This document shows, one piece after another, positions 1 through 64,000 of a DNA stretch of 64,000 nucleotides. Within the stretch, counting starts at the first letter, position 1; every line of letters starts with the position of its first letter. Source of the stretch: Thermodesulfovibrionales bacterium (lineage in GTDB: Bacteria > Nitrospirota > Thermodesulfovibrionia > Thermodesulfovibrionales > CALJEL01); the NCBI GenBank assembly GCA_041082235.1, contig JBDOIG010000079.1, positions 5,860 to 69,859 of the forward strand, in the 5' to 3' direction. Both the position numbers and the translations under genes were made by a program. The notes under the pieces were generated by a model. The model was given only the letters and a program-made list of their open reading frames with translations, ran no database searches and was not told the DNA's origin.

Positions 1-734
1 AGCAAGGCATTAAGTAAAGAGGATTTACCCACATTCGGTCTTCCAGTAATTACTGTTGCTATACCCTCCCGTAAGATGTTGCCCTGATGAAAAGAGTCAG
101 AAAGCCTCTTCAGCCTGTTTTTAATATCCAGTAATAAGTCAGTCCAGTTTATAGGACTGAGGTTTATGTCCTCCTCAGGAAAATCAATAAATGCCTCAAG
201 CTCAGTAAGGACATTCTTAAGACCTTCTGAAATGTCTTCTATCTCTCTTCTGAGGGCACCACCCACATGCTCCAGCGCAACCTTCTCAGCCTCTTCAGTC
301 TTTGACTTTATAAGGTCAAGAACTGCCTCTGCCTGGGTAAGGTCAATCCTTCCATTAAGAAATGCCCTCATGGTAAATTCTCCCGGAGAAGCTAACCTTG
401 CACCTGAGCTAACTACAAGCTCCAGAACTCTCTTTAAAACAACATATCCACCGTGGCAGTTTATCTCAACAACATCCTCCCTTGTATATGTATTGGGAGC
501 CCTCATTACCGAAAGAAGTACCTCATCAATCTTCTGTCCGCTTGAGGGGTTAACAATAAAACCATAATATATCCTGTGGCTCGGAGATTGAGAAGGCTTA
601 ATACCCCTTGGTGAATTAAAGATCCTATCAGCAATAAGAAGTGCCTCACGGCCACTCATACGAACTATGCCTATGCCACCCTCCCCGGGTGGTGTAGAGA
701 TAGCAACGATAGTATCTTCTTTGGAATTATTCAT
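1..734 (-). CDS. mnmE: tRNA modification GTPase MnmE/TrmE, 5' part only (gene continues past window start)
   Basis: Not in ORF track because it is open at the window edge. My reverse-complement translation from ATG (734..732) reads MNNSKEDTIVAISTPPGEGGIGIVRMSGREALLIADRIF...CHGGYVVLKRVLE...ITGRPNVGKSSLLNAL. That covers the MnmE N-domain, helical domain and G-domain P-loop. The + ORF 166..567 is its antisense shadow. Confidence 0.9.
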   Translation of the reverse strand, partial: MNNSKEDTIVAISTPPGEGGIGIVRMSGREALLIADRIFNSPRGIKPSQSPSHRIYYGFIVNPSSGQKIDEVLLSVMRAPNTYTREDVVEINCHGGYVVLKRVLELVVSSGARLASPGEFTMRAFLNGRIDLTQAEAVLDLIKSKTEEAEKVALEHVGGALRREIEDISEGLKNVLTELEAFIDFPEEDINLSPINWTDLLLDIKNRLKRLSDSFHQGNILREGIATVITGRPNVGKSSLLNAL

Positions 735-761
735 GGGTTATGATTTATGATATATTAGATT

Positions 762-1667
762 ATGGATATCCATCAACTGAGGGTCTTTCTTTCGGTCTTT
801 AAGCACAGAAGCTTTACAAAGGCTTCAGAGGAACTTTATCTTACGCAACCCACCGTAAGCGATCATATTAGAAGCCTGGAGAATGAATTAAGTTGTAAAC
901 TCTTTGATCGGCTTGGAAGGACAATCATGCCTACAGCAGAGGCTTCGGTCTTATATAACTATGCAGTGGAGATCATAGAAAAGGCAGGTGAGGCAAAGGA
1001 CAGCATAAACAGGGCCAAAAACCAGCCCGCTGGTGAACTTATTATAGGAGCAAGTACCATACCGGGGACCTATATGCTACCAAAGATAATAAAGAGATTT
1101 CGGGAAACTTATCCCCTCATAGAATTCAGCTTAGTTATTTCAGACTCAAAGGGGATTCTTGATAAGCTCTTATCCCATGAACTATTCATCGGCACCATAG
1201 GCGCAAAGCTCACAAATTCAAAGATTAATTATACACCCTTTGGAGAGGATGACTTAATTATTGTGTCCTCTCCCGGGATAATTAAAAAATCTTCCCTGAG
1301 CATTGAGCATCTTAAATCTTATCCTTTTATCCTCAGGGAAGAGGGATCTGGCACAAGAAAAGAGATGGAAATACTCCTGGAGCAAAAGGGCCTGGCTGTT
1401 GAGGATTTGAAGATAGCTGGCATCTTTGGTTCAACTGAAGCTGTTAAGGAGGCAGTCAAGGCCGGGCTTGGAATAGCCATCGTCTCAAGGCTTTCTGTAA
1501 AAGATGAACTCAACTCAGGCACCTTAAAAGAGGTGCGCATACCAGGTCTTGAGATGAAAAGAAAATTTTATATAATCACACATAAAAAAAGAACATTACC
1601 TCCTCAATATAAATTATTCCTTGACTACCTCTTATCCCTAGGGAATGACCTGAAGGCTACAGGCTGA
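762..1667 (+). CDS. LysR-family transcriptional regulator
   Basis: 301 aa. N-terminal HTH MDIHQLRVFLSVFKHRSFTKASEELYLTQPTVSDHIRSLE is the LysR signature, followed by a substrate-binding domain of typical length. Confidence 0.85.
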   Translation: MDIHQLRVFLSVFKHRSFTKASEELYLTQPTVSDHIRSLENELSCKLFDRLGRTIMPTAEASVLYNYAVEIIEKAGEAKDSINRAKNQPAGELIIGASTIPGTYMLPKIIKRFRETYPLIEFSLVISDSKGILDKLLSHELFIGTIGAKLTNSKINYTPFGEDDLIIVSSPGIIKKSSLSIEHLKSYPFILREEGSGTRKEMEILLEQKGLAVEDLKIAGIFGSTEAVKEAVKAGLGIAIVSRLSVKDELNSGTLKEVRIPGLEMKRKFYIITHKKRTLPPQYKLFLDYLLSLGNDLKATG

Positions 1668-1721
1668 GTGCCAAAGGCTGAAGATATTAGGCTAAATCCT
1701 AAAGCCTAAGCCTTTTTAAGT

Positions 1722-1751
1722 GCACCCCAAATTTATTTGATTTTTTGGTGC
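1722..1751. repeat. C/A-run..T/G-run palindromic unit, intergenic copy (gcaccccaaa-tttatttga-ttttttggtgc)
   Basis: Inverted arms read directly. Flanks gtgcaccccaaa / gattttttgg match the copy at 52503-52534. Confidence 0.6.
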
Positions 1752-1771
1752 TCCCTCCAGTATCATGAAAT

Positions 1772-3634
1772 ATGAGTTCAGAACTAAATATTCACAATCT
1801 TCTAATCTCTCCTTTTAGCCTCTTTATATCCTTTTTGTTTCTCTTTCTTTTCTCTGCAGACCTCTCTGGTGCGACAGAGTACTTCATAGAATTTCCTGAA
1901 AAAAAGATAAAAATCTCCTTGGAAAATCAAAAGATATTATACAGGGATGGAAATTTTGAGGTTTCCTTTGAACTCGTCCAGAAAGGTGCAGAGACAAAAA
2001 CAGAAATATTTCAGATAGAGATACCCATTAAATTTTATACCCTTAAAGGAGAGGTCTCAGAGACATTGAAACTGGAGAAGGGGAAACAGTCTTTTACCAT
2101 AAAGCTTGAGGATGAGCCATTGAGAATGGTAATAGATGAAGACCTGAAACTTCCAAGGAGGCTCTCGGAGGAAGAGATTATTCCGAGGATTTCCATGCTT
2201 TTCAAGGGAAAGACCTCCGTAATCCTTCCTGAATCAAAAAGAGACCATTATAAACCCTTAATAGAGTTTTTTAAAGAAAAGGCCTTTGAGATAAAAGAGC
2301 CATCAGAGAAGGTTGATTTAAGGGGGTCACTGATTCTTTTTGGCAACAACAATCCCTTTGCTAAAGGACTTTTTGGCCTCCTGAAAGATATCCCTGCTGG
2401 TTTTTCTATTAGAGTAAAGAAAAATCCCTGGAATCCTGAATCCATGGTTGGGATAATCAACACAAATGGCCCAGAGGATTTATCTCGTATAAAGGAGCTG
2501 CTTATTCAATACCAGGACTATTCAACAATAGCCATTGAAAATGGCAAGATAATACTTAAAGAGCTTGAGGCAGCAAAGAAGGGTGTAGAGATAGAATTAA
2601 GAAGACCGGTACGTATAATAGAACCCAAAAAGGGTCTCACTATAAAAGACCTGATTGACAGGATCTCTGATAAAAAAATTATATACATAGGTGAATACCA
2701 TGACAGATTCAGTCATCATTACCTGCAGAGACTGCTGATAAAAGAACTCTTTTCAAGGAACAAAAAGATTGCCATTGGTATGGAGATGTTTCAAAGACCT
2801 TTTCAACAGTTACTTGACGATTACATAAATGAAAAGATAGAGGAAAAAGAGTTTCTCAAACAGACAGAATATTTTAAAAGATGGGGCTTTGACTACAATC
2901 TTTATAAACCAATTATTGATATAGCAAGAGAAAACTCTATTCCTGTAATCGCCCTCAATCTCAAGAAAGAGATTATAGAGAAGGTCTCAAAGAGTGGTAT
3001 CGAATCCCTCAGTGAGGAAGAAAAAAAAGAGATTCCCGAGGAACTTGATTTCTCTGACCTTGAATACAAAAAAAGACTGGAGGAGGTATTCACCCAGCAC
3101 AGAAGAACTGAAGGAAGTTTCGAATACTTCTATCAATCTCAGATACTCTGGGATGAAACCATGGCAATGTCAGTGGATGAGTTTCTGAAAAAACATCTGG
3201 ATTATCAAATCATAGTTCTTGCTGGCGGCGGGCATATTGCCTATGGCTCCGGTATTCCAAAAAGGGTCTTCAGACGCAATTCCTTTGATTATGCAATTGT
3301 GCTTTTAGATGCTGAAGATGAAGAGTCCATAGCCGACTTCGTTGTATATCCGGACTCTCTTGAGGGTATCACAGCTCCAAAATTAATGGTCTCCCTTAAA
3401 GAAGAGGATGGCAGATTGAGAATTATTGAACTCCCTGATGATAGCCCATCAAAAAGGGCTGGCATTAAAAAGAATGACATTATTATTAAAATAGATGATG
3501 CACCTGTATCTACCCTGGAAGATTTAAAGATTGCACTTTTTTACAAAAAGTCAGGCGATACAGTAAAGGTAACTGTGCTGAGAAGTTATTTCCTTCTGGG
3601 TGAAAAAGAAAGGGAATTTCTTGTAAAGTTTTAG
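1772..3634 (+). CDS. Secreted ChaN-like (heme-binding/Tiki-type) domain protein with C-terminal PDZ domain
   Basis: 620 aa with an N-terminal hydrophobic signal-like segment. The central IIYIGEYHDRFSHHYLQRLLIKELF...IAIGMEMFQRPFQQLLDDYI resembles the ChaN/DUF399 GExH..EMF pattern. The C-terminal GIKKNDIIIKIDDAPVSTLEDLKIALFYKKSGDTVKVTVLR is PDZ-like. Confidence 0.6.
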   Translation: MSSELNIHNLLISPFSLFISFLFLFLFSADLSGATEYFIEFPEKKIKISLENQKILYRDGNFEVSFELVQKGAETKTEIFQIEIPIKFYTLKGEVSETLKLEKGKQSFTIKLEDEPLRMVIDEDLKLPRRLSEEEIIPRISMLFKGKTSVILPESKRDHYKPLIEFFKEKAFEIKEPSEKVDLRGSLILFGNNNPFAKGLFGLLKDIPAGFSIRVKKNPWNPESMVGIINTNGPEDLSRIKELLIQYQDYSTIAIENGKIILKELEAAKKGVEIELRRPVRIIEPKKGLTIKDLIDRISDKKIIYIGEYHDRFSHHYLQRLLIKELFSRNKKIAIGMEMFQRPFQQLLDDYINEKIEEKEFLKQTEYFKRWGFDYNLYKPIIDIARENSIPVIALNLKKEIIEKVSKSGIESLSEEEKKEIPEELDFSDLEYKKRLEEVFTQHRRTEGSFEYFYQSQILWDETMAMSVDEFLKKHLDYQIIVLAGGGHIAYGSGIPKRVFRRNSFDYAIVLLDAEDEESIADFVVYPDSLEGITAPKLMVSLKEEDGRLRIIELPDDSPSKRAGIKKNDIIIKIDDAPVSTLEDLKIALFYKKSGDTVKVTVLRSYFLLGEKEREFLVKF

Positions 3635-3635
3635 C

Positions 3636-5993
3636 CTACCAGTGAGCTATTATCCTCACACGCCTGTTAGCCTTCACATGAGGGTCATTTATATTGTCAG
3701 GTGTGGGAATCTCTTTGTATCTCAACCTCTCCTCTCCAAAATATTTAATAGAAATATCCCTCTTGATTCCATGAGCCTGAAGAAATCTCTTCGCTGAGGA
3801 TGCCCTCTTTTTACTGATCAATAGATTAAGTTTTTTATTGCCATGAGCGCAGGCATGACCCTCAATAATTATCTTTTTATATTTTTTGTCCCTAAGCATC
3901 TCCATAAATTTTAAAAGCAACCCCTCTTGTTCTGCTCCTATTTCAGTTTCTCTTACATTAAATTCTATTGAAAGCTCCATACTATTTTTATACAATTTGA
4001 TAGGCTCCTCTTCGGTCTGATTTAACGGTTTCTGAGGTACCTTCTCGGCCTGCTGAATATCCTGAAGACCTGCAGGAGATTTGACAGCCTCTGCAAGCAT
4101 TGCCTCACCATAAAATGGTGCCTTTTCATATACCCGCTTTGCCTTTTTTGGTTTTAATCCTTTTTTACTCTTATCAGCAGCATGCCATTTCTGCTCAGAA
4201 ATCCTATGCCCTGCAATCCCCAATTTCTTTTCAGTAGGAGTTTTTTTTATCCTGACTGATTCTGGCTTTGTCTCTATATCTGTAGTCTCAGCCCCCGTAT
4301 CTTTAACCACGTCTTTCTTTTTTTTCTCTGCTTCCATCCTTCCTTTGTCTGCAACAAATGTGGCAGCTGTTAATGCCTTATCCTCGGTCTTTACAGGAAG
4401 CCCCTTTTTTGCAGGTCTTTCAGATATTTTATCCTCTGTTGAGATCTGACTTAAGCTATCTTCCTGAGCAACTTCTACCTCTGGCCTCTGTATTATTATT
4501 TCTTCTGGCTTTTTTATATCCGCAAGCGTTGCTTCATCAGAAATACCTTTCTTCACAGTATCTGAGTTTCCTCCAGGAGTTATGTAATCTTTTCCTTTTA
4601 TGCTTTCCTCCTTTATACTCTTTTCCTCAAAGGTCTCCTCAATCCCTTCTTTATGGACTCCCTCTTTAGCCAATACCAGACCGTCCTCAGCAGCCTTACT
4701 GTCAGCCTGGGCAGAATTTGAAGAAATATTTTCTTCAGGTGACTCTGTTATTGGCCTGCTCACCTCTGTTTTTTTGTCCGCTACTTCCTCTACATCTTCT
4801 CTCGCAGAGGTTTCTTCTTGAGCATCGGGCCTCTGAGTCCTTGTATCTTGAGCTATAAGCTGCTGTTGCTCCTGAACTGCTTCTATCTTTTTCTGTTCTA
4901 TTTGCACCTTGCCTTCTTCTTCCTTTATACTCTTTTTTACCTCTGAAACCTCTACAGTCTGAGGGGGCATTCCCTTTGTTGGAACGTCTATAATCTCCTG
5001 AGAGCTTAATTTACCTTCTTCTGGTATAGCAGCTTCTACACCTTTGGAAGCAACTTTTTCTTCTGGCTTTCTTATCTCCTGTGAAAGCACTGCTTCATCT
5101 CTCCGCGTTATGGAATCCTTTCCTTCCATGCCTTCTTCTTTTATACGCCTCTCCTCAAGGGCCTCCTGACTCCCTTCCTTCTTTATAGCTCCCTCTTTAG
5201 CCATTACCGAACTGACCTCACCAGCCTCAATGTCAGCCCGGGCAGAAACTGGAGAAATATCCTCTTTGGGTGGTACCGCCTCCCTTATGGGCTTATCCTC
5301 CTCTGTTTTTTGCTCTATGGCTCCCTTTATATCTTCCTTCACAGAGGTTGCCTCCTGAGTATCTAACCTTTGAGTGCCTGTATCCCGAGCCACTAGCTGC
5401 TGTTGCCTTTTTTTAACTGCAATCAGGAATTCCTGCTTAGGAGAAGGCTCTGTTGCGCCTTGTTTTTCAGGTTCAGAAGGCGGAGATGTCTCACGGCTAG
5501 GATTAAAGTAAAAGACAAATCCAAGGGAAGCTGCTATGTCCGACCTTCCGCCTAAGACATAGTTCCTTAGATCAATTCTGACAGCTGTATCCTCTGATAA
5601 GGAATACTGAAGCCCCCCTCCAGCATTAAAAAGGCCCTTTGTAGATGTATTTTGATCTTCATCTATAATACCTGCACCTGCACCTATGACAAAAAAGGGT
5701 GTTAATCTTTGCTCTGGTAAAGGAATGAATGAAGAATCAAGACTGATAAATGTTGAACCTGACCTCGAAAAGGTACTCAGAATAGTTAAATCAATTGAAA
5801 AATACCGAGAGAGATTGACGCCGATGGATGGTCTTCCAAAGGTACTATCAGGGGAACTCTTTGAAGAAATCCAGCCGCCAGAAATCCCAAGGTTAATATT
5901 CCCGGCAGTATCTGTAGAATTTACAATACCAGGGGAAAATATTAGTAGAATAAGAAATAAAAATATAAATCCTCTAAGATTGAATTCTTTCAT
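3636..5993 (-). CDS. OmpA-family outer membrane protein: N-terminal beta-barrel, long acidic repeat linker, C-terminal OmpA peptidoglycan-binding domain
   Basis: 785 aa. Signal peptide and G/S/aromatic-rich beta-barrel-like region (aa 1-165), then an E/K/Q-rich region. The C-terminus IIIEGHACAHGNKKLNLLISKKRASSAKRFLQAHGI...ANRRVRIIAHW is an OmpA_C motif. Confidence 0.75.
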   Translation of the reverse strand: MKEFNLRGFIFLFLILLIFSPGIVNSTDTAGNINLGISGGWISSKSSPDSTFGRPSIGVNLSRYFSIDLTILSTFSRSGSTFISLDSSFIPLPEQRLTPFFVIGAGAGIIDEDQNTSTKGLFNAGGGLQYSLSEDTAVRIDLRNYVLGGRSDIAASLGFVFYFNPSRETSPPSEPEKQGATEPSPKQEFLIAVKKRQQQLVARDTGTQRLDTQEATSVKEDIKGAIEQKTEEDKPIREAVPPKEDISPVSARADIEAGEVSSVMAKEGAIKKEGSQEALEERRIKEEGMEGKDSITRRDEAVLSQEIRKPEEKVASKGVEAAIPEEGKLSSQEIIDVPTKGMPPQTVEVSEVKKSIKEEEGKVQIEQKKIEAVQEQQQLIAQDTRTQRPDAQEETSAREDVEEVADKKTEVSRPITESPEENISSNSAQADSKAAEDGLVLAKEGVHKEGIEETFEEKSIKEESIKGKDYITPGGNSDTVKKGISDEATLADIKKPEEIIIQRPEVEVAQEDSLSQISTEDKISERPAKKGLPVKTEDKALTAATFVADKGRMEAEKKKKDVVKDTGAETTDIETKPESVRIKKTPTEKKLGIAGHRISEQKWHAADKSKKGLKPKKAKRVYEKAPFYGEAMLAEAVKSPAGLQDIQQAEKVPQKPLNQTEEEPIKLYKNSMELSIEFNVRETEIGAEQEGLLLKFMEMLRDKKYKKIIIEGHACAHGNKKLNLLISKKRASSAKRFLQAHGIKRDISIKYFGEERLRYKEIPTPDNINDPHVKANRRVRIIAHW
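4389..5405 (-). repeat. Two tandem ~179-codon (about 537 bp) diverged repeats inside the OmpA-family gene
   Basis: Protein aa 197-375 (QQQLVARDTGTQRLDTQEATSVKED...) and aa 376 to about 535 (QQQLIAQDTRTQRPDAQEETSARED...) align colinearly. The DNA motif agctgctgttgc recurs at about 5397 and about 4858. Confidence 0.7.
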
Positions 5994-6032
5994 TAAAATA
6001 AAAAATTGATTTTGAACATTACTGCTGCGTCC

Positions 6033-6362
6033 CTACCCTGAAACAAGCTCAATATATTTGCTCTTTTCCTTCAACTGTTCATTCAGGACTTCCTTCATCA
6101 GGGTGCAGGCCTCTATAATCTTTGCATGAGAAATGCTGTAATAAATATTGACGCCCTTTCTTCTGGTCTTCAGCACCCCCTTATGTCTCATAATCGCAAG
6201 GTGCTGGGATACATTTGCCTTTGGAACACCGAGGATCTCTACCAGTTCTGAAACAGTCTTTTCTCCATCCTTAAGGACATTCAATATCTCAATCCTCTTT
6301 GGGCTTGCAAGGACCTTACATATCTCCGCCTGAAGTTCATAAAGGGTCTTCTGTTTTTTCAT
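6033..6362 (-). CDS. ArsR/SmtB-family metalloregulator-type transcriptional repressor
   Basis: 109 aa. LASPKRIEILNVLKDGEKTVSELVEILGVPKANVSQHLAIMRHKGVLKTRRKGVNIYYSI is a typical ArsR wHTH. Confidence 0.85.
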   Translation of the reverse strand: MKKQKTLYELQAEICKVLASPKRIEILNVLKDGEKTVSELVEILGVPKANVSQHLAIMRHKGVLKTRRKGVNIYYSISHAKIIEACTLMKEVLNEQLKEKSKYIELVSG

Positions 6363-6444
6363 GTCTCAATTTTATATTATCTATTTAATAATGTCAAGAT
6401 TTTTTTGATTTTTTTGTATCAGGTCTTTTAAAATTAATAACGCC

Positions 6445-8067
6445 ATGGTTAGGTGGATTAAAAAGATTATTTTGCCTATTATCTCGGGGGGGTTGCTTGT
6501 CCTTTCCTTTCCGAAACCGGGTATATCAATACTTGCCTGGATAGCACTCATTCCCTTACTCTTTGACATTACTAAGAGAGATTCAACTAAGAAAGAGACT
6601 TTTATAAAAGGTTTTTTCTTTGGTGTGGTCTATTTCTTTGGTACACTCTACTGGATATATCATTCCGTTTATTTCTACGGAGGATTAAGCCTTATTCCAA
6701 GCATAATAGCTGTTTTGCTTCTTGCAGCCTATCTCAGTTTGTATACAGGTCTCTTTGCTTATCTAATTTCTTTAATCCACAACAAAACCCTCTATCCCAT
6801 GATATTGATTGCTCCTGCTATATGGGTTAGTCTTGAATATATAAGAACCTATCTCTTTACAGGCTTTCCCTGGTCAAGTATTGGTTACAGTCAGTATAAG
6901 TTCCTTTCATTGATACAGATAGCTGATATAACAGGCATATATGGGGTATCTTTTTTAATAGTAGCCTTCAACGCCGCCTTCCTTGATATTATACTTCTTA
7001 AAAAAAGGCTTTCAGAGATACCATTTTATCCTCTTGCCCCGCAACTGGCTGGCTTTCTACTTTTAATAATGGCTTTTATTGCCACCTTCTCATACGGATA
7101 CTGGAGGCTATCTCAACAACACGGCAATATGGCAAAGATAAGTATTATCCAAGGCAATATACCTCAGGATAAAAAATGGGAGCCTGCTTTTCAGCATGAA
7201 GTGATGGACATATATAAAGAACTGACAAGGAAGGTTGTTAATACAGACTCCCCCCAGCTCGTTGTCTGGCCAGAAACAGCCATACCTTTCCTGTTCAGCG
7301 AACCCTTAGAGCACCCCAAAAGCCCTGCCGAGCTTTTTGGGACCCCGTCTGCTTCGTCACCAATAAGGACAGAACAACAAAACATTAATGAGATAATGAG
7401 TAAAGACCTTATAGAATTTGTAAGGGAAATTGATACTTATCTACTGTTTGGGTCTATAAGAAAGGAGGCTGAAGACAGACAGGAGTTCTTTACAAACAGT
7501 GCCTTTTTACTCAACAAAGATGGAAAAGTCACATATATTTATGATAAAATACATTTAGTCCCCTTTGGAGAGTATGTCCCCCTCAGGAATATCTTATTTT
7601 TTATAGACAAGATTACAGTGGGCATTGGAGACTACAGGCCCGGAAAAGATACCAGAAGGGCTATTTCGCCATTTGGCAATTTTTCAACTCTTATATGTTA
7701 TGAGATAATTTTCCCTGGTCTTGTTAGGGAATCCTTAAGGGAGGGAGGAGATTTTATCATAAATATTACTAATGATGCTTGGTTTGGCAATACATCAGGA
7801 CCTTATCAGCACTTCAGTATGGCTGTTTTCAGGGCTATAGAGAACAGGAAGCCTGTTATAAGAGCAGCCAATACAGGTATCTCAGGATTTATAGATAGCT
7901 ATGGAAGGATTCAGGCGGCGACTCCTTTATTTGAAAGGATGGCAGTATCTATGAATATGAGGTTGGATAATAGAAGAACTTTTTATACAAGGTTTGGAGA
8001 CCTCTTTGTATACTTTTGCCTTGTTATCTCAATAATAACCTTATCAAGGACTATTAAATTTGCATAA
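6445..8067 (+). CDS. lnt: Apolipoprotein N-acyltransferase
   Basis: 540 aa. Multi-TM N-terminal part followed by a nitrilase-fold domain with VVWPETAIPF, ICYEIIFPG and NITNDAWFG motifs. Confidence 0.9.
   Translation: MVRWIKKIILPIISGGLLVLSFPKPGISILAWIALIPLLFDITKRDSTKKETFIKGFFFGVVYFFGTLYWIYHSVYFYGGLSLIPSIIAVLLLAAYLSLYTGLFAYLISLIHNKTLYPMILIAPAIWVSLEYIRTYLFTGFPWSSIGYSQYKFLSLIQIADITGIYGVSFLIVAFNAAFLDIILLKKRLSEIPFYPLAPQLAGFLLLIMAFIATFSYGYWRLSQQHGNMAKISIIQGNIPQDKKWEPAFQHEVMDIYKELTRKVVNTDSPQLVVWPETAIPFLFSEPLEHPKSPAELFGTPSASSPIRTEQQNINEIMSKDLIEFVREIDTYLLFGSIRKEAEDRQEFFTNSAFLLNKDGKVTYIYDKIHLVPFGEYVPLRNILFFIDKITVGIGDYRPGKDTRRAISPFGNFSTLICYEIIFPGLVRESLREGGDFIINITNDAWFGNTSGPYQHFSMAVFRAIENRKPVIRAANTGISGFIDSYGRIQAATPLFERMAVSMNMRLDNRRTFYTRFGDLFVYFCLVISIITLSRTIKFA
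7311..7347. repeat. C/A..T/G palindromic unit inside lnt (gcaccccaaaagc-cctgccga-gctttttgggacccc)
   Basis: 9-bp stem with one bulge read directly. Translated in-frame as HPKSPAELFGTP. Confidence 0.65.
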
Positions 8068-8083
8068 TGTAGGAGGTACAAAA

Positions 8084-9218
8084 ATGATAGAAAAGGAAGA
8101 ATTAAAGACAAAACTTAATGAAATAAAAGAAAAGACAGAAACGTTAAGGGGGTATCTTTGATATAGATATGCTCCTTAAAGACATCTCTGCAATAGAGTT
8201 AGAGCTGCAGAAGGCTGAGGTCTGGACTTCCCCTGAAAGGATGCGAGACCTTACAAAAAAGAAGGCAAGACTTGAGGATATCCTTGAGCCTTTTGAGTTG
8301 ATTACCTCAAAAATAAATTACATTGAAGAATCTCTTGGTCTTCTTGATGAAGAAGGAGGAGAGATATTCATCAATGAGTTAAAAGGGGAATTAAAGGCAC
8401 TTGATATCTTAATAGATGAGCTCGAGCTCAAGCACCTCATGACAGGTGAGCTTGATAGAAATAATGCTATACTCTCTATTCATCCAGGAGCAGGTGGAAC
8501 AGAAAGTCAGGATTGGGCACAGATATTAATGAGAATGTATCTCAGATGGGCTGACAGACATAACTTTAAAACAGAGATTGTTGATATACTTTATGGAGAG
8601 GAAGCTGGTATTAAGGATGTAACAATCTCAATTGCAGGCCCCTATGCCTATGGATACCTTAAGGCAGAGGCAGGTGTCCACAGACTTGTAAGGATATCTC
8701 CCTTTGATGCCAATAAGAGAAGGCATACATCATTTGCTGCTGTGCTTGTATATCCTGAGATTGAGGATGATATAACTATTGAGATAAAAGAAGAAGACCT
8801 GAAGATAGATACCTTCAGGGCCTCTGGTGCAGGTGGTCAGCATGTGAATAAGGTCTCATCAGCTGTCCGTATTACTCACATTCCAACCGGAATTGTAGTC
8901 AGCTGCCAGAATGAAAGATCGCAACATAGAAATAAGGCAATGGCAATGAAAATCCTCAAGGCAAAACTTTATGATATGCAACTAAAGGAACAGCAGGACA
9001 AAATAGAAAATCTCGTTGGTGAAAAAAAGGACATTGCCTGGGGTAATCAGATAAGGTCCTACGTACTTCAGCCTTATCAGCTTGTAAAGGACCACAGGAC
9101 AAGTATTGAAAGAGGCAATGTTGATTCTGTCTTTAATGGTGAAATTGATGAGTTTATTAAAGAGTATCTTAAAATTCAGAATAAAAAATCAAATAAAACT
9201 TTTGCTTCATTAAGGTAA
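8084..9218 (+). CDS. prfB: Peptide chain release factor 2, expressed via programmed +1 frameshift (frame 0: 8084..8158, then 8160..9218)
   Basis: A short ORF MIEKEELKTKLNEIKEKTETLRGYL ends at in-frame TGA 8159-8161. The +1 frame continues DIDMLLKD... into ORF 8169..9218, which carries the SPF and GGQ (RASGAGGQHVNK) motifs. SD gtaggagg lies upstream of ATG 8084. Confidence 0.95.
8147..8162 (+). promoter_or_regulatory. prfB +1 ribosomal frameshift site (internal SD AGGGGG + TAT CTT TGA)
   Basis: agggggtatctttgat is nearly identical to the canonical E. coli prfB site AGGGGGTATCTTTGAC. Confidence 0.9.
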
Positions 9219-9233
9219 TACAATAGATCAATT

Positions 9234-9310
9234 AAAGGAGCTTCGCTCCTTTGAAAAATGGAATAAAATTTTATTCCATTAAACTTTTGAAGGGCTCCGC
9301 ACTTCAAAAG
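9234..9310 (-). repeat. Composite double-hairpin repeat, copy A (hairpin 9234-9252, perfect 24-bp AT palindrome 9257-9280, hairpin 9284-9310)
   Basis: The reverse complement ttcaaaggagcgaagctccttt matches ttcaaaggggcgaagccccttt at 39532-39553 at 20/22 positions. cttttgaag..cttcaaaag parallels cttttgaggg..ccctcaaa at 39464-39488. Confidence 0.7.
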
Positions 9311-9510
9311 AACTGCTTCTATTTAGTTATACATAAAGATAGTAGTAATAGTAGGTTTATGAGGGTTGTTAGTAGAAAGACTGAACTTAGTTTTATTAAT
9401 GTAATTAAAGGTGCTTAAGGATATTTAAGTTCTGTTGATTGGGATGTTGATAATTACAGACAGATTAAATGAAACTGTTGGTTAAAGGATATTAACATAG
9501 TATCCACATA
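9311..9510. other. Candidate oriC / dnaA upstream control region
   Basis: AT-rich and non-coding, directly upstream of dnaA. DnaA-box-like 9-mers: gTATCCACA (9500-9508, 8/9), TTATCaACA on the minus strand (9445-9453, 8/9) and TTATaCAtA (9327-9335, 7/9). The dnaA-dnaN (10 bp) and dnaN-gyrB (88 bp) gaps are too short to hold an origin. Confidence 0.4.
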
Positions 9511-9555
9511 TTGGAAGGGTGGGATATAAAGGAGTTACTAACAGGTGTTAGTAAG

Positions 9556-10893
9556 ATGTTGAAAAAGAGTCAAGAAGAGATATGGGAAAAGATCCTCCTC
9601 AAGATAGAGGAGAGGCTTGGTAAGGGTTCCTTTGAGTTATGGTTTAAACCATTAAAACTTATTGATTTAAAAGAAGATTATGCTGTTTTTGAGGTTCCCA
9701 ACAGGTTCTTTAAAGAATGGATAGAGGAAAATTATCTCAATTATCTTACAGAGGCGTTTTCTGAAATTGCAGGCTTTACAGGTCAGTTCAAACTCAGGAT
9801 TGCTGAAAAGGATAAAGAATTAAAAAAAGAGGTTCTGCAACTTGAAAACAGAACAAAGAAACTTGCCAGTAAGGGTATATTTCTTAATCCACGATACACC
9901 TTTGAAAATTTTGTTGTTGGGCCCTCAAATCAGTTTGCACATGCTGCGGCAAGGACTGTCTCAGAACAACCTGGTTCAGTCTATAGCCCCCTCTTTATAT
10001 ATGGTGGGGTCGGCCTGGGCAAGACGCATCTAATAAATGCTATAGGTAATTATATTGTAGATAATATCTCTGGGTTAAGCGTCCTTTATGTACCCATAGA
10101 ACAGTTTACAAATGAGGTGGTTGCTGCTATCAGACATCAAAAGATGGCTGAATTAAAGGAAAAGTATAGAAATGTAGATGTGCTTCTTGTTGATGATATT
10201 CAGTTTATCTCCGGCAAGGCCACCGTACAGGAAGAGCTTTTTCATACATTCAACTCCCTTTATGATAAACAGAAGCAGATTGTTATGGCAAGTGACAGGC
10301 CACCGAAGGAGATACAGGACATCCCTGATAGATTAAAGACAAGATTTGGTATGGGACTTATTGCAGACATACAGCCTCCAGAGTACGAGACAAAGATAGC
10401 CATCCTCAACAAGAAGGCAGAGAAAGAAAAGATAAAACTTCCTGAGGAGGTATGCCACTGGCTTGCAAAGAAGATTAAATCCAATATAAGAGAGCTTGAG
10501 GGATGTCTTATAAAACTTGCAGCACACAGTTCACTGACCGGCTTACCTATCACCATGGATATGGCAAAGATTGTATTGAAGGATGTTATCGCAGATGAAG
10601 ATAGACCTGTGACACCCGAGCTTATCCAGAAGACTGTTGCAGAGTCTTTTGGTTTGAAGGTCCAGGACCTCCGGATAAAAAGGAGGACAAAAGAGGTAGC
10701 TATTCCAAGACAGGTCGGTATGTATATTGCAAGGGAGCTGACAGAGTTGTCCCTTTCCGATATAGGAAAGCACTTTGGCGGAAAAGACCATTCAACAGTT
10801 ATTTATGCCTGCAAACAGATTGAAGAAAAGATGTCAAAGGATGAAAAATTTAAAAACCTAGTTAAATCAATAATAGACAGGATTAAATCCTAA
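9556..10893 (+). CDS. dnaA: Chromosomal replication initiator protein DnaA
   Basis: AAA+ motifs PLFIYGGVGLGKTHL and LLVDDIQF, and a C-terminal DNA-binding domain (IPRQVGMYIARELTELSLSDIGKHFGGKDHSTVIYA). The ORF track starts at TTG 9511. I prefer ATG 9556 (MLKKSQEEIWEKI..) because it has an AGGTG 8 nt upstream and a DnaA box abuts 9511. Confidence 0.95.
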   Translation: MLKKSQEEIWEKILLKIEERLGKGSFELWFKPLKLIDLKEDYAVFEVPNRFFKEWIEENYLNYLTEAFSEIAGFTGQFKLRIAEKDKELKKEVLQLENRTKKLASKGIFLNPRYTFENFVVGPSNQFAHAAARTVSEQPGSVYSPLFIYGGVGLGKTHLINAIGNYIVDNISGLSVLYVPIEQFTNEVVAAIRHQKMAELKEKYRNVDVLLVDDIQFISGKATVQEELFHTFNSLYDKQKQIVMASDRPPKEIQDIPDRLKTRFGMGLIADIQPPEYETKIAILNKKAEKEKIKLPEEVCHWLAKKIKSNIRELEGCLIKLAAHSSLTGLPITMDMAKIVLKDVIADEDRPVTPELIQKTVAESFGLKVQDLRIKRRTKEVAIPRQVGMYIARELTELSLSDIGKHFGGKDHSTVIYACKQIEEKMSKDEKFKNLVKSIIDRIKS

Positions 10894-10903
10894 GGAGGCA
10901 ATT

Positions 10904-12004
10904 ATGATCCTTGCAGTATCAAAAAATGAGCTTATGAAAAGTCTCACAGATATCCAGGGTATAGTTGAAAGAAAAAGCACCATGCCGGTACTCAGCCATT
11001 TTCTACTTGATTGTCATAAGGAACCGTATCTTTATGCCACAGACCTTGATACAGCAATTAAAATTCAGAATCTCAATTTTAAAATTCAAAAAGAAGGTTC
11101 TATTGCTATACCTGCAAAGACCTTTATTTCCCTCATTAAGGAGCTTGAGGGAGATATTGTGCTTGAGGCCAAGGAGAATTTTAAACTCAAGATAGCAGCC
11201 GGGAAGGTCAGTGCAGAAATTGCCTGTCTTAATCCTCAGGAATTTCCTGCCTGGCCAGAGATAGAGGATGGGAATGAATTAACCCTGCCTGTAAAGGCCT
11301 TAAAGGATATAATAGAAAAGACTGCCTATGCTGCAAGCGATGCTGACACAAGGTATGTCTTTAATGGTATCCTTCTTCATCTTCAGAAGGAAGGGCTGCA
11401 TGCAGTAGGCACTGATGGCCACAGGCTCGCCCTTTTAAGACTAGCGAGCAAGGACTTACAATGTAATGTTCAGGATGAATTTAAGGTAATCCTGCCCAAA
11501 AAGGCCATTACTGAACTTAAAAGACTTATCAGCGATGATACCGTAACAATAAGAATCGGGAAAAACCATGTTCTTTTTAAGACTCCTAATATGGCGTTTC
11601 TTACAAAGGTTATAGAAGGTACCTATCCAAATTACGAGCAGGTAATACCAAAGGCTTCTACAAAGACCCTTATTTCATTAAAAACAGACCTTGAGAAGGC
11701 CTTGAGGAGGGTATCAATTATATCAAGAGAAAGATCAAATGCTATTAAGCTTGACATGAAAGACAATACCTTAATAGTGAGTGCATCAAATCCAGACCTC
11801 GGAAGTGCTGAGGAGGAACTTTCTGTAAAATACGATGGAGAACCCTTTACCATAGGATTTAATGCAAGGTATATCCTTGATGCACTTGAGGTTATAGAAA
11901 AAGATGAGATTGTTATGCAATTTAATGATCCCCTTGGCCCTTCATTATTAAAAGGTGCAGGAGATGAAAATTATCTTTCGGTAATTATGCCAATGAGGAT
12001 TTGA
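10904..12004 (+). CDS. dnaN: DNA polymerase III beta sliding clamp
   Basis: 366 aa, positioned directly after dnaA. Typical length with a ...SVIMPMRI C-terminus and a three-domain clamp pattern. Confidence 0.95.
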   Translation: MILAVSKNELMKSLTDIQGIVERKSTMPVLSHFLLDCHKEPYLYATDLDTAIKIQNLNFKIQKEGSIAIPAKTFISLIKELEGDIVLEAKENFKLKIAAGKVSAEIACLNPQEFPAWPEIEDGNELTLPVKALKDIIEKTAYAASDADTRYVFNGILLHLQKEGLHAVGTDGHRLALLRLASKDLQCNVQDEFKVILPKKAITELKRLISDDTVTIRIGKNHVLFKTPNMAFLTKVIEGTYPNYEQVIPKASTKTLISLKTDLEKALRRVSIISRERSNAIKLDMKDNTLIVSASNPDLGSAEEELSVKYDGEPFTIGFNARYILDALEVIEKDEIVMQFNDPLGPSLLKGAGDENYLSVIMPMRI

Positions 12005-12089
12005 TAGAGTAATCCATGATGAGTGAAGCGATACAGGAGATAGTAAAAACTCTTTACCCATTACGGATTACTGATTAAGGAGGTTATGA

Positions 12090-14543
<2,454 letters not shown>

Positions 14544-14544
14544 A

Positions 14545-14615
14545 TAGAGCAGCAGAGCGGCAGTTTTAAATAAGGAATAAATTATTTTCCTTAACGTGCT
14601 ACAGCTCTACTGTAC
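14545..14615. repeat. GCAGCAG-armed imperfect hairpin repeat, copy 1 (gyrB-gyrA spacer)
   Basis: atagagcagcagagcggcagtt matches ttagagcagcagtgcagcagtt at 62599-62620 at about 19-20 of 22 positions. The right arm ctacagctctactgtactat is an imperfect inverted copy. An inner hairpin aaggaa-taaattat-ttcctt is present. Confidence 0.55.
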
Positions 14616-14632
14616 TATTAGGAGGTAAATCA

Positions 14633-17080
14633 GTGGAGGAGCAACAGAATTTAATAGGTGCCTCAATAGGTACCAGAGAGTTGGAAGAAGAGATGAAGGT
14701 AAGCTACCTTGATTACGCTATGAGCGTAATTATAGGAAGGGCACTACCTGATGTGAGAGATGGACTGAAGCCTGTGCAGAGGAGAATACTTTACGCAATG
14801 TTCAGGGAAGGACTTCTTCCGGGTAAAAAATATTCAAAATGCGCTGGTGTGGTTGGAGAGGTTCTTAAAAAATATCATCCCCATGGTGATACCGCTGTTT
14901 ATGATGCCCTCGTAAGGCTTGCTCAGGACTTTAATATGCGCTATCCACTCGTTGATGGTCAGGGGAATTTTGGTTCAGTTGATGGTGACCCCCCGGCTGC
15001 CTACAGATATACAGAGGCAAGGCTTGCAAAGATAGCTGAGGAACTCCTTGCTGATATTGATAAGGACACAGTTGATTACATTCCTAATTTTGATGAAACT
15101 ACAGAAGAACCGATTGTTTTGCCAAGCAAGGTGCCCAATCTCCTGATAAATGGCTCCTCTGGTATAGCTGTTGGAATGGCAACAAATATACCCCCTCATA
15201 ACCTTGGAGAGGTTATAGATGCCCTGGTGAGGCTTCTTGATGAACCGAACACAACCATTGAGGAATTGATGCCCATTCTTAAGGGTCCTGATTTTCCAAC
15301 AGGCGGTATCATCTATGGTACTCAGGGTATAAAAGAGGCCTATCTTCACGGAAAGGGTCTTATAAAGATAAGGGCAAGGGCTCGCATTGAGAGAGACAAA
15401 AAGGGTGACAGGGTAGTGATAACAGAGATACCTTATCAGGTTAATAAGGCCCAGCTGCTTAAAAAGATAGCAGAGCTTATAAGGGATAAAAAGTTTGAGG
15501 GCATCTCAGAGCTCAGGGATGAGTCAGACAGGGACGGAATAAGGATAGTACTTGAGCTGAAGAGGGGAGAGATTGCACAGGTGATCCTCAATAATCTTTA
15601 CAAACATACACAGATGGAATCCACCTTCGGAATAATAATGCTTGCCCTTGTTGGTGGTCAGCCAAGGATATTGAACCTTAAAAAACTTCTCAGTCTATTT
15701 CTTGAGCACAGAAGAAATGTAGTCTTAAGAAGGACAGCCTATGACCTCAAAAAAGCCGAGGAAAGGGCCCATATCCTGGAAGGACTCAAGATAGCGGTTG
15801 AAAACCTTGATGAGATAATAAATCTTATAAAGAGATCAAAATCACCTGAAGAGGCGAAGCTTGGGCTCATGAAGAATTATCCACTTTCAGAGATACAGGC
15901 ACAGGCCATACTGGATATGAAACTCCAGAGGCTGACAGCCCTTGAAAGGGATAAGATACTTTCTGAATTTGACGAAACCCGGAAGGAGATCAAGAGATTA
16001 AAGGAGATCCTTGGAAGTGAAAAGCTTGTCAGGGCAATTATCAGGCAGGAACTTCTTGAGGTAAAGGAGAAATACGGAGACCCCAGAAGGACAGATATTG
16101 TGGAGGAGACAGGAGAGTTGAAGATAGAAGACCTGATTACAGAGGAGGACAATGTTATAACCATATCACATCTTGGCTACATAAAAAGGAATCCCCTTTC
16201 TCAGTACAGGAGCCAGAGGAGAGGAGGAAAAGGGCTAACAGGTATGGAGACAAAGGAAGAGGATTATGTTACAGACCTTTACATTGGCTCCACCCATGAC
16301 TATATTCTGTTTTTCACAAATAAAGGAAGACTGTACTGGCTCAAGGTCTATCAGATACCCGAGGCAGGCAGATATAGCAAGGGTAAGGCTATTGTAAACC
16401 TGCTTCCCCTTGAAGCAGATGAAAAGATTGCTACAGCCCTCGCCACCAGACTGGATAAGGAGGGTTATATAGTAATGTTTACAAAGAAGGGCCTCGTGAA
16501 GAAGACAGACCTGAAGGAGTTTTCTGCTCCAAGATCAAAGGGAGTCATAGCAATAGCCCTTGAGGAGGGTGACGAGCTTATTGCTGTAAAACAGACTGAT
16601 GGTAAATCTGATCTTATCATTGGTACAAAAAAGGGCCTTTCAATAAGATTTAAAGAGGAAGAGGTCAGGCCAGTAGGAAGGGTTGCAAAAGGAGTTATAG
16701 GAATCAGGCTTCTTAAAGATGATGAGGTCGTAAGTGCTGATACAGCAGAGGAGGGAACCACTCTTCTCACTGTCACGGAAAAGGGGCTCGGCAAGAGGAC
16801 AGAGATAAAAGAATATCCAGTTCAAGGAAGGGGTGGAAAGGGAGTGATTTCCATAAAGACCACTTCAAAGGGCGGTAATGCAGTGGGTGTCCTTCAGGTA
16901 AGGGATGAAGATGAGATAGTTATTATCACAAATTCTGGCAAGGTTATAAGGACAAAGACAAATAATATCCCGATTCAGGGTAGAAGCACCCAGGGTGTAA
17001 GATTAATGGACCTTGAAGAGGGTGACAGGATAGTGGGTATTGGAAAGGTTGCAGAAAAGGAAGACGCTGAGAGTAAATGA
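14633..17080 (+). CDS. gyrA: DNA gyrase subunit A
   Basis: 815 aa. Motifs: [14 protein letters not shown], the HPHGD quinolone-region motif, [10 protein letters not shown] with the active-site Tyr context, and C-terminal beta-pinwheel repeats. Confidence 0.97.
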
Positions 17081-17086
17081 TATCTG

Positions 17087-18835
17087 GTGCTGGAGAAACA
17101 TCAGGTGTCAGAGGTAACAGTTCTTGACTGGCTGGTGATAGCCCTTTATTTTGCCTTTTCTTTAACAATAGGACTTTATTTTACAAAAAAGGCATCAAGT
17201 AATCTCTCGGAGTTCTTCCTTTCAGGCAGGAGGGTCCCCTGGTGGCTTGCTGGCATATCAATGGTGGCCACCACATTCAGCTCGGATACCCCCCTTTATG
17301 TAACCGGTCTTGTCAGGTCTAATGGCATATACGAAAACTGGCAGTGGTGGTGCTTTATCTTTTCAGGCATGATGGCTGTATTCCTCTTTGCCTCTATGTG
17401 GAAGAGACTTGGTGTATTTACTGATGTGGAATTTATTAATATAAGATATTCCGGCAAACCAGCAAAGGTATTAAGGGCCTTTAAGGCACTTTATTTTTCC
17501 CTGATTATCCATACCATCATAAAGGCACAGGTCATCCTTGCGATGGCAAAGATACTGGATGTGCTTCTTGGCTGGAGTAAGTGGCAGGCAATAATAATAT
17601 CAAGCCTTATTACACTTTTTTATTGCATGGCCTCAGGTTACTGGGGCGTGCTTACAACTGATTTCTTCCAGTTCATTATTGCCATACTGAGTGCTGTGCT
17701 GCTGTCTTTTTTTGCTGTTAAGACCGCAGGAGGTATAGATGCAATAAAGATAGCTGTTAGCCCTGATACCCTGAGATTTTTTCCATCAATCGGAAATGGG
17801 TTATCTGGCTTTCTCGGTGCGAGCTTTCTCACATTCCTTGGTTATATAGGCATTGCCTGGTGGTCAAAATATTCCTCTGATGGAGGCGGGGTTATTGTTC
17901 AGAGGATAATATCCTGTAAGGATGAAAGAGAAGGCATAAAGGCAACCATGTTTTTTAATGTACTGCATTATGGATTGAGGACATGGCCATGGATACTGGC
18001 TGCCCTTGCCTCTATGATTATATATCCCTCTCTTTCAGACCACGAGATAGCTTATCCAAAACTTGTGGCTGACCTTATGCCTCAGGGACTCAAGGGATTG
18101 ATGATAGCGGGTTTCTTTGCAGCCTTTATGTCAACCTTAAGCACTTATCTTAACCTTTCATCCGCTTACTTTGTGAATGATTTCTACAGGCCTTATATAA
18201 AACCGCATGAAAGGGATAGTCATTATATAATCATTGCAAGGCTATGCATGATATTGCTTTCCATTGTTACGGCAATAATTACCTATCATCTAGAATCCAT
18301 TGTGGAGGTCTTCAAGTTTCTGATTGCCTTTGGCTCAGGTACAGGACTTGTTTATATCCTCAGGTGGTTCTGGTGGAGGATTAACGCCTGGAGCGAGATA
18401 TCTGCCATGATAGCCTCAACAGTGGTAAGTGTTCTTGTGTATACCCTTCCAAGCCTGAATTCCACCAACTATTTTATAAAACTATTGCTTATAGTCTTTT
18501 TTTCAACCCTTGTATGGCTCACTGTGACTTTATTGACAGAGCCTTCTGAAAATGAGGTCTTAAGAAAATTTTATGAACTTGTAAGGCCTTCAGGAACTGG
18601 CTGGAGAAAATTTCATATAAAAGGTGGAGGGAATTCTACAATACCGGGATTAGTAAATTGGTTAACTGGCTCTCTCTTTATTATAGGCCTGACCATCGGA
18701 CCGGGGAAGCTTTTTCTTAAAGATTATTTATCAGGCTTAATATTTTTAAGTCTTGCTTTTGCCTCGGGCATTTTTCTTTTTTCTAATATCTCAAAAGCTA
18801 GAAACAAACGCCATGCATATAGAAATAGGTCTTAA
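17087..18835 (+). CDS. Sodium:solute symporter (SSF) family transporter
   Basis: 582 aa polytopic membrane protein. The N-terminal LSEFFLSGRRVPWWLAGISMVATTFSSDTPL pattern is typical of SSF permeases. Confidence 0.75.
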   Translation: MLEKHQVSEVTVLDWLVIALYFAFSLTIGLYFTKKASSNLSEFFLSGRRVPWWLAGISMVATTFSSDTPLYVTGLVRSNGIYENWQWWCFIFSGMMAVFLFASMWKRLGVFTDVEFINIRYSGKPAKVLRAFKALYFSLIIHTIIKAQVILAMAKILDVLLGWSKWQAIIISSLITLFYCMASGYWGVLTTDFFQFIIAILSAVLLSFFAVKTAGGIDAIKIAVSPDTLRFFPSIGNGLSGFLGASFLTFLGYIGIAWWSKYSSDGGGVIVQRIISCKDEREGIKATMFFNVLHYGLRTWPWILAALASMIIYPSLSDHEIAYPKLVADLMPQGLKGLMIAGFFAAFMSTLSTYLNLSSAYFVNDFYRPYIKPHERDSHYIIIARLCMILLSIVTAIITYHLESIVEVFKFLIAFGSGTGLVYILRWFWWRINAWSEISAMIASTVVSVLVYTLPSLNSTNYFIKLLLIVFFSTLVWLTVTLLTEPSENEVLRKFYELVRPSGTGWRKFHIKGGGNSTIPGLVNWLTGSLFIIGLTIGPGKLFLKDYLSGLIFLSLAFASGIFLFSNISKARNKRHAYRNRS

Positions 18836-18955
18836 TAGCAGGGCATGCCTCAAGACTTTATGAGGTGAAGCAGGTTATGTTCGGTAAGCTTGATTAAAAG
18901 GCTTACATTAAGGCACACCCTGTAATTTCTATCAGCAAAGGGGCAAAGGGGGGCC

Positions 18956-18985
18956 TTGACAAGGCAGGGGGTTTTAATGTATAAA
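18956..18985 (+). promoter_or_regulatory. Candidate sigma70-type promoter of the nuo operon (TTGACA-18 nt-TATAAA)
   Basis: TTGACA at 18956-18961 and TATAAA at 18980-18985. The first ATG of the nuoA ORF (18991) lies 5 nt after the -10 hexamer and has no SD. Confidence 0.4.
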
Positions 18986-18990
18986 AACCC

Positions 18991-19362
18991 ATGCCTGGCT
19001 CATATATGCCCAGTGAATATCTCCCTGTACTGGTATTTATGCTGCTGGCCTCAGCAATAGGTATCGGCATTTTAATATTTGCCTCTTTATTCAGACCAAG
19101 AAGACCCTATCCTGAAAAACTCATGCCCTATGAATCTGGTATCACCCCTGTTGGCGAGCCAAGACACAGATTCTCGGTGAGATTCTATATTATTGCCATG
19201 CTCTTTGTGGTCTTTGATGTTGAGGCAATCTTCCTCTATCCCTGGGCAATCATCTTTGACAAACTCGGGCTCTTTGCCTTTATTGAAATGGTGATATTTA
19301 TAGTGATACTCCTTATAGGCTATATCTATGCATGGAAAAAGGAGGCCTTCAGATGGGATTGA
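18991..19362 (+). CDS. nuoA: NADH-quinone oxidoreductase subunit A
   Basis: 123 aa with 3 TM segments. [10 protein letters not shown] and [15 protein letters not shown] motifs. Alternative start at ATG 19006. Confidence 0.9.
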
Positions 19363-19880
19363 TTGTAGATACCTCCATAGAACTTATAGAGGTTGAAGAA
19401 GGTGTTAAGATAATACCAGGAGCAAATACTATTATCACCACCCTTGATAAGATCATAAACTGGGGAAGGGCCTCTTCCCTCTGGCCAGTTACATTCGGGC
19501 TTGCCTGCTGCGCCATTGAGATGATGACCACAGGCTCCAGTCATTATGACCTTGACAGGTTTGGCGTTATCTTCAGGGGTTCCCCAAGACAGGCTGATTT
19601 CATGATAGTTGCTGGCACCGTTACAAAAAAAATGGCACCTGTTGTAAGAAGGGTTTATGACCAGATGCCCGAGCCAAGATATGTGATTTCTATGGGAAGC
19701 TGTGCCTGCTCAGGAGGGATATATAATACCTATTCTGTTGTTCAGGGTTGTGATAGTTTTCTTCCAGTAGATGTCTATGTGCCTGGATGTCCTCCAAGAC
19801 CCGAGGCACTTATGTATGGAATCCTCAAGCTTCAGGAAAAGATTAAAAAGGAGCATATGAGATGGAGCCCATTCAGATAG
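19332..19880 (+). CDS. nuoB: NADH-quinone oxidoreductase subunit B
   Basis: N2-cluster ligand motifs [17 protein letters not shown] and [10 protein letters not shown]. The true start may be ATG 19353 (MGLIVD). Confidence 0.95.
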
Positions 19881-20410
19881 CAGAAAGACTAAAGGAAAGG
19901 TTTCCCGAGGATGTCAGGGAAATAAAAGAATTCAGGGATCAGGTCTCGGTTGTTGTTAAGAGGGAACATATCCTTGATCTTCTTCGCTTTCTTAAGGAAG
20001 AGCCTGATATACAGATGGATTTGTTGAAAGATATTACTGCAGTGGACTGGCTCGGTAAAAAGGTGCCGAGGTTTGAGGTTGTATATCATCTCTATTCCAT
20101 CAAATTTAAACATCTCTTGAGGCTCAAGGCAGAAGTTCCGGAAGAAGACCCTGCAATAGATTCAGTGATGCCAATCTATATTGGTGCAAACTGGCATGAA
20201 AGGGAATGTTATGATATGTTTGGCATACAGTTCCGCGGTCATCCTGATCTAAGAAGGATATTGCTTCCTGAGGATTGGGAAGGTTACCCCCTTAGAAAGG
20301 ATTACCCCCTGGAAGGTTATAAAGGCGAGAAGGACTGGTCTGGGTTTAGAGAGGTCCTTCAGATTGCAAAGAGGAATAAAAAATTTGACTGGTACGGAGC
20401 TCAGGGATGA
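19862..20410 (+). CDS. nuoC: NADH-quinone oxidoreductase subunit C
   Basis: [31 protein letters not shown] signature. Position in the operon agrees. Confidence 0.93.
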
Positions 20411-21630
20411 GTAATATAACAATCCGTGATTTAAAAGAAGATATTCGCACAGGTCTCAAGACAAAAGAGCTTGTGCTCAGCATGGGGCCTCAGCATCCAT
20501 CAACACATGGAGTTCTGCGACTCGTCCTTGAGCTTGACGGCGAGACAGTTGTTAAGTGTACACCCTATGTTGGGTATCTCCATAGAGGAACAGAAAAGTT
20601 ATGCGAGCACAGGACATATCTGAACGCATTACCTCTCAGTGACAGGCTGGATTACATAGTTTCCATGGCAAATAATGTTGGATATGTCCTGGCTGTTGAG
20701 AGGCTTTTTGGGATAGAGGCTCCGGCAAGGGCAAAGTACATAAGGACAATTGTTTCTGAGATGGCAAGGCTTTCAGGACATATCATCTGGATAGCAACCC
20801 ATGCCCTTGATATAGGGGCGATGACAGTATTTCTTTATTCCTTCAGGGAAAGGGAATGGCTCCTTGACCTGTTTGAGCATCTCTGTGGAGCAAGACTCAC
20901 AACAAGCTATCCAAGGATTGGTGGTGTGAGGAATGATGTAACAGAGGAGTTTCTTGATAGTCTTTATCAATTTACAGAGGAGTTTCCTGCACGGATAGAG
21001 GAATATGAGACCTTAATTGATCAGAACAGGATATGGCTTCAGCGAACAAAGGGTATCGGAATTATTTCTGCTGAGGAGGCAATAAACTGGGGTCTTACCG
21101 GTCCAGTGCTCAGGGGTTCAGGAGTTCCCTATGATGTGAGAAAATTTGCACCCTATGATGCCTATCCATGGGTAGATTTTGAGGTGCCTGTAGGAAAAAA
21201 TGGAGATGTCTATGATCGTTATAAGGTGAGGATGCAGGAGATGAGACAGTCCAACAGGATAATCAAGCAGTGCATAGAAAGAATGCCAAAGGGGCCAATA
21301 ATGGCACCTGATGCACCTAAATTCACCCTTCCTCCTAAAGAGAAGATCATGTCAGAGATGGAATCCCTGATACATCAATTCGTCCTCATAACAAAAGGCC
21401 CCATAGCAGCACCTGAAGGAGAGATATATTCAGCCATAGAGGCTCCAAAGGGAGAGCTCGGGTTTTATATAGTAAGTGATGGAACTGGCAAGCCCTACAG
21501 GCTTAGGCTCAGGTCTCCATCTTTTGTACATGCCTCTGTGCTGCCAAGGCTTTGTGAAGGCCATCTTGTTGCTGATGTAATAGCCAATATAGGAACCATA
21601 GATATAGTGCTTGGTGAGTGTGATAGATAG
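20407..21630 (+). CDS. nuoD: NADH-quinone oxidoreductase subunit D
   Basis: [25 protein letters not shown] and LRLRSPSF motifs. 407 aa. Confidence 0.95.
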
Positions 21631-21633
21631 AAC

Positions 21634-21712
21634 TTTGAGGGACAAAGTCCCTCAAACTCCTCTTTTTAATATAATTTTATATGGGGTTTTTAAAGGGGTT
21701 TCACCCCTTTAA
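21634..21712 (+). repeat. Composite double-hairpin repeat, copy B, between nuoD and nuoEF
   Basis: Hairpin tttgagggac-aaa-gtccctcaaa (21634-21656), then ctcctcttttt plus the AT palindrome atataa-tt-ttatat, then hairpin ttaaagggg-tttca-cccctttaa (21690-21712). The left half is near-identical to 39464-39500. Confidence 0.75.
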
Positions 21713-21715
21713 GTT

Positions 21716-23494
21716 ATGAAAACAAAACTTACTTCCGGGTTTGAGACTTCTTATCCCTCAAAGGCATCCCTTGTCATGCCATTACTTCATCTTCTGCAAA
21801 AAAGAGAAGGTTATATTTCAGACAGGGGTATTATTGAGATATCAAATACCACAGGGCTCAGCCCGGTCTTTATAAAGGGTGTCTATACCTTTTATAGTTT
21901 TTATAATTCCAGGCCGCCTGGCAGGCATATCATTCAGATATGCAGGAATGTAGCCTGCATGACAATGGGAGCAGACATTCTTATTGAGCATCTTATTAAA
22001 AATCACGGATTTAAAGAAATCGGTCACGGGATATTCACTTATGGCCCTGAACCATCAGCTATCAGCCTTATGATAACTGAATGCATTGGCGCCTGTGGCA
22101 TCGGGCCTGCCATGCTTGTAAATGATAGCCTCATAGGAAGACTTACTAAGGAGAAAATAGATAAAATTTTAAAGGACCTCCAAGCAGACCATAGTCCTAA
22201 CCCCCAGGATAATTCTATTGATGTTTTTCCCATGAGACCAGAGAGCTATCTTTTAAGAACCCTTGATTGCATAGAGTTCTCTTCTTATAAGGCAAGGGGT
22301 GGTTATGAGGCCTTTAAAAAGGTGCTCGGCATGAAGCCAGAGCAGGTCATAGATATTATTAAGGGGTCTGGCTTGAGGGGAAGGGGTGGTGCAGGTTTTC
22401 CTACAGGGATGAAATGGGCCTTTGCAAACAAGGACCCAAAAACTCCTAAATATCTTATTATAAATGCTGATGAGGGAGAGCCAGGGACTTACAAAGACAG
22501 GGTGCTGCTTGGCAGGACCCCTCATCAGATAATTGAGGGAATGTTAATAGGTGGCTATGCAATTGGTGCATCAAGGGGGTATATTTATGTCAGATATGAG
22601 TATCCTGATGTTATTCCAGTCCTTGAGGGGGCAATAGAAGAGGCAAGGCAGGAGGGCCTTCTTGGGAAGAATATCCTTGGAAGTGGTTTTAATTTTGATA
22701 TTGCTATTCACAGGGGTGCTGGTGCCTATATCTGTGGTGAAGAGACAGCCCTTATTGAATCCATTGAAGGAAGCAGGGGCCAGCCAAGGATAAGGCCACC
22801 CTTTCCTGTCAACAGTGGATATGATGGAAAACCAACAGTTGTGAATAATGTGGAGACCATTGCTAATATACCCCTTATCCTTAATCTAGGAGTAGAGAAT
22901 TATTCAAAGATAGGCTCAAAGGAAGCACCAGGACCAAAGCTTTTTTCTATAAGCGGTGTAAAAAAACCGGGGGTCTATGAATTACCGATGGGCATAACCG
23001 TAAAAGAGATTTTGGAAATATCTGGTGGTCCCGTCTCTGGTACGATTAAGGCAATAATACCAGGTGGGCTTTCAACACCAGTGCTTACAAATGAGATGCT
23101 TGACTGCCCGATGGATTTTACAGGTCTGCAGAGATACAAAAGCATGCTCGGAACTGGTGGTTTGATGGTCTTTGGAGAGGAGACCTGTATGGTAAGGCTT
23201 GCAATGAGGGCAATGAGTTTTTACAGACATGAGTCCTGCGGTAAATGTACACCCTGCAGGGAAGGAACTGGATGGCTTGAGAATATTTTAAAGAGGATAG
23301 AAGATGGAAGGGCAAAGGAAGAAGATATCTCTTTACTGAAAGAGGTCTCAAATAACATATCAGGAAAGACCTTCTGTGCCCTTGGAGATGCTGCAGCCTG
23401 CGTTATTGGAGGAGTACTCAAATATTTTGAGGAAGAATTCAGAGAGCATATAAGGCAGGGAGGCTGTCAATTTAAAAGGGGGCCGAATGAATAA
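21716..23494 (+). CDS. nuoEF: Fused NADH-quinone oxidoreductase subunits E and F
   Basis: 592 aa in a single ORF. The N-part is NuoE-like (LLHLLQKREGYIS, 2Fe-2S ligands ICRNVAC and ECIGACG). The C-part is NuoF-like (GLRGRGGAGFPTGMKW, INADEGEPGTYKDR, ESCGKCTPCREG). Confidence 0.9.
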   Translation: MKTKLTSGFETSYPSKASLVMPLLHLLQKREGYISDRGIIEISNTTGLSPVFIKGVYTFYSFYNSRPPGRHIIQICRNVACMTMGADILIEHLIKNHGFKEIGHGIFTYGPEPSAISLMITECIGACGIGPAMLVNDSLIGRLTKEKIDKILKDLQADHSPNPQDNSIDVFPMRPESYLLRTLDCIEFSSYKARGGYEAFKKVLGMKPEQVIDIIKGSGLRGRGGAGFPTGMKWAFANKDPKTPKYLIINADEGEPGTYKDRVLLGRTPHQIIEGMLIGGYAIGASRGYIYVRYEYPDVIPVLEGAIEEARQEGLLGKNILGSGFNFDIAIHRGAGAYICGEETALIESIEGSRGQPRIRPPFPVNSGYDGKPTVVNNVETIANIPLILNLGVENYSKIGSKEAPGPKLFSISGVKKPGVYELPMGITVKEILEISGGPVSGTIKAIIPGGLSTPVLTNEMLDCPMDFTGLQRYKSMLGTGGLMVFGEETCMVRLAMRAMSFYRHESCGKCTPCREGTGWLENILKRIEDGRAKEEDISLLKEVSNNISGKTFCALGDAAACVIGGVLKYFEEEFREHIRQGGCQFKRGPNE

Positions 23495-23524
23495 CTGGAC
23501 CCCCTTGAAAATAGAAGATCTGGG

Positions 23525-26188
23525 ATGTCAGTGATGATAAGGGTAATAATAAATGAAAGGACGGTCTTTCTTCCTGAGCCAGTAACTGTCCTTGAGGCAG
23601 CAAAAAGGGCTGGTATAAAAATCCCCACACTCTGTCATCTTGAGGGATTGACTCCCTGGGGTGGTTGCAGGCTCTGCCTTGTGGAGATAGAAAAGATACC
23701 AAGACCCCAGACCGCCTGCACAACAATGGTTACTGATGGAATGGTCGTAAAAACAGAGACAGAGGATATTATAAAGGCAAGAAGGGCTGTTCTTGAATTT
23801 CTTTTGATAAATCATCCCCTGGAATGTCCTGTCTGTGACAAGGCAGGTGAATGCGAGCTCCAGGATGCTGTTTTAAAATATGGACCATCTCAGGGAAGAT
23901 TTAAAGAGGGGAAGAGGAAGTCTCCAGAGATAATAAAGGACCCATTAATTGTGAGAAACATGAAAAGGTGCATACTGTGCACCAGGTGTGTGAGGACCTG
24001 TAGAGAGCTTCAGGGTGCTGATGCGCTCTCCGTGATTAATAGAGGAGACAGAAGTGTTATAGAGCCATTCTCAGGTGAAAGGTTTGATTGTGAATACTGT
24101 GGTAATTGTCTGAGTGCCTGTCCTGTTGGCTCATTGATCTCAAGACTTCACCTTCATGAATACAGACCCTGGATGGTTGAGACAGTAGATGGTATATGTG
24201 GAATCTGCGGAGTTGGTTGCAGGATACTCATTCAGAAGCGAGGAAACAGCATAATTAGATTCTGGTCAGGTCTCGGGATGGAAGGTTATATGAATGAGCC
24301 AAATAATGGCCTTACCTGTGCAGCAGGAAGGTTTGGCTATGATTTTATTGATCACGAAAATAGACTTAGAAGTGCCTTTATACGGGTTGGAGATACAAGA
24401 TATACACTTCACCATGGAGAGGCTATCTCAAGGGCTGCAAGCTCCCTGGTTGAGATAAGAAAAAAATATGGTGCCTCTGCAATTGCAGGGATTGCAGGTG
24501 GAAGGCTTACAAATGAAGATGCCTATCTCTTTGGAAAATTAATTAGAGGTCTTGGTTCAAATAATCTTGATTCCATAGTAAGGCTTGGTTATCTCCAGAT
24601 GGAGCAATTTTTTGAAGAACTTCTTGGCCCAGGTGCCACTGCAAACAGGCTTCAGGGAATAGTTAATTCAGAGGCAATAATAGTTGCTGGTGGAGATCCC
24701 CTTTCAATAGCCCCGGTATTCGGGATTCACATAAGACAGGCCTATCTAAGGGGAGCAGATGTCCTCACAATAGGCCCCTGCCCCGGGCTTAAAAGGCACA
24801 GGACATGGCAGATTGAGGAGAAGTCTCTTATTGAACTGACAGGTCAGATATGGAAAAGCAGGGCCGGGAAGGTGGACCTCAGAGCCGGTGAGAAGCTCCT
24901 TTCTTCTCTTTCTGGATTTTTCAGCCAGCCTTCTCAAATTTCACCAGAGCATGGTCCCAAAAAAGGGGATAGCTTTTTTGGGATGCCAGAGCTATCCAGT
25001 ATAGTGGATAGCCTTTCCAGAAAGGAACTCATATCCATTGTCCTAGGAAACGGAATCCTCCAGAACAAAGAAGGGCCTCTCAACCTGTTCCTTTATGGTA
25101 TGATTGCCCTTTTGCTGGATGCAAGGGTGTATATTCTTCAGGAATCTCCAAATGAGCAGGGTCTCATAGACATGGGGATTCTTCCTGATATGCTTCCCGG
25201 AGGAAGGGATATATCCATTGATGCCTGGAGAGGTCATGTGGAGGAGATATGGGGGTTCCCTGTATCAAATGAAAAAGGCCATACCCTTTATGAGATTATG
25301 GAGCTTATTGAGGGAGGTCATATAAAGGCACTCTATATAGCTGGCATTGACCCTGTAACAGAGCTTCCAGGTGGAGGAAGAATCCAGAAGGCATTAAATA
25401 AAGTAGAACTCCTGATTGTGCAGGATCCATTCTTTACAGAGACAATGTCTCTTGCCCATATAGGCATACCTGTCAGTACATGGCCAGAGAGAGAAGGAAG
25501 TTTTACGAACTTTGAAAGAAGATTACAGTTTTTTAGAAAATCCATAGAGCCGGGATTGAAAGAAGAAATGCTCGAGGACTGGCAGATATTTAAAGAGATA
25601 GGACAACTGTCAGGCATATCAATGTCCTGTAATTCAGTAGATGAGATATGGAGAGAGATATGTACTGTCTCAGGCCTTCATAAAAACCTGAGCCCAGCAG
25701 AGCTAAAAAAGGGCTTACTCTGGCCTTACAAAGGAGAACCCCTGAGACATACTAAGCCTGTTATAGAGGAATGGCTGGATAGATTACAACCAGAAGATTA
25801 TCCTAAAGGTTTACAAAAGGAGGGTTTAAAAATATTACTTGAAAAATCTCCCCTGCTTTCTGCTACAATTAGCAGGTATTCTAAAGCCATAGGTTTAATA
25901 TCAGGAGGACCTGTTGTGAGGATGTCCTCAAAAACTAGACAGAGCCTGAATATTGAAGAGGAACTCAGGATAGCAGGTCCTTTTGGAGAAATGGGATTTC
26001 CTGTAAAGATAGATGATACTATTCCTGATGGTGTGCTCCTTGTTCCATTCTTTAAAGAGGGGAAAGGCCTTCTTTCCGTAACAGATTTCGCAATAAGTTC
26101 AATAGGTGTGCCTCTTATAGAGTTAAAATTACTCCGGTCAGGGTCCCCAAAAAATCGTCATTTTTGGGGTGCGGAGAAGGAGGAATAG
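23525..26188 (+). CDS. nuoG: NADH-quinone oxidoreductase subunit G
   Basis: 887 aa. N-terminal 2Fe-2S ferredoxin fold, HPLECPVCDKAGECELQD, CILCTRCVRTC and CEYCGNCLSACPVG, followed by a molybdopterin-oxidoreductase-like region. Alternative start at ATG 23534. Confidence 0.9.
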   Translation: MSVMIRVIINERTVFLPEPVTVLEAAKRAGIKIPTLCHLEGLTPWGGCRLCLVEIEKIPRPQTACTTMVTDGMVVKTETEDIIKARRAVLEFLLINHPLECPVCDKAGECELQDAVLKYGPSQGRFKEGKRKSPEIIKDPLIVRNMKRCILCTRCVRTCRELQGADALSVINRGDRSVIEPFSGERFDCEYCGNCLSACPVGSLISRLHLHEYRPWMVETVDGICGICGVGCRILIQKRGNSIIRFWSGLGMEGYMNEPNNGLTCAAGRFGYDFIDHENRLRSAFIRVGDTRYTLHHGEAISRAASSLVEIRKKYGASAIAGIAGGRLTNEDAYLFGKLIRGLGSNNLDSIVRLGYLQMEQFFEELLGPGATANRLQGIVNSEAIIVAGGDPLSIAPVFGIHIRQAYLRGADVLTIGPCPGLKRHRTWQIEEKSLIELTGQIWKSRAGKVDLRAGEKLLSSLSGFFSQPSQISPEHGPKKGDSFFGMPELSSIVDSLSRKELISIVLGNGILQNKEGPLNLFLYGMIALLLDARVYILQESPNEQGLIDMGILPDMLPGGRDISIDAWRGHVEEIWGFPVSNEKGHTLYEIMELIEGGHIKALYIAGIDPVTELPGGGRIQKALNKVELLIVQDPFFTETMSLAHIGIPVSTWPEREGSFTNFERRLQFFRKSIEPGLKEEMLEDWQIFKEIGQLSGISMSCNSVDEIWREICTVSGLHKNLSPAELKKGLLWPYKGEPLRHTKPVIEEWLDRLQPEDYPKGLQKEGLKILLEKSPLLSATISRYSKAIGLISGGPVVRMSSKTRQSLNIEEELRIAGPFGEMGFPVKIDDTIPDGVLLVPFFKEGKGLLSVTDFAISSIGVPLIELKLLRSGSPKNRHFWGAEKEE
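24956..24982. repeat. C/A..T/G palindromic unit inside nuoG (cccaaaaaag-gggatag-cttttttggg)
   Basis: Perfect 10-bp stem read directly. Translated as GPKKGDSFFGMP. Confidence 0.7.
26145..26169. repeat. C/A..T/G palindromic unit at the 3' end of nuoG (ccccaaaaa-atcgtca-tttttgggg)
   Basis: Perfect 9-bp stem. Translated as SPKNRHFWGAE, 6 codons before the nuoG stop and just upstream of the nuoH SD ggagaaggagg. Confidence 0.7.
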
Positions 26189-26191
26189 GTT

Positions 26192-27217
26192 ATGTTAGCC
26201 TTTATAAATGAGCCTGCAGTTTTAAATATTATCCTTGCTGTAGTGAAGTCAATAATTCTTGTTTCTGTTGCGATGTTTCATGTGGCCTATGCAACATATT
26301 TTGAAAGAAAGGCCATAGGTCACATGCAGGTCAGGATGGGGCCCATGAGGGTAGGGCCTCATGGAATACTCCAGCCCATTGCAGATATGGTAAAGCTCTT
26401 TTTTAAGGAAGATATTATCCCTGAGAAGGCTGACAGAACGGTCTTTTACTTTGCACCTGTCATATCATTTGTGGCTGCCATAAGCTCTCTTTCAGTAATC
26501 CCCTTTTATAAAGACTGGTATGTGGCAAATATCAATATCGGTCTTCTCTTTATACTCGCCATGTCTTCCCTTGGGGCCTATGGTATAGTGATGGCTGGAT
26601 GGGCATCAAACTCAAAATATGCATTCCTCGGAGGTTTAAGGTCTTCAGCACAGGTCTTAAGCTATGAGATTGCAATGGGATTGAGCCTTGTTGGAGTGAT
26701 GATAATGGCAGGTTCCCTGAATCTCAGGGAGATAGTGGAGGCACAGAGTAAATTGCCTTACGGTATGTTTGCAATTCCTCAGATACTGGGACTCTTTGTA
26801 TTTCTTGTAGCTGCCTTTGCAGAGACAAACAGATCACCCTTTGACCTTCCTGAGGCTGAAAGTGAGCTTGTTGCAGGATATTTTGCAGAATACTCTGGAT
26901 TCAGGTTTGCACTCTTTTATGCTGGTGAATATATTGCAATGATTGTAATGGCCTCTCTTCTTACAGCCTGTTATTTTGGAGGCTGGACATTGCCTCCTTT
27001 TATTTTAAAGGCCATTCCTTTGCTCGGTCTTGTGCCTGGCGCCGTCTGGTTTGTTCTAAAGGTATATTTCTTTATCTTTCTCTATTACTGGATAAGGGCG
27101 ACCCTTCCAAGATACAGGTATGACCAGCTCATGGCTATTGGCTGGAAGGTCTTAATTCCTTTAAGTCTTTTAAATATATTCATTTCTGGCACTCTCAGGA
27201 TATTGAAGGTCTTTTAG
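26192..27217 (+). CDS. nuoH: NADH-quinone oxidoreductase subunit H
   Basis: ERKAIGHMQVRMGPMRVGPHGILQPIADMVKLF and the ETNRSPFDLPEAESELVAGY signature. Confidence 0.95.
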   Translation: MLAFINEPAVLNIILAVVKSIILVSVAMFHVAYATYFERKAIGHMQVRMGPMRVGPHGILQPIADMVKLFFKEDIIPEKADRTVFYFAPVISFVAAISSLSVIPFYKDWYVANINIGLLFILAMSSLGAYGIVMAGWASNSKYAFLGGLRSSAQVLSYEIAMGLSLVGVMIMAGSLNLREIVEAQSKLPYGMFAIPQILGLFVFLVAAFAETNRSPFDLPEAESELVAGYFAEYSGFRFALFYAGEYIAMIVMASLLTACYFGGWTLPPFILKAIPLLGLVPGAVWFVLKVYFFIFLYYWIRATLPRYRYDQLMAIGWKVLIPLSLLNIFISGTLRILKVF

Positions 27218-27225
27218 GAGGATTT

Positions 27226-27843
27226 ATGAGATTAAGGGAATTTATACAGAAAGTCTTATTTGTTGAAATACTCAAGGGTATGGCCCTTACGCTGAGCAGG
27301 CTCTTTACAAGGCCTGTAACAAGACAGTATCCTGAGGAGAAAAAACAGGCATTACCAGGTTTCAGGGGGCTTCATGCCCTTGCAAGAAGGCCTGATGGAA
27401 CTGCCCGCTGTGTTGGTTGTGGCCTCTGTGCTGCCATATGTGCTTCAGAATGTATACATGTCTACACCACTGAGGGACCAGATCACCAGAAGATAGTGGA
27501 GAGATATGAGATAGAGGTCCTGAGATGTGTTTACTGTGCCCTCTGTGTGGAGGCATGCCCATTTCAGGCAATTGCCCTTACAGAACATTATGAATACGCA
27601 AATTATTCAAGGGATGACTTTTATATGACAAAGGAAAAGCTTCTTGAAAACTGGGATAAGTATATGGCCGGTAAGAAGGGAGAGGAATATTTTAAAAAAT
27701 TCTGGCATCCCCTTGAAAATGATTTCAGAGAGTATGAGGGTCAGCCAGTTTTTGACCCAGAGAGATACAAAAGGAGAAAGGGGAAGATACGGGATATCAG
27801 GGGTGAATGGTTGATTTATAAAGGAAACGGAAGGAGGCAATGA
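27226..27843 (+). CDS. nuoI: NADH-quinone oxidoreductase subunit I (with about 50-aa basic C-terminal extension)
   Basis: Two 4Fe-4S motifs, CVGCGLCAAICASECI and CVYCALCVEACPFQAI. 205 aa, longer than a typical NuoI. Confidence 0.9.
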   Translation: MRLREFIQKVLFVEILKGMALTLSRLFTRPVTRQYPEEKKQALPGFRGLHALARRPDGTARCVGCGLCAAICASECIHVYTTEGPDHQKIVERYEIEVLRCVYCALCVEACPFQAIALTEHYEYANYSRDDFYMTKEKLLENWDKYMAGKKGEEYFKKFWHPLENDFREYEGQPVFDPERYKRRKGKIRDIRGEWLIYKGNGRRQ

Positions 27844-28349
27844 TGCAGTATATATTTTTTGCCTATCTCTCAGTGGCAATAATTGGTTTATCCATTTTTA
27901 TCATTACAAGAAAGAACCCTGTCCATAGTGTCCTTGGAATGCTTTTTATGTTTATCCATGTGGGAGCCCTTTATCTATTCCTCAATGCAGAATTTATTGC
28001 CGCTGTGCAGGTAATTGTCTATGCAGGTGCAATACTTGTACTTTTTCTCTTTGCCATAATGATACTGAATATAAGAGAGGAGCTTCAGACAGAATTATTT
28101 ATTGGCTCATGGGTAATAGCAATACCTGTTGTTGCAGGGCTCGTTATAATGCTCTTTCTGGGGCTCAGGGCTGTTAAGCCAGGATATGCAGGACCGCACA
28201 ACATTGATTACATAAAAACCATGACCCATACAAAGGCATTTGGAAAGGAATTATTCATGAATTATCTCTTGCCCTTCGAGGTGGTTTCTGTTATCCTGCT
28301 TGTTGCCATGGTAGGAGCTATCGTACTTGCAAAGAGGAGGTTAAGATGA
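27840..28349 (+). CDS. nuoJ: NADH-quinone oxidoreductase subunit J
   Basis: 169 aa with 5 TM segments. Operon position and [20 protein letters not shown] motif. Confidence 0.88.
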
Positions 28350-28648
28350 TCGAACTGAACTGGTATATATGGCTCAGCCTTATTGTTTTTACTATCGGCA
28401 TGCTTGGATTTCTTACAAGGAGGAATATCATCATAATATTTATGTCCATTGAGCTCATGCTTAATGCAGTCAATATAAATCTTGTTGCCATGAGTCATTA
28501 CATGCAGGATATGCGAGGTCAGATGCTCACACTCTTTGTGATTGCTGTTGCTGCTGCAGAGGCTGCAATAGGCCTTGCCATATTAATAGCCCTATTCAGG
28601 ACAAAGGCAGCTGGCCATGTTGATGAGGCCACTGAACTCAAGGGATAG
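28346..28648 (+). CDS. nuoK: NADH-quinone oxidoreductase subunit K
   Basis: 100 aa with 3 TM segments. [15 protein letters not shown] and [12 protein letters not shown] motifs. Confidence 0.92.
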
Positions 28649-28656
28649 GAGGTAAG

Positions 28657-30597
28657 ATGAGATATTATGCACTGATACCATTCTTGCCCCTCTTAGGATT
28701 TTTAATAAACATTATCTTTGGAAAGGGATTATTAAGACACAGGGCACACTGGGTCTCTGTTCCAGTGGTTGGCCTATCAATGGTTTTTGCCCTCATGACT
28801 GTCGGAGAGGTTATCTCAGGCAATGTGATCAATGAAGACCTCTATAGCTGGGTGGTCTCGGGAGATTTTAAGGTTTCTGTAGGTTTCCTCATTGACCAGC
28901 TTACAGCGGTCATGCTTGTTGTTGTTACCGTGGTGAGTTTCCTTGTCCATGTCTACTCCATAGGATATATGCATGGTGATCCTGGATTTTACAGGTTCTT
29001 TGCCTATCTCAATCTCTTTACATTCTCCATGCTCATGCTTATTATGTCAAATAATTTTCTTCAGCTTTATTTTGGCTGGGAGGCTGTTGGTCTCTGCTCT
29101 TATCTCCTCATTGGCTACTGGTATCAAAAGAAGTCTGCCTCAGATGCAGGAAAGAAGGCCTTTATAGTAAATAGATTCGGAGACTTTGGATTCGGCCTTG
29201 GAGTGATTCTTATATTCCTTACCTTCGGGACATTGCATTATGCACCTGTATTTGAAGGTGTCTCTTCAATTGCTGGCAAATCAATAATTCTTTTTGGTCA
29301 TGAGGTTGACCTCATTACCCTCATAGCACTTCTTCTTTTCTGCGGTGCAATTGGGAAATCTGCCCAGATTCCGCTTCATGTGTGGCTTCCTGATGCAATG
29401 GAAGGCCCCACCCCTGTCAGTGCCCTTATCCATGCAGCTACAATGGTTACAGCAGGTGTATTCATGGTGGCAAGGTGCAATCCCATATTCAATCTCTCAG
29501 AAATAGCAATGACAGTTGTTGCTGTGACAGGTGCAGTTACAGCACTCTTTGCAGCAACCATAGGGCTTGTCCAGAATGATATTAAAAGGATAATTGCCTA
29601 TTCAACAATAAGCCAGCTTGGCTACATGTTTCTTGCCTGTGGAGTTGGTGCCTATGGAGCAGGGATATTTCATCTCTATACCCATGCCTTTTTTAAGGCA
29701 CTGCTGTTCCTTGGTGCTGGAAGCGTTATGCATGCAATGGCAGGAGAACTTGACATATGGAAGATGGGTGGTCTGAAGAATAAACTCAAAATAACATATA
29801 TAACCATGCTCCTTGCCTCGTTGAGTATATCAGGAATACCTGGGTTTGCAGGATTTTTCAGTAAGGATGAGATACTCTATCAGACCTATTTAAAGGGTGA
29901 CCTTGGCAAGGTTCTCTGGCTCATGGGAACAGTTACAGCACTTCTTACAGCCTTTTATTCATTCAGGATAATTGCTGTTGCCTTCCATGGCAGGTTCCGT
30001 GGTACCCATGAACAGGAGCATCACCTTCATGAATCACCTCCTGTGATGACAATACCCCTTAGCCTTCTTGCAATTGGTGCGGTGGTGGCGGGATGGATAG
30101 GTATTCCTCCTATTATTGGAGAGGCCATGGGACTTCATGGTGCCTGGTTTTATGAATTCCTTTCACCAGTAGTAGGCCATCCTCATGCAGAGGGCAGTCA
30201 TTCTGCTGAGCTCATGGTTATGGCATTGAGCATTATTGTTGGTATCGCAGGAATAATCTTTGCTTTTTATCTCTATGCGGGTGATGCAGAAAGGGCCAAG
30301 GCACTTGTTACAAGACCTGTCTTAAAGAAGATACATACTGTTTTGTGGAATAAATACTATGTTGATGAGTTTTATCACCTGATTGTGGTGAGGCCTGCAC
30401 TATGGACAGCTCGGACAGTAATTGAGGCTGTAACAGATATAGGGATAATAGAGGCAATTGTTAATGGAGTGCCGAGGACCATCGGAAGGTTCTCTGAAAG
30501 ATTAAGGACTATACAGACAGGCCTTGTTAATCACTATGCTATTTTCATGGTGGGTGCTATGTTCTTTATACTGGCATTTATTTTGATATGGCTGTAA
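28657..30597 (+). CDS. nuoL: NADH-quinone oxidoreductase subunit L
   Basis: 646 aa antiporter-like subunit. YFGWEAVGLCSYLLIGYW, GKSAQIPLHVWLPDAMEGPTPVSALIHAATMV. Confidence 0.95.
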   Translation: MRYYALIPFLPLLGFLINIIFGKGLLRHRAHWVSVPVVGLSMVFALMTVGEVISGNVINEDLYSWVVSGDFKVSVGFLIDQLTAVMLVVVTVVSFLVHVYSIGYMHGDPGFYRFFAYLNLFTFSMLMLIMSNNFLQLYFGWEAVGLCSYLLIGYWYQKKSASDAGKKAFIVNRFGDFGFGLGVILIFLTFGTLHYAPVFEGVSSIAGKSIILFGHEVDLITLIALLLFCGAIGKSAQIPLHVWLPDAMEGPTPVSALIHAATMVTAGVFMVARCNPIFNLSEIAMTVVAVTGAVTALFAATIGLVQNDIKRIIAYSTISQLGYMFLACGVGAYGAGIFHLYTHAFFKALLFLGAGSVMHAMAGELDIWKMGGLKNKLKITYITMLLASLSISGIPGFAGFFSKDEILYQTYLKGDLGKVLWLMGTVTALLTAFYSFRIIAVAFHGRFRGTHEQEHHLHESPPVMTIPLSLLAIGAVVAGWIGIPPIIGEAMGLHGAWFYEFLSPVVGHPHAEGSHSAELMVMALSIIVGIAGIIFAFYLYAGDAERAKALVTRPVLKKIHTVLWNKYYVDEFYHLIVVRPALWTARTVIEAVTDIGIIEAIVNGVPRTIGRFSERLRTIQTGLVNHYAIFMVGAMFFILAFILIWL

Positions 30598-30613
30598 GTT
30601 ATGGAGGTATAGA

Positions 30614-32074
30614 ATGGGATACCCTGTTTTAAGCACAGTAATATTTCTTCCGGTAATCGGAGCACTCTTACTTCTTCTTATGGGAAGGAGGCAGGAGCTT
30701 GCTATAAAATGGTGCAGCCTTATTTTTACAGTTCTTACCTTTATTGCCTCCCTTCCATTGTTTTTAAATTTTGACAAGGCAAGAAGTGATATGCAATTTG
30801 TTGAGGTCTTTGAATGGATACCTGCATGGAATATAAAGTATTACCTCGGAGTTGATGGAATAAGTGTACTTTTTGTCCTTCTGAGTGCATTGCTCGGACC
30901 GCTCTGTGTTCTTATCTCATGGCATTCTATTAAAGATAAAGTAAAGGAATTTTATATAGCCCTCCTTCTTATTGAGGCAGCAATGATAGGCGTATTTTCA
31001 TCCCTGGACTTTTTCCTCTTTTATGTATTCTGGGAGGCAATGTTGATCCCCATGTATCTGATTATAGGTGTCTGGGGAGGCCCCAGGAGAATATATTCAG
31101 CAATAAAGTTCTTCCTCTATACCCTTGCAGGCAGCGTGCTCATGCTTGTTGGAATAATCGTGCTTTACTTTAATGGAGGTCATACCTTTGACATACTCAG
31201 CCTGATGTCTCAGAAATTTCCTTATAAACTCCAGCTCATACTTTTCTGGGCATTCTTTGCAGCCTTTGCAGTAAAGGTTCCCATGTGGCCTGTTCATACA
31301 TGGCTTCCTGATGCCCACACAGAGGCACCAACAGCTGGCAGTGTAATACTTGCCGGGATACTGATCAAGATGGGTGCATACGGATTTCTGAGATTCTCCC
31401 TGCCCCTTTTCCCTGATGCAACAAGGGCAATGGTACCAGTGATGCTTACACTTTCAGTTATAGCAATAATCTATGGTGGGGTTATATGCCTTGTACAGTC
31501 AGACCTGAAGAGGCTCATTGCCTACAGCTCGGTAAGCCATATGGGTTTTGTTACACTTGGAATATTTGCCTTAAATCAGCAGGGCCTTGAAGGTGGAATT
31601 CTTCAGATGATAAACCACGGGATTGTTACCGGGGCCTTATTCCTGCTGGTTGGAGTGATCTATGACAGGAGTCATTCAAGGGAGATATCCCATTACGGTG
31701 GAGTTGCCACTGTGCTTCCTGTATATGCAGGTTTCTTTATGGTATTTACCCTTGCCTCAATAGGACTTCCTGGACTCAACGGGTTTATTGGTGAATTTCT
31801 GATTATCCTTGGAGGATTCAAGGCATCCAAGCTTGCAGGTGCACTTGCAGCAACAGGCATAATCATAGGTGCAGCCTATATGCTCTGGCTTTATCAGAGG
31901 GTATTCTTCCAGGAGGTTAATCCCAATATAAAGGGTTATAAGGATATGGATTTAAGAGAGATAATAACCCTTGCCCCCCTTGTTGTTCTTGTGGTCTGGA
32001 TAGGTGTTTATCCAAATACCTTTTTAGGTTTTATGCATGAAAGCGTAAAGCAATTAGTTATAAAGTTACAGTAG
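30614..32074 (+). CDS. nuoM: NADH-quinone oxidoreductase subunit M
   Basis: 486 aa. VKVPMWPVHTWLPDAHTEAPTAGSVILAG and LIAYSSVSHMGF motifs. Confidence 0.95.
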   Translation: MGYPVLSTVIFLPVIGALLLLLMGRRQELAIKWCSLIFTVLTFIASLPLFLNFDKARSDMQFVEVFEWIPAWNIKYYLGVDGISVLFVLLSALLGPLCVLISWHSIKDKVKEFYIALLLIEAAMIGVFSSLDFFLFYVFWEAMLIPMYLIIGVWGGPRRIYSAIKFFLYTLAGSVLMLVGIIVLYFNGGHTFDILSLMSQKFPYKLQLILFWAFFAAFAVKVPMWPVHTWLPDAHTEAPTAGSVILAGILIKMGAYGFLRFSLPLFPDATRAMVPVMLTLSVIAIIYGGVICLVQSDLKRLIAYSSVSHMGFVTLGIFALNQQGLEGGILQMINHGIVTGALFLLVGVIYDRSHSREISHYGGVATVLPVYAGFFMVFTLASIGLPGLNGFIGEFLIILGGFKASKLAGALAATGIIIGAAYMLWLYQRVFFQEVNPNIKGYKDMDLREIITLAPLVVLVVWIGVYPNTFLGFMHESVKQLVIKLQ

Positions 32075-32080
32075 GAGGTT

Positions 32081-33496
32081 ATGATGGATTTTTCAAGGGA
32101 TATTGCATTAATAAAACCTGAGCTCTGGTTAACAGGTCTTGCTATTGTTGTTCTCCTGGCAGAGTTAATAATAAAGAAAAAAGAGGTTATTGCCTTTCTG
32201 GGGATCATAGCCATTGCTGTTACAGCCTTTATTACATTAAATGTTGCACCAGGGCTCGCCTTCAAAGAGATGTATACCTCTGATGGTTATTCCATGTTCT
32301 TCAAGTTTATTTTTTTTATAAGCAGTATCCTTACGATCCTCCTTTCAATGAGATACCTCGGTAATGAGAATGTGCATTATGGTGAATATTACAGTCTTCT
32401 TCTTTTTTCAGTCCTTGGTATGAGCTTTATGGCTTCTTCAAATGACCTTATCCTCCTTTACCTTGGTACAGAACTCATGGCGCTGAGCATCTATGTGCTT
32501 GCTGGATTTAAGAGATATGATGCAAGGTCAAATGAGGCAGCCCTTAAATATTTCCTGCTGGGTGCATTCTCTTCAGCTCTTCTGCTATATGGTATATCCT
32601 TTATATATCTCCTTACAGGAACGACAAATCTAAGGGAGATAGCTCAAAGGCTCATCTCTGGCAGCTCAGAACCAGTCCTGATGATTGCCCTGCTTTTTCT
32701 TGCCTCTGCCTTTGCCTTTAAGATTGCAGCAGTGCCTTTCCATATGTGGTCACCTGATGTCTATGAAGGAGCTCCGACACCAATCACAGCCTTTATGTCA
32801 GTTGGTCCAAAGGCAGCAGGCTTTGCAGTTATAGGAAGGGTCTTCATCATAGCCCTTGGTTCCATAGCAGTAGACTGGAAGACTGTATTAATGGTACTTT
32901 CGGTTCTCACAATGATAGTTGGTAATGTCCTTGCTATCAGCCAGACAAATATAAAGAGGATGCTTGCCTATTCATCCATTGCCCATTCAGGATATGCCCT
33001 CCTTGGCATAATAGCAGGGACACCTGAAGGCATAGGAAGCACCATGCTTTATCTCTTTATCTATGCCTTTATGAATATAGGTGCCTTTGCTATAGTGACG
33101 ATCATGGGCAGAGAAGGTGAACAGCTTTCTGATTATGAAGGCCTGGGTAAAACAGAACCCCTCTGGGCAGCCCTTATGCTTATATTTATGTTTTCCCTTA
33201 CAGGCATTCCACCAACAGCAGGATTTGTTGGAAAGTTCTATCTCTTCATGTCTGTTATAAATGCTGGCTATACAGGGCTTGCGATTCTGGCTGTTATAAT
33301 GAGTGCAGTTTCAGCCTATTTTTATCTCAGGGTGGTGATGCTCATGTACATGAAAGAACCCTCAAAGTCTGTCTCGGTAAGCCCGAATCTTCCAGAGGCC
33401 CTTGCAGTAACGATTACTACAGGGCTTGTACTTTTAATGGGAGTGTCACCTTATTACTTTATAGAATTTGCAAAGGCTGCAATGAGCCTTATATAA
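32081..33496 (+). CDS. nuoN: NADH-quinone oxidoreductase subunit N
   Basis: 471 aa. FKIAAVPFHMWSPDVYEGAPTPITAF and MLAYSSIAHSGY motifs. Confidence 0.95.
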   Translation: MMDFSRDIALIKPELWLTGLAIVVLLAELIIKKKEVIAFLGIIAIAVTAFITLNVAPGLAFKEMYTSDGYSMFFKFIFFISSILTILLSMRYLGNENVHYGEYYSLLLFSVLGMSFMASSNDLILLYLGTELMALSIYVLAGFKRYDARSNEAALKYFLLGAFSSALLLYGISFIYLLTGTTNLREIAQRLISGSSEPVLMIALLFLASAFAFKIAAVPFHMWSPDVYEGAPTPITAFMSVGPKAAGFAVIGRVFIIALGSIAVDWKTVLMVLSVLTMIVGNVLAISQTNIKRMLAYSSIAHSGYALLGIIAGTPEGIGSTMLYLFIYAFMNIGAFAIVTIMGREGEQLSDYEGLGKTEPLWAALMLIFMFSLTGIPPTAGFVGKFYLFMSVINAGYTGLAILAVIMSAVSAYFYLRVVMLMYMKEPSKSVSVSPNLPEALAVTITTGLVLLMGVSPYYFIEFAKAAMSLI

Positions 33497-33530
33497 GGGT
33501 TAACTGAAAATTAGAAAATCAAGTCTTCAA

Positions 33531-33560
33531 GGATTCCGAAAAATCAATAGATTTTTGAGA
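33531..33560. repeat. Degenerate C/A..T/G palindromic unit, intergenic (ggattccgaaaaatc-aata-gatttttgaga)
   Basis: 7-bp stem. Aligns with ggatccccagaaaatc-gtca-gattttctgggg at 51629-51660. Confidence 0.4.
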
Positions 33561-33652
33561 ATGCCTAAAGTCCTAATTCCGTAAAAATGAGTGATTTTTA
33601 TCCTTAATGGTAAAGTAATATTTGCATATGAAGGGCATGGCTTGACTCTATT

Positions 33653-34057
33653 ATGTGGGTCTATTACTCTCTGATAACCTTTCTTCTCTGGGGTATATGG
33701 GGATTTTTTGCCAAGCTATCATCGCATTACATAAGCCCGCAGGCAGTTTATCTATGGGGTAGTGCAGGTGCATTAATAGTAACCCTCTTATCGCTTCTTT
33801 TTCTTGGTTTTCATTTTGAGATTCAAACCAGAGGTATGCTTTATGGATTGCTGGCAGGCCTGACAGGTGGTGGAGGTGTTATATTCTTTTACTATGCCAT
33901 GAAGGAAGGAAAGGTATCGTTGGTGGTAACCACAACAGCGCTTTACCCATTGGTGACCATATTGTTGAGCTATTTAATCCTGAGGGAAGAGCTTTCTCTC
34001 AAACAGGCAATAGGTATGGCCTTTGCACTGATTGCAATGGTCTTGATGGCAGGTTAA
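33653..34057 (+). CDS. Small EamA-domain (DMT superfamily) membrane protein
   Basis: 134 aa with 4-5 TM segments. A single EamA-like half-transporter pattern ([12 protein letters not shown]...[22 protein letters not shown]). Confidence 0.65.
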
Positions 34058-34065
34058 AATATTTT

Positions 34066-35103
34066 ATGACTATCCGTCAGACACTTGAAGAGATTGAAAA
34101 AAAGATCCTTCATCCAAAGGCCTGTCTAAGCTCACAATCCAGAGGAAGGCTTAAGGAAGAGGCTGAGGATGAAATAAGGACATGCTTTCAGAGGGACAGA
34201 GACCGCATTATCCACAGCAAGGCATTCAGGAGGCTCAAACACAAGACCCAGGTCTTTCTTGCTCCAAAGGGTGATCACTACAGGACCAGGCTCACCCATG
34301 TACTTGAGGTCTCGCAGATTGCAAGGACCATTGCAAGGTCATTGAGGCTCAATGAAGACCTTACAGAGGCAATAGCCCTTGGCCATGACCTGGGACATAC
34401 ACCTTTTGGCCATGCTGGAGAGGCAGCCCTGAGGGAGATACATCCAGGAGGATTTGATCACTATGTTCAGAGTCTGAGGGTCGTTGATTTTTTAGAAAAG
34501 GATGGAAAAGGCCTTAATCTCACCCATGAAGTCAGGGATGGTATTGTTAAGCACTCAAAAGGTAAGGGCAATATAGTTCCAGAAAATCCAAAGGACAGGG
34601 CAATAACACTTGAAGGTCAGATAGTGAGGCTTGCTGATATAATTGCCTATGTGAATCACGACCTTGATGATGCCCTGAGGGCAGGAGTAATAAAGAAGGC
34701 TGATATTCCCCAGATAGTTACAAAAGTTCTTGGCGATACCCATTCAGAGAGGATAGATACCGCTGTAAAGGATGTGATAAAGACATCTCAAAAGTTAGAT
34801 CTTGTGGAGATCAGGATGAGCTCAGGTATCTCTGAGGCAATTTATAAATTAAGGGATTTTCTTTTTGAAAGGGTTTATGAAAGTGAGTCAATAATAAGTG
34901 AATTCAGGAAGACAAAAAAAATCTTGCAGGAGCTTTATTCTTATTATCTTGAGCATATAGATGAAATCCACAGGGCTATACTGCCTGAAAAAAAGGTTGA
35001 CAGACACAGGATGGTCTGCGATTTTATAGCAGGCATGACGGATAGATTTGCCCTTTCCACCTATGAAAGGCTCTTCCTCCCCCATGGCTGGACAGTGTAT
35101 TAA
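34066..35103 (+). CDS. dgt: dGTP triphosphohydrolase-like HD-domain protein
   Basis: [42 protein letters not shown] and [15 protein letters not shown] motifs. Confidence 0.88.
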
Positions 35104-35117
35104 TTTTTGAGATTAAG

Positions 35118-35831
35118 GTGAAAAAGGATATAGCAATAATAGCCTCAGTTGACTTTGAGCTTTCCCTGATAGCAGCTTATCTTGGGGCTGAAAAACTAAA
35201 GTTCCATGAACCAATAAAAAAGGACAATATCATCCTCTGTCTTTCAGGGATAGGGATGGTTAATGCTGCGATTGCATCCACAAGGATTATGGAGCTCTAT
35301 TCTCCATCTATGATTATTTCCACTGGAGTCTGCGGTGCCTGTAAAGATTCCGGACTTGATATAGGAGACATTGCACTGGCTGAAACAGAGATCTACGGAG
35401 ATACAGGCGTGGTAATGAATGGAGATCTTCAGGATTTAAAGACCCTTGGTTTACCTGTTATAAGAAGGTCTTCTATGGAGATATTTAATGAGATACCTAT
35501 CATGAATTCTTATAAAGAAGCGATAGCTGACATCTGTAATAGCCTTGGCTTAAAGCTCAGGTGTGGAAGATTTGTCACAGTAGCAGGAATAACTGGTAAT
35601 CCTGAAATGGCTCAAAGCATACAGAGGAGATGGGATGCTATCTGTGAAAACATGGAAGGTGCTGCTGTTGCCCATGTGGCCTTATTAAATAAAATTGAGT
35701 TTATGGAGATAAGGGGTGTCAGTAACATGGCAGGTGACAGGGATAAAAGCAGATGGGATTTGAGACTGGCAGCAGAAAACTGTCAGAGGGTCCTGTGTAG
35801 ATTTATTGATGAACATGGCAAGGATATTTAA
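35118..35831 (+). CDS. mqnB: Futalosine hydrolase-like nucleosidase (PNP/UDP family)
   Basis: 237 aa. SGIGMVNAA, ISTGVCGA and ENMEGAAVAHVA..IRGVSNMAGDRD resemble MqnB/MTA-nucleosidase-fold proteins. Confidence 0.6.
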   Translation: MKKDIAIIASVDFELSLIAAYLGAEKLKFHEPIKKDNIILCLSGIGMVNAAIASTRIMELYSPSMIISTGVCGACKDSGLDIGDIALAETEIYGDTGVVMNGDLQDLKTLGLPVIRRSSMEIFNEIPIMNSYKEAIADICNSLGLKLRCGRFVTVAGITGNPEMAQSIQRRWDAICENMEGAAVAHVALLNKIEFMEIRGVSNMAGDRDKSRWDLRLAAENCQRVLCRFIDEHGKDI

Positions 35832-36088
35832 GACTAAAATCCATGCTGTTTTATCTTTAAAGCTACACTTTTAAAAAACCCGAAACTTACATAAAGAAAT
35901 AGCAAGATATGCCTCAAAACTTTTATAAGGCAGCAATGATCAAGATACAGGATTCAGAATACAGATTTTTAAAATTATCATGTATCATGGATTTTAGGGT
36001 AGCGCAATAAAGGCCTCTCGGCATGTCCTGCTACCTCTATCGGTACTTTTTGGATGTGCATGACTTCTCCACTGGCACTCTTTATTTA

Positions 36089-36097
36089 TGTTATAAT
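36089..36097 (+). promoter_or_regulatory. Candidate extended -10 promoter element upstream of hfq (TGtTATAAT)
   Basis: tgttataat read at 36089-36097, about 50 nt upstream of the hfq ATG. No good -35 element. Confidence 0.35.
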
Positions 36098-36146
36098 CAA
36101 CCTGTGCTATAGAAATATTAATCTATAAAAATAAAAGAGGTGATAT

Positions 36147-36383
36147 ATGTCCAAATCACAGAATTATCAGGATGCCTATCTTAATCAATTAAGGAAGGAA
36201 AAGGTCCCTGTAACTGTGTTTCTTACAAATGGAGTAAGGCTTAAAGGAATTATCAAGGGGTTTGATAACTTTGTAATAATAATAAAAGAGGCCAATACCA
36301 TGATGGTCTATAAGCATGCAGTTTCTACTATTGTTCCGGACAGGGAGATTGAGTTCACCCCGCAGGAGGAGGTGGCGAAGTAA
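36147..36383 (+). CDS. hfq: RNA chaperone Hfq
   Basis: [39 protein letters not shown]...[12 protein letters not shown] (Sm1/Sm2 motifs). SD aaagaggtg. Confidence 0.95.
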
Positions 36384-36391
36384 CAGTTCAG

Positions 36392-36784
36392 ATGCATAAA
36401 AATCCCGTTCCCACTGTGGATATTATAATTGAATATAGAGGAGGGATTATTCTCATTAAAAGAAAGAATGAACCAAGGGGCTGGGCAATTCCAGGGGGAT
36501 TTGTGGATTATGGTGAGACCCTTGAATCTGCAGCAGTGAGAGAGGCAAAGGAAGAGACCAATCTTGATATAGAACTTATAAGGCAGTTTCATACCTATTC
36601 TGATCCAAAAAGGGATCCAAGAAGACATACAATTTCAACGGTCTTTATTGCAAAGGGCTCTGGTGAGTTAAGGCCTGGAGATGATGCAGAGGATGCTGGA
36701 ATATTTAATCAAGATAATTTACCTGAGCCAATAGTCTTTGACCATAGAGAGATATTGAATGACTATTTTTTGAAAAGATATTAA
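36392..36784 (+). CDS. NUDIX hydrolase
   Basis: Nudix box [24 protein letters not shown]. Confidence 0.88.
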
Positions 36785-36797
36785 GGAGGAAGTATCC

Positions 36798-37463
36798 ATG
36801 CTTAAATTCATGAGAAAACATGCAAAGTTTTTTTATTTTTTCTTCTTTATAATAATAATCTCCTTTGTCTTCTTTTATGTTGGGCCTATAGATAAATCAC
36901 AGAATCTCGTAGCTGTAAAGGTAAATGGTGACAGGATTTATGCAGAGGAATACTGGAGGACCTTTGAAAACCTGAGGAGATATTATTCTGAAAGAACTCA
37001 GATTGATGAGGCAATGGAAAAAAAACTCAAGCAGGAGGCACTTGAGGCACTTATAAATGACAGGATACTCTCAAGGATAGTGGATGAATTTGGGATAAAG
37101 GTCAGCGACAGGGAGGTTGAGGATGCTATTGTAAACAACCCGATATTTATGAGAAATGGGGTTTTTAATAAAGAACTTTATATCTGGACACTCAGGCAGA
37201 ATAGACTTGCTCCAGAGATGTATGAAGCATCTCTCAGAAGATCGCTGAGGATTGCAAAACTCAGGAGACTTATTGAAGGTACTGTTGAGTTTGAAAGCCA
37301 GGCATTAAGCATATCAGGAGACAATGACCTTGCAAAGGCTTTAAAAGAGGCGGTCCTTTTTGAGGAAAAAGACAGGCTTCTTAAGGCTTATATTGATGGC
37401 TTGAAAAGGTATATGAAGATTGAAAAAAATCCTGATTTTCTAAAGAGAGAGGGTCTTTCCTGA
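36798..37463 (+). CDS. SurA N-terminal-domain / PpiD-like periplasmic chaperone (no PPIase domain)
   Basis: MLKFMRKHAKFFYFFFFIIIISFVFFYV anchor, then a helical chaperone-domain pattern typical of PpiD/SurA_N proteins. Confidence 0.6.
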   Translation: MLKFMRKHAKFFYFFFFIIIISFVFFYVGPIDKSQNLVAVKVNGDRIYAEEYWRTFENLRRYYSERTQIDEAMEKKLKQEALEALINDRILSRIVDEFGIKVSDREVEDAIVNNPIFMRNGVFNKELYIWTLRQNRLAPEMYEASLRRSLRIAKLRRLIEGTVEFESQALSISGDNDLAKALKEAVLFEEKDRLLKAYIDGLKRYMKIEKNPDFLKREGLS

Positions 37464-37575
37464 AGATGCTTGAGACTTTCTAAAAAAGGAAGGGGTTTTC
37501 TAAAAAAGGGAAAGATTTTTAAAAAGAATATTTTTTTAAAAGAAATTTTTCGGCACAAAAATTGCGTCATTATAT
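37446..37575 (+). repeat. Phased T-tract/A-tract degenerate tandem repeats (ttttctaaaaaagg-type, period about 17-21 bp)
   Basis: ttttctaaagagagaggg (37446), ctttctaaaaaaggaagggg (37486), ttttctaaaaaagggaaag (37507), atttttaaaaagaatat (37526), ttttttaaaagaaattttt (37543). Confidence 0.55.
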
Positions 37576-37604
37576 CTACTCAAAAACGAAAGGAGGTGAG
37601 CAGT

Positions 37605-38018
37605 GTGAAGAGGATAATTGCATTGTTAACAGTAGCAATCTTTGTCCTTACTGTAGGTATTGCCTTTGCAGAGCAGGCAACACAGCCAGCACCTGCACCA
37701 GAAAAGAAGGAGGCTGCACCTGCTGAAAAGAAGGCTCCTACAAAGTATCTCTCAGTAAAAGGTGAGGTTACAGCAGTTGATCCTGCTACTAACAGCTTAA
37801 CTATCAAGAGCAAGAAGCAGGAGGTTCAGCTTTCAGTAACAGATAAGACAAAGATTATGATTGGCAAGGAAAAGAAATCTCTTGCTGATGTGAAGGTAGG
37901 GGATGCTGCAACAGCAAAGTATAAAAAGGAAAAGGATAAGAATGTTGCTACATCCATTAATGTGACACCAAAGAAGGCTGAGGTAGCACCTGCTCCAGCA
38001 GCACCAGCAAAGAAGTAA
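37605..38018 (+). CDS. Small secreted protein with Pro/Ala-rich flanks (function unknown)
   Basis: GTG 37605 is preceded by SD aaggagg (37589-37595). The product VKRIIALLTVAIFVLTVGIAFAEQ... has a signal peptide. The upstream part of track ORF 37470.. only translates the A/T-tract repeats. Confidence 0.6.
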   Translation: MKRIIALLTVAIFVLTVGIAFAEQATQPAPAPEKKEAAPAEKKAPTKYLSVKGEVTAVDPATNSLTIKSKKQEVQLSVTDKTKIMIGKEKKSLADVKVGDAATAKYKKEKDKNVATSINVTPKKAEVAPAPAAPAKK

Positions 38019-38028
38019 AAATGAGATT

Positions 38029-38076
38029 GGGTTGAGAAGGGGATAGCTCTCCATCTCAACCCTTTTATTTATATTT
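38029..38076 (+). terminator. Rho-independent terminator
   Basis: Stem gggttgaga(agggga-tagc-tctcc)atctcaaccc followed by ttttatttatattttt. Confidence 0.75.
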
Positions 38077-38095
38077 TTAGAACAAAAATGGTCAT

Positions 38096-38671
38096 ATGTT
38101 TTTACTAAAACAGAAGGGATTGATAATAGCCTTATTCATTATTTTATTTGGCAATATAATTCTTGTAGAAGATTGTCACGCTAAAATATATAAATATGTG
38201 GATAAAAATGGTACCCCATGTTTTACAGATAGCCTTCATGCTATCCCTGAGGAGTACAGGAAGGATGCAATAGAGATAGAAGACAGACCGGGTTCATCTG
38301 AGATTAAATCTGCAGGGGAGCAAGCAATTCATTCAGTAAAGACAGATAGAAAAGAAGAAAAGACCATATGGCAAAATCTTTTCCGTAGCAATTTATTTAA
38401 ATCAATTATTGTGATAACAGTTTTTCTTTTTTTCTTCATAATTGCCGGGAAGGTAGCCAACTATATCGGACATGGAAGAGCTGCAACAATTATTAGGATA
38501 GTTCTAACCTTTCTTCTATTGGTATATTTATTTAATTTACATGCACAAAGGGTAATTAATACCTTTATTGAAATAAAGGGTCAAATAATGGGTATTAAAA
38601 AGCAGGTAGAAGAAAGGGATGAGAAAATAAACAAATTAATAATGGCACCCTATGAAGAGCCCGGTAAATAA
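38096..38671 (+). CDS. DUF4124-like membrane protein
   Basis: N-terminal KIYKYVDKNGTPCFTDSLHAIPEEYR resembles the DUF4124 motif. TM segments in the C-terminal half. Confidence 0.5.
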   Translation: MFLLKQKGLIIALFIILFGNIILVEDCHAKIYKYVDKNGTPCFTDSLHAIPEEYRKDAIEIEDRPGSSEIKSAGEQAIHSVKTDRKEEKTIWQNLFRSNLFKSIIVITVFLFFFIIAGKVANYIGHGRAATIIRIVLTFLLLVYLFNLHAQRVINTFIEIKGQIMGIKKQVEERDEKINKLIMAPYEEPGK

Positions 38672-38713
38672 GAATTATTAAGGGCAAAAAAGAAAAATTA
38701 TAAATTCAGGGGA

Positions 38714-39055
38714 TTACCCAGGTGGCCAGTGCATGGGCCTACCACCGAGTAAGTGAAGATGAATATGAAAAACCGTCTGACCTGCCTCCCTGTTGCAATT
38801 AAGAACCAGCCTGAAACCTCTTTCAGCAATACCCTTCTCGGTTGCGATTCTGCTGGCTACAAGAAACAGGTGACCTATTAATTCCTGGTCTTCCTTTTTT
38901 AATTCAAGAACAGTGGATATGTGTTTTTTGGGGATTACAAGGACATGCACGGGTGCCTGAGGATTTATATCCTCAAAGGCAAGAGAGATTTGATCTTCAT
39001 AGAGGATTTTAGAAGGAAGTTTTTTTTCAGCTATCCTGCAAAATATACACTCCAT
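38714..39055 (-). CDS. HIT-family (histidine triad) nucleotide hydrolase
   Basis: MECIFCRI...INPQAPVHVLVIPKKH...HIHLHLLGG histidine triad. Confidence 0.9.
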   Translation of the reverse strand: MECIFCRIAEKKLPSKILYEDQISLAFEDINPQAPVHVLVIPKKHISTVLELKKEDQELIGHLFLVASRIATEKGIAERGFRLVLNCNREAGQTVFHIHLHLLGGRPMHWPPG

Positions 39056-39075
39056 ATTATTCCTCTAAATCTTGC

Positions 39076-39420
39076 TTAAAAATTTTTTGGCTCCAGCTCT
39101 TCTCCCTTTATATTTCTATAAAAACATGTCCTGTGCCCTGTGTGGCAGGCACCTTTGCCGTGCTGGATGACCTTTATCAAAAGGGTGTCGGCATCACAAT
39201 CAACAAGTATCTCCTTCACTTCCTGAACATTTCCTGAGGTCTCTCCCTTCTTCCAGTATTTCTGCCTTGACCTTGACCAGAAGTGGGTATATCCTGTCTC
39301 TATGGTCAATCTTAAGGCGTTTTCATTCATATAAGCCATCATAAGTACCTCTCCAGTATTTATATCCTGGATAATTGCAGGTATCAGGCCTTTTTCATCG
39401 TATTTTAATTCCTTAATCAT
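39076..39420 (-). CDS. hisI: Phosphoribosyl-AMP cyclohydrolase
   Basis: [37 protein letters not shown] and [10 protein letters not shown] motifs. Confidence 0.9.
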
Positions 39421-39465
39421 CCTGCCTCCTTATCTGTCACTTTGCCTTTATCTTTCACTGAATCT

Positions 39466-39555
39466 TTTGAGGGACAGGGCCCCTCAAACTCCTCTTTTAT
39501 AATTTTTAATTAAAAATTTATTTTCAGGGATTTCAAAGGGGCGAAGCCCCTTTGA
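39466..39555 (+). repeat. Composite double-hairpin repeat, copy C (hairpin 39466-39488, 18-bp AT palindrome 39501-39518, hairpin 39533-39555)
   Basis: tttgaggg-acagggc-ccctcaaa, then ctcctcttttat, then aatttttaattaaaaatt, then caaaggggc-gaa-gcccctttg. The last hairpin overlaps the stop and last 7 codons of the gene 39533..41470. Confidence 0.8.
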
Positions 39556-41470
39556 GAATCTCCATAACAGATGGGAATCTTTCAAGTTCTGTATGGGGTA
39601 AAAAGAGGGCAGATAGATATTCATCCATAAAACCTCTTGATACAGAGAGCTCCATATAGGTCATCTTCTGACTTATTTCCTCTGCCTCCTTCCGCATCCT
39701 TTTTGAAAGCAGACACAGATAGGCCCCTGCAATGGATGTATTTCCAAGAAAAACAAATCTATCAACAGGCAGGTCAGGAAGCATTCCAAGAAGTATTGCC
39801 TTCCTGGGGTTAAGATAATTTCCAAATCCACCTGCTATATAAACCTTCTCAATGGAGTTGAGATCAAGCCCTGCTTCTTTTAAGATAAGTGAAACGCCTG
39901 CATAGATTGCAGCCTTTGCCCTCATGATATTCTCAATGTCAGGTTCAGTGAGAACAATACTGAAGGTTGTCTCACCTCTTCTGTCCTCATAAAAGACATA
40001 TTCAGGACCATCATCTCCTTCTCTAATCCTTTTTGTTCTTTCCTTGATAAATTTTCCTTTCTGATCAATTATTCCATTTAAAAACATCTCTGAGATTGCA
40101 TCAATCATACCAGAACCGCATATCCCGATAGGCTTCCCATTTCCGATAACTGAAAATTCTGGTTCAAGGGTGTTTGGATTAAATCTAATCTCTTCTATTG
40201 CACCCTTTGTTGCCCTCATGCCAGATTTTATTCCGCTTCCTTCAAAGCAAGGACCTGCCGAGCAGGCTGCTGTCATCAACCATTCATTGTTTCCAACTAC
40301 TATCTCACCATTTGTTCCTATATCCATAAAAAGGGATATCTCAGGGTGTCTGTGCATCCTGGATGCAAGGACACCTGCTACAATATCTCCACCAACATAG
40401 CTGGCCACACAGGGGATGGTGTATACAGGGGCCTGAGGATTTATGTTAAGTCCTGCTGTACCTGCCCTCCAGACAGGAAAGAAATTTACAGTTGGTATAT
40501 AGGGCTCTTCCCTTATTGAACCTGGATCAAGCCCCCAGAAGATGTGACTCATGGTTGTATTGCCTGCTATGGTAGCTGATAGGATATCCTCTTTGTTTAT
40601 AGAGTGTCTAGTTGCCATTGAATTTGTAATTGTGTTTATGTCCTCAATAACTGCCTTTGTCAATTCCTCAAGCCCATTCTTTTCAGTGGCATATATTATC
40701 CTTGTTATTACATCGTCACCATATCTTATCTGTGAGTTATATGTGGAGCCTACATCAACTATCCTTCCATCATCAAGGTTAACAAGATATACAACAACTG
40801 TTGTAGTTCCGATATCCACAGCTATGCCATATCTTGGTGTATCTTTCTGGGCTGATATAAACAGGGCCTCCAGTGAATTGGTGCCGGAGGTAACAGTCCC
40901 CGTTTCTGCTAAGCTACAGCCAAGGCAGTCAGCATAGTGGACCCTTATGTCCCAGTCATTTTTTCTCAGGGCACCGGAAAGGTCTTTTAAAAATCTATTT
41001 GAGAATCTCAGGCCTTCAAGACCTTTGTCTTTTAATGCCCTTTTCAGTCTTTCAAGGTCACTGATATTATCAATAATGGTAGGATGAGGAAGATTAAGGT
41101 CTAAATACCTTACAAGAGGTGATATATCCCCTCCAAGAGATAGAAGAAGCTCAAAAAGGTCTCTACCTTTTGAGATGGCAATCTTGTCTCCAACAGTAAG
41201 CTTTGAATCCTCTGGAACCTCAATAATAAGGTCAGCAAGCGGGATTGTCTGGCAGGCAAGGACAAAGCCCTTTTTTCTTTCCTCAGCAGTAAGCTTGCCA
41301 GAACCTTTAACCTCAAAGGAGCCGTCAATAATCCTTATCCTGCATTTCCCGCATGTTCCTTTTCCACCGCAGGAAGCAACAAGATAAAATTCAGCCTCCT
41401 TAAGGGCCCCAAGGACAGTCTGTCCCTTTCTGATAGAAAAACTATCACCACTTGTAAGCTGAAGCTTCAT
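39533..41470 (-). CDS. RACo-like reductive activator of corrinoid proteins (2Fe-2S ferredoxin domain + ASKHA/DUF4445 ATPase)
   Basis: 645 aa. N-terminal plant-type ferredoxin motif ASCGGKGTCGKCRIRI..ACQT. DIGTTTVV and MDIGTNGEIV ASKHA phosphate motifs. Size is close to known RACo proteins. Confidence 0.7.
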   Translation of the reverse strand: MKLQLTSGDSFSIRKGQTVLGALKEAEFYLVASCGGKGTCGKCRIRIIDGSFEVKGSGKLTAEERKKGFVLACQTIPLADLIIEVPEDSKLTVGDKIAISKGRDLFELLLSLGGDISPLVRYLDLNLPHPTIIDNISDLERLKRALKDKGLEGLRFSNRFLKDLSGALRKNDWDIRVHYADCLGCSLAETGTVTSGTNSLEALFISAQKDTPRYGIAVDIGTTTVVVYLVNLDDGRIVDVGSTYNSQIRYGDDVITRIIYATEKNGLEELTKAVIEDINTITNSMATRHSINKEDILSATIAGNTTMSHIFWGLDPGSIREEPYIPTVNFFPVWRAGTAGLNINPQAPVYTIPCVASYVGGDIVAGVLASRMHRHPEISLFMDIGTNGEIVVGNNEWLMTAACSAGPCFEGSGIKSGMRATKGAIEEIRFNPNTLEPEFSVIGNGKPIGICGSGMIDAISEMFLNGIIDQKGKFIKERTKRIREGDDGPEYVFYEDRRGETTFSIVLTEPDIENIMRAKAAIYAGVSLILKEAGLDLNSIEKVYIAGGFGNYLNPRKAILLGMLPDLPVDRFVFLGNTSIAGAYLCLLSKRMRKEAEEISQKMTYMELSVSRGFMDEYLSALFLPHTELERFPSVMEILKGASPL

Positions 41471-41518
41471 GGATGTTCCTGATTTTTAAAAGGCCCCATA
41501 CCTTATAGGGCCCGTTAA

Positions 41519-41698
41519 CTTACTCAAATTTTATTGCCTGAGATGGACATACATCTGCTGCTTCCTGACAATTGCAGGTGTTGCATTTATCGGGTCCTAT
41601 TACCCATGCCTTCTCATCTCTGAGTTCAAAGACCTCTGGACAGAGTTCCACACAGGAACCGCAGCCTATACAAAGATCCTGATCAACTACTGGGGTCA
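41519..41698 (-). CDS. fdx: Small ferredoxin (single-cluster type)
   Basis: Below the track size cutoff. My translation is MTPVVDQDLCIGCGSCVELCPEVFELRDEKAWVIGPDKCNTCNCQEAADVCPSQAIKFE (59 aa). SD aaggagg lies 5 nt upstream. Confidence 0.75.
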
Positions 41699-42087
41699 TA
41701 GTTTACCTCCTTATAAAGGAATTAAGACAGGTAAAATCCTGCCCTCACAAACCGGGATAACCCGTATTTCTGTAGGTTTAATATTATAACATTCCTTTTA
41801 AAATAAATATGAGATAAATCATGTCCGAAATCAACGGTTGATAACAAAGGTTTTAATAGCTCGGAAACTAAGAAGCCCGCTTGTTTTTGGGTAGAACAAT
41901 TCAGATGCCCTATCAATAAGCTTCCTATACATTACTAACTTCACCTTTTGAGTGAAGACCTCTTGCTACATAATAAATAAAAAATGTCGCATTGTAAAGC
42001 CGTTGAGGCAGGCTGCCAATTTTCTAATGGCAATCTACGGTGCCGGAGAAACAAATTTACTTAGTCTTAAATATGTTATTATAAAAA

Positions 42088-42846
42088 ATGTCATTTATAA
42101 TAGCCTTTGCAGGAAAAGGCGGAACAGGTAAGACGACCCTCTCTGCCCTCACTATAAGATTTCTCATGGAGAGGCGGCGAGGTCCTGTCCTTGCTGTGGA
42201 TGCTGATAGTAATTCCTGTTTGAATGAGGCACTTGGTGTTCAGGTTCACGCAACTGTTGGACGGCTGAGGGAAGAGTCTCTTCAAACTATAAGGGCTGGT
42301 GAGGAAAGGCCCGGGGGCATGAGCATGGAACAGCTTTTTGACTACAGTATCCAGCAGAGTCTTATTGAGGCAAAGGGCTTTGACCTGCTTGTGATGGGCA
42401 GGCCAGAGGGTCCTGGTTGTTACTGCGCAGCGAATAATATTATAAGAAAATATACCGACAGGCTTTCAGAGCATTATCCCTATGTGGTTATTGATAATGA
42501 GGCTGGTATGGAGCATCTATCCAGAAGAACCACCCATAATGTGGATATCCTTTTTATAGTTAGTGATGCAACAAAGAAAGGTATTCTTACAGCCAGAAGA
42601 ATCAACGAGCTTGTGGATGAGCTTAAACTTGAAGTAAAACAGAGGTACTTGATAATAAACAGGGTTCAGGAAGACCCTTCATCCTTAATAAACCTTGCAC
42701 AAGAATACGGGTTAAATATCGCTGGATGGCTTTCAGATGACCCTGTGATTGGTGAATACGATCTCAAAGGAATACCTATCATGCAGTTACCCGAAGGCTC
42801 AAGGCTGCTTAGAAATTTTTATGATATCTTGAATAGTTTGTTATAA
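42088..42846 (+). CDS. cooC: CooC/AcsF-type nickel-insertion ATPase (MinD/ParA-like)
   Basis: Deviant Walker A AGKGGTGKTT, and GPGCYCAANN containing the CxC metal site typical of CooC. 252 aa. Confidence 0.75.
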   Translation: MSFIIAFAGKGGTGKTTLSALTIRFLMERRRGPVLAVDADSNSCLNEALGVQVHATVGRLREESLQTIRAGEERPGGMSMEQLFDYSIQQSLIEAKGFDLLVMGRPEGPGCYCAANNIIRKYTDRLSEHYPYVVIDNEAGMEHLSRRTTHNVDILFIVSDATKKGILTARRINELVDELKLEVKQRYLIINRVQEDPSSLINLAQEYGLNIAGWLSDDPVIGEYDLKGIPIMQLPEGSRLLRNFYDILNSLL

Positions 42847-42852
42847 TAACTT

Positions 42853-44310
42853 ATGTCTTTGCCTTTTTCTTTTAAACCTCTTACCCTGAAGCAAAAGCTT
42901 GTCTTAATAATGGTAGGGCTGTTCTTTGCACTCTTGAGCATTCTTTTAATTCTATACTATCAAGCAGAAAAGACCCTCTACAGGAATCTTCAGGATCAGA
43001 TAACAGCTCTTTCAAAGGTTATCCAGGTCGGAGTTGAAGAGGTTACAGGTGCATCAGATGAAAAAAGATTAAAGGCCTATCTTGCTCAATTGAGCTCTAA
43101 AGGGATAAAGGAGATATCCATTATAAGCAATTCCGATGAGATAGTTGCAAGCACAAATCCTGAAAAAATAGGCAGCTCAATAAATCCAGGGAAAAAAGAG
43201 ATGATAATAAAGGCAGAACTGGGAGAACCTGTTACTGCTGAGGGAAGAACATATAACGTAATTATACCAGTTATAACCAATAATGAGCATTATGGTTATC
43301 TTCATCTGCAGATTAATACAGAGGATTTTTCAAAAATGCTCAGATCAAATCTTTATAAGAGAATACTTGTGACATTATCAATCTTTCTCTCAGGGATAAT
43401 AATAATTGTCTTTCTCTCAGCTCAGTATACAAGGCCTATTCAGGATATTATTATAGCAGTAAGAAAGATTATGGCAGGTGACTATAAATACAGTCTCACT
43501 GTTAATTCTCCTTTAACCCCCAAAAAACTTCGTTTTTTGGGGGACCCTCCCGGTGAAGTCGAAGAATTAAATAAGAATATACAAAGGATGGCACGGATTC
43601 TTGAGACACAGCAGAAACTTCAGGAGAATCTGAGGAAGGCCGAACATCTCGCAACTGTAGGACAATTTGCAAGGGAGGTTGCCCATGAAGTAAGAAATCC
43701 TTTAAATTTTATTAATCTTACAATTGACCATGTGAGGGCAAGATTATCTCATGATAGTGCATTTCAGAAAGAAATAGAGCTTCTTGACACAGTAAAAAAG
43801 GAAGTGCACAGACTTGATGGACTCGTAAATAATTTCCTTGAATATGCAAGACCCCTCAGGGTTAATAAAAAAGAAACTAATTCAGGGGTTTTATTTAGAG
43901 AGATTATAGACTTAATAAGGACAAAGGCAGATTCAACAGGTATCCGGCTAAGAACAGATTTTTTATCCTTACCCTCTCTCATGATAGATGCAGACCTTTT
44001 TAAAACCGCCCTTATGAATATAATACGGAACTCCTTTGAGTCCATGCCTTCTGGAGGGCTGCTGAGCATAAGGACATGGGATGAGGATAAAAATTATTTT
44101 ATTGAGATCTCAGATACAGGCGAAGGCATATCAGAAGAAGACCTCGGTAAGGTCTTTGAACCCTTTTTCACAACAAAGCAGTATGGCCTCGGTCTTGGTC
44201 TTTCAACTGCAAAGAGGATAATTGAGGAGCATGGAGGCTCTATCTCTATAAAAAGTAAAAAAGGACAGGGAACCACCTTGGGGATATGCCTGAGCCTGAT
44301 AGAAGTATGA
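42853..44310 (+). CDS. Sensor histidine kinase (2 TM, HAMP, HisKA, HATPase_c)
   Basis: H-box FAREVAHEVRNPLN, N-box IIRNSFES, G-boxes DTGEGI and GLGLGLS. Confidence 0.85.
   Translation: MSLPFSFKPLTLKQKLVLIMVGLFFALLSILLILYYQAEKTLYRNLQDQITALSKVIQVGVEEVTGASDEKRLKAYLAQLSSKGIKEISIISNSDEIVASTNPEKIGSSINPGKKEMIIKAELGEPVTAEGRTYNVIIPVITNNEHYGYLHLQINTEDFSKMLRSNLYKRILVTLSIFLSGIIIIVFLSAQYTRPIQDIIIAVRKIMAGDYKYSLTVNSPLTPKKLRFLGDPPGEVEELNKNIQRMARILETQQKLQENLRKAEHLATVGQFAREVAHEVRNPLNFINLTIDHVRARLSHDSAFQKEIELLDTVKKEVHRLDGLVNNFLEYARPLRVNKKETNSGVLFREIIDLIRTKADSTGIRLRTDFLSLPSLMIDADLFKTALMNIIRNSFESMPSGGLLSIRTWDEDKNYFIEISDTGEGISEEDLGKVFEPFFTTKQYGLGLGLSTAKRIIEEHGGSISIKSKKGQGTTLGICLSLIEV
43517..43543. repeat. C/A..T/G palindromic unit inside sensor kinase (cccccaaaaaa-cttcg-ttttttggggg)
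   Basis: Perfect 11-bp stem. Translated as TPKKLRFLGDP in the HAMP/linker region. Confidence 0.8.
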
Positions 44311-44317
44311 TGAAGGG

Positions 44318-45706
44318 ATGGAACAAATGGATGTTATAGTTGTTGACGATGAAGAAAACCAGAGGAATATAATTGTTACAATCCTCCGTGAAGAAGGTAT
44401 AGATGCCAGGGGAGCAGCAGCTCCTGAGGAGGCTATGGAGCTAATAAAAAAATATAAGCCAGAGGTTGTCCTCACGGACCTCAGGCTCGGCAGTATGGAC
44501 GGTATAGAATTAATGGAGAGGGTCTATTCTCAGTCAGACTCAAGACCACCTGCCTTTATAATCCTTACAGCCTATGGCACTATAGACTCTGCAGTTACTG
44601 CAGTGAAAAAAGGTGCCTTTGATTATCTTACAAAACCTGTTGACAGGGATGTCCTTCTTATATCAATAAAGAGGGCTATTGAAAGAGAGAGGATTATAAG
44701 GGAAAATATCAGGCTTAAAGAAGAGCTATCTGAACATTTTAAGATTGAAGGTATAATTGGTAGATCCCCCATTTTTTTGAAGGCCCTTTCAATCGCCAGG
44801 AGGGTCTCTTCTACAAATGCTACTGTTCTTATAACAGGTGAGAGTGGAACAGGCAAGGAGCTTCTTGCAAAAGCAATCCATTACAACAGTCCAAGGAGCA
44901 CAAGGCCTTTTGTGGCAATAAATTGTGCATCCATCCCCGAGACATTGATAGAAAGTGAGCTCTTTGGATATGAGGCAGGTGCCTTTACAGGTGCTGTGGC
45001 AAGGAAAAAGGGTCTCTTTGAGGCTGCCAATGAGGGTACATTATTTCTCGATGAAATAGGAGACCTTCCACTAACAACTCAGGCAAAGCTTCTGAGGGCA
45101 CTTCAGGAAAAAGAGATAATGAGACTTGGGGGAAGAGAACCAATTAAGATAGATGTCAGGATCATAGCAGCTACAAACAAGGACCTTGAAGAAGAACTGA
45201 AAAAAGGAAGGTTCAGAGAGGATCTTTTTTATAGATTAAGGGTTATAACAATAGAAATGCCACCTCTGAGGCAAAGGAAGGAGGATATTCCTCTTCTGGT
45301 AGAGCACTTCATAAAGAAATATTCAAAGGAGTTTCAAAAGACAATAAAGGGTATAGAACCACTTGTCCTCAGGAGGCTCGAAGGATATCACTGGCCTGGT
45401 AATGTTAGGCAGCTTATGTCAGTAATTGAGAAGGCAGTGATAATGGCTGATGAGATTATAAGGATTGAACATATTAAAGACGAATTAAAAGACTTCACAG
45501 CTCAAGGCCTCTATGATATTGATATCCCGCCAGAGGGCATTAATCTTGAGGAACTTGAAAAAGAGCTTCTAAAAAAGGCGATGGAGAAATCAAATGGAAT
45601 TATAGCCAGGGCGGCAAAACTTCTTGGTCTCAGTTATAAGGCCTTCTGGTACAGGTGGCAGGCCCTAGAAAAAGCGGAAGTCAGGGGGCAGAACCCTGAT
45701 AAGTAA
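44318..45706 (+). CDS. Sigma54-dependent response regulator (REC + AAA+ + Fis-type HTH)
   Basis: Receiver domain with an ..LTDLRL.. Asp context, GESGTGKELLAKAIH, the ESELFGYEAGAFTGA (GAFTGA) motif, and a C-terminal HTH. Confidence 0.9.
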   Translation: MEQMDVIVVDDEENQRNIIVTILREEGIDARGAAAPEEAMELIKKYKPEVVLTDLRLGSMDGIELMERVYSQSDSRPPAFIILTAYGTIDSAVTAVKKGAFDYLTKPVDRDVLLISIKRAIERERIIRENIRLKEELSEHFKIEGIIGRSPIFLKALSIARRVSSTNATVLITGESGTGKELLAKAIHYNSPRSTRPFVAINCASIPETLIESELFGYEAGAFTGAVARKKGLFEAANEGTLFLDEIGDLPLTTQAKLLRALQEKEIMRLGGREPIKIDVRIIAATNKDLEEELKKGRFREDLFYRLRVITIEMPPLRQRKEDIPLLVEHFIKKYSKEFQKTIKGIEPLVLRRLEGYHWPGNVRQLMSVIEKAVIMADEIIRIEHIKDELKDFTAQGLYDIDIPPEGINLEELEKELLKKAMEKSNGIIARAAKLLGLSYKAFWYRWQALEKAEVRGQNPDK

Positions 45707-45709
45707 CTT

Positions 45710-46981
45710 TTATAGACAGATGGGTTTGCAGGAGAAATCCTGTGTTATATAGGAGAATCTCTTCTTAAACTCTATCGGTGATATCCCTGTAAGCTTAGAT
45801 AGCTTCTTTAAATTAGTTCCTCTGAAATCATTTCGCTCAAGCCGTATCATGTACATCCTGCCGACCCTGTAGGTCTCTGAATTTATATCCACAAGCCTTG
45901 GACTTATCCTCCCTTTGAAGTCTGTCAATTCTTTAAAGGCAATAGGATGAAGTCTTCCCTCATAGAAGGTGATTATAGAACCTTTACCGCCTTCAAGCAG
46001 AAATCTTACAGCACCATATCCAAGATTCCTTGTGTATTCCACATCAAAGGGTATAGGAGCCGCTGCCCTCAGTTCATAGCCGATATTTTTATCAACAATA
46101 GTTACATCTATTCCGTATTCCTTAAGTGTCTTTTTTACTTCATGCTTTAAGACCCTGCCAAGCTGTATCTCTGAAAGTCTGATCCTTCCTGTCTCATCCC
46201 TTTCAAGATACTCATACTTGCTGAGTTCATTTATATCAATTTTTTCAGCTATCCCCTCTGCCAGTATTGCCACTCCATGGTTTCTTAACATGGAAAGTCT
46301 TTTTATTATTGAGCCCGCCAGTATATCTGAGATCATCCTGAGAGGAACGACCCTTTCCTTAAATTCCTCAGGGATAAGGGTTATTGTTGCACCTGATGAT
46401 TTACCAATTCCAAGGGCGAGGTGACCTGCATGCCTTCCCATGGTAGTTACAAAATACCATCTTTCCATTGTCCGTGCATCTTCCATTATATTTTTTACAA
46501 TCTCCACACCCCAGTGCCTTGCTGTCTCGTATCCGAATGTTGGCATCCCGCCTGGCAGGGGTATGTCATTATCAATCGTTTTTGGCACATGGGCAACTGA
46601 TAACCATCCTGCCTCTTTCTGGATCCAGTTTGCCATAAAGGCAGTACCTTCTCCACCAATTGTTATTAGATAACGAATACCTAACTCTTTCAATGTCTTC
46701 AACAGCACCTTGAATTTTTCCTTTACCCTGTCAGGATAATCCCTGGATGTGCCAAGAATGGAGCCTCCCTGTGTATGGATCCTCGAGACATCATTGATGG
46801 TAAGTTTTATAATTGAACTTTTATCACCATTGAATAGGCTTTTAAAACCTCCCTTAACGCCTATCACCTCATAGCCTTCATTTATAGCCTCTATAGTTGC
46901 TGAACTGATGACACCATTTATACCAGGTGCAGGACCACCCCCAATAACTATTCCGAAATATCCCTTTTTCATTCTTGCCAT
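45710..46981 (-). CDS. pfk: 6-phosphofructokinase (PfkA family; ATP versus PPi specificity not resolved)
   Basis: GGGPAPGINGVI, IGGEGT, PKTIDNDI and MGRHAGHLAL motifs. 423 aa. Confidence 0.85.
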   Translation of the reverse strand: MARMKKGYFGIVIGGGPAPGINGVISSATIEAINEGYEVIGVKGGFKSLFNGDKSSIIKLTINDVSRIHTQGGSILGTSRDYPDRVKEKFKVLLKTLKELGIRYLITIGGEGTAFMANWIQKEAGWLSVAHVPKTIDNDIPLPGGMPTFGYETARHWGVEIVKNIMEDARTMERWYFVTTMGRHAGHLALGIGKSSGATITLIPEEFKERVVPLRMISDILAGSIIKRLSMLRNHGVAILAEGIAEKIDINELSKYEYLERDETGRIRLSEIQLGRVLKHEVKKTLKEYGIDVTIVDKNIGYELRAAAPIPFDVEYTRNLGYGAVRFLLEGGKGSIITFYEGRLHPIAFKELTDFKGRISPRLVDINSETYRVGRMYMIRLERNDFRGTNLKKLSKLTGISPIEFKKRFSYITQDFSCKPICL

Positions 46982-47092
46982 AAATTACTGTGATGAAGTC
47001 CCTCTAACTCCCTGATATATTAAATTTATTATTTGAGCTTCAAGAGGCAAGGCCTCTTTATAGCACTGTATGATTTTTGCTCAGGAAACTTT

Positions 47093-48379
47093 TTATTTAA
47101 CCTTTGCCCTCACAATTTCCACAGTATTTGTAACCCTGAGTTTTTTAAATAGTAATTCAAACCTCGCTTCCAGCTCATCTCTAATCCTTGCCTTAACATC
47201 TTCTGGAAGGTCCCACCACCTTTTCTTTAATGCACCAAATCCCTTTTTCCTCACCTTGTATATAAACTGTTCCTCTGTTTCACCCTCTTTTTTCTCTGAT
47301 AAAAATTCTTTTTTAAGATATTCATAGACCTCCTCCCTGAAGCTTGATGGAAGATGTTTACTTTCATAAAGTATATTTTGAAAACCTGTTGCAAGATGTA
47401 TCTCCGCCGTGCCCACCTGGGGGAACATATCAAAGGCATCTTCAGGTAATGTGGAGGCTCCGTGCTGAACAGCCCCAGCAAGACCGTATTCCCTCCTTGC
47501 TATTTCTGAGAGATTTTTGAGTGTCTCAAAATCTATGCTGACCTGTTTGAGGCTTCCATCAGGAAGCACTATGCCTCCATGAGAGGTACCGGTCTGAACA
47601 CTTATCTTGCTGAGACCATCGCTGTATCCCAGAAATTTTTCCGATTTTTTGGGGACCCCTTTATCCTTTGCTTTAAATACCCTATTAAATCCATCAAGAA
47701 AGGCCCTTAATTCTTCGGGTGTGCTGTTTTTATGTCCTATCTCTCCTATCTCTCCACCTATGGATATGGAGACTCCTTCTGGTTCAAGGGATCTTATGTG
47801 TTCAGCAAGTATTGCAGTATATTCAAAATTAGGGCGCTGCTGTTCAGAAATATCATCTCTGGATAAATCCACAAGGGTTGAGCTGTCAATGTCTATATTA
47901 TAAAACTCAGCCTCTATTGCCTCTCTGATTAATTTTTTAAGATAATTAATCTCACCATCCGGGTCTTTTTCAAAGTTTCTTTTTACAATCTGAAAGTGAT
48001 CACCCTGAAGAAAAACAGGCCCTCTGTATCCTTCCCTTACAGCTGCAGAAAGGATAACAGCACTGTATTCAAGAGGCCTCTGCCTTGTATATCCTATCTC
48101 TGAGCGAGCAATCTCAAAGATAAATGCCCCGACATTGTATTGAACAGCCTTTCTAAAGGCAGCCCTTGCAACATCATAGGTGAGCCCCCTGATGTTTATG
48201 GCTGGGACAGTAAACTTAGGATAGTCCTTTGCAAAATATTCATAAAGCCCCTTTATGGAGGCAGGCCAAACGCCCCGTGACTTTGCCTCTTCTTTTAACT
48301 GAATCAGGACCTCTCTTTTTTTATCTTCATCTTCAGTAAATACAGCTTTATAAACCCTTTCATCAAGCAAATTACTCAC
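47093..48379 (-). CDS. fba: Class II fructose-bisphosphate aldolase (long form)
   Basis: PVFLQGDHFQ, VQTGTSHGG and AVQHGASTLP motifs. GTG start overlaps the stop of the upstream small ORF (GTGA). Confidence 0.85.
   Translation of the reverse strand: MSNLLDERVYKAVFTEDEDKKREVLIQLKEEAKSRGVWPASIKGLYEYFAKDYPKFTVPAINIRGLTYDVARAAFRKAVQYNVGAFIFEIARSEIGYTRQRPLEYSAVILSAAVREGYRGPVFLQGDHFQIVKRNFEKDPDGEINYLKKLIREAIEAEFYNIDIDSSTLVDLSRDDISEQQRPNFEYTAILAEHIRSLEPEGVSISIGGEIGEIGHKNSTPEELRAFLDGFNRVFKAKDKGVPKKSEKFLGYSDGLSKISVQTGTSHGGIVLPDGSLKQVSIDFETLKNLSEIARREYGLAGAVQHGASTLPEDAFDMFPQVGTAEIHLATGFQNILYESKHLPSSFREEVYEYLKKEFLSEKKEGETEEQFIYKVRKKGFGALKKRWWDLPEDVKARIRDELEARFELLFKKLRVTNTVEIVRAKVK
47627..47655. repeat. 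C/A..T/G palindromic unit inside fba (minus-strand reading ccccaaaaaatcgg-aaaaatttctggg)
   Basis: Imperfect stem, 8/9 (one G-T pair) plus one bulged T. Translated on the minus strand as VPKKSEKFLGYS. Confidence 0.65.
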
Positions 48380-48552
48380 TGTTCCTCCTCAAGTTTTTTA
48401 AGCCCTTGCTTTTCAATAGTTTCTTCCTCAGATAGCTTTATGCTGATATCCCTGACGAATTCAGGACAGTGTATGGATTTTCCTGAGATGGTGAATTTTT
48501 TATGACAGGTCTCCCTCCAGGCACATATGGCGCAGCATTCTATTTTTTCCAT
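48376..48552 (-). CDS. Small Cys-rich protein (58 aa), translationally coupled to fba
   Basis: Below the track cutoff. My translation is MEKIECCAICAWRETCHKKFTISGKSIHCPEFVRDISIKLSEEETIEKQGLKKLEEEQ. Strong SD ggggggtga lies 4 nt upstream. The stop overlaps the fba GTG. Confidence 0.45.
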   Translation of the reverse strand: MEKIECCAICAWRETCHKKFTISGKSIHCPEFVRDISIKLSEEETIEKQGLKKLEEEQ

Positions 48553-48575
48553 AATCTCACCCCCCTAACAGTTCA

Positions 48576-48604
48576 GTACCCAAAAACTTCAGATTTCTGG
48601 GTAC
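48576..48604. repeat. C/A..T/G palindromic unit, intergenic (gtacccaaaaa-cttcaga-tttctgggtac)
   Basis: 10/11-bp stem read directly. Confidence 0.65.
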
Positions 48605-48620
48605 CTCGATACAAAAGGGT

Positions 48621-49490
48621 TTATAAATTTAAACCTCCGTGCTTATATTTATGATACCATGAAAGGACTATTTCTATGTTGTAAATAATGGAGTCTTTGG
48701 AATTCATTATATATAAGGTATTGGCTATATGGAATATCTCTTTTTTGATCCTTTCAACAGGCGGTGGCTCTTTAAAAAAATTGCCCAGCTCCTCCTCAAA
48801 CATGGGAACTATCTTATCCTTCATCCTGAGTTCTGTATCCATAAAAAAGATACTCAATTCAGGAGAGAGGGTTTTTATCCTTTTTAAAAAAGCCTTTATC
48901 TCCTTCTGGTAGATCTGTTTTGGTGGAGAGGATTTGACCTCTGCATAGAGGATAGAGTTATTGAATTTTGCTATTACATCATAATCTCCATCAGCTGTTA
49001 TTTCACCTTTAGGTGAAATGGCGGGTCTTTTAATTCTTATCCCCCATGTTGACTCCATTAAAAATTCCCTTTTCAGAATTTCTGAAAAAAACCATTCAAG
49101 GGTCTCACCAAAACTCTTTACAGGTCTTGTGAGAAAAAATAATTCCCTCTCAGGAAATTTATCAACCAGTTTAATATTTTTTAGATAGGATATGTATTCT
49201 TCTGTTACTTTTTCTGTGGCATAACGTGTTACCTGAGCATGTGTAAAACCCTTCTGAAATTTAATAACATCTCTTAAGAATAAACGGAACGAGTATTTAT
49301 GTAGCTTTTTGTAATAATCTTCAATATAGAGGGGCTCTGGTATGAGGAGGTCCTCAGATGGTTCTTTGGTGTAGATCTTAAGGCCTCTTTTTCTCAGGAG
49401 GGCTTCAATTGAAGGAGATAATTCCCTTATAACCTTTCTTAGTCTTTTAATTTCTTTTTTGTAATAAGAAAGGGGAAGTTTTTCAGTCAT
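48621..49490 (-). CDS. Hypothetical protein with PD-(D/E)XK nuclease-like motif
   Basis: 289 aa. GDYDVIAKFNNSILYAEVKSSPP fits the D..(E)xK pattern of the restriction-endonuclease fold. There is a possible wHTH region around aa 70-110. Overlaps yjbQ by 8 nt. Confidence 0.5.
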   Translation of the reverse strand: MTEKLPLSYYKKEIKRLRKVIRELSPSIEALLRKRGLKIYTKEPSEDLLIPEPLYIEDYYKKLHKYSFRLFLRDVIKFQKGFTHAQVTRYATEKVTEEYISYLKNIKLVDKFPERELFFLTRPVKSFGETLEWFFSEILKREFLMESTWGIRIKRPAISPKGEITADGDYDVIAKFNNSILYAEVKSSPPKQIYQKEIKAFLKRIKTLSPELSIFFMDTELRMKDKIVPMFEEELGNFFKEPPPVERIKKEIFHIANTLYIMNSKDSIIYNIEIVLSWYHKYKHGGLNL

Positions 49491-49887
49491 CGGAAAGTAT
49501 CTTTACAACAACCCGTCTGTGCCTGGGACCATCAAATTCACAAAAATATATAGCCTGCCAGGTTCCAAGAACAAGTCGCCCATCTTCTATAAAGACAAAT
49601 TTATCAATACCTACTATCGTTGATTTAATATGGGCATCTGCATTGCCCTCCCTGTGGAGGTAATTAAGGTCCTGGGGTGCAAGTCTTGTCAGGAGGCTCT
49701 GGATATCCCTCTGGACTGATGGATCAGCTCCTTCATTTATAGTTATACCAGCGGTTGTGTGCGGTACAAAGAGGAAACAAATGCCATTTTTAATTCCCTC
49801 ATTATCAATAAGCTTCTGGATCTCAGAGGTTATATCAATAAACTCTGTTCTTGATTTACTTTTTACAGCAATGTTTTTTACCTTCAT
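49483..49887 (-). CDS. yjbQ: YjbQ/UPF0047 family protein (secondary thiamine-phosphate synthase-like)
   Basis: FVPHTTAGITINEGADPSVQRD, GNADAHIKS and GTWQAIYFCEFDGPR motifs. Confidence 0.85.
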   Translation of the reverse strand: MKVKNIAVKSKSRTEFIDITSEIQKLIDNEGIKNGICFLFVPHTTAGITINEGADPSVQRDIQSLLTRLAPQDLNYLHREGNADAHIKSTIVGIDKFVFIEDGRLVLGTWQAIYFCEFDGPRHRRVVVKILSDD

Positions 49888-49923
49888 TATATTGCCTCCA
49901 GCAAAAGCGCGAACTAATGCAGT

Positions 49924-50406
49924 CTAAAGTTTGTAGCCGATCTTTCTCAGAAATTCCTTTCTCTTAATTCTGTCTTCCTTGCTCTCAACTCCCTTTGGTG
50001 AAGCTCCATCTATAACACCCATTATACCTCTTCCCTGTTCTGTCTGGGCCACTATAACCTCCAGTGGATTTGCTGTGGCACAGAATATCCTGCATACCTC
50101 TTGACAGGCCTTTATCTGATTAAGGATATTTATAGGATAGGCCTTTCTCAGTAGTATACAGAATATATGACCTGCTCCTATATCCTGGAGTATAGCCACA
50201 CAATTCTTTATGAGATCTTCAGAATTCCCCTCTGTCCTTATGAGACAGGGGCCAGATGCCTCTGTAAAGGCTATACCAAATTCTGCACCGGGAACAGAGG
50301 TGACGAGAATTTCATAGAGATCTTCGGCAGTTTTTATAAAATGGGTCTGGCCAAGGATTATATTACAACCCTCAGGTATATTGATTTTGATGGTCCTTAG
50401 CTCCAT
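49924..50406 (-). CDS. Adenosine-specific kinase family protein (former DUF355)
   Basis: 160 aa. ILGQTHFIKTAEDLYE, FTEASGPCLIR, GAGHIFCILL, PINILNQIK, CATANPLEVIV and GRGIMGVIDG match my recollection of PF04008-type proteins. Confidence 0.7.
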   Translation of the reverse strand: MELRTIKINIPEGCNIILGQTHFIKTAEDLYEILVTSVPGAEFGIAFTEASGPCLIRTEGNSEDLIKNCVAILQDIGAGHIFCILLRKAYPINILNQIKACQEVCRIFCATANPLEVIVAQTEQGRGIMGVIDGASPKGVESKEDRIKRKEFLRKIGYKL

Positions 50407-50509
50407 ATTGGAACCCTCCTTTCAATATATCGGAGATTCGCTGGGTAAAGGTTACTTTATCCAGCGCTGTAAAACACTGCGAGCGGGCACATCGTGGCCC
50501 TCCCTTTTC

Positions 50510-50518
50510 TGCTATAAT
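50510..50518 (+). promoter_or_regulatory. Candidate extended -10 element (TGcTATAAT), duplicated by a 14-bp tandem repeat
   Basis: tgctataat at 50510-50518. The unit ctataatgaataaa is repeated exactly at 50512-50525 and 50526-50539. Confidence 0.4.
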
Positions 50519-50530
50519 GAATAAACTATA

Positions 50531-51127
50531 ATGAATAAAATTATGAAACAAAACAGGATGAGAATTCAAGTCTATTATTACCTTTCTGCCCCCCTGTTGA
50601 TTGCCTTGATCTTTCCACGTATTATTTATGCCCAGGAGATAAACAACCTTGATGTTAAGATTAAAAGTGAGGAACTTGTAGTTTCTACATCAATAAGTCT
50701 TAATGAGGGATTTATAAATGAGATTAAAAATGGTATCCAGAAGGAACTTGTCTTTTATATAGATCTCTTCAGGATCTGGAAGTACTGGCCTGATGAATAT
50801 GTCTTTGGTAATTCTATAGTAAGGAAGATTGAGGGAGATGTAATAAAAGGTGAATACATAATGAGCTCTTTTGATAGAAACAGAAAGGTGATTACTGAAA
50901 AGAAATTTAAAAGCCTTGAATCAATGCTTAAGGCTATGGCAGAGATAGGTCCTTTCCCACTCATAAATATTAAAGGTATGGAGTCCGGTGATTATTATGT
51001 GAGGGTTACTGTAGAATCAAGATTGAGAAAACTGCCTCCTGTGGTGGGCTATATCCTATTTTTTATACCTGAAAAGGAGTTTTCAATAACAAAGGATTCT
51101 CCCATATTCAGGCTTGGTTCAAGATGA
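50531..51127 (+). CDS. DUF4390-like secreted protein preceding NtrY-like kinase
   Basis: 198 aa with a signal peptide. Size and position upstream of an NtrY-type kinase fit DUF4390. The start may be ATG 50543. Confidence 0.5.
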   Translation: MNKIMKQNRMRIQVYYYLSAPLLIALIFPRIIYAQEINNLDVKIKSEELVVSTSISLNEGFINEIKNGIQKELVFYIDLFRIWKYWPDEYVFGNSIVRKIEGDVIKGEYIMSSFDRNRKVITEKKFKSLESMLKAMAEIGPFPLINIKGMESGDYYVRVTVESRLRKLPPVVGYILFFIPEKEFSITKDSPIFRLGSR

Positions 51128-53298
51128 AAGCCTATAGAAACATAGTTATACTCCTTTTGCTGCTCAGTCTGTTTTTTGCTATGAATATTTATCTCTTCAC
51201 GAGATTTATAAAACTTGGTAATGAACCCCTTTATGCAATACTTTTTCTCGCAGGGATTAATCTTAATCTTCTTGCCCTGCTAACACTTTTCTTCTATGTT
51301 GGTAAGAGCCTGCTCAGACTCTATATAGACAGAAAAAGGGGGGTTCCGGGACATAGATTCCAGATCCAGCTCGTGAGTATCTTTGTAATCCTTACCCTCA
51401 TACCGGGGATGTTTCTCTTTATTATAGGAAGTGGTCTTGTGACAGGTTATATTGACAGATGGATGACACCTCAAGGTCTTTCCTCTCTTGAGCGATCGCT
51501 TGCAATGGCAAGGACATATTATGAAGACAAAAAGGCTCAGCTTAAATCTGAAGGGCAGAGGCTGAGGGATGTTATTAACAGAAGTCGTGGTTCAGAAGAG
51601 AGATATCCGAAATCGGAGATCAAAGGCGGGATCCCCAGAAAATCGTCAGATTTTCTGGGGTACGAGTATGGCGTATGGGAAATAATTAAATCTCCTGATG
51701 ATGAACTTGCAAAAGAGGCATGGCTTAAAGGAGAATCCTCCGACATATTAAAGACAGATGAAGCCGAATATATAAGGATAGCCCTTCGTTCAGAAAGGGG
51801 AATTTTGAAGGGCGCCTTAAAGGTTCTGCCAGAAATAACAGAGTCAGTGGAGAGATTAAAAAGAGATTATGAGGAACTTTCTCTAAAATTAAAATGGAAG
51901 TTTCCTCTCAAGATAAATTTTGTTATGACCTTTGGTTTTTTTACACTTCTTATTATAATGCTTGCCCTGTGGACTGGTTTGAAGATATCAAAAAGGATAA
52001 CAGTGCCTGTGGCAGAACTTACCGAGGCAACCATGGCCGTAGCATCAGGGAATCTTGATGTACGGCTAAAGACAGAACAGGGCCGTAATGATGAAATTGG
52101 CTATTTAATAAAAAACTTCAATTTTATGATAGAGGAGCTCAAAAACAGTAAAGATGAATTGCAGGAGGCATACAGGCAGACAGAGGAGCAAAGGATAAGA
52201 TTATCAAGCATACTTGAGCATATCCACACGGGTGTCCTTTTTATTGATAGTAATGGCGCAATAGTATCTATAAATAAGGCAGCAGAAAAGATACTTGGTA
52301 TTTCTCAGGATGGGTTTTTGGGAAGAAATTATAAAGACCTTCTTTACTACATTGGCTCGGATGAGCTGGATAAACTCATAAGAGGTATAAGGCTCAGGGA
52401 CCTCAAAGGGATAGAAAAGGAGATAAGGCTTACAATCAAAGAAAGGTCATTAATCCTCAGGGTATTCATAACAGGCTTGATAATACCTGAAAAGAAGGGT
52501 TTGGTGCACCCCAAAAAATCCAAAGATTTTTTGGAACCACCTGAGGTTATAGGTTTAATAGTGGTCTTTGATGACATCACTGATATTGTTAATGCCCAGA
52601 GGGCTATGGCATGGCAGGAGATAGCCTCGAAGATTGCCCATGAGGTCAAAAACCCCCTTACACCAATAAAATTATCCACCGAAAGACTTATAAAAAAGTG
52701 GCAGCAGAAAGACAGTGATTTTGGTGAGGTCTTTGAAAGCTCTACAAGGACTATTATAAGAGAGGTGGAGAGTCTGAGAAGGCTTGTGTCTGATTTTTCC
52801 CAGTTTGGCAGGATGCCGCAGATTAAAAAGAGGCCTGTTGATTTAAGGGAGATATTAAGGGAGGTTTATTATCTTTATGCCGGTTTTAAGGACATAAGAA
52901 TGCATCTTGAACTGCCTCCTCATGAGGTAGTTGTTGAATTGGACCCTGAGCAGATAAAAAGGGTTTTTATCAATGTAGTTGATAATGCAATTGAGGCTAT
53001 AAAGAGCGGCCGTGATTCAACTGTTAGTATTGGGTCTGAAGGGAAAGGAAATATTTATATAAGTCTTGATATTGATTATGATACAAGTCAGGTGAGGGTA
53101 ACGATTGCAGACGACGGCCCCGGGATATCTGATGATATAAAGGATAAACTTTTTATGCCTCATTTTACCACCAAAAAGGGAGGTTCAGGTCTGGGACTTG
53201 CAATTGCAAACAGGATTGTCACAGAACACAGGGGATTGATTAAAGTAAAAGACAATGAACCTAAGGGGGCAGTCTTTATAATAGAAATACCTTTATAA
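51124..53298 (+). CDS. ntrY: NtrY-like sensor histidine kinase (multi-TM, HAMP, PAS, HisKA, HATPase_c)
   Basis: 724 aa. 4 N-terminal TM segments, HAMP (VPVAELTEATMAVASGNLD), a PAS region, H-box IAHEVKNPLTPI, and DDGPGI and GGSGLGLAI boxes. Confidence 0.8.
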   Translation: MKAYRNIVILLLLLSLFFAMNIYLFTRFIKLGNEPLYAILFLAGINLNLLALLTLFFYVGKSLLRLYIDRKRGVPGHRFQIQLVSIFVILTLIPGMFLFIIGSGLVTGYIDRWMTPQGLSSLERSLAMARTYYEDKKAQLKSEGQRLRDVINRSRGSEERYPKSEIKGGIPRKSSDFLGYEYGVWEIIKSPDDELAKEAWLKGESSDILKTDEAEYIRIALRSERGILKGALKVLPEITESVERLKRDYEELSLKLKWKFPLKINFVMTFGFFTLLIIMLALWTGLKISKRITVPVAELTEATMAVASGNLDVRLKTEQGRNDEIGYLIKNFNFMIEELKNSKDELQEAYRQTEEQRIRLSSILEHIHTGVLFIDSNGAIVSINKAAEKILGISQDGFLGRNYKDLLYYIGSDELDKLIRGIRLRDLKGIEKEIRLTIKERSLILRVFITGLIIPEKKGLVHPKKSKDFLEPPEVIGLIVVFDDITDIVNAQRAMAWQEIASKIAHEVKNPLTPIKLSTERLIKKWQQKDSDFGEVFESSTRTIIREVESLRRLVSDFSQFGRMPQIKKRPVDLREILREVYYLYAGFKDIRMHLELPPHEVVVELDPEQIKRVFINVVDNAIEAIKSGRDSTVSIGSEGKGNIYISLDIDYDTSQVRVTIADDGPGISDDIKDKLFMPHFTTKKGGSGLGLAIANRIVTEHRGLIKVKDNEPKGAVFIIEIPL
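51633..51660. repeat. C/A..T/G palindromic unit inside NtrY-like kinase (ccccagaaaatc-gtca-gattttctgggg)
   Basis: Perfect 12-bp stem. Translated as IPRKSSDFLGYE. Confidence 0.85.
52511..52534. repeat. C/A..T/G palindromic unit inside NtrY-like kinase (ccaaaaaatc-caaa-gattttttgg)
   Basis: Perfect 10-bp stem. Translated as HPKKSKDFLEPP. The flank gtgcacccc is shared with the copies at 1721 and 7310. Confidence 0.8.
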
Positions 53299-53311
53299 AA
53301 AGAGGGAGAGC

Positions 53312-54679
53312 ATGGCTTATTTGATACTGGTTATAGATGACGAGGAAGGCATAAGAGAGAGCCTCAAAGGGATCCTTGAAGATGAGGGTTATGAGGTCCT
53401 CGGTGCTGAGAGTGCAGAGGAAGGGATGAAGATATTTGAAGAGCAATCACCTGACCTTGTGCTTCTTGACATATGGTTACCTGGCATGGACGGGATAGAG
53501 GCATTAAAGAGGATGCGGGACAGAAGACCTTCTGTCCCTGTAATAATTATATCTGGTCATGGAACAATAGAGCTTGCGGTAAAGGCCTCAAAACTCGGTG
53601 CATATGATTTTCTTGAAAAACCCCTTTCCCTTGAAAGGGTCCTTATAACAGTTAAAAGGGCACTGGATGTAGCAGCTCTTGAGGGTACACTCAAGGCATT
53701 AAAAGAAGAGACAAAAGGTCGTTTCAGGCTTGTTGGTGAATCTTCTGCAATAAAACACCTCAAGGCCCAGATTGATATTGTTGCACCTTCTTCAAGCATG
53801 GTACTCATTACCGGAGAGAGTGGTTCAGGAAAGGAGCTGGTGGCAAGGCTCATTCACGAGAGGAGTCCACGGCAGGGGTATCCTTTTATTGAGGTAAATT
53901 GTGCAGCCATACCACGGGAGCTTATTGAAAGCGAACTCTTTGGCCATGAAAGAGGTTCTTTTACAGGTGCTGTGGAGAGGAAAAAGGGGAAATTTGAGCT
54001 TGCTGATGGGGGAACCCTTTTCCTTGATGAGATCGGAGATATGTCAAAGGAAGCACAGGCAAAGGTCTTAAGGGTTATAGAAACAAAGGAATTTCAAAGG
54101 GTTGGGGGAGGTAAAAATATAAAGGTTGATGTAAGAATAATAGCAGCTACAAATAAGGACCTTCAGGAAGAAGTTAGAAAGGGAAATTTCAGGGAAGATC
54201 TCTTCTTCAGGTTAAATGTGATCCCCTTACGGGTTCCTCCATTAAGAGAGAGGAAAGAGGACATACCCCTTCTTGTAGAGCATTTTTTAACCCTCATAGC
54301 ATCTGAATATGGCAAGCCAAAAAAGAGATTGGCAGAAGAAGCCATGAAGCTTCTTACAGAGTATAACTGGCCTGGCAATGTGAGGGAGTTAAGGAATCTC
54401 GTGGAGAGGCTCTTTATTATGTCTCAGGGAGAGGTTATCAGACCAGAAGATATTGAATCTTCTTTCGACCTTCAATCCTCAGGGTTTCATTCCTATTTCA
54501 AATTCAATACACTCAGGGAGGCACGGGAGGCCTTTGAAAGAGATTTTATACTTAAAAAACTTGAGGAGAATAACTGGAATATCTCTAAAACAGCAGAGGC
54601 AATAAGTCTTGAAAGGACAGCGTTGTATAGGAAGCTTAAACATCTTGGGATTACAGAGGCTGGCCAGCGGTCTGATTGA
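53312..54679 (+). CDS. ntrX: Sigma54-dependent response regulator (NtrX/NtrC-like)
   Basis: REC domain (LLDIWLPGMDG), GESGSGKELVARLIH, the ESELFGHERGSFTGA motif, and a C-terminal HTH. Confidence 0.88.
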   Translation: MAYLILVIDDEEGIRESLKGILEDEGYEVLGAESAEEGMKIFEEQSPDLVLLDIWLPGMDGIEALKRMRDRRPSVPVIIISGHGTIELAVKASKLGAYDFLEKPLSLERVLITVKRALDVAALEGTLKALKEETKGRFRLVGESSAIKHLKAQIDIVAPSSSMVLITGESGSGKELVARLIHERSPRQGYPFIEVNCAAIPRELIESELFGHERGSFTGAVERKKGKFELADGGTLFLDEIGDMSKEAQAKVLRVIETKEFQRVGGGKNIKVDVRIIAATNKDLQEEVRKGNFREDLFFRLNVIPLRVPPLRERKEDIPLLVEHFLTLIASEYGKPKKRLAEEAMKLLTEYNWPGNVRELRNLVERLFIMSQGEVIRPEDIESSFDLQSSGFHSYFKFNTLREAREAFERDFILKKLEENNWNISKTAEAISLERTALYRKLKHLGITEAGQRSD

Positions 54680-56192
54680 AAGACCCGAGATATTCAACTA
54701 TTGCCTTCACCATGTCTTCATTTGTTGCCCTTTCGGGCATGATGGAGACCTTGAGTCCAGAGGATTCAATTGCCCTTTTTGTAACAGGCCCTATGACTGC
54801 TATCTTCACATCCCTTAAAAACTCCTTTGCCTCCTCTCCAATCATTTCTATAAAATTATTAAATGTAGCGCCACTTGTAAAGACCGCAATGGTAATCCGT
54901 CCCTCTTTTAGAAATCTCTTTATCCTCTTTGCATGGGTCTCTGGCTTTATGGATCTATATGTAACAGGTGCATCCACATGACCACCAAGGGCCTTTATCC
55001 TTTCAGGTATTACCTCCCTTGCATTTTCTGCCCTTGGGAAAAGTATATTAATACCTCCCAGATTTTCCTTATAAAGCCCTTTAAATGCCTTCACCACACC
55101 CTCTGCCCTGAATTCTTCGGGAACAAGATCAACCAGGATGCCATATTTTTTTAATTCTTCCTCAGTTTTTATGCCTACCGCACATATCTTTATACCCTTG
55201 AGGGCCCTTACATCCAGACCTATTTTGAGCATCCTTTCCATGAAATACCTGACACCTGAAGAAGAGGTAAAGATGATCCATTGATAGGTCTGGAGTCTTG
55301 ATAAAGAGTTATCAAGTTCTGTCCAGTCTGAGGGAGGGATAATCTCTATGGTTGGAAATTCTATTATCTCTGCTCCAAGGTGCTCCAGTTTTTCATAGGC
55401 CTCTGATTCCTTTCCTGTAATCAGTATCCTCTGACCGAAGAGGGGTTTTTTTTCATACCAGAGGAGCACATCTCTGAGCCTTACCACTTCACCGATTATA
55501 AATATAGCAGGTGGTTTAATCTGTCTTTCTCTTACCAGCTCAGGTATGGTACTGAGGGTACCTGTAATTGTAACCTGATCCGCCCTCGTTCCCCATCTTA
55601 TAAGCGCAGCAGGGGTGTTGGGGTCTTTACCATTACTGATAAGCCTTTGCGTGATGGAGTCAAGATTTCTTATTGCCATCAGGAAGACAAGGGTACCATT
55701 AAGTTCTGCAAGGGCCTTCCAGTTTATTCTGCTTTCAGGTTTTGTTATATCCTCATTTCCTGTAATAACTGTGAACAGTGAAGAAAGGTTTCTGTGTGTT
55801 AATGGGATACCTGCATAGGCTGGTACCGCAATTGCAGAAGTGATGCCTGGTATTATCTCAAAGGATATACCCTCCCTTGCAAGTACCTCAGCCTCTTCCC
55901 CTCCCCTGCCAAATACAAAGGGGTCTCCACCCTTAAGCCTGCAGACGATCTTTCCCTCTTTTGCCTTTTTAACCAGAATGCTGTTTATCTCTTCCTGGGT
56001 CATTTCATGGTGACCACCACGCTTACCAGCATAAATAAACTCAGCTTCATTTTTAAGATAGTTCAGTATCTGAGCATTTATATGAAAGTCATATACCACC
56101 ACATCAGAGAGTTGCAATGCCTTCAGGCCCTTAATCGTGAGAAGCCCTATATCACCAGGGCCAGCTCCAACGATGTAAACCTTACCTGCCAT
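54651..56192 (-). CDS. cobA: Uroporphyrinogen-III C-methyltransferase / uroporphyrinogen-III synthase fusion (CobA-HemD)
   Basis: 513 aa. The N-half VYIVGAGPGDIGLLTIKG...RLKGGDPFVFGRGGEE is SUMT. The C-half of about 250 aa is HemD-like. Confidence 0.85.
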   Translation of the reverse strand: MAGKVYIVGAGPGDIGLLTIKGLKALQLSDVVVYDFHINAQILNYLKNEAEFIYAGKRGGHHEMTQEEINSILVKKAKEGKIVCRLKGGDPFVFGRGGEEAEVLAREGISFEIIPGITSAIAVPAYAGIPLTHRNLSSLFTVITGNEDITKPESRINWKALAELNGTLVFLMAIRNLDSITQRLISNGKDPNTPAALIRWGTRADQVTITGTLSTIPELVRERQIKPPAIFIIGEVVRLRDVLLWYEKKPLFGQRILITGKESEAYEKLEHLGAEIIEFPTIEIIPPSDWTELDNSLSRLQTYQWIIFTSSSGVRYFMERMLKIGLDVRALKGIKICAVGIKTEEELKKYGILVDLVPEEFRAEGVVKAFKGLYKENLGGINILFPRAENAREVIPERIKALGGHVDAPVTYRSIKPETHAKRIKRFLKEGRITIAVFTSGATFNNFIEMIGEEAKEFLRDVKIAVIGPVTKRAIESSGLKVSIMPERATNEDMVKAIVEYLGSFNQTAGQPL

Positions 56193-56349
56193 ATCTGTCC
56201 TTTATTTGTTTTGCAAACTCCATGATATCAGGCAATTTATTTTTAACAGTGATAATATTCAGCCAGCCAGAAAGATAGGCCAAAGAAACCTCTCCTTTTT
56301 CTTTAAGTTTGAGCAAGACCTTCTGAAGGTCTTCCAGATTCCTATCCAT
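56182..56349 (-). CDS. Possible 55-aa ORF between hemC and cobA-hemD (unverified)
   Basis: My translation is MDRNLEDLQKVLLKLKEKGEVSLAYLSGWLNIITVKNKLPDIMEFAKQIKDRYGR. Its stop overlaps the cobA start by 11 nt. The SD is weak. Confidence 0.25.
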   Translation of the reverse strand: MDRNLEDLQKVLLKLKEKGEVSLAYLSGWLNIITVKNKLPDIMEFAKQIKDRYGR

Positions 56350-56430
56350 CCCTGAAACCTTTAATTAAGATCTATTTGCAAAGGTGCAGAAGGCTTCCGA
56401 GCTTCTGCTTACTTATAGTTTTGGTGTCCT

Positions 56431-57435
56431 TTAATATTGTTTATAAACCTCATCCAGGATCTCTTTAGCTCCCTTGTTTAGGAGGTCTTCAGCAAGGGCT
56501 ACACCAAGCCTTTCTGCCTTATCCATTATACCCTTCTGACAGGCCCCTTTGTCTTCAAAAGAAATACCTGCAAAAGCATCTTCTATATGCCCTTTAATGA
56601 GCCTGTCTCCACTGAGAGAACCCACAAGCCCATCCATAACAAGCCTTCCATCAAGGAGTCTTGCATGTGCAGCAATAGGAACCTGACAGCCACCTTCAAG
56701 TTTTTTAAGGAATGCCCTTTCTGCAATTACTTCAATGGAGGTTTTACAGTCATTCAAGGGCTGGATCAGGGAATTGATAAACTCATCGTCAATCCTGCAT
56801 TCTATGCCGATTGCCCCCTGGCCTATTGCCGGAAGACTTAACTCGGGAGGTAGTATCTCTGTTATCCTGCGCTGCCAGCCAAGCCTTTTAATGCCAGCTG
56901 CAGCCAGTATCATGGCATCAAACTGACCCTCATCCAGCTTCCTGAACCTTGTATCAAGATTGCCCCTTAACTGTATTATTTGAAGATCAGGTCTTATACT
57001 CAGGAGCTGACAAGCCCTCCTGAGACTGCTTGTGCCAAGCCTTGCACCTTTTGGAAGGTCTTTAAAGGTTTTATATTTAAAAATACCGCTTTGTTTTGAT
57101 ATCTGACTGATAAAGGCATCTCTTGGGTCCTCTCTCTTACATATTGCAGCCAGATGAAGTCCATCCGGGATGACGGTGGGTACATCCTTCATGCTGTGAA
57201 CTGCAAGGTCGATTTCCTTCCTTAATAAGGCCTCTTCAATCTCTTTTACGAAGAGTCCTTTGCCACCTACCTTTGCAAGAGGGACATCAAGTATCTTGTC
57301 TCCTGAGGTCTTTATTTTTTTGAGTTCTATCTCCAGATCCGGTGAGAGTCTTAATAGTTCATTTTTAACCCATTCAGACTGCCACAGCGCAAGCTTTGAA
57401 CCCCTTGTGCCAATAACTATTTTTTTTCTCTTCAT
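56431..57435 (-). CDS. hemC: Hydroxymethylbilane synthase (porphobilinogen deaminase)
   Basis: IGTRGSKLALWQ, SGDKILD, GGKGLFVKE, GTSSLRR and RGNLDTR motifs. Confidence 0.93.
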   Translation of the reverse strand: MKRKKIVIGTRGSKLALWQSEWVKNELLRLSPDLEIELKKIKTSGDKILDVPLAKVGGKGLFVKEIEEALLRKEIDLAVHSMKDVPTVIPDGLHLAAICKREDPRDAFISQISKQSGIFKYKTFKDLPKGARLGTSSLRRACQLLSIRPDLQIIQLRGNLDTRFRKLDEGQFDAMILAAAGIKRLGWQRRITEILPPELSLPAIGQGAIGIECRIDDEFINSLIQPLNDCKTSIEVIAERAFLKKLEGGCQVPIAAHARLLDGRLVMDGLVGSLSGDRLIKGHIEDAFAGISFEDKGACQKGIMDKAERLGVALAEDLLNKGAKEILDEVYKQY

Positions 57436-58691
57436 TCATCTTCTCCATTAAGGGAATACAATTTTTTTATAGTTGCGATCAATATATCTTTATCTTCACT
57501 GTCATTCTTCAGGGCTGCTGTAGGAGGATGTATAAGTTTATTGACAATCACCGTCGCAAGCTGTATCACTGCCTTTTTTTCCCGCTCATCCATGGATGGA
57601 AATTTATTGAAGAAGTCTTTAAGCTCTGTCTCCTTTATTTCTTCAGCCCTTTTCCTCAGGGCTACAATGGTGGGAACTGAGTCAAGGGAATTAAACCATT
57701 TTTCAAACTTCTCTACCTCTTCATTTATTATATTCTCTGCCCGCTCTGCCTCTTTCTTTCGTTCAAGCATGTTTGCATCCACGACACCCTGAAGGTCATC
57801 TATATCATAGAGATAGACATTTTCAATCTCATTAATGGCAGGGTCAATGTTTCTTGGCACAGAGATGTCTATCAAAAAGACCGGTCTATGCCTTCTTTCC
57901 TTCATTACATGATGCATCTGCTCTTTTGTAACCACATATCTGGAGGCACCTGTTGAGCATATAACAATGTCTGTATGGATTAGCTCCTCAGGGAAATCTT
58001 CAAATCTTATAGCCCTTCCATTGAATTCCTTTGCAAGCTCGCAGCCCCTTTCATAAGTCCTGTTTGCAACCGTGACAGCCCTTACACCGTTTGTTATAAG
58101 ATGCCTTGCTGCGAGCTCAGCCATCTCACCGGCGCCAAGGAGCATAAAACTTTTTGTTGAAAGGTCCTCAAATATCTTTTTTGCAAGTTCTACAGCAGCA
58201 TAACTTATGGATACTGCATTTTCAGCAATTCTTGTTTCTGTCCTGACACGTTTTGCAGCTGATATGGCCTTTTTTACAAGGGTATTGAGAATAAGTCCAG
58301 TGGTCTTCCTCTCAAGGGCAAAATCAAAGGCATCCTTGACCTGACCGAGTATCTGAGGCTCACCAACCACCATGGAATCAAGACTTGATGCTACTCTGAA
58401 GAGATGCCTTACAGCATCCATGTTCTTCATGATATAAAGGCTTTTTCTTAAAGTCTGAGACTCAATGGAATGAAAACTGGAAAGAAAATTAATCAACTCC
58501 TCTGAGATATCCTCTTTTGAGTGAAGATATAATTCAACCCTGTTACAGGTGGATATGATAAAGACCTCTTTTATTAAAGGATGGCCCGCAAGCTCCTTGA
58601 GTCCTTCCTCAAGCTTTGGACCATTGAAGGCAAGCCTCTCCCTTAGCTCCACCTCTGCGGTTTTATGATTTAAACCTATAACAGTTATCAT
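57432..58691 (-). CDS. hemA: Glutamyl-tRNA reductase
   Basis: Starts at ATG 58691 (MITVIGLNHKTAEVELRERLAF, TCNRVELY, GAGEMAELAA), overlapping the ccsA stop by 1 nt. The track's 63-codon N-terminal extension lies inside ccsA. Confidence 0.92.
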   Translation of the reverse strand: MITVIGLNHKTAEVELRERLAFNGPKLEEGLKELAGHPLIKEVFIISTCNRVELYLHSKEDISEELINFLSSFHSIESQTLRKSLYIMKNMDAVRHLFRVASSLDSMVVGEPQILGQVKDAFDFALERKTTGLILNTLVKKAISAAKRVRTETRIAENAVSISYAAVELAKKIFEDLSTKSFMLLGAGEMAELAARHLITNGVRAVTVANRTYERGCELAKEFNGRAIRFEDFPEELIHTDIVICSTGASRYVVTKEQMHHVMKERRHRPVFLIDISVPRNIDPAINEIENVYLYDIDDLQGVVDANMLERKKEAERAENIINEEVEKFEKWFNSLDSVPTIVALRKRAEEIKETELKDFFNKFPSMDEREKKAVIQLATVIVNKLIHPPTAALKNDSEDKDILIATIKKLYSLNGEDE

Positions 58692-59509
58692 CAGCCCTTG
58701 AAACCATGATAAGTCTTCAATAATAGGGTCACACCGAAGAATGTAAACATAACAAAGATAAACCCGAGGATAGATAGAAATGCTGCCCTTCTGCCCCTCC
58801 AGCCAGCAACCAGTCTTGCATGGAGAAGCAGGGCATAGATAAACCATGTGATAAGAGACCAGGTTTCCTTTGGATCCCATCTCCAGTATGTCCCAAAGGC
58901 TGTTTCAGACCATACAGCGCCTGTAATTATGGCAAGGCTGAGAAGTGGAAAACCGAGGGTAATCAACCTGTAATTTATTTCATCAAGGCTCTGAAGACTT
59001 GGTAGTTTGCTGAATAATCCTGAAGGATGTTTTGATTTAAGATAATATTCTTGAACGAGGTACATTATGCCAATTACAAATGAAAGGGCAAAGGCAGCAT
59101 TACCGAGAAAGGCAAGAAAGGTATGAACAGGTAACCAGTAACTTCTTAGAAGTGGATTCAGGGGCTTCAGTTCCCTTGGAAGTAAAGATGAGGATAACAT
59201 TAATACAAAGATAAGTGGCATAATGAAACAACCAAGAAGCCCTAATTTATATCTTGACTCAAGGAAAAAGAACAGAACCAGGATAGCCCAGGCATAAAAG
59301 GAAGAGGCTTCATGAAGATTGGTAACAGGTAGATACCCACCCTGAAAATATCTCAGGACAATAGAAACAGTATGAAAGAAGAATCCACCAATCGCTATAT
59401 ATATAACAGGTCTTGATGTGGCCCTTGACCCCATCCACAGCTCTACCATGCTTACTATGGCAGCTGCAAAATAGAGTGTTAAGGCAATCTCAAATAAAAT
59501 GGTCCCCAA
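58691..59509 (-). CDS. ccsA: CcsA-family cytochrome c assembly / HemX-like membrane protein
   Basis: 272 aa with about 8 TM segments. Trp-rich motif WSETAFGTYWRWDPKETWSLITW. Position upstream of hemA matches hemX-type operons. Confidence 0.75.
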   Translation of the reverse strand: MGTILFEIALTLYFAAAIVSMVELWMGSRATSRPVIYIAIGGFFFHTVSIVLRYFQGGYLPVTNLHEASSFYAWAILVLFFFLESRYKLGLLGCFIMPLIFVLMLSSSLLPRELKPLNPLLRSYWLPVHTFLAFLGNAAFALSFVIGIMYLVQEYYLKSKHPSGLFSKLPSLQSLDEINYRLITLGFPLLSLAIITGAVWSETAFGTYWRWDPKETWSLITWFIYALLLHARLVAGWRGRRAAFLSILGFIFVMFTFFGVTLLLKTYHGFKG

Positions 59510-59575
59510 TTTTACCTCAGCTATTACTTTCGCTGCCGAAAAGCTGGATGCCGGAAAGATAAATGCCTTCAGGTT

Positions 59576-60214
59576 TTAAAAACATCCGAGCTCGCAATTT
59601 GTAATCTTGATGCCCAGGGCATCAGCCATCTCTCCAACTTCTCTGTATTGAAGTCCAAGGGTCTCAGCAATCTGTCTTGCGATAGCGCAGGATATCCTGT
59701 TATTTATTGCCCTTTTCTGGAGTTCCCGAGATAACAGCTTTTTTTTATTAATTAATTCCTCTGTTTCTTCCAAGGCTTCTTCCATCTTATCAGGTCTTAC
59801 GATTATGTCTGCCCGCTCTTTTACCTTTATTGCTGATTCCTTTGGAGGTCTTTCAAGACCATTTAAAAATATTACTACATCTGGCTTTAAAAACTCAATC
59901 GGGCTGTTTCCTTCAATGATTATCCCTTTATAATTTGATAGCCGCTCCAGACTCATGGAAAGTAATTCAGATAGTGCTTCTAAAGGACATTGAACCCACA
60001 GAACCTCACCTGCACCTGCCTCAAGGTATTTCTTTGTGTCCTTTCCTTCTACAGAAAGTATATCCTTATTATTAACAATCGTTGAGTAAAAACCTGTCTT
60101 TGTGTATTTTATAACTGCCCAGTCTTTACCGAGTGCCCTGAGAAGCCTTGTTCCAAAGGTTGTCTTTCCACAACCGCTGTAAGAACCACCTATGAGAACA
60201 ACAAAAGGCTTCAT
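59576..60214 (-). CDS. MobB-like P-loop NTPase with C-terminal Cys-containing domain
   Basis: VVLIGGSYSGCGKTT P-loop and GKDTKKYLEAGAGEV (MobB-like). The C-terminal RISCAIARQIAETLGLQYREVGEMADALGIKITNCELGCF is unassigned. ATG 60214 is preferred over the track's TTG 60229. Confidence 0.5.
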   Translation of the reverse strand: MKPFVVLIGGSYSGCGKTTFGTRLLRALGKDWAVIKYTKTGFYSTIVNNKDILSVEGKDTKKYLEAGAGEVLWVQCPLEALSELLSMSLERLSNYKGIIIEGNSPIEFLKPDVVIFLNGLERPPKESAIKVKERADIIVRPDKMEEALEETEELINKKKLLSRELQKRAINNRISCAIARQIAETLGLQYREVGEMADALGIKITNCELGCF

Positions 60215-60216
60215 AA

Positions 60217-60225
60217 TGTATAATA
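60217..60225. promoter_or_regulatory. Overlapping divergent extended -10 elements (TGtATAAT on +, TGaTATTAT on -)
   Basis: Plus strand: TATAAT at 60219-60224, 7 nt before ATG 60232. Minus strand: TATTAT at 60225-60220, 5 nt before ATG 60214. Neither ATG has an SD. Confidence 0.35.
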
Positions 60226-60231
60226 TCAAAA

Positions 60232-60660
60232 ATGCTCAGGATAGCTGTTATAGATGGTCAGGGTGGTGGTATTGGTTCCCTTATTGTGAAGAGGCTGAGG
60301 GAGGAGTTTGCAGAGACAGTGGAGATAATTGCCCTTGGCACAAATTCCGCCGCTACCAGCCAGATGATGAAGGCAAAGGCAAATAAGGGAGCTACTGGAG
60401 AAAATGCTATTGTCTATAATTCTCAGAGAGTTGATCTTATAATTGGCACCATGAGTATAATTATTGGAAATGGCATGCTGGGAGAATTAACGCCTGCAAT
60501 GGCTACAGCAATCTCCACTGCAGGTTGTCCAAAGTTTTTGCTGCCATTGAATCAGGAGCAGGTGCATATAGTGGGTGTTAAAAAAGAGCCACTTCCCCAC
60601 CTTGTAGAAGAGCTAATAGGACTGGTGAAGGAATACAAAAGGGATATAGAAAAAATTTAA
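60232..60660 (+). CDS. DUF3842-like protein
   Basis: 142 aa. MLRIAVIDGQGGGIGSLIVKRL...ALGTNSAATSQMMKA...GENAIV matches my recollection of the DUF3842 family. Confidence 0.55.
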   Translation: MLRIAVIDGQGGGIGSLIVKRLREEFAETVEIIALGTNSAATSQMMKAKANKGATGENAIVYNSQRVDLIIGTMSIIIGNGMLGELTPAMATAISTAGCPKFLLPLNQEQVHIVGVKKEPLPHLVEELIGLVKEYKRDIEKI

Positions 60661-60678
60661 TCTGTTGGAGGTGTAAGC

Positions 60679-60870
60679 ATGTGTGAGGCAAATGCCTATG
60701 TATATGAAGATGGCAAAGAGATACTTTTTCTTGAGGGAGTTGATATCCTGATACCAGAAGGTGATAGGTTATTTCTCAGGAATCTTTTCGGAGAACAGAA
60801 GACCTTTGAGGGCAGGATAAGGGAGATTTCTCTCATAAAACACAAGATCGTCCTCGAAAGACTGAAATGA
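60679..60870 (+). CDS. cooT: CooT-family small nickel-binding protein
   Basis: 63 aa. N-terminal MCEANAYV (Cys2) and ...FGEQKTFEGRIREISLIKHKIVLE are typical of the CooT/PF10133 family. SD ggaggtg. Confidence 0.7.
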   Translation: MCEANAYVYEDGKEILFLEGVDILIPEGDRLFLRNLFGEQKTFEGRIREISLIKHKIVLERLK

Positions 60871-61655
60871 CAGAGAAGGTCTGGAGGCTTATTGATACAG
60901 GACCGGAAGATGCAGATTTTAATATGGCGCTTGACATTGCCATTTCTGAATCTGTATGGAAAAGGATAGTTCCTCCCACCTTGAGATTTTATTCATGGAA
61001 TAGGCCATCACTGAGCCTGGGATATTTTCAGACTCCAAGGGGTATTTCCTTTAAATCCTGCTCCTTTCTTGATATTCCTGTGGTAAAGAGGCCAACAGGT
61101 GGAAGGGCAATCTTACACGGGAGGGAACTTACTTATAGCTTTTCTTCTAGTTATAATGATTTCTTCAAAGAGGCAGGACTCTTTGAAACATACAGGATCA
61201 TTTCCATGTGTTTTGTTGAGGCCTTAAGGAGTTTCAATCTACCAGTGACCATGGAAGATAGAAGAAATGCAAGATACGGCCATAATCCTTTATGTTTTCT
61301 CTCAAGCTCTTATGGTGAGGTCATCCTCTGGAATAAAAAGATCCTTGGCAGCGCCCAGAGGAGATTAAAAGAGGGTTTTCTTCAGCAAGGAAGTATGCCA
61401 TATTATATAGAAAGAGAGATTATAAAAAGGGTATTTAATTATTCAGATTCTGCAATTGCGTTGTCCGGACTTTTTGAGTTACTCAAAGAGCAGGGGATGG
61501 ATACAATAATAGATGAGGATAGCTTAAAAAGTATAATCATAAGGACCTTTGAAAGAAGGTTTAACATTAAATTTATTAAAGAAAGACCTTCAGAAGCTGA
61601 AATAAAAAGGGCAGAAGAAATCAGGGATTCCTTATTAGTTATAACTGGTGAATAG
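60867..61655 (+). CDS. Lipoate-protein ligase / octanoyltransferase family protein (LplA/LipM-like catalytic domain only)
   Basis: LRFYSWNRPSLSLGYFQ, VKRPTGGRAILHG, PLCF and KKILGSAQRR (catalytic Lys context). The start overlaps the cooT stop (ATGA). Confidence 0.75.
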   Translation: MTEKVWRLIDTGPEDADFNMALDIAISESVWKRIVPPTLRFYSWNRPSLSLGYFQTPRGISFKSCSFLDIPVVKRPTGGRAILHGRELTYSFSSSYNDFFKEAGLFETYRIISMCFVEALRSFNLPVTMEDRRNARYGHNPLCFLSSSYGEVILWNKKILGSAQRRLKEGFLQQGSMPYYIEREIIKRVFNYSDSAIALSGLFELLKEQGMDTIIDEDSLKSIIIRTFERRFNIKFIKERPSEAEIKRAEEIRDSLLVITGE

Positions 61656-61709
61656 GATTTTTCTTCACCCCGTCACCAATTCACCAAAAGAATTCACTAA
61701 ACCCTTAAC

Positions 61710-62588
61710 TCACTTGTCTTTCAACTGAACATTAAATAGATATACAAAGGCAGAGGAAAGAATAGAGAGATTTATATAAATCTGGATAATTGAGAGGATG
61801 AGCTGATAGAGGGCAAGGCTTGAAAGGCTTTTAAAAAAAGTCCCCAGCAATCCAAAAGAGATGGTAAGTATTATTGCCCCGATGCTTAAGAGACTGTAAA
61901 AGACAAGGGCATCAGGCTTGCCCATAACAAAGTTAAAAGAATCTTTCAGGGCTGAAATGGTCTTCTCCTCCTTTAAAATCATAAAACCAGCCGCATAAGT
62001 AAAGATTGCCATAGAGAATATTACTGCACCAAGTGAAAGCAGTATTGACAGGAGGTTTAAAAAGTTCCTTAAAAAATCCCTTAAAAGCTCCCCACTGATT
62101 GAAGTAGCCACCTTTGTAAGACCACTAAAAAGTCCTGCTAAAAAAGATATCATGATGAGCATAAGGAGTCCAGAGATTGATAACAGAAGGAATCTTTTAA
62201 ATAGTCCCTTCCCGAGGCTTGTAAAAAGTCTCCATGAGTAATTCTCTCTGCCACTGATGAAATACATAATTACACCTGACGTACCTGCAATGGCATATAT
62301 GAAAATAATTGATGCGATGATGATATAAATAAACAGACTGAGGATCACTGTGATTACAATGGTAAGATAGGCAGAAAGTTCTCCTTCTTTAAATATCAGT
62401 TCTATTAGCCCTTTAAATCCATTTTCAGGGAATTCAATTCCTGTTTTTGTAAATACTATGATGAGAGGTACTCCCACAATCAGGATAAACAGGAAAAAGG
62501 CTAATATCAGGGCACCTATCTGAACAAAAAGGAGCTGATAATTTTTGTTGATGCTGTCAATGCCTTGTTTTAATGCTTCTCTGTATCT
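61710..62588 (-). CDS. Polytopic membrane protein, unknown function
   Basis: About 6-7 TM segments. I prefer ATG 62588 (MRYREALKQG..) because the track's TTG 62648 extension lies in the GCAGCAG repeat. Confidence 0.5.
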   Translation of the reverse strand, partial: RYREALKQGIDSINKNYQLLFVQIGALILAFFLFILIVGVPLIIVFTKTGIEFPENGFKGLIELIFKEGELSAYLTIVITVILSLFIYIIIASIIFIYAIAGTSGVIMYFISGRENYSWRLFTSLGKGLFKRFLLLSISGLLMLIMISFLAGLFSGLTKVATSISGELLRDFLRNFLNLLSILLSLGAVIFSMAIFTYAAGFMILKEEKTISALKDSFNFVMGKPDALVFYSLLSIGAIILTISFGLLGTFFKSLSSLALYQLILSIIQIYINLSILSSAFVYLFNVQLKDK

Positions 62589-62600
62589 CATACTCCCTTT

Positions 62601-62684
62601 TAGAGCAGCAGTGCAGCAGTTAAATTTAAGGAAAGATAATCTACTCAATGCTAAGAACTACTGCTCTGTTGCTCTCCTGCTCTA
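62601..62684. repeat. GCAGCAG-armed imperfect hairpin repeat, copy 2
   Basis: tagagcagcagtgcagcagtt...aagga...actactgctctgttgctctcctgctcta. The outer 8 bp tagagcag/ctgctcta pair perfectly. Confidence 0.55.
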
Positions 62685-63791
62685 TTTGTTGTATTTTTTA
62701 ATTATATTATAAAAGCTGTCCCTTTCTACAGGTACCCTGCCAGCCTTTCTTATCAGAACAATAATTTCTTCTACTGATAGGGACTGAGGGGTAGTTACAC
62801 CTGCCTCATGGGATATCTTTTCCTCCATAACCGTTCCTTCAAGGTCATCAGCACCCCAAAGAAGTGCCATCTGTGCAAGCCTTTCACCAAGCATTATCCA
62901 GTATGCCTTTATATGATCAAAATTATCAAGCACAAGTCTGCTTATTGCAATAGTCTTGAGGTCATCAATAGCGCTTCTTTTATTCTCATTCCCAATATAA
63001 GGTAGCGGGATGAAGGCCTGAAATCCTCCTGTCCTGTCCTGGAGGGCTCGGAGCCTGAGTAGATGCTCTACCCTGTGCTCAAGGCCTTCCGCATGACCAT
63101 AAAGCATAGTTGCGTTTGATCTTATACCCATCCTGTGTGCAATCTCCATTATCTCAAGCCATCTTTTTGATGATATCTTCTGGGGACAGAGGATTCCCCT
63201 CACCCTTTCATCAAATATCTCTGCACCGCCACCTGGCATGAGGTCAAGCCCTTTTTCTTTTAGTATTTCAAGGACTTTTTGAATTGAAAGACCGGATATC
63301 TTTGAGAAATGGTCTATTTCAGTAGCAGTATAGGCCTTTATCTTTAGAAAAGGAAAGGACTCTTTTATTGAAGAGATTATGTTTACATAATGCTCAAATC
63401 TCCAGTCTGGATGAAGCCCCCCAACAATGTGCACCTCTTGGAAACTTTTGCCTTCTGATAGATGAGAGCTTATCTTATTGAGAATTTGCTCTATGGTAAG
63501 TTCAAAGGCGCCGGCCTCACCTTTTGAGCGACTGAAAGCACAGAACCGGCATCTATTTATACAGAGGTTTGTGGGATTTATGTGCATATTTCTTATAAAA
63601 AAGGCATAATTACCATTCCTTGAGATGGCCACCTCACTGGCAATCCTTCCAAGATTGAAGATGTCATCATCCATATACAGGGTCAGGGCATCCTCTCTGG
63701 AGAGTCTCCTTCCCGCAGCCCAAAGAATCCCCTTGATCCCCTGGGTCTCCCTATGGCTCCGTGCAGATTCCTTAATCGATGATAAAGACAT
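62682..63791 (-). CDS. Radical SAM menaquinone (futalosine pathway) enzyme, MqnE/MqnC family
   Basis: 369 aa. NPTNLCINRCRFCAFSR (CxxxCxxC), and GGLHPDW, MLYGHAE and GGFQAFIPL are typical of the MqnE/MqnC/CofH group. The exact member is not resolved. Confidence 0.65.
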   Translation of the reverse strand: MSLSSIKESARSHRETQGIKGILWAAGRRLSREDALTLYMDDDIFNLGRIASEVAISRNGNYAFFIRNMHINPTNLCINRCRFCAFSRSKGEAGAFELTIEQILNKISSHLSEGKSFQEVHIVGGLHPDWRFEHYVNIISSIKESFPFLKIKAYTATEIDHFSKISGLSIQKVLEILKEKGLDLMPGGGAEIFDERVRGILCPQKISSKRWLEIMEIAHRMGIRSNATMLYGHAEGLEHRVEHLLRLRALQDRTGGFQAFIPLPYIGNENKRSAIDDLKTIAISRLVLDNFDHIKAYWIMLGERLAQMALLWGADDLEGTVMEEKISHEAGVTTPQSLSVEEIIVLIRKAGRVPVERDSFYNIIKKYNK

Positions 63792-63932
63792 GGAAAATTA
63801 TAACATGAATATATGAATATCTGTAATCTATCCAGAATAAATCTTATTAGGGCATTCAAATTACTGACCCCCAGATTTGCTATTAGAAACATTTCCTGAT
63901 TAGCGGGGTATGCCTCAAGGCCTTTATAAAGC

Positions 63933-64000
63933 TCAAAGGGGCCTTTGCCCCTTTGAAACCCGAGAAAATAAATTTTTAATTTTTAAAATATAAGGGGAGC
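63933..64000 (-). repeat. Composite double-hairpin repeat, copy D (truncated by window end)
   Basis: tcaaaggggc-cttt-gcccctttga hairpin (63933-63956). The reverse complement of 63957-64000 (cttatattttaaaaattaaaaatttattttctcgggttt) aligns with 39494-39533. Confidence 0.7.

Follow-up and report, generated by a model that had tools for sequence, protein, structure and literature searches.

A hairpin repeat of about 40 nt, probably mobile, inserted in frame within genes of a Thermodesulfovibrionales bacterium

Background

The palindromic elements of Rickettsia (RPEs; Ogata et al. 2000) are presented, in the passages that PMC10969869 and PMC3733652 devote to them, as repeats found only in Rickettsia, with a length of ~ 100–150 bp for the RPE-1 type. 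GTAG/CGTC-tagged REPs are 20–40 bp palindromes, one end of which bears an unpaired tetranucleotide as a tag (Di Nocera et al. 2013, PMC3733652). Variants of the GTAG tag (GYAG, GTRG, GTMG) are tolerated, some REP families are common to distant taxa, a minority are wholly intra-ORF, including in UvrD and tRNA-synthetase genes, REP ends sometimes supply stop codons, and CGTC REPs have no known transposase (PMC3733652). REPINs consist of REPs in inverted pairs and are associated with a RAYT gene that the repeats flank (Bertels and Rainey 2011, PMC3116915), the mobile unit being two inverted REPs 20–100 bp apart. The Coxiella repeat QMITE2 belongs to the QMITEs, which measure 150–400 bp and have direct repeats of defined size classes (PMC5896051).

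The element reported here comes from a member of the Thermodesulfovibrionales (Nitrospirota). It resembles RPEs, as far as the cited passages describe them, in that in-frame palindromes add a family-specific peptide to unrelated conserved genes, are lineage-specific among orthologues, occupy structurally permissive sites, and have intergenic copies as well (PMC10969869, PMC3733652). Its mode of insertion, in frame and lineage-specific, is that of RPEs, whereas its length and sequence class are not: it is a single hairpin of 39–45 nt with unrelated sequence, and its hosts are free-living Nitrospirota and members of a second phylum, in which its sequence is the same. Like GTAG/CGTC REPs, it is a short, end-tagged palindrome shared by distant taxa, with intra-ORF copies and ends that can supply stops. 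Unlike them, it has the tag GT(G/A)C (G(T/C)AG in Armatimonadota relatives), an A6/T6 tract rather than GC-rich sequence in the upper stem, and copies that are all singletons rather than dimers, 7/10 of those analysed below being intragenic. It is comparable to REPINs as short, hairpin-forming, high-copy, non-autonomous mobile DNA whose stem variants keep pairing, but its hairpins are single, and one distant query detected no RAYT in the sampled DNA. The cyanobacterial SDRs described by Elhai and colleagues in 2008, in a study that PMC5861425 and PMC3116915 cite, are reportedly 21–27 nt long and restricted to Nostocaceae; judging by their description, they too are mobile, far shorter than 100 nt, found within other sequences, and not linked to any known transposase. 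As with QMITEs, copies lie in frame within ORFs or form a C-terminal tail with a stop (compare the second nuoG copy and the copy in L062 below), but they are ~ 40 nt long with inconsistent junction repeats of 0–7 nt (PMC5896051), and the fixed-length target-site duplication of MITEs was not found.

Results

Structure and copy number

The window, meaning the whole 64-kb stretch of DNA that was analysed, contains ten copies, seven intragenic and three intergenic. An earlier note had read ten palindromes from this DNA, and all of them (10/10) were found at its coordinates; the stem at 43517, given there as 11 bp, proved to have 12 bp with a 3-nt loop. The exact pattern proposed in that note matched twice in the window and never in 100 shuffles. 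A relaxed pattern (CCCAAAAA and TTTTTGGG, at most one mismatch each, spacer 3–20) gave 9 matches, whereas 100 third-order Markov simulations averaged 0.22 and never exceeded 2. A profile built from the ten copies revealed no further copy in the window, where the next match had E = 4.7 (nhmmer).

The inserted unit, at 39–45 nt, is larger than the palindrome alone and includes conserved, asymmetric flanks; judging from the copies compared, the unit size of the family would be about 36–45 nt, with one hairpin per copy. The element is oriented and reads AGGGGTC, CCCAAAAAATC, loop, GATTTTTTGGG, GT(G/A)C, which spelled out as a consensus is AGGGGTC / CCCA(A/G)AAAATC / 3–8 nt loop / GATTTT(T/C)TGGG / GT(G/A)C. 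Stems of 9–12 bp and loops of 3–8 nt place it among the short dispersed palindromes to which REPs belong. Flanks of gcacccc and gggaccc, one on either side, had been pointed out before as recurrent; this was borne out, and they define the orientation. The element also has an identity beyond the palindrome, with AGGGGTC on the left and the tag GT(G/A)C on the right both conserved among copies. The tag lies 3' of the hairpin on the strand reading GT.. and differs from GTAG; in the Thermodesulfovibrionales lineage it is GTGC or GTAC, whereas Armatimonadota relatives have GTAG or GCAG. In a profile of the copies, the outermost bases were the least conserved part. All copies in the window are singletons, with nearest neighbours ~ 0.9–1.2 kb apart rather than in the paired arrangement of REPINs.

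Empty sites and decay

All seven genic copies (7/7) are missing from the closest relatives, which are syntenic and have ~ 88–90% nucleotide identity, and in each comparison the copy is a clean insertion of 39, 42, or 45 nt. Orthologue alignment, which the earlier note had proposed, thus identified the seven as lineage-specific in-frame insertions, and these empty sites support its suggestion that the palindrome is mobile or templated, is tolerated within coding sequence, and resembles the Rickettsia elements in concept. The 39-nt insertion in lnt (7306..7344, GGGGTC side on the reverse strand, peptide LEHPKSPAELFGT) is missing from the 90%-identical Lnt P0122 and from the corresponding DNA in L211; it lies in a coil with pLDDT 56–58 in an AlphaFold model, in a region that could not be aligned with solved Lnt structures. 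Two forward-strand insertions lie in nuoG, and both are missing from L206 and L209. The first (24944..24985, 42 nt, peptide HGPKKGDSFFGM), missing also from other NuoG homologues, is flanked by the 7-nt direct repeat CCAGAGC and has a hairpin of -11.0 kcal/mol (z -4.5). The second (26136..26174, 39 nt, hairpin -8.3 kcal/mol) lies four codons ahead of the stop and is read in a different frame, as SPKNRHFWG; the C-terminal tails of NuoG vary among homologues. A histidine kinase contains a 39-nt insertion (43513..43551, reverse strand, peptide LTPKKLRFLGDPP) between its sensor/transmembrane part and HisKA, with a perfect 12-bp stem of -12.7 kcal/mol, which is missing from the syntenic L002.

The NtrY-like kinase was found to contain two 42-nt insertions. 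One, in its N-terminal region (51626..51667, forward strand, peptide GGIPRKSSDFLGYE), is a G-C stem variant with a perfect 12-bp stem of -13.2 kcal/mol; it is missing from L003, and L002 has unrelated sequence there. Its right end, GGGGTACGAG, is common to two independent insertions, this one and one in L206. The other, between PAS and HisKA (52500..52541, reverse strand, peptide LVHPKKSKDFLEPP), has a perfect 10-bp stem of -10.2 kcal/mol and is missing from L002, L003, and L005. The 45-nt insertion in the class II fructose-bisphosphate aldolase gene fba (47621..47665, reverse strand, peptide DKGVPKKSEKFLGYS) is missing from L002, L004, L005, and 12 further orthologues, and L003 has kept a 21-nt scar from which the 24-nt core is gone. 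This copy is degenerate (DNA hairpin -2.9 kcal/mol, z -0.5) and is older and decayed; for structural mapping of the insert, no PDB homologue of the aldolase was found by sequence.

Among the intergenic copies, the one at 1717..1758 lies 14 nt upstream of a ChaN-like gene (start 1772). Both of its flanks read GCAC/GTGC, so its orientation is ambiguous, and it is an old copy, with a weak hairpin (-4.2 kcal/mol; nhmmer E = 0.0017) and a diverged orthologous copy at the same place in sister MAG B (L211). The copy at 48568..48609, between fba and an upstream 289-aa ORF and not assigned an orientation, is likewise old, with a weak hairpin (-5.9 kcal/mol) and diverged copies at the orthologous position in L002 and L003; the L002 orthologue has paired changes, CTCC with GGAG. 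A degenerate forward-strand copy between nuoN and an EamA-family gene (33523..33570, nhmmer E = 1.5e-5, hairpin -7.2 kcal/mol) sits in an intergenic region that is not conserved in L209. Copies found only in the window fold at -7.4 to -13.2 kcal/mol with near-perfect stems, and those shared with relatives (1722, 48576, and fba) have decayed stems of -2.9 to -5.9 kcal/mol.

In sister MAG B, nuoG has a 42-nt copy of its own elsewhere in the gene, missing from both the window and MAG A; Dissulfurispira thermophila has another independent copy, in the opposite orientation, and L062 a further one. Given these copies, insertion is, as far as sequence comparison can tell, recent, recurrent, and independent. 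Across eight empty-site comparisons, the direct repeats at the junctions measured 7, 5, 3, 2, 1, 0, 0, and 0 nt, with no fixed target-site duplication and no conserved target motif. The ends of the element are therefore not sharply defined, which is unusual for an element cut by a transposase. We observed no orientation bias relative to transcription (4 to 3) or to the probable origin near 9.3 kb (about 5 to 4). Templating of the loop from nearby host DNA was considered and rejected: the loop of the first nuoG copy matches 7–8 nt, and other copies match 5 nt, which is the chance level.

Reading frame and stem pairing

Every genic insert has a length that is a multiple of 3 and, read in the host frame, contains no stop. 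In the Fba, NuoG, and Lnt alignments, the inserts occupy regions of variable length. The seven peptides quoted earlier were correct, as was the statement that every genic copy keeps the reading frame open (7/7). Tolerance had been attributed to arms that cannot encode stops. The arms indeed encode none, but whole inserts have stops in 0–2 of the six frames, originating in the loops and flanks. The argument is also incomplete as an explanation, since all 10 internal genic copies in the window and other genomes use the single frame CCC-A(A/G)A-AAA, so that selection on the encoded peptide probably matters too. Such agreement would arise by chance with a probability of ~ 5e-5, assuming uniform frame use; other frames occur only in the two C-terminal copies, in nuoG (26136..26174) and in L062, where the copy forms the C-terminus and stop codon of a gene. 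This use of one frame points to translation and to selection on the predicted peptide.

Stem positions that vary between A/G and T/C were found to be paired (35 A-T, 10 G-C, 4 mismatched; Fisher p = 5e-7) with a search pattern that admitted all four combinations, and the stem matters for active copies. Loops on the GGGGTC strand are mostly purine-rich and include the GNRA type; only 3 of 24 oriented loops outside Armatimonadota are pyrimidine-rich (TTT, TTGC, TTCC).

Occurrence in other genomes

The same core and flanks were found in metagenome contigs of 38–71% GC. One high-copy family belongs to an Armatimonadota/Chthonomonadaceae-like population, where 23 of 29 loops are G...A tetraloops. 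Copies there also lie in frame within genes, and in-frame copies in this population and in other contigs occur in UvrD-like, Ser/Thr kinase, PheT, and HolB genes. Human-gut metagenome matches came from one conserved, unrelated locus, and the three matches in viral contigs, like these, had none of the family flanks.

Search for a mobilising enzyme or a described family

No mobilising enzyme was found in the window, where the ORFs scanned are housekeeping genes with no transposase domain. E. coli RayT, used as a single distant query (phmmer), had no match at E ≤ 10 among 11,523 ORFs from ~ 2.4 Mb of loci. When the 1,266 ORFs located up to 3 kb from a hairpin were clustered all against all, no protein family was common to the lineages; the clusters consisted only of repeat-derived pseudo-ORFs, prepilin-like proteins, and orthologous housekeeping genes. 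No longer element with such ends turned up in the window, its relatives, or the ~ 2.4 Mb of hairpin-centred loci, and no parent IS sharing its terminal inverted repeats turned up in these or in plasmids and phages. The string GGGGTC..CAGAAAA presumably resembles the ends of Tn21/Tn501. A plasmid or phage element and a Tn3-family inverted repeat were rejected, since no blastn match in 72,556 plasmids and 50,697 phages covered 80% or more of the element. Rfam returned nothing relevant, either at the gathering threshold (window and three loci) or at E ≤ 10 around two copies, and full-text searching with core and flank strings brought up nothing beyond unrelated, primer-like matches. The claim that no such element had been described therefore stands for the literature, Rfam, plasmid, and phage searches, and has to be narrowed in that intragenic REPs and RPEs are already known (PMC3733652, PMC10969869).

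Discussion

The element is a new family of an already known kind of repeat. The copies are probably very small, selfish, single-hairpin mobile repeats of the REP/RPE kind, moved in trans. They would spread within a genome by placing new copies into unrelated sites in both orientations. Genic copies would survive if their length is a multiple of three, if they contain no stop, and if they fall in a permissive loop, where they are read as Pro-Lys-Lys...Phe-Leu-Gly; these survivors would add a short loop to the translated protein. Once inserted, the hairpin would no longer be maintained and would decay. Mobilisation is presumably carried out in trans by an enzyme that recognises a folded single strand and the flanking tag, the obvious candidate being a RAYT- or TIRYT-type HUH/tyrosine transposase, and either the enzyme or the element would have crossed phylum boundaries. 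The comparisons show recent independent insertions, an orientation, a frame bias, decay, and occurrence across phyla; that a single-stranded hairpin is the intermediate, and which enzyme acts on it, we infer.

An unlikely, bolder reading is that of a self-contained ~ 40-nt hairpin, or 'nano-transposon', with a sequence conserved across phyla, an unrecognised machinery, and no defined target duplication, which would routinely remodel loops of essential proteins. Its conservation would then be due to a horizontally transferred, non-RAYT, hairpin-specific enzyme or to a conserved host enzyme that processes ssDNA.

We regard it as improbable that the hairpins are functional cis-elements selected at each site, acting in transcript stabilisation, termination, or pausing, or as the binding site of a conserved hairpin-binding protein. 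This would fit the conservation across genomes of 38–71% GC, the compensatory A-T/G-C variation in the stem, the mostly purine-rich loops on one strand (GNRA-type included), single-copy occurrences just downstream of housekeeping genes such as those for EF-G and NadE, and the pairing retained at intergenic 48576 through the CTCC/GGAG changes in L002. However, 7/10 window copies lie mid-ORF in unrelated genes, in both orientations relative to transcription and replication, and are missing from sister genomes that have the same genes; older copies have lost the hairpin, and one its core; there is no shared gene context and no Rfam family; and a loop length of 3–8 nt rules out a double-stranded operator. 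The operator reading and an uptake signal were also rejected given a sequence conserved across phyla and varying arm spacing. If the copies are mobile repeats, some may still have gained a function, as the compensatory changes in the L002 orthologue of 48576 suggest.

The copies could also be stubs left by the nearly precise excision of a larger IS, consisting of its two terminal inverted repeats and a remnant; within genes, only frame-restoring stubs would survive. The palindromic arms do look like abutted inverted repeats (GGGGTCCCCAAAAAATC-type), the loops differ in length and sequence, and direct repeats of 7 and 5 nt (CCAGAGC, AAGAG) flank two inserts. Such an origin is decidedly improbable, as the window, its relatives, and the ~ 2.4 Mb of loci yielded no longer element bounded by such ends, direct repeats are absent or 1–3 nt in 6/8 events, the flanks are consistently unlike each other (GGGGTC versus GTRC) with the outermost bases least conserved, and the same GCAA loop recurs in unrelated lineages. 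In addition, fba, lnt, and nuoG, which are important genes, would first have had to tolerate disruption.

That the PKK..FLG peptide is itself selected as a convergent functional motif, such as a recognition or cleavage site, with the palindrome as a by-product, is very improbable. The strong one-frame preference among internal copies and the similar peptides in unrelated proteins agree with it. Against it, three of the copies in the window lie between genes, the flanks and stem are conserved at the level of the DNA and do not differ between the two orientations, gene-end copies use other frames, the Armatimonadota copies are read in a different frame as PQKI.RFSG, the inserts sit in variable loops (one of low confidence in the model), and sister genomes do without them.

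Short hairpin-forming inserts in coding sequence resemble byp elements, and the inserts might be left untranslated, either because ribosomes bypass them, as happens in T4 gene 60 and with mitochondrial 'byp' elements, or because they are removed from the RNA. The codon or codons ahead of an insert are repeated as its last in three cases (CCA GAG in the first nuoG copy, GAG in L206, GAT in fba), which agrees with this reading. Yet byp elements are indifferent to frame and may contain stops, whereas the genic inserts are all multiples of 3, stop-free in the host frame, and, if internal, strict in frame preference, none of which bypassing requires; the chance that this reading is right is very small. 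Assembly or sequencing artefacts have a negligible probability: chimeric reads can create palindromes and the sources are mostly metagenome-assembled genomes, but Logan contigs L001 and L205, which were assembled independently, contain the window copies unchanged, both of two separate isolate assemblies contain the D. thermophila copy, and frame, flanks, and orthologous conservation are biologically coherent.

Palindromic repeats in coding sequence are known from Rickettsia and a few REP families, and some families of such tiny elements have no known transposase. In practice, the family creates lineage-specific indels in conserved markers (nuoG, fba, lnt, pheT, holB), and in metagenome-assembled genomes the inserts can mislead alignments, phylogenies, and gene calls. 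The element is useful because it is very small (~ 40 nt), its insertions are recent enough that filled and empty sites can be compared base by base between genomes that are ~ 90% identical, and the frame bias reveals what proteins can tolerate under selection. The presence of the same hairpin and flanks across phyla narrows the search for the enzyme that recognises them.

A recurrent palindrome in the window

Inspection of the window located all ten palindromes where the earlier note had placed them: seven within genes (one in lnt, two in nuoG, one in the kinase HK1 at 43517, one in fba, and two in an NtrY-like kinase) and three between genes, at 1722, 33531, and 48576. The exact pattern proposed in that note for comparison with shuffled controls matched twice in the window and never in 100 shuffles. 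A relaxed pattern, allowing at most one mismatch in each 8-nt arm and a spacer of 3–20, recovered 9 copies, whereas 100 third-order Markov simulations averaged 0.22 and never exceeded 2. A general hairpin census of the window found this element to be the sole hairpin sequence type recurring at many dispersed sites, and searching the window with a profile of the ten copies brought up no others. Pfam confirmed the host genes: Lnt, NuoG, two kinases (one of Cache/HisKA type, the other NtrY-like), and a class II aldolase. Translation reproduced the seven quoted peptides and placed every genic copy in frame. As the earlier note pointed out, the arms are unable to encode stops; the whole inserts carry stops in 0–2 of the six frames.

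When oriented by the strand bearing GGGGTC, the copies consist of a left flank (C)AGGGGTC, an arm CCCA(A/G)AAAATC, a loop, an arm GATTTT(T/C)TGGG, and, on the right, a GTGC or GTAC tag. The flanks reported earlier as "gtgcacccc" and "gggaccc" are these two ends viewed from the opposite strand. Relative to the sense strand, the genic copies are split 4 against 3 in orientation, and the palindromic core yields P-K-K...F-L-G in either one. The window copies showed no orientation bias, whether measured against transcription or against the probable dnaA-proximal origin.

Empty sites in close relatives

Searching with the aldolase gave 80 loci, all in Nitrospirota genomes; two Thermodesulfovibrionales MAGs were nearest, at 87–89% amino-acid identity. 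We refer to these as MAG A (contigs L002 and L209, presumed to share a genome) and MAG B (L003, L206, and L211, all GCA_046292975.1). Their contigs keep synteny with the window, with ~87–92% nucleotide identity. Every genic copy corresponds to a clean gap in the relatives' DNA: 39 nt in lnt, the HK1 kinase, and nuoG site 2; 42 nt in nuoG site 1 and NtrY-like sites 1 and 2 (45 nt against L003 at the latter); and 45 nt in fba. The orthologue alignments suggested in the earlier note (Lnt, NuoG, aldolase, and kinases) gave the same result in DNA and protein, with the inserts missing from the relatives. More distant orthologues agree, and each insert falls in a length-variable region of the protein alignments. 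Judged by these comparisons, the genic copies are recent insertions. Over five of the copies, independently assembled Logan contigs match the window with 100% identity. AlphaFold models Lnt with a mean pLDDT of 86.5 and places the insert in a coil where pLDDT drops to 56–58; solved Lnt structures do not align across this stretch.

Independent insertions were found elsewhere. In MAG B, a separate 42-nt copy (EVPKKSQDFLGYEQ) lies in nuoG at another position, one that is empty in the window and MAG A. The nuoG of the Dissulfurispira thermophila isolate has an oppositely oriented copy (LHPKGSYDFLGTP), seen in two assemblies. At another locus, L062, a 448-aa ORF takes its final residues and stop codon from a copy. 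Among 120 listed NuoG and 120 listed Lnt homologues, such peptides were observed only in the window's own proteins and in the NuoG of MAG B and D. thermophila; two other regex matches were unrelated sequences. The original observation is thus confirmed, and its interpretation as a mobile palindrome tolerated in coding sequence is supported by the clean gaps together with the independent insertions.

Other Thermodesulfovibrionia NuoG proteins contain different recurring in-frame inserts, including GGEVTVGG-type peptides at at least four sites in one homologue (P0011) and EVRKTEVRGQKSEVRG in another (P0009). A HolB-like gene (L092, 8357–9487) has a similar SYELGVRRQNSELR segment ahead of a hairpin insert. 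Thermodesulfovibrionia thus harbor further coding-tolerant repeat families.

Window positions 9230–17080 are probably the chromosomal replication origin region. A hairpin-rich gap (9230–9510) lies upstream of ORF 9511–10893, which together with ORF 10904–12004 matches dnaA and dnaN in position, according to gene calls on the syntenic MAG B contig. Two ~815-aa ORFs come next, consistent by size alone with gyrB and gyrA, and the GC skew changes sign near 8 kb. An RF2-like ORF (8067–9218; PCRF and RF-1 domains) starts ~100 nt past the lnt stop and is 28 aa shorter than its MAG B orthologue (349 vs 377 aa), a length gap suggestive of the +1 programmed frameshift classically seen in prfB. On the minus strand, the only domain in the 785-aa ORF 3636–5993 is a C-terminal OmpA domain, and its ~670-aa N-terminal extension has no Pfam match; the MAG B gene at the same position encodes 119 aa.

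Element ends and junctions

The end GGGGTACGAG is common to two independent insertions, the MAG B nuoG copy and that at NtrY-like site 1, so the mobile unit is ~36–42 nt, more than the palindrome alone. Across eight empty-site comparisons, we found junction direct repeats of 7, 5, 3, 2, 1, 0, 0, and 0 nt and no conserved target motif. The longest were CCAGAGC at nuoG site 1, AAGAG at the MAG B nuoG copy, and GAT at fba. Such variable repeats are at odds with a transposase that makes a staggered cut of fixed width. No transposase was found among the window ORFs scanned, and the hairpin loci had no neighboring gene in common. The search for a RAYT-type mobilizer proposed earlier came back empty, with no RayT-like ORF in the loci examined (phmmer, one distant E. 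coli RayT query, 11,523 ORFs). At nuoG site 1 (24955–25010), the loop (GGATAGCT) is complementary to host sequence AGCTATCC immediately after the insert and also repeats GGATAGC ~35 nt downstream; loop–host matches in other copies were 5 nt only.

Distribution beyond the lineage

Around 1.2 Mb of aldolase neighborhoods from other Nitrospirota genomes contained almost no copies, which indicates that the abundance is lineage-specific. A metagenome scan with the core returned at least 120 matches, leaving at least 84 distinct ones with one unrelated human-gut locus set aside. The gut matches (L097, L098, L102, L103, and ~40 other loci) were rejected as family members, having an A-C mismatch and no family flanks; they all represent a single conserved locus (AACCCCAAAAAATCCATAGATTTTCTGGAGTTC) of a ~58% GC bacterium. 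Family flanks, which the search pattern left unconstrained, were present in 53 of the 84 matches listed, 24 of these on non-Armatimonadota contigs. The non-gut, non-Armatimonadota matches listed range as a whole from 32% to 71% GC.

In ~30 contigs of ~57% GC among the matches listed, the hairpin is the core of a longer composite repeat. The AccC of these contigs is 77–80% identical to Chthonomonadaceae proteins, placing this population in the Armatimonadota. The composite spans 150–200 nt or more, contains a CCCCAATTTGGG module as well as 21-nt units in tandem (CCCTTCCCCTCAAGGCCGACG), and lies in-frame in UvrD-like helicase(-nuclease) and Ser/Thr kinase genes, giving PQGRRPS or GVGLEGK repeats (L190, 1613–5233; L107, 1786–3792; L202, L143, and others).

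At a stem position where all four combinations were allowed, the matches listed had 35 A-T and 10 G-C pairs, with 4 unpaired (p=5e-7). Loops read on the GGGGTC strand were mostly purine-rich, among them GNRA types (such as GCAA, GAAA, GTAA, and GAGA) and triloops (such as AAA, AGA, and GAA). Among the matches listed, only 3 of 24 oriented non-Armatimonadota loops were pyrimidine-rich, and 23 of 29 Armatimonadota loops were G...A tetraloops. The stem pairing and loop bias point to a folded single-stranded form of one particular strand as the putative propagating form.

Age, decay, and reading frame

Relatives carry diverged versions of the intergenic copies 1722 and 48576 at matching positions, and the fba copy is older than the split from MAG B, which keeps a 21-nt scar without the 24-nt core. 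In DNA folding, these older copies are weak (-2.9 to -5.9 kcal/mol), whereas the six window-only genic copies reach -7.4 to -13.2 kcal/mol. This pattern is consistent with a well-formed hairpin inserting and then decaying neutrally or being deleted, and it speaks against a maintained function at genic sites. In the L002 orthologue of the copy at 48568–48609, paired changes (CCCC→CTCC and GGGG→GGAG) preserve the stem; this copy, which lies upstream of fba, may have been exapted as a hairpin between cistrons.

The internal genic copies seen in this analysis, ten in all, read CCC-A(A/G)A-AAA without exception: six from the window, one each from MAG B and D. thermophila, and those in PheT (L197) and HolB (L092), the last two being presumed insertions. 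Under uniform frame use, one shared frame would arise by chance with a probability of ~5e-5. The two copies in other frames are both at the extreme C-terminus. Taken with insert lengths that never depart from multiples of three, this shared frame speaks for translation of the inserts and for selection acting as a filter on the peptide.

Relation to known palindromic elements

Rfam had no family matching the element, a literature search for its sequence gave no match, and no counterpart was found in plasmids and phages. Insertion of palindromes in frame is what characterizes Rickettsia RPEs (PMC10969869). A survey has catalogued REPs wholly within genes, UvrD and tRNA-synthetase genes among them, and notes one REP superfamily that lacks a dedicated transposase (PMC3733652). 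The element works in the same manner as RPEs and intragenic REPs. It resembles REPs in size, fold, and copy number, and it shares lineage-specific in-frame insertion with RPEs but not their sequence or length. Unlike REPINs it does not form dimers, and unlike MITEs it leaves no fixed duplication. Its own marks are its very small size, A/T-tract stem, strict reading-frame usage, and conservation across phyla. Given this mixed outcome, we place the element as a separate family among such palindromic inserts.

Follow-up and report, generated by a model that had tools for sequence, protein, structure and literature searches.

Classical REPs are present in about 100 or more copies per genome, together with a RAYT (Y1/HUH transposase) gene that is flanked by the repeats. 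One end of their palindromes is marked by a conserved tetranucleotide, GTAG or CGTC (PMC3733652). RAYTs mobilize REPINs, which are inverted REP doublets (Bertels and Rainey, PMC3116915). 'Untagged' REP-like stem-loop families have also been described in Deinococcus, Mycobacterium, Bordetella, Brucella and cyanobacteria (PMC3733652).

We analyzed a 64-kb stretch of Thermodesulfovibrionales DNA (hereafter, the window) in which the original prediction had placed four copies, A to D, of a composite repeat. We consider these copies to belong, with good probability, to a family of palindromic repeats in Thermodesulfovibrionales (Nitrospirota) that is REP/BIME-like and non-autonomous. As in the REPs and BIMEs of E. 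coli and other Proteobacteria, the repeats are short GC-rich palindromes of ~23 nt, extragenic and in either orientation, and they recur, with five copies in the 64 kb analyzed here. They likewise form a mosaic in which hairpins of two types, related yet different, take turns with defined spacers, the junctions between hairpin 1 and hairpin 2 being of two kinds (a TTTGA overlap on one side and an AT-rich linker on the other). Single units or tandem clusters occupy sites within operons as well as at gene ends, with an occupancy that varies between relatives. By contrast, the Thermodesulfovibrionales unit lacks the terminal GTAG/CGTC tag described for REPs (PMC3733652), its stems are near-perfect and without the bulge typical of REPs, adjacent hairpins overlap by TTTGA instead of being separated, and the long spacer is rich in AT and in many cases a palindrome in its own right. 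In addition, no RAYT gene was identified in the neighborhoods of 34 sites, and the host phylum is Nitrospirota, plus one WOR-3 MAG.

With REPINs the family has in common that it is non-autonomous, that its unit is of comparable size and comprises two hairpins and a spacer, and that populations differ between close relatives. However, its two hairpins differ in sequence, where a REPIN has a single REP in inverted copies, arrays in head-to-tail order are frequent, and the single-copy RAYT flanked by the repeat, which is a REPIN trait, was not identified around the same sites. The untagged families and the Correia/NEMIS MITEs are likewise small intergenic repeats with stem-loop potential, many of them without a known dedicated transposase, and co-transcription with flanking genes and altered gene ends are possible in all of these groups. 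They have no evident sequence relationship to the Thermodesulfovibrionales family, in which neither a promoter nor an IHF motif was assignable and which, unlike Correia-type MITEs, shows no regular target duplication. Searches of the full-text literature by organism and repeat terms or by sequence strings returned no prior description of the family.

Five copies of a two-hairpin unit in the window

The unit is ~77–90 bp long and has a GC hairpin on either side of an AT-rich spacer; no ORF was found within the repeat units. In the window copies, hairpin 1 reads TTTGAGGGGC-NNN-GCCCCTCAAA, with a 10-bp stem and a 3-nt loop, hairpin 2 reads TTCAAAGGGGC-NNN-GCCCCTTTGA, and the modules follow one another in the order hairpin 1, CTCC(C/T)C, AT-rich linker, GGGG(T), hairpin 2. 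Across the family, hairpin 2 has a 10-bp stem (TCAAAGGGGC/GCCCCTTTGA) with a loop of 3–4 nt, each hairpin spans 23–24 nt, and the linker measures 25–40 nt and is often palindromic in itself. We located all four predicted copies within 1–3 nt of the positions first given for them, and their sequences bore out the shared architecture of two hairpins and an AT linker, including palindromic AT centers and the 20/22 identity between hairpins 2 of copies A and C, which holds over ttcaaaggNgcgaagcNccttt. The four 77–90 bp stretches are true copies of one repeat family. Pfam assignments agreed with the genomic contexts that had been proposed for them.

Copy A (9232..9308, minus strand; sequence, covariance-model score of 60 bits, fold) comprises hairpin 1 at 9286–9308, an AT palindrome at 9257–9280 that is a perfect 24-mer, and hairpin 2 at 9232–9255. 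It lies between prfB and dnaA, 13 nt past the prfB stop and 202 nt ahead of dnaA. It folds into three hairpins on both strands (z −5.2 and −6.9), and its linker, ATGGAATAAAATTTTATTCC, matches linkers of units from relatives. Copy B (21634..21712, plus strand; sequence, 77 bits, fold z −4.5) has hairpin 1 at 21634–21656, hairpin 2 at 21689–21712 and an AT center with 6+6 arms around TT; it entirely fills the 85-nt gap between nuoD and the fused nuoEF gene and is identical in an independent assembly (L001). Copy C (39466..39555, plus strand; sequence, 78 bits, fold z −3.6 and −4.7) contains hairpin 1 at 39466–39488, a perfect 18-mer AT palindrome at 39501–39518 and hairpin 2 at 39532–39555. It extends into the 3′ end of a RACo-type gene (39533–41470, minus strand), whose last seven codons and stop are encoded by hairpin 2; the hisI start is 45 nt to its left, and GAATCT flanks the copy on each side as a 6-bp direct repeat. 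Copy D (63933..64000, minus strand; sequence, match to copy C, 36 bits) is partial, with hairpin 2 (63933–63957, 4-nt loop) and the linker retained and hairpin 1 lost to the window end, and is located 141 nt upstream of an MqnC/E-like radical SAM gene (62682–63791, minus strand).

The covariance model behind these scores was seeded with 27 units, namely copies A, B and C, whose scores are therefore those of seed members, and 24 units from other genomes. As a check that had been proposed for the family, it recovered the non-seed copy D (E ~2e-5, despite the loss of hairpin 1) and a fifth, degenerate copy, E (46985..47061, plus strand; sequence, 25 bits, E ~0.004). Units elsewhere scored up to 100 bits. 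Because many matches of the species-wide scan for the hairpin-2 pattern (below) were in unrelated genomes with a mere hairpin-2-like palindrome, which reached 30–48 bits in the model, ~55 bits or more are required for a full unit. Copy E lies between a class-II aldolase gene (47093–48379, minus strand) and a PFK gene (45710–46981, minus strand; both by Pfam). Of hairpin 1 it retains the right arm (GTCCCTCTAA); CTCCCT, the AT-rich linker and a relative of hairpin 2 (TTCAAGAGGCAAGGCCTCTTTATA) are also kept. It showed no stable overall fold (z −1.2). The five copies counted in 64 kb are the sole direct copy-number figure for the source genome.

Three further readings were not retained. The original prediction had named a degenerate remnant at 18935–18955 as well; this site has 14 nt (CAAAGGGGCAAAGG) in common with copy D, but it forms no hairpin, gave no match to the covariance model even at E ≤ 10 and is not conserved in a relative (L097). 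A degenerate hairpin 1 at 21741–21765, in the 5′ coding region of nuoEF, was excluded, as it encodes a conserved YPSK motif common to L097. Orthology of copy E with an array near PFK in the Nitrospirota MAG CAZIIE01 (L094) was also excluded; the array is downstream of PFK, whereas copy E is upstream.

The hairpin-1 pattern was matched three times in the window, versus 0.07 expected, and none of 100 shuffles reached three matches; for the hairpin-2 pattern there were three matches, versus 0.03 expected. The longest inverted repeat of the whole window is the match between copies C and D (46 nt at 87%), and copies B and C are similar over 33 nt at 91%. The family thus extends beyond chance and beyond the window, shuffles being exceeded and copies being present in other genomes. 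A comparison with Rfam, also among the proposed checks, gave no matches in the window at gathering scores, and the E-value mode applied to copy C and to one array returned weak generic hairpin matches only, far below threshold.

Conservation of the stems as Watson-Crick palindromes

In the 27-unit alignment, 94% of the stem cells were paired and 512 of the 540 hairpin cells were Watson-Crick, and the pairing collapsed when the partners were slid by one column. Double (compensatory) changes were found in 9 pairs, versus 2.4 in shuffles, and none of 500 shuffles reached the observed value. Wobble was rare on either strand (3 versus 11). A three-hairpin fold was obtained on both strands, with z from −3.6 to −6.9, and the stability of the unit hairpins was about −29 to −35 kcal/mol. 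Hairpin 1 had 16 different loops among the 27 copies, and the linker sequence differed widely, with three different palindromes within the window alone. The conserved property is the Watson-Crick palindromy of both stems; the loops and the greater part of the linker are not conserved. The linker is nevertheless partly conserved, the motif TTCCTTATT being among the conserved linker and flanking motifs of the consensus together with CTCCCC after hairpin 1 and GGGGT before hairpin 2. The outer arms form imperfect inverted repeats in the consensus (TTTGAGGGGC versus the reverse complement TCAAAGGGGC, 7/10), and neither GTAG nor CGTC, nor a complement of these, occurs in it.

E. coli BIMEs interact with IHF and gyrase, Pol I being a further ligand of BIMEs, and the repeats might similarly be kept by the host as binding sites for a nucleoid protein, gyrase or reverse gyrase, with the AT-rich palindromic linker as the predicted protein site. 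Palindromy on both strands with little wobble, a linker that is AT-rich, palindromic and partly conserved, the orientation independence of the elements, and the position of copy A between prfB and dnaA, close to the presumed origin, are all consistent with such a role. However, the linkers vary widely, as the three palindromes of the window illustrate, and sites are gained and lost among close relatives, and we regard this explanation as most improbable. As regards the REP/BIME-like reading, selection on RNA hairpins functional in both orientations would account equally well for the palindromy conserved on both strands.

Occurrence in other genomes and tandem arrays

We scanned one genome per species for the hairpin-2 pattern, the counts being those of the matches listed and hence lower bounds. 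At least 16 loci with the pattern were found in CAZIIE01 and at least 6 in another Nitrospirota MAG, WFMM01, and the pattern was also present, among the matches listed, in Thermodesulfovibrio sp. N1 and a further Nitrospirota MAG. Outside the window, the repeat unit was thus present in further Thermodesulfovibrionales (two MAGs, Thermodesulfovibrio sp. N1 and two metagenome contigs) and also in one WOR-3 MAG. A search for the double-hairpin junction gave 2 matches only in the JGI metagenomes and none in viral contigs. The 24 additional full units that were extracted from the matched genomes have an identical module order.

Units occur singly or arrayed, and in relatives they are often in tandem, as head-to-tail arrays of 2–4 units with a period of 71–88 nt, in which hairpin 2 overlaps the next hairpin 1 by a common TTTGA. 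In CAZIIE01 a second repeat module is able to replace the linker. Many contigs of this MAG terminate in or beside arrays, as expected for a multi-copy repeat. The arrays are not CRISPR arrays, as the linkers that would be the 'spacers' are homologous between neighboring units and across loci (for example, ..TTCCTTATTGGGG).

Placement relative to genes

In a simple ORF map, 31 of the 34 sites fell between ORFs. The neighboring gene pairs were tandem, convergent or divergent, with two sites between divergent genes, and the orientation of the units relative to transcription was ~4 sense to 7 antisense. Copy C shows that an element can fall on the extreme 3′ end of a coding sequence and give the protein a new C-terminus, and copy B that an element can fill a gap inside an operon.

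This placement raises the question of whether the repeats are RNA elements selected by the host, acting as intrinsic or bidirectional terminators, 3′-exonuclease blocks or intercistronic stabilizers, so that their likeness reflects a common function. Most copies are immediately downstream of a gene in co-directional pairs, a consensus scan flagged hairpin 1 plus CTCCTCTTTT of copies B and C as terminator-like, and hairpin stability is high on both strands, with stems kept by compensatory change; E. coli REPs stabilize the mRNA upstream of them (see PMC3733652). The tail after hairpin 1 in the family is CTCCCC, however, and no T-run follows hairpin 2 on either strand; T-rich tails are restricted to copies B and C, and copy A has no terminator-like site. 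Copy B is sense-oriented relative to the nuo genes around it, and a genuine terminator at this point would separate nuoEF to nuoN from the start of the operon. The units are found in both orientations, also between divergent genes; arrays of 2–4 units and the conserved CTCCCC, TTCCTTATT and GGGGT would be superfluous for termination; and the sites are not conserved between close relatives. Selection as RNA elements therefore appears unlikely to account for the family. Where they are transcribed, the hairpins are probably passive 3′-end or intercistronic RNA structures, and we regard their effect on RNA as a side effect and not the cause of the family's existence.

Site occupancy among relatives

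Copy B was missing from the nuoD-nuoEF site in all relatives examined. In the closest relative the site is occupied by a different repeat family, more distant relatives have zero spacer, and one further relative has a spacer without the element. The site of copy C is empty in the closest relative (L102/L103), and the protein there ends six residues earlier: the RACo-type protein of the relative ends with ..MEVLK*, whereas that of the window continues from ..MEILK into an element-encoded tail. In the closest relatives we found 0 copies in 25 kb, compared with two in the syntenic stretch of the window. Individual intergenic sites are thus occupied in some close relatives and not in others, the relatives compared having 91–93% protein identity. 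In principle, these presence/absence differences could reflect deletion instead of insertion.

Possible modes of spread

We compared the flanks of 16 sites, since target-site duplications at the copy borders had been proposed as a check. At 15 of the 16, flank repeats were no longer than in mismatched-flank controls, and copy C alone had a 6-bp repeat. GAATCT as a target-site duplication at this copy did not generalize to other sites, and a pre-insertion C-terminus ending in ..MEIQ* was rejected, the closest homologs ending in ..MEVLK and ..MEILRS. Among 148 ORFs within 2.5 kb of the 34 sites there was no recurrent transposase-like ORF, and an all-against-all comparison of these array-adjacent ORFs returned ordinary paralog families and syntenic orthologs only. 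No parent IS was found near the 34 sites either. The search of gene neighborhoods covered the 64 kb of the source genome and ~8-kb pieces of the relatives, a range in which a single-copy gene is easily missed.

These results bear on whether the repeats are classical MITEs, that is, internally deleted derivatives of an IS with a DDE transposase, terminal inverted repeats and target-site duplications. The size of 77–90 bp, the 7/10 inverted repeats of the outer arms, the GAATCT repeats around copy C and the polymorphic presence among relatives fit this description. However, in addition to the control-like flanks and the lack of a parent IS or transposase near the 34 sites, head-to-tail arrays with overlapping ends are atypical for MITEs, and the empty site of copy C gives no clean support for a GAATCT duplication (..MEVLK* versus ..MEILK); we consider a MITE origin very improbable. 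Of the three possibilities that the original prediction had left side by side, the REP/BIME-like one was upheld; the MITE-like one was not, for want of a general target duplication, nor was the bidirectional terminator at the family level.

A REP/BIME-like element would spread and be maintained at the DNA level, its hairpins being recognized by an enzyme that acts in trans. The precedent for such a mobilizing enzyme is the RAYT-type HUH/Y1 transposase, and a RAYT-type mechanism is put forward for this family by analogy only. The arrays may grow by recombination or by re-insertion at the common TTTGA. More speculatively, the family may represent a third, 'TTTGA-bounded' REP class beside GTAG and CGTC, inserted at TTTGA by an unrecognized hairpin-specific HUH/Y1 (or other) enzyme whose hosts would be Thermodesulfovibrionales and WOR-3 bacteria. 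As the element itself ends in TTTGA, its own ends would be re-targeted, giving rise to overlapping head-to-tail arrays. The empty C site, CTTCAG, resembles the element end, TTTGAG, and solo units are flanked by C...G bases, which is a hint of end-directed insertion. We regard the existence of such a class as distinctly doubtful.

Implications

An apparently undescribed family from Nitrospirota joins the REP/BIME-like elements, which are mostly known from Proteobacteria, and it lacks the GTAG/CGTC tags on which the current classification of REPs is based. Its elements break metagenome assemblies, as seen in the MAG whose contigs end in arrays, and they can be misannotated as terminators or CRISPR-like arrays. 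They also alter gene ends, as in the RACo C-terminus, which is longer by 6 residues, and take up intercistronic space in essential operons, for example between nuoD and nuoEF. Since occupancy differs among relatives with 91–93% protein identity, the elements could serve as strain markers and be used to follow how the genomes of these mostly uncultured bacteria have changed recently. The cultured Thermodesulfovibrio sp. N1 carries a copy, which makes the function and mobility of the family testable.

Architecture and genomic context of the repeats

Copies A (9232–9308, minus strand), B (21634–21712), C (39466–39555) and D (63933–64000, minus strand, cut by the window end) read as the original prediction had described them, with the same module order. 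In unit orientation, hairpin 1 reads TTTGA(G/A)G..C-NNN-G..C(T/C)TCAAA and runs into a brief tail rich in C and T, which in B and C is CTCCTC; then come a linker, AT-rich and palindromic in itself, G-rich bases and hairpin 2, TT(C/T)AAAGG(G/A)G(C/T)-N3-4-(G/A)C(C/T)CCTTT(G/A)A. The likeness among A–D is not due to chance: for the hairpin-1 pattern the window has 3 matches at no more than 3 mismatches, against 0.07 expected, and for the hairpin-2 pattern it has 3 against 0.03, the longest inverted repeat in the window is that of C and D (46 nt at 87%), and B and C have a 33-nt stretch in common at 91% identity. Single-stranded A, B and C are predicted to form a three-hairpin fold on either strand (−29 to −35 kcal/mol; z between −3.6 and −6.9 relative to shuffled sequences). 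Independent Logan contigs of run SRR28530377 contain the same sequence, with copy B in it. By its NuoD and RACo homologues, the organism belongs to Thermodesulfovibrionales (phylum Nitrospirota).

By Pfam assignment, A separates prfB from dnaA, and B takes up all of the 85 nt that separate nuoD from the fused gene nuoEF. C has a RACo-type gene on one side and hisI on the other, and D is located upstream of a radical-SAM gene that is MqnC/E-like. In the stretch 21689–21718, the start codon of nuoEF (21716) comes 3 nt after hairpin 2 of copy B, and no Shine-Dalgarno-like sequence is present at the usual distance of −5 to −13; this start is backed by an N-terminal YPSK.SLVMPLLH motif shared with L097, the closest relative at this site. 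A likely nuo promoter (TTGACA-N18-TATAAA, 18958–18987), conserved in L097, lies just upstream of nuoA. The sequence at 18935–18955, directly upstream of its −35 box, had been put forward as a degenerate remnant of the repeat, but the covariance model described below gave no match there.

Copies in other genomes

One genome per species was scanned with a degenerate hairpin-2 pattern matching A, B and C. Among the matches listed, which were strongly concentrated in few genomes, there were at least 16 loci from CAZIIE01 and at least 6 from WFMM01, both Nitrospirota MAGs; a third MAG of this phylum and the cultured Thermodesulfovibrio sp. N1 had at least one each. The flanks of these matches show the modules in the order seen in the window, and the family is common to Thermodesulfovibrionales genomes. 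Alignment of 27 units gave the consensus TTTGAGGGGC-nnn-GCCCCTCAAA CTCCCC (AT-rich, ..TTCCTTATT) GGGGT TTCAAAGGGGC-gaa-GCCCCTTTGA. The unusual linker of copy A, ATGGAATAAAATTTTATTCC, was found again in CAZIIE01 units, which places A firmly in the family.

A covariance model built from this alignment, with A, B and C in the seed, recovered these copies, detected D from outside the seed (36 bits), and revealed a fifth, decayed copy at 46985–47061 (25 bits, E about 0.004), flanked by the genes for aldolase and PFK. Full units scored 55–100 bits in the fetched loci; unrelated genomes having merely a hairpin-2-like palindrome in common scored 30–48 bits. Full units also occurred in two metagenome contigs, in the WOR-3 MAG JBDRUX01 (L044:6578–6655, 67 bits; L013:271–343), where the stem of hairpin 1 is shorter (TTTGAGGGG-AAA-CCCCTCAAA), and in the unclassified MAG CALGPO01 (L037:3592–3674 and 7749–7829; 69 bits for L037). 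Horizontal spread could account for these members outside Nitrospirota-labelled genomes, as could mis-binning or a broader range of the family. No unit was found in the viral contigs searched. The alphaproteobacterium Roseospirillum parvum 930I (L019, L021, L024, L047, L058, L074, L085, L089) carries a separate hairpin family, GC-rich and present in multiple copies, which matched the hairpin-2 search pattern by chance and is unrelated. Rfam, a check suggested by the original prediction, gave no match at gathering scores and otherwise generic sub-threshold hairpin matches only, and no description of the family was found in the literature.

Conservation of the palindromes

The stems are kept up by compensatory change. 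Of the stem cells in the 27-unit alignment, 94% were paired, a share that fell to about 61% when partners were slid by one column, and double-sided changes occurred at 9 pairs compared to 2.4 in column shuffles (0 of 500 reached the observed value). Pairing was Watson-Crick in 512 of 540 cells of the two hairpins, and wobble was rare in both strand senses (3 G-T versus 11 A-C). The loops vary almost without constraint: hairpin 1 has 16 loop sequences among the 27 units, and several loops occur as reverse-complement pairs. The selected feature is therefore a true palindrome, which can be read on either strand, and not a strand-specific RNA.

Arrays and mosaic modules

Some genomes have amplified the unit in tandem. 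Relatives often have their units in head-to-tail series that repeat every 71–88 nt, hairpin 2 overlapping the next hairpin 1 by a common TTTGA, and either hairpin can begin or close an array. A CRISPR array was rejected as an explanation, the "spacers" being homologous to one another. Many CAZIIE01 contigs terminate in or next to arrays, as expected of a multi-copy repeat that breaks assembly.

Units of CAZIIE01 often have, in place of the AT-rich linker, a longer module of a second family, TAGGCTTAAGGCTGAAG...CTTCAGCC (L033, L039, L045, L051, L062, L078, L096), which indicates a mosaic build. Hairpins of this second family also lie at L097:7237–7357, 317–347 and 9212–9228; the window holds no clear copy, only a weak look-alike at 1674–1716. 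A further module recurs 3′ of hairpin 2 in L056, L062, L017 and L059 (..CTACTATTTTCGGGG..CTGGGGGCAAAGCACCCAGCGTAACC) and is more evidence for a mosaic of small modules.

Another small repeat, TAGC(A/G)GGG(C/T)ATGCCTCAAG(A/G)C..TTAT.A.G, occurs 3 times in the window versus 0.00 expected (18836–18867, 35900–35931 and 63901–63932, all on the plus strand); no exact match was found in the fetched loci. Its last copy directly adjoins copy D, and an array in the relative L011 is likewise preceded by TTAGCAGGGCA; the repeat may be an extra mosaic module or a preferred neighbour. The spacer upstream of hfq measures 316 nt in the window (35832–36147) versus 89 nt in a close relative (L102:5701–5791); the two align over the promoter-proximal ~100 nt only, and the TAGC..GCCTCAAG motif occurs once in the extra sequence.

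Placement and turnover between relatives

On a simple ORF map, essentially all 34 sites lie between genes, and the flanking gene pairs are tandem, convergent and, twice, divergent. Units between co-directional genes are sense about 4 times and antisense about 7 times; the family is orientation-independent. The units had also been likened to terminators, and a terminator consensus scan did flag hairpin 1 with CTCCTCTTTT in B and C. It flagged nothing in copy A, however, the family consensus has the tail CTCCCC and lacks a T-run after both hairpins, whichever strand is read, and copy B lies sense-oriented inside the nuo operon. A terminator reading is thus not supported for the family as a whole.

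Copies are gained or lost between close relatives. At the B site, L097 (NuoD 93% identical) has a 121-nt gap with the TAGGCTTAAGGCTGAAG...CTTCAGCC family, relatives at 84–85% identity have no gap, nuoD overlapping the next gene, and one relative at 87% has an unrelated spacer; at this hot spot, the nuoD–nuoEF gap, the repeat repertoire thus seems to differ between close relatives. At the C site, the closest relative (L102/L103, RACo 91% identical) has a 65-nt spacer without the element. The covariance model found no copy in 25 kb of the closest relatives; the syntenic stretch of the window holds B and C. Occupancy of the sites is not conserved. The RACo-type protein ends ..MEILKGASPL* in the window (39533–39556) versus ..MEVLK* in its closest homologue (L102:2440–2470), six residues longer because the ORF enters hairpin 2 of copy C. 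The element has thus rewritten the gene end.

Copy C alone is flanked by a repeat, GAATCT, of the kind that target-site duplication by a MITE, another proposal, would leave. The other 15 sites, however, fit the mismatched-flank control distribution, and the empty-site comparison gave no clean support for duplication at C, so the MITE reading is not supported.

Relationship to REP-like elements

The likeness to REP/BIME elements held up: these palindromic double-hairpin repeats form a mosaic family that is dispersed through intergenic DNA and probably behaves like REP/BIME or REPIN elements. Classical REP sequences are defined by a GTAG or CGTC tag (PMC3733652), whereas the consensus of the 27 units has neither; the family was therefore not filed as classical REP, and a link to RAYT stays putative. 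In the 148 ORFs that lie no more than 2.5 kb from a site, no associated gene recurred, which fits a non-autonomous element; a single-copy enzyme elsewhere in the genome would escape this comparison. The unit would be propagated as DNA, its hairpins being recognised by an enzyme acting in trans, arrays would grow at the common TTTGA, and RNA hairpins in transcripts would be a secondary consequence. The family belongs with the "untagged" REP-like families.
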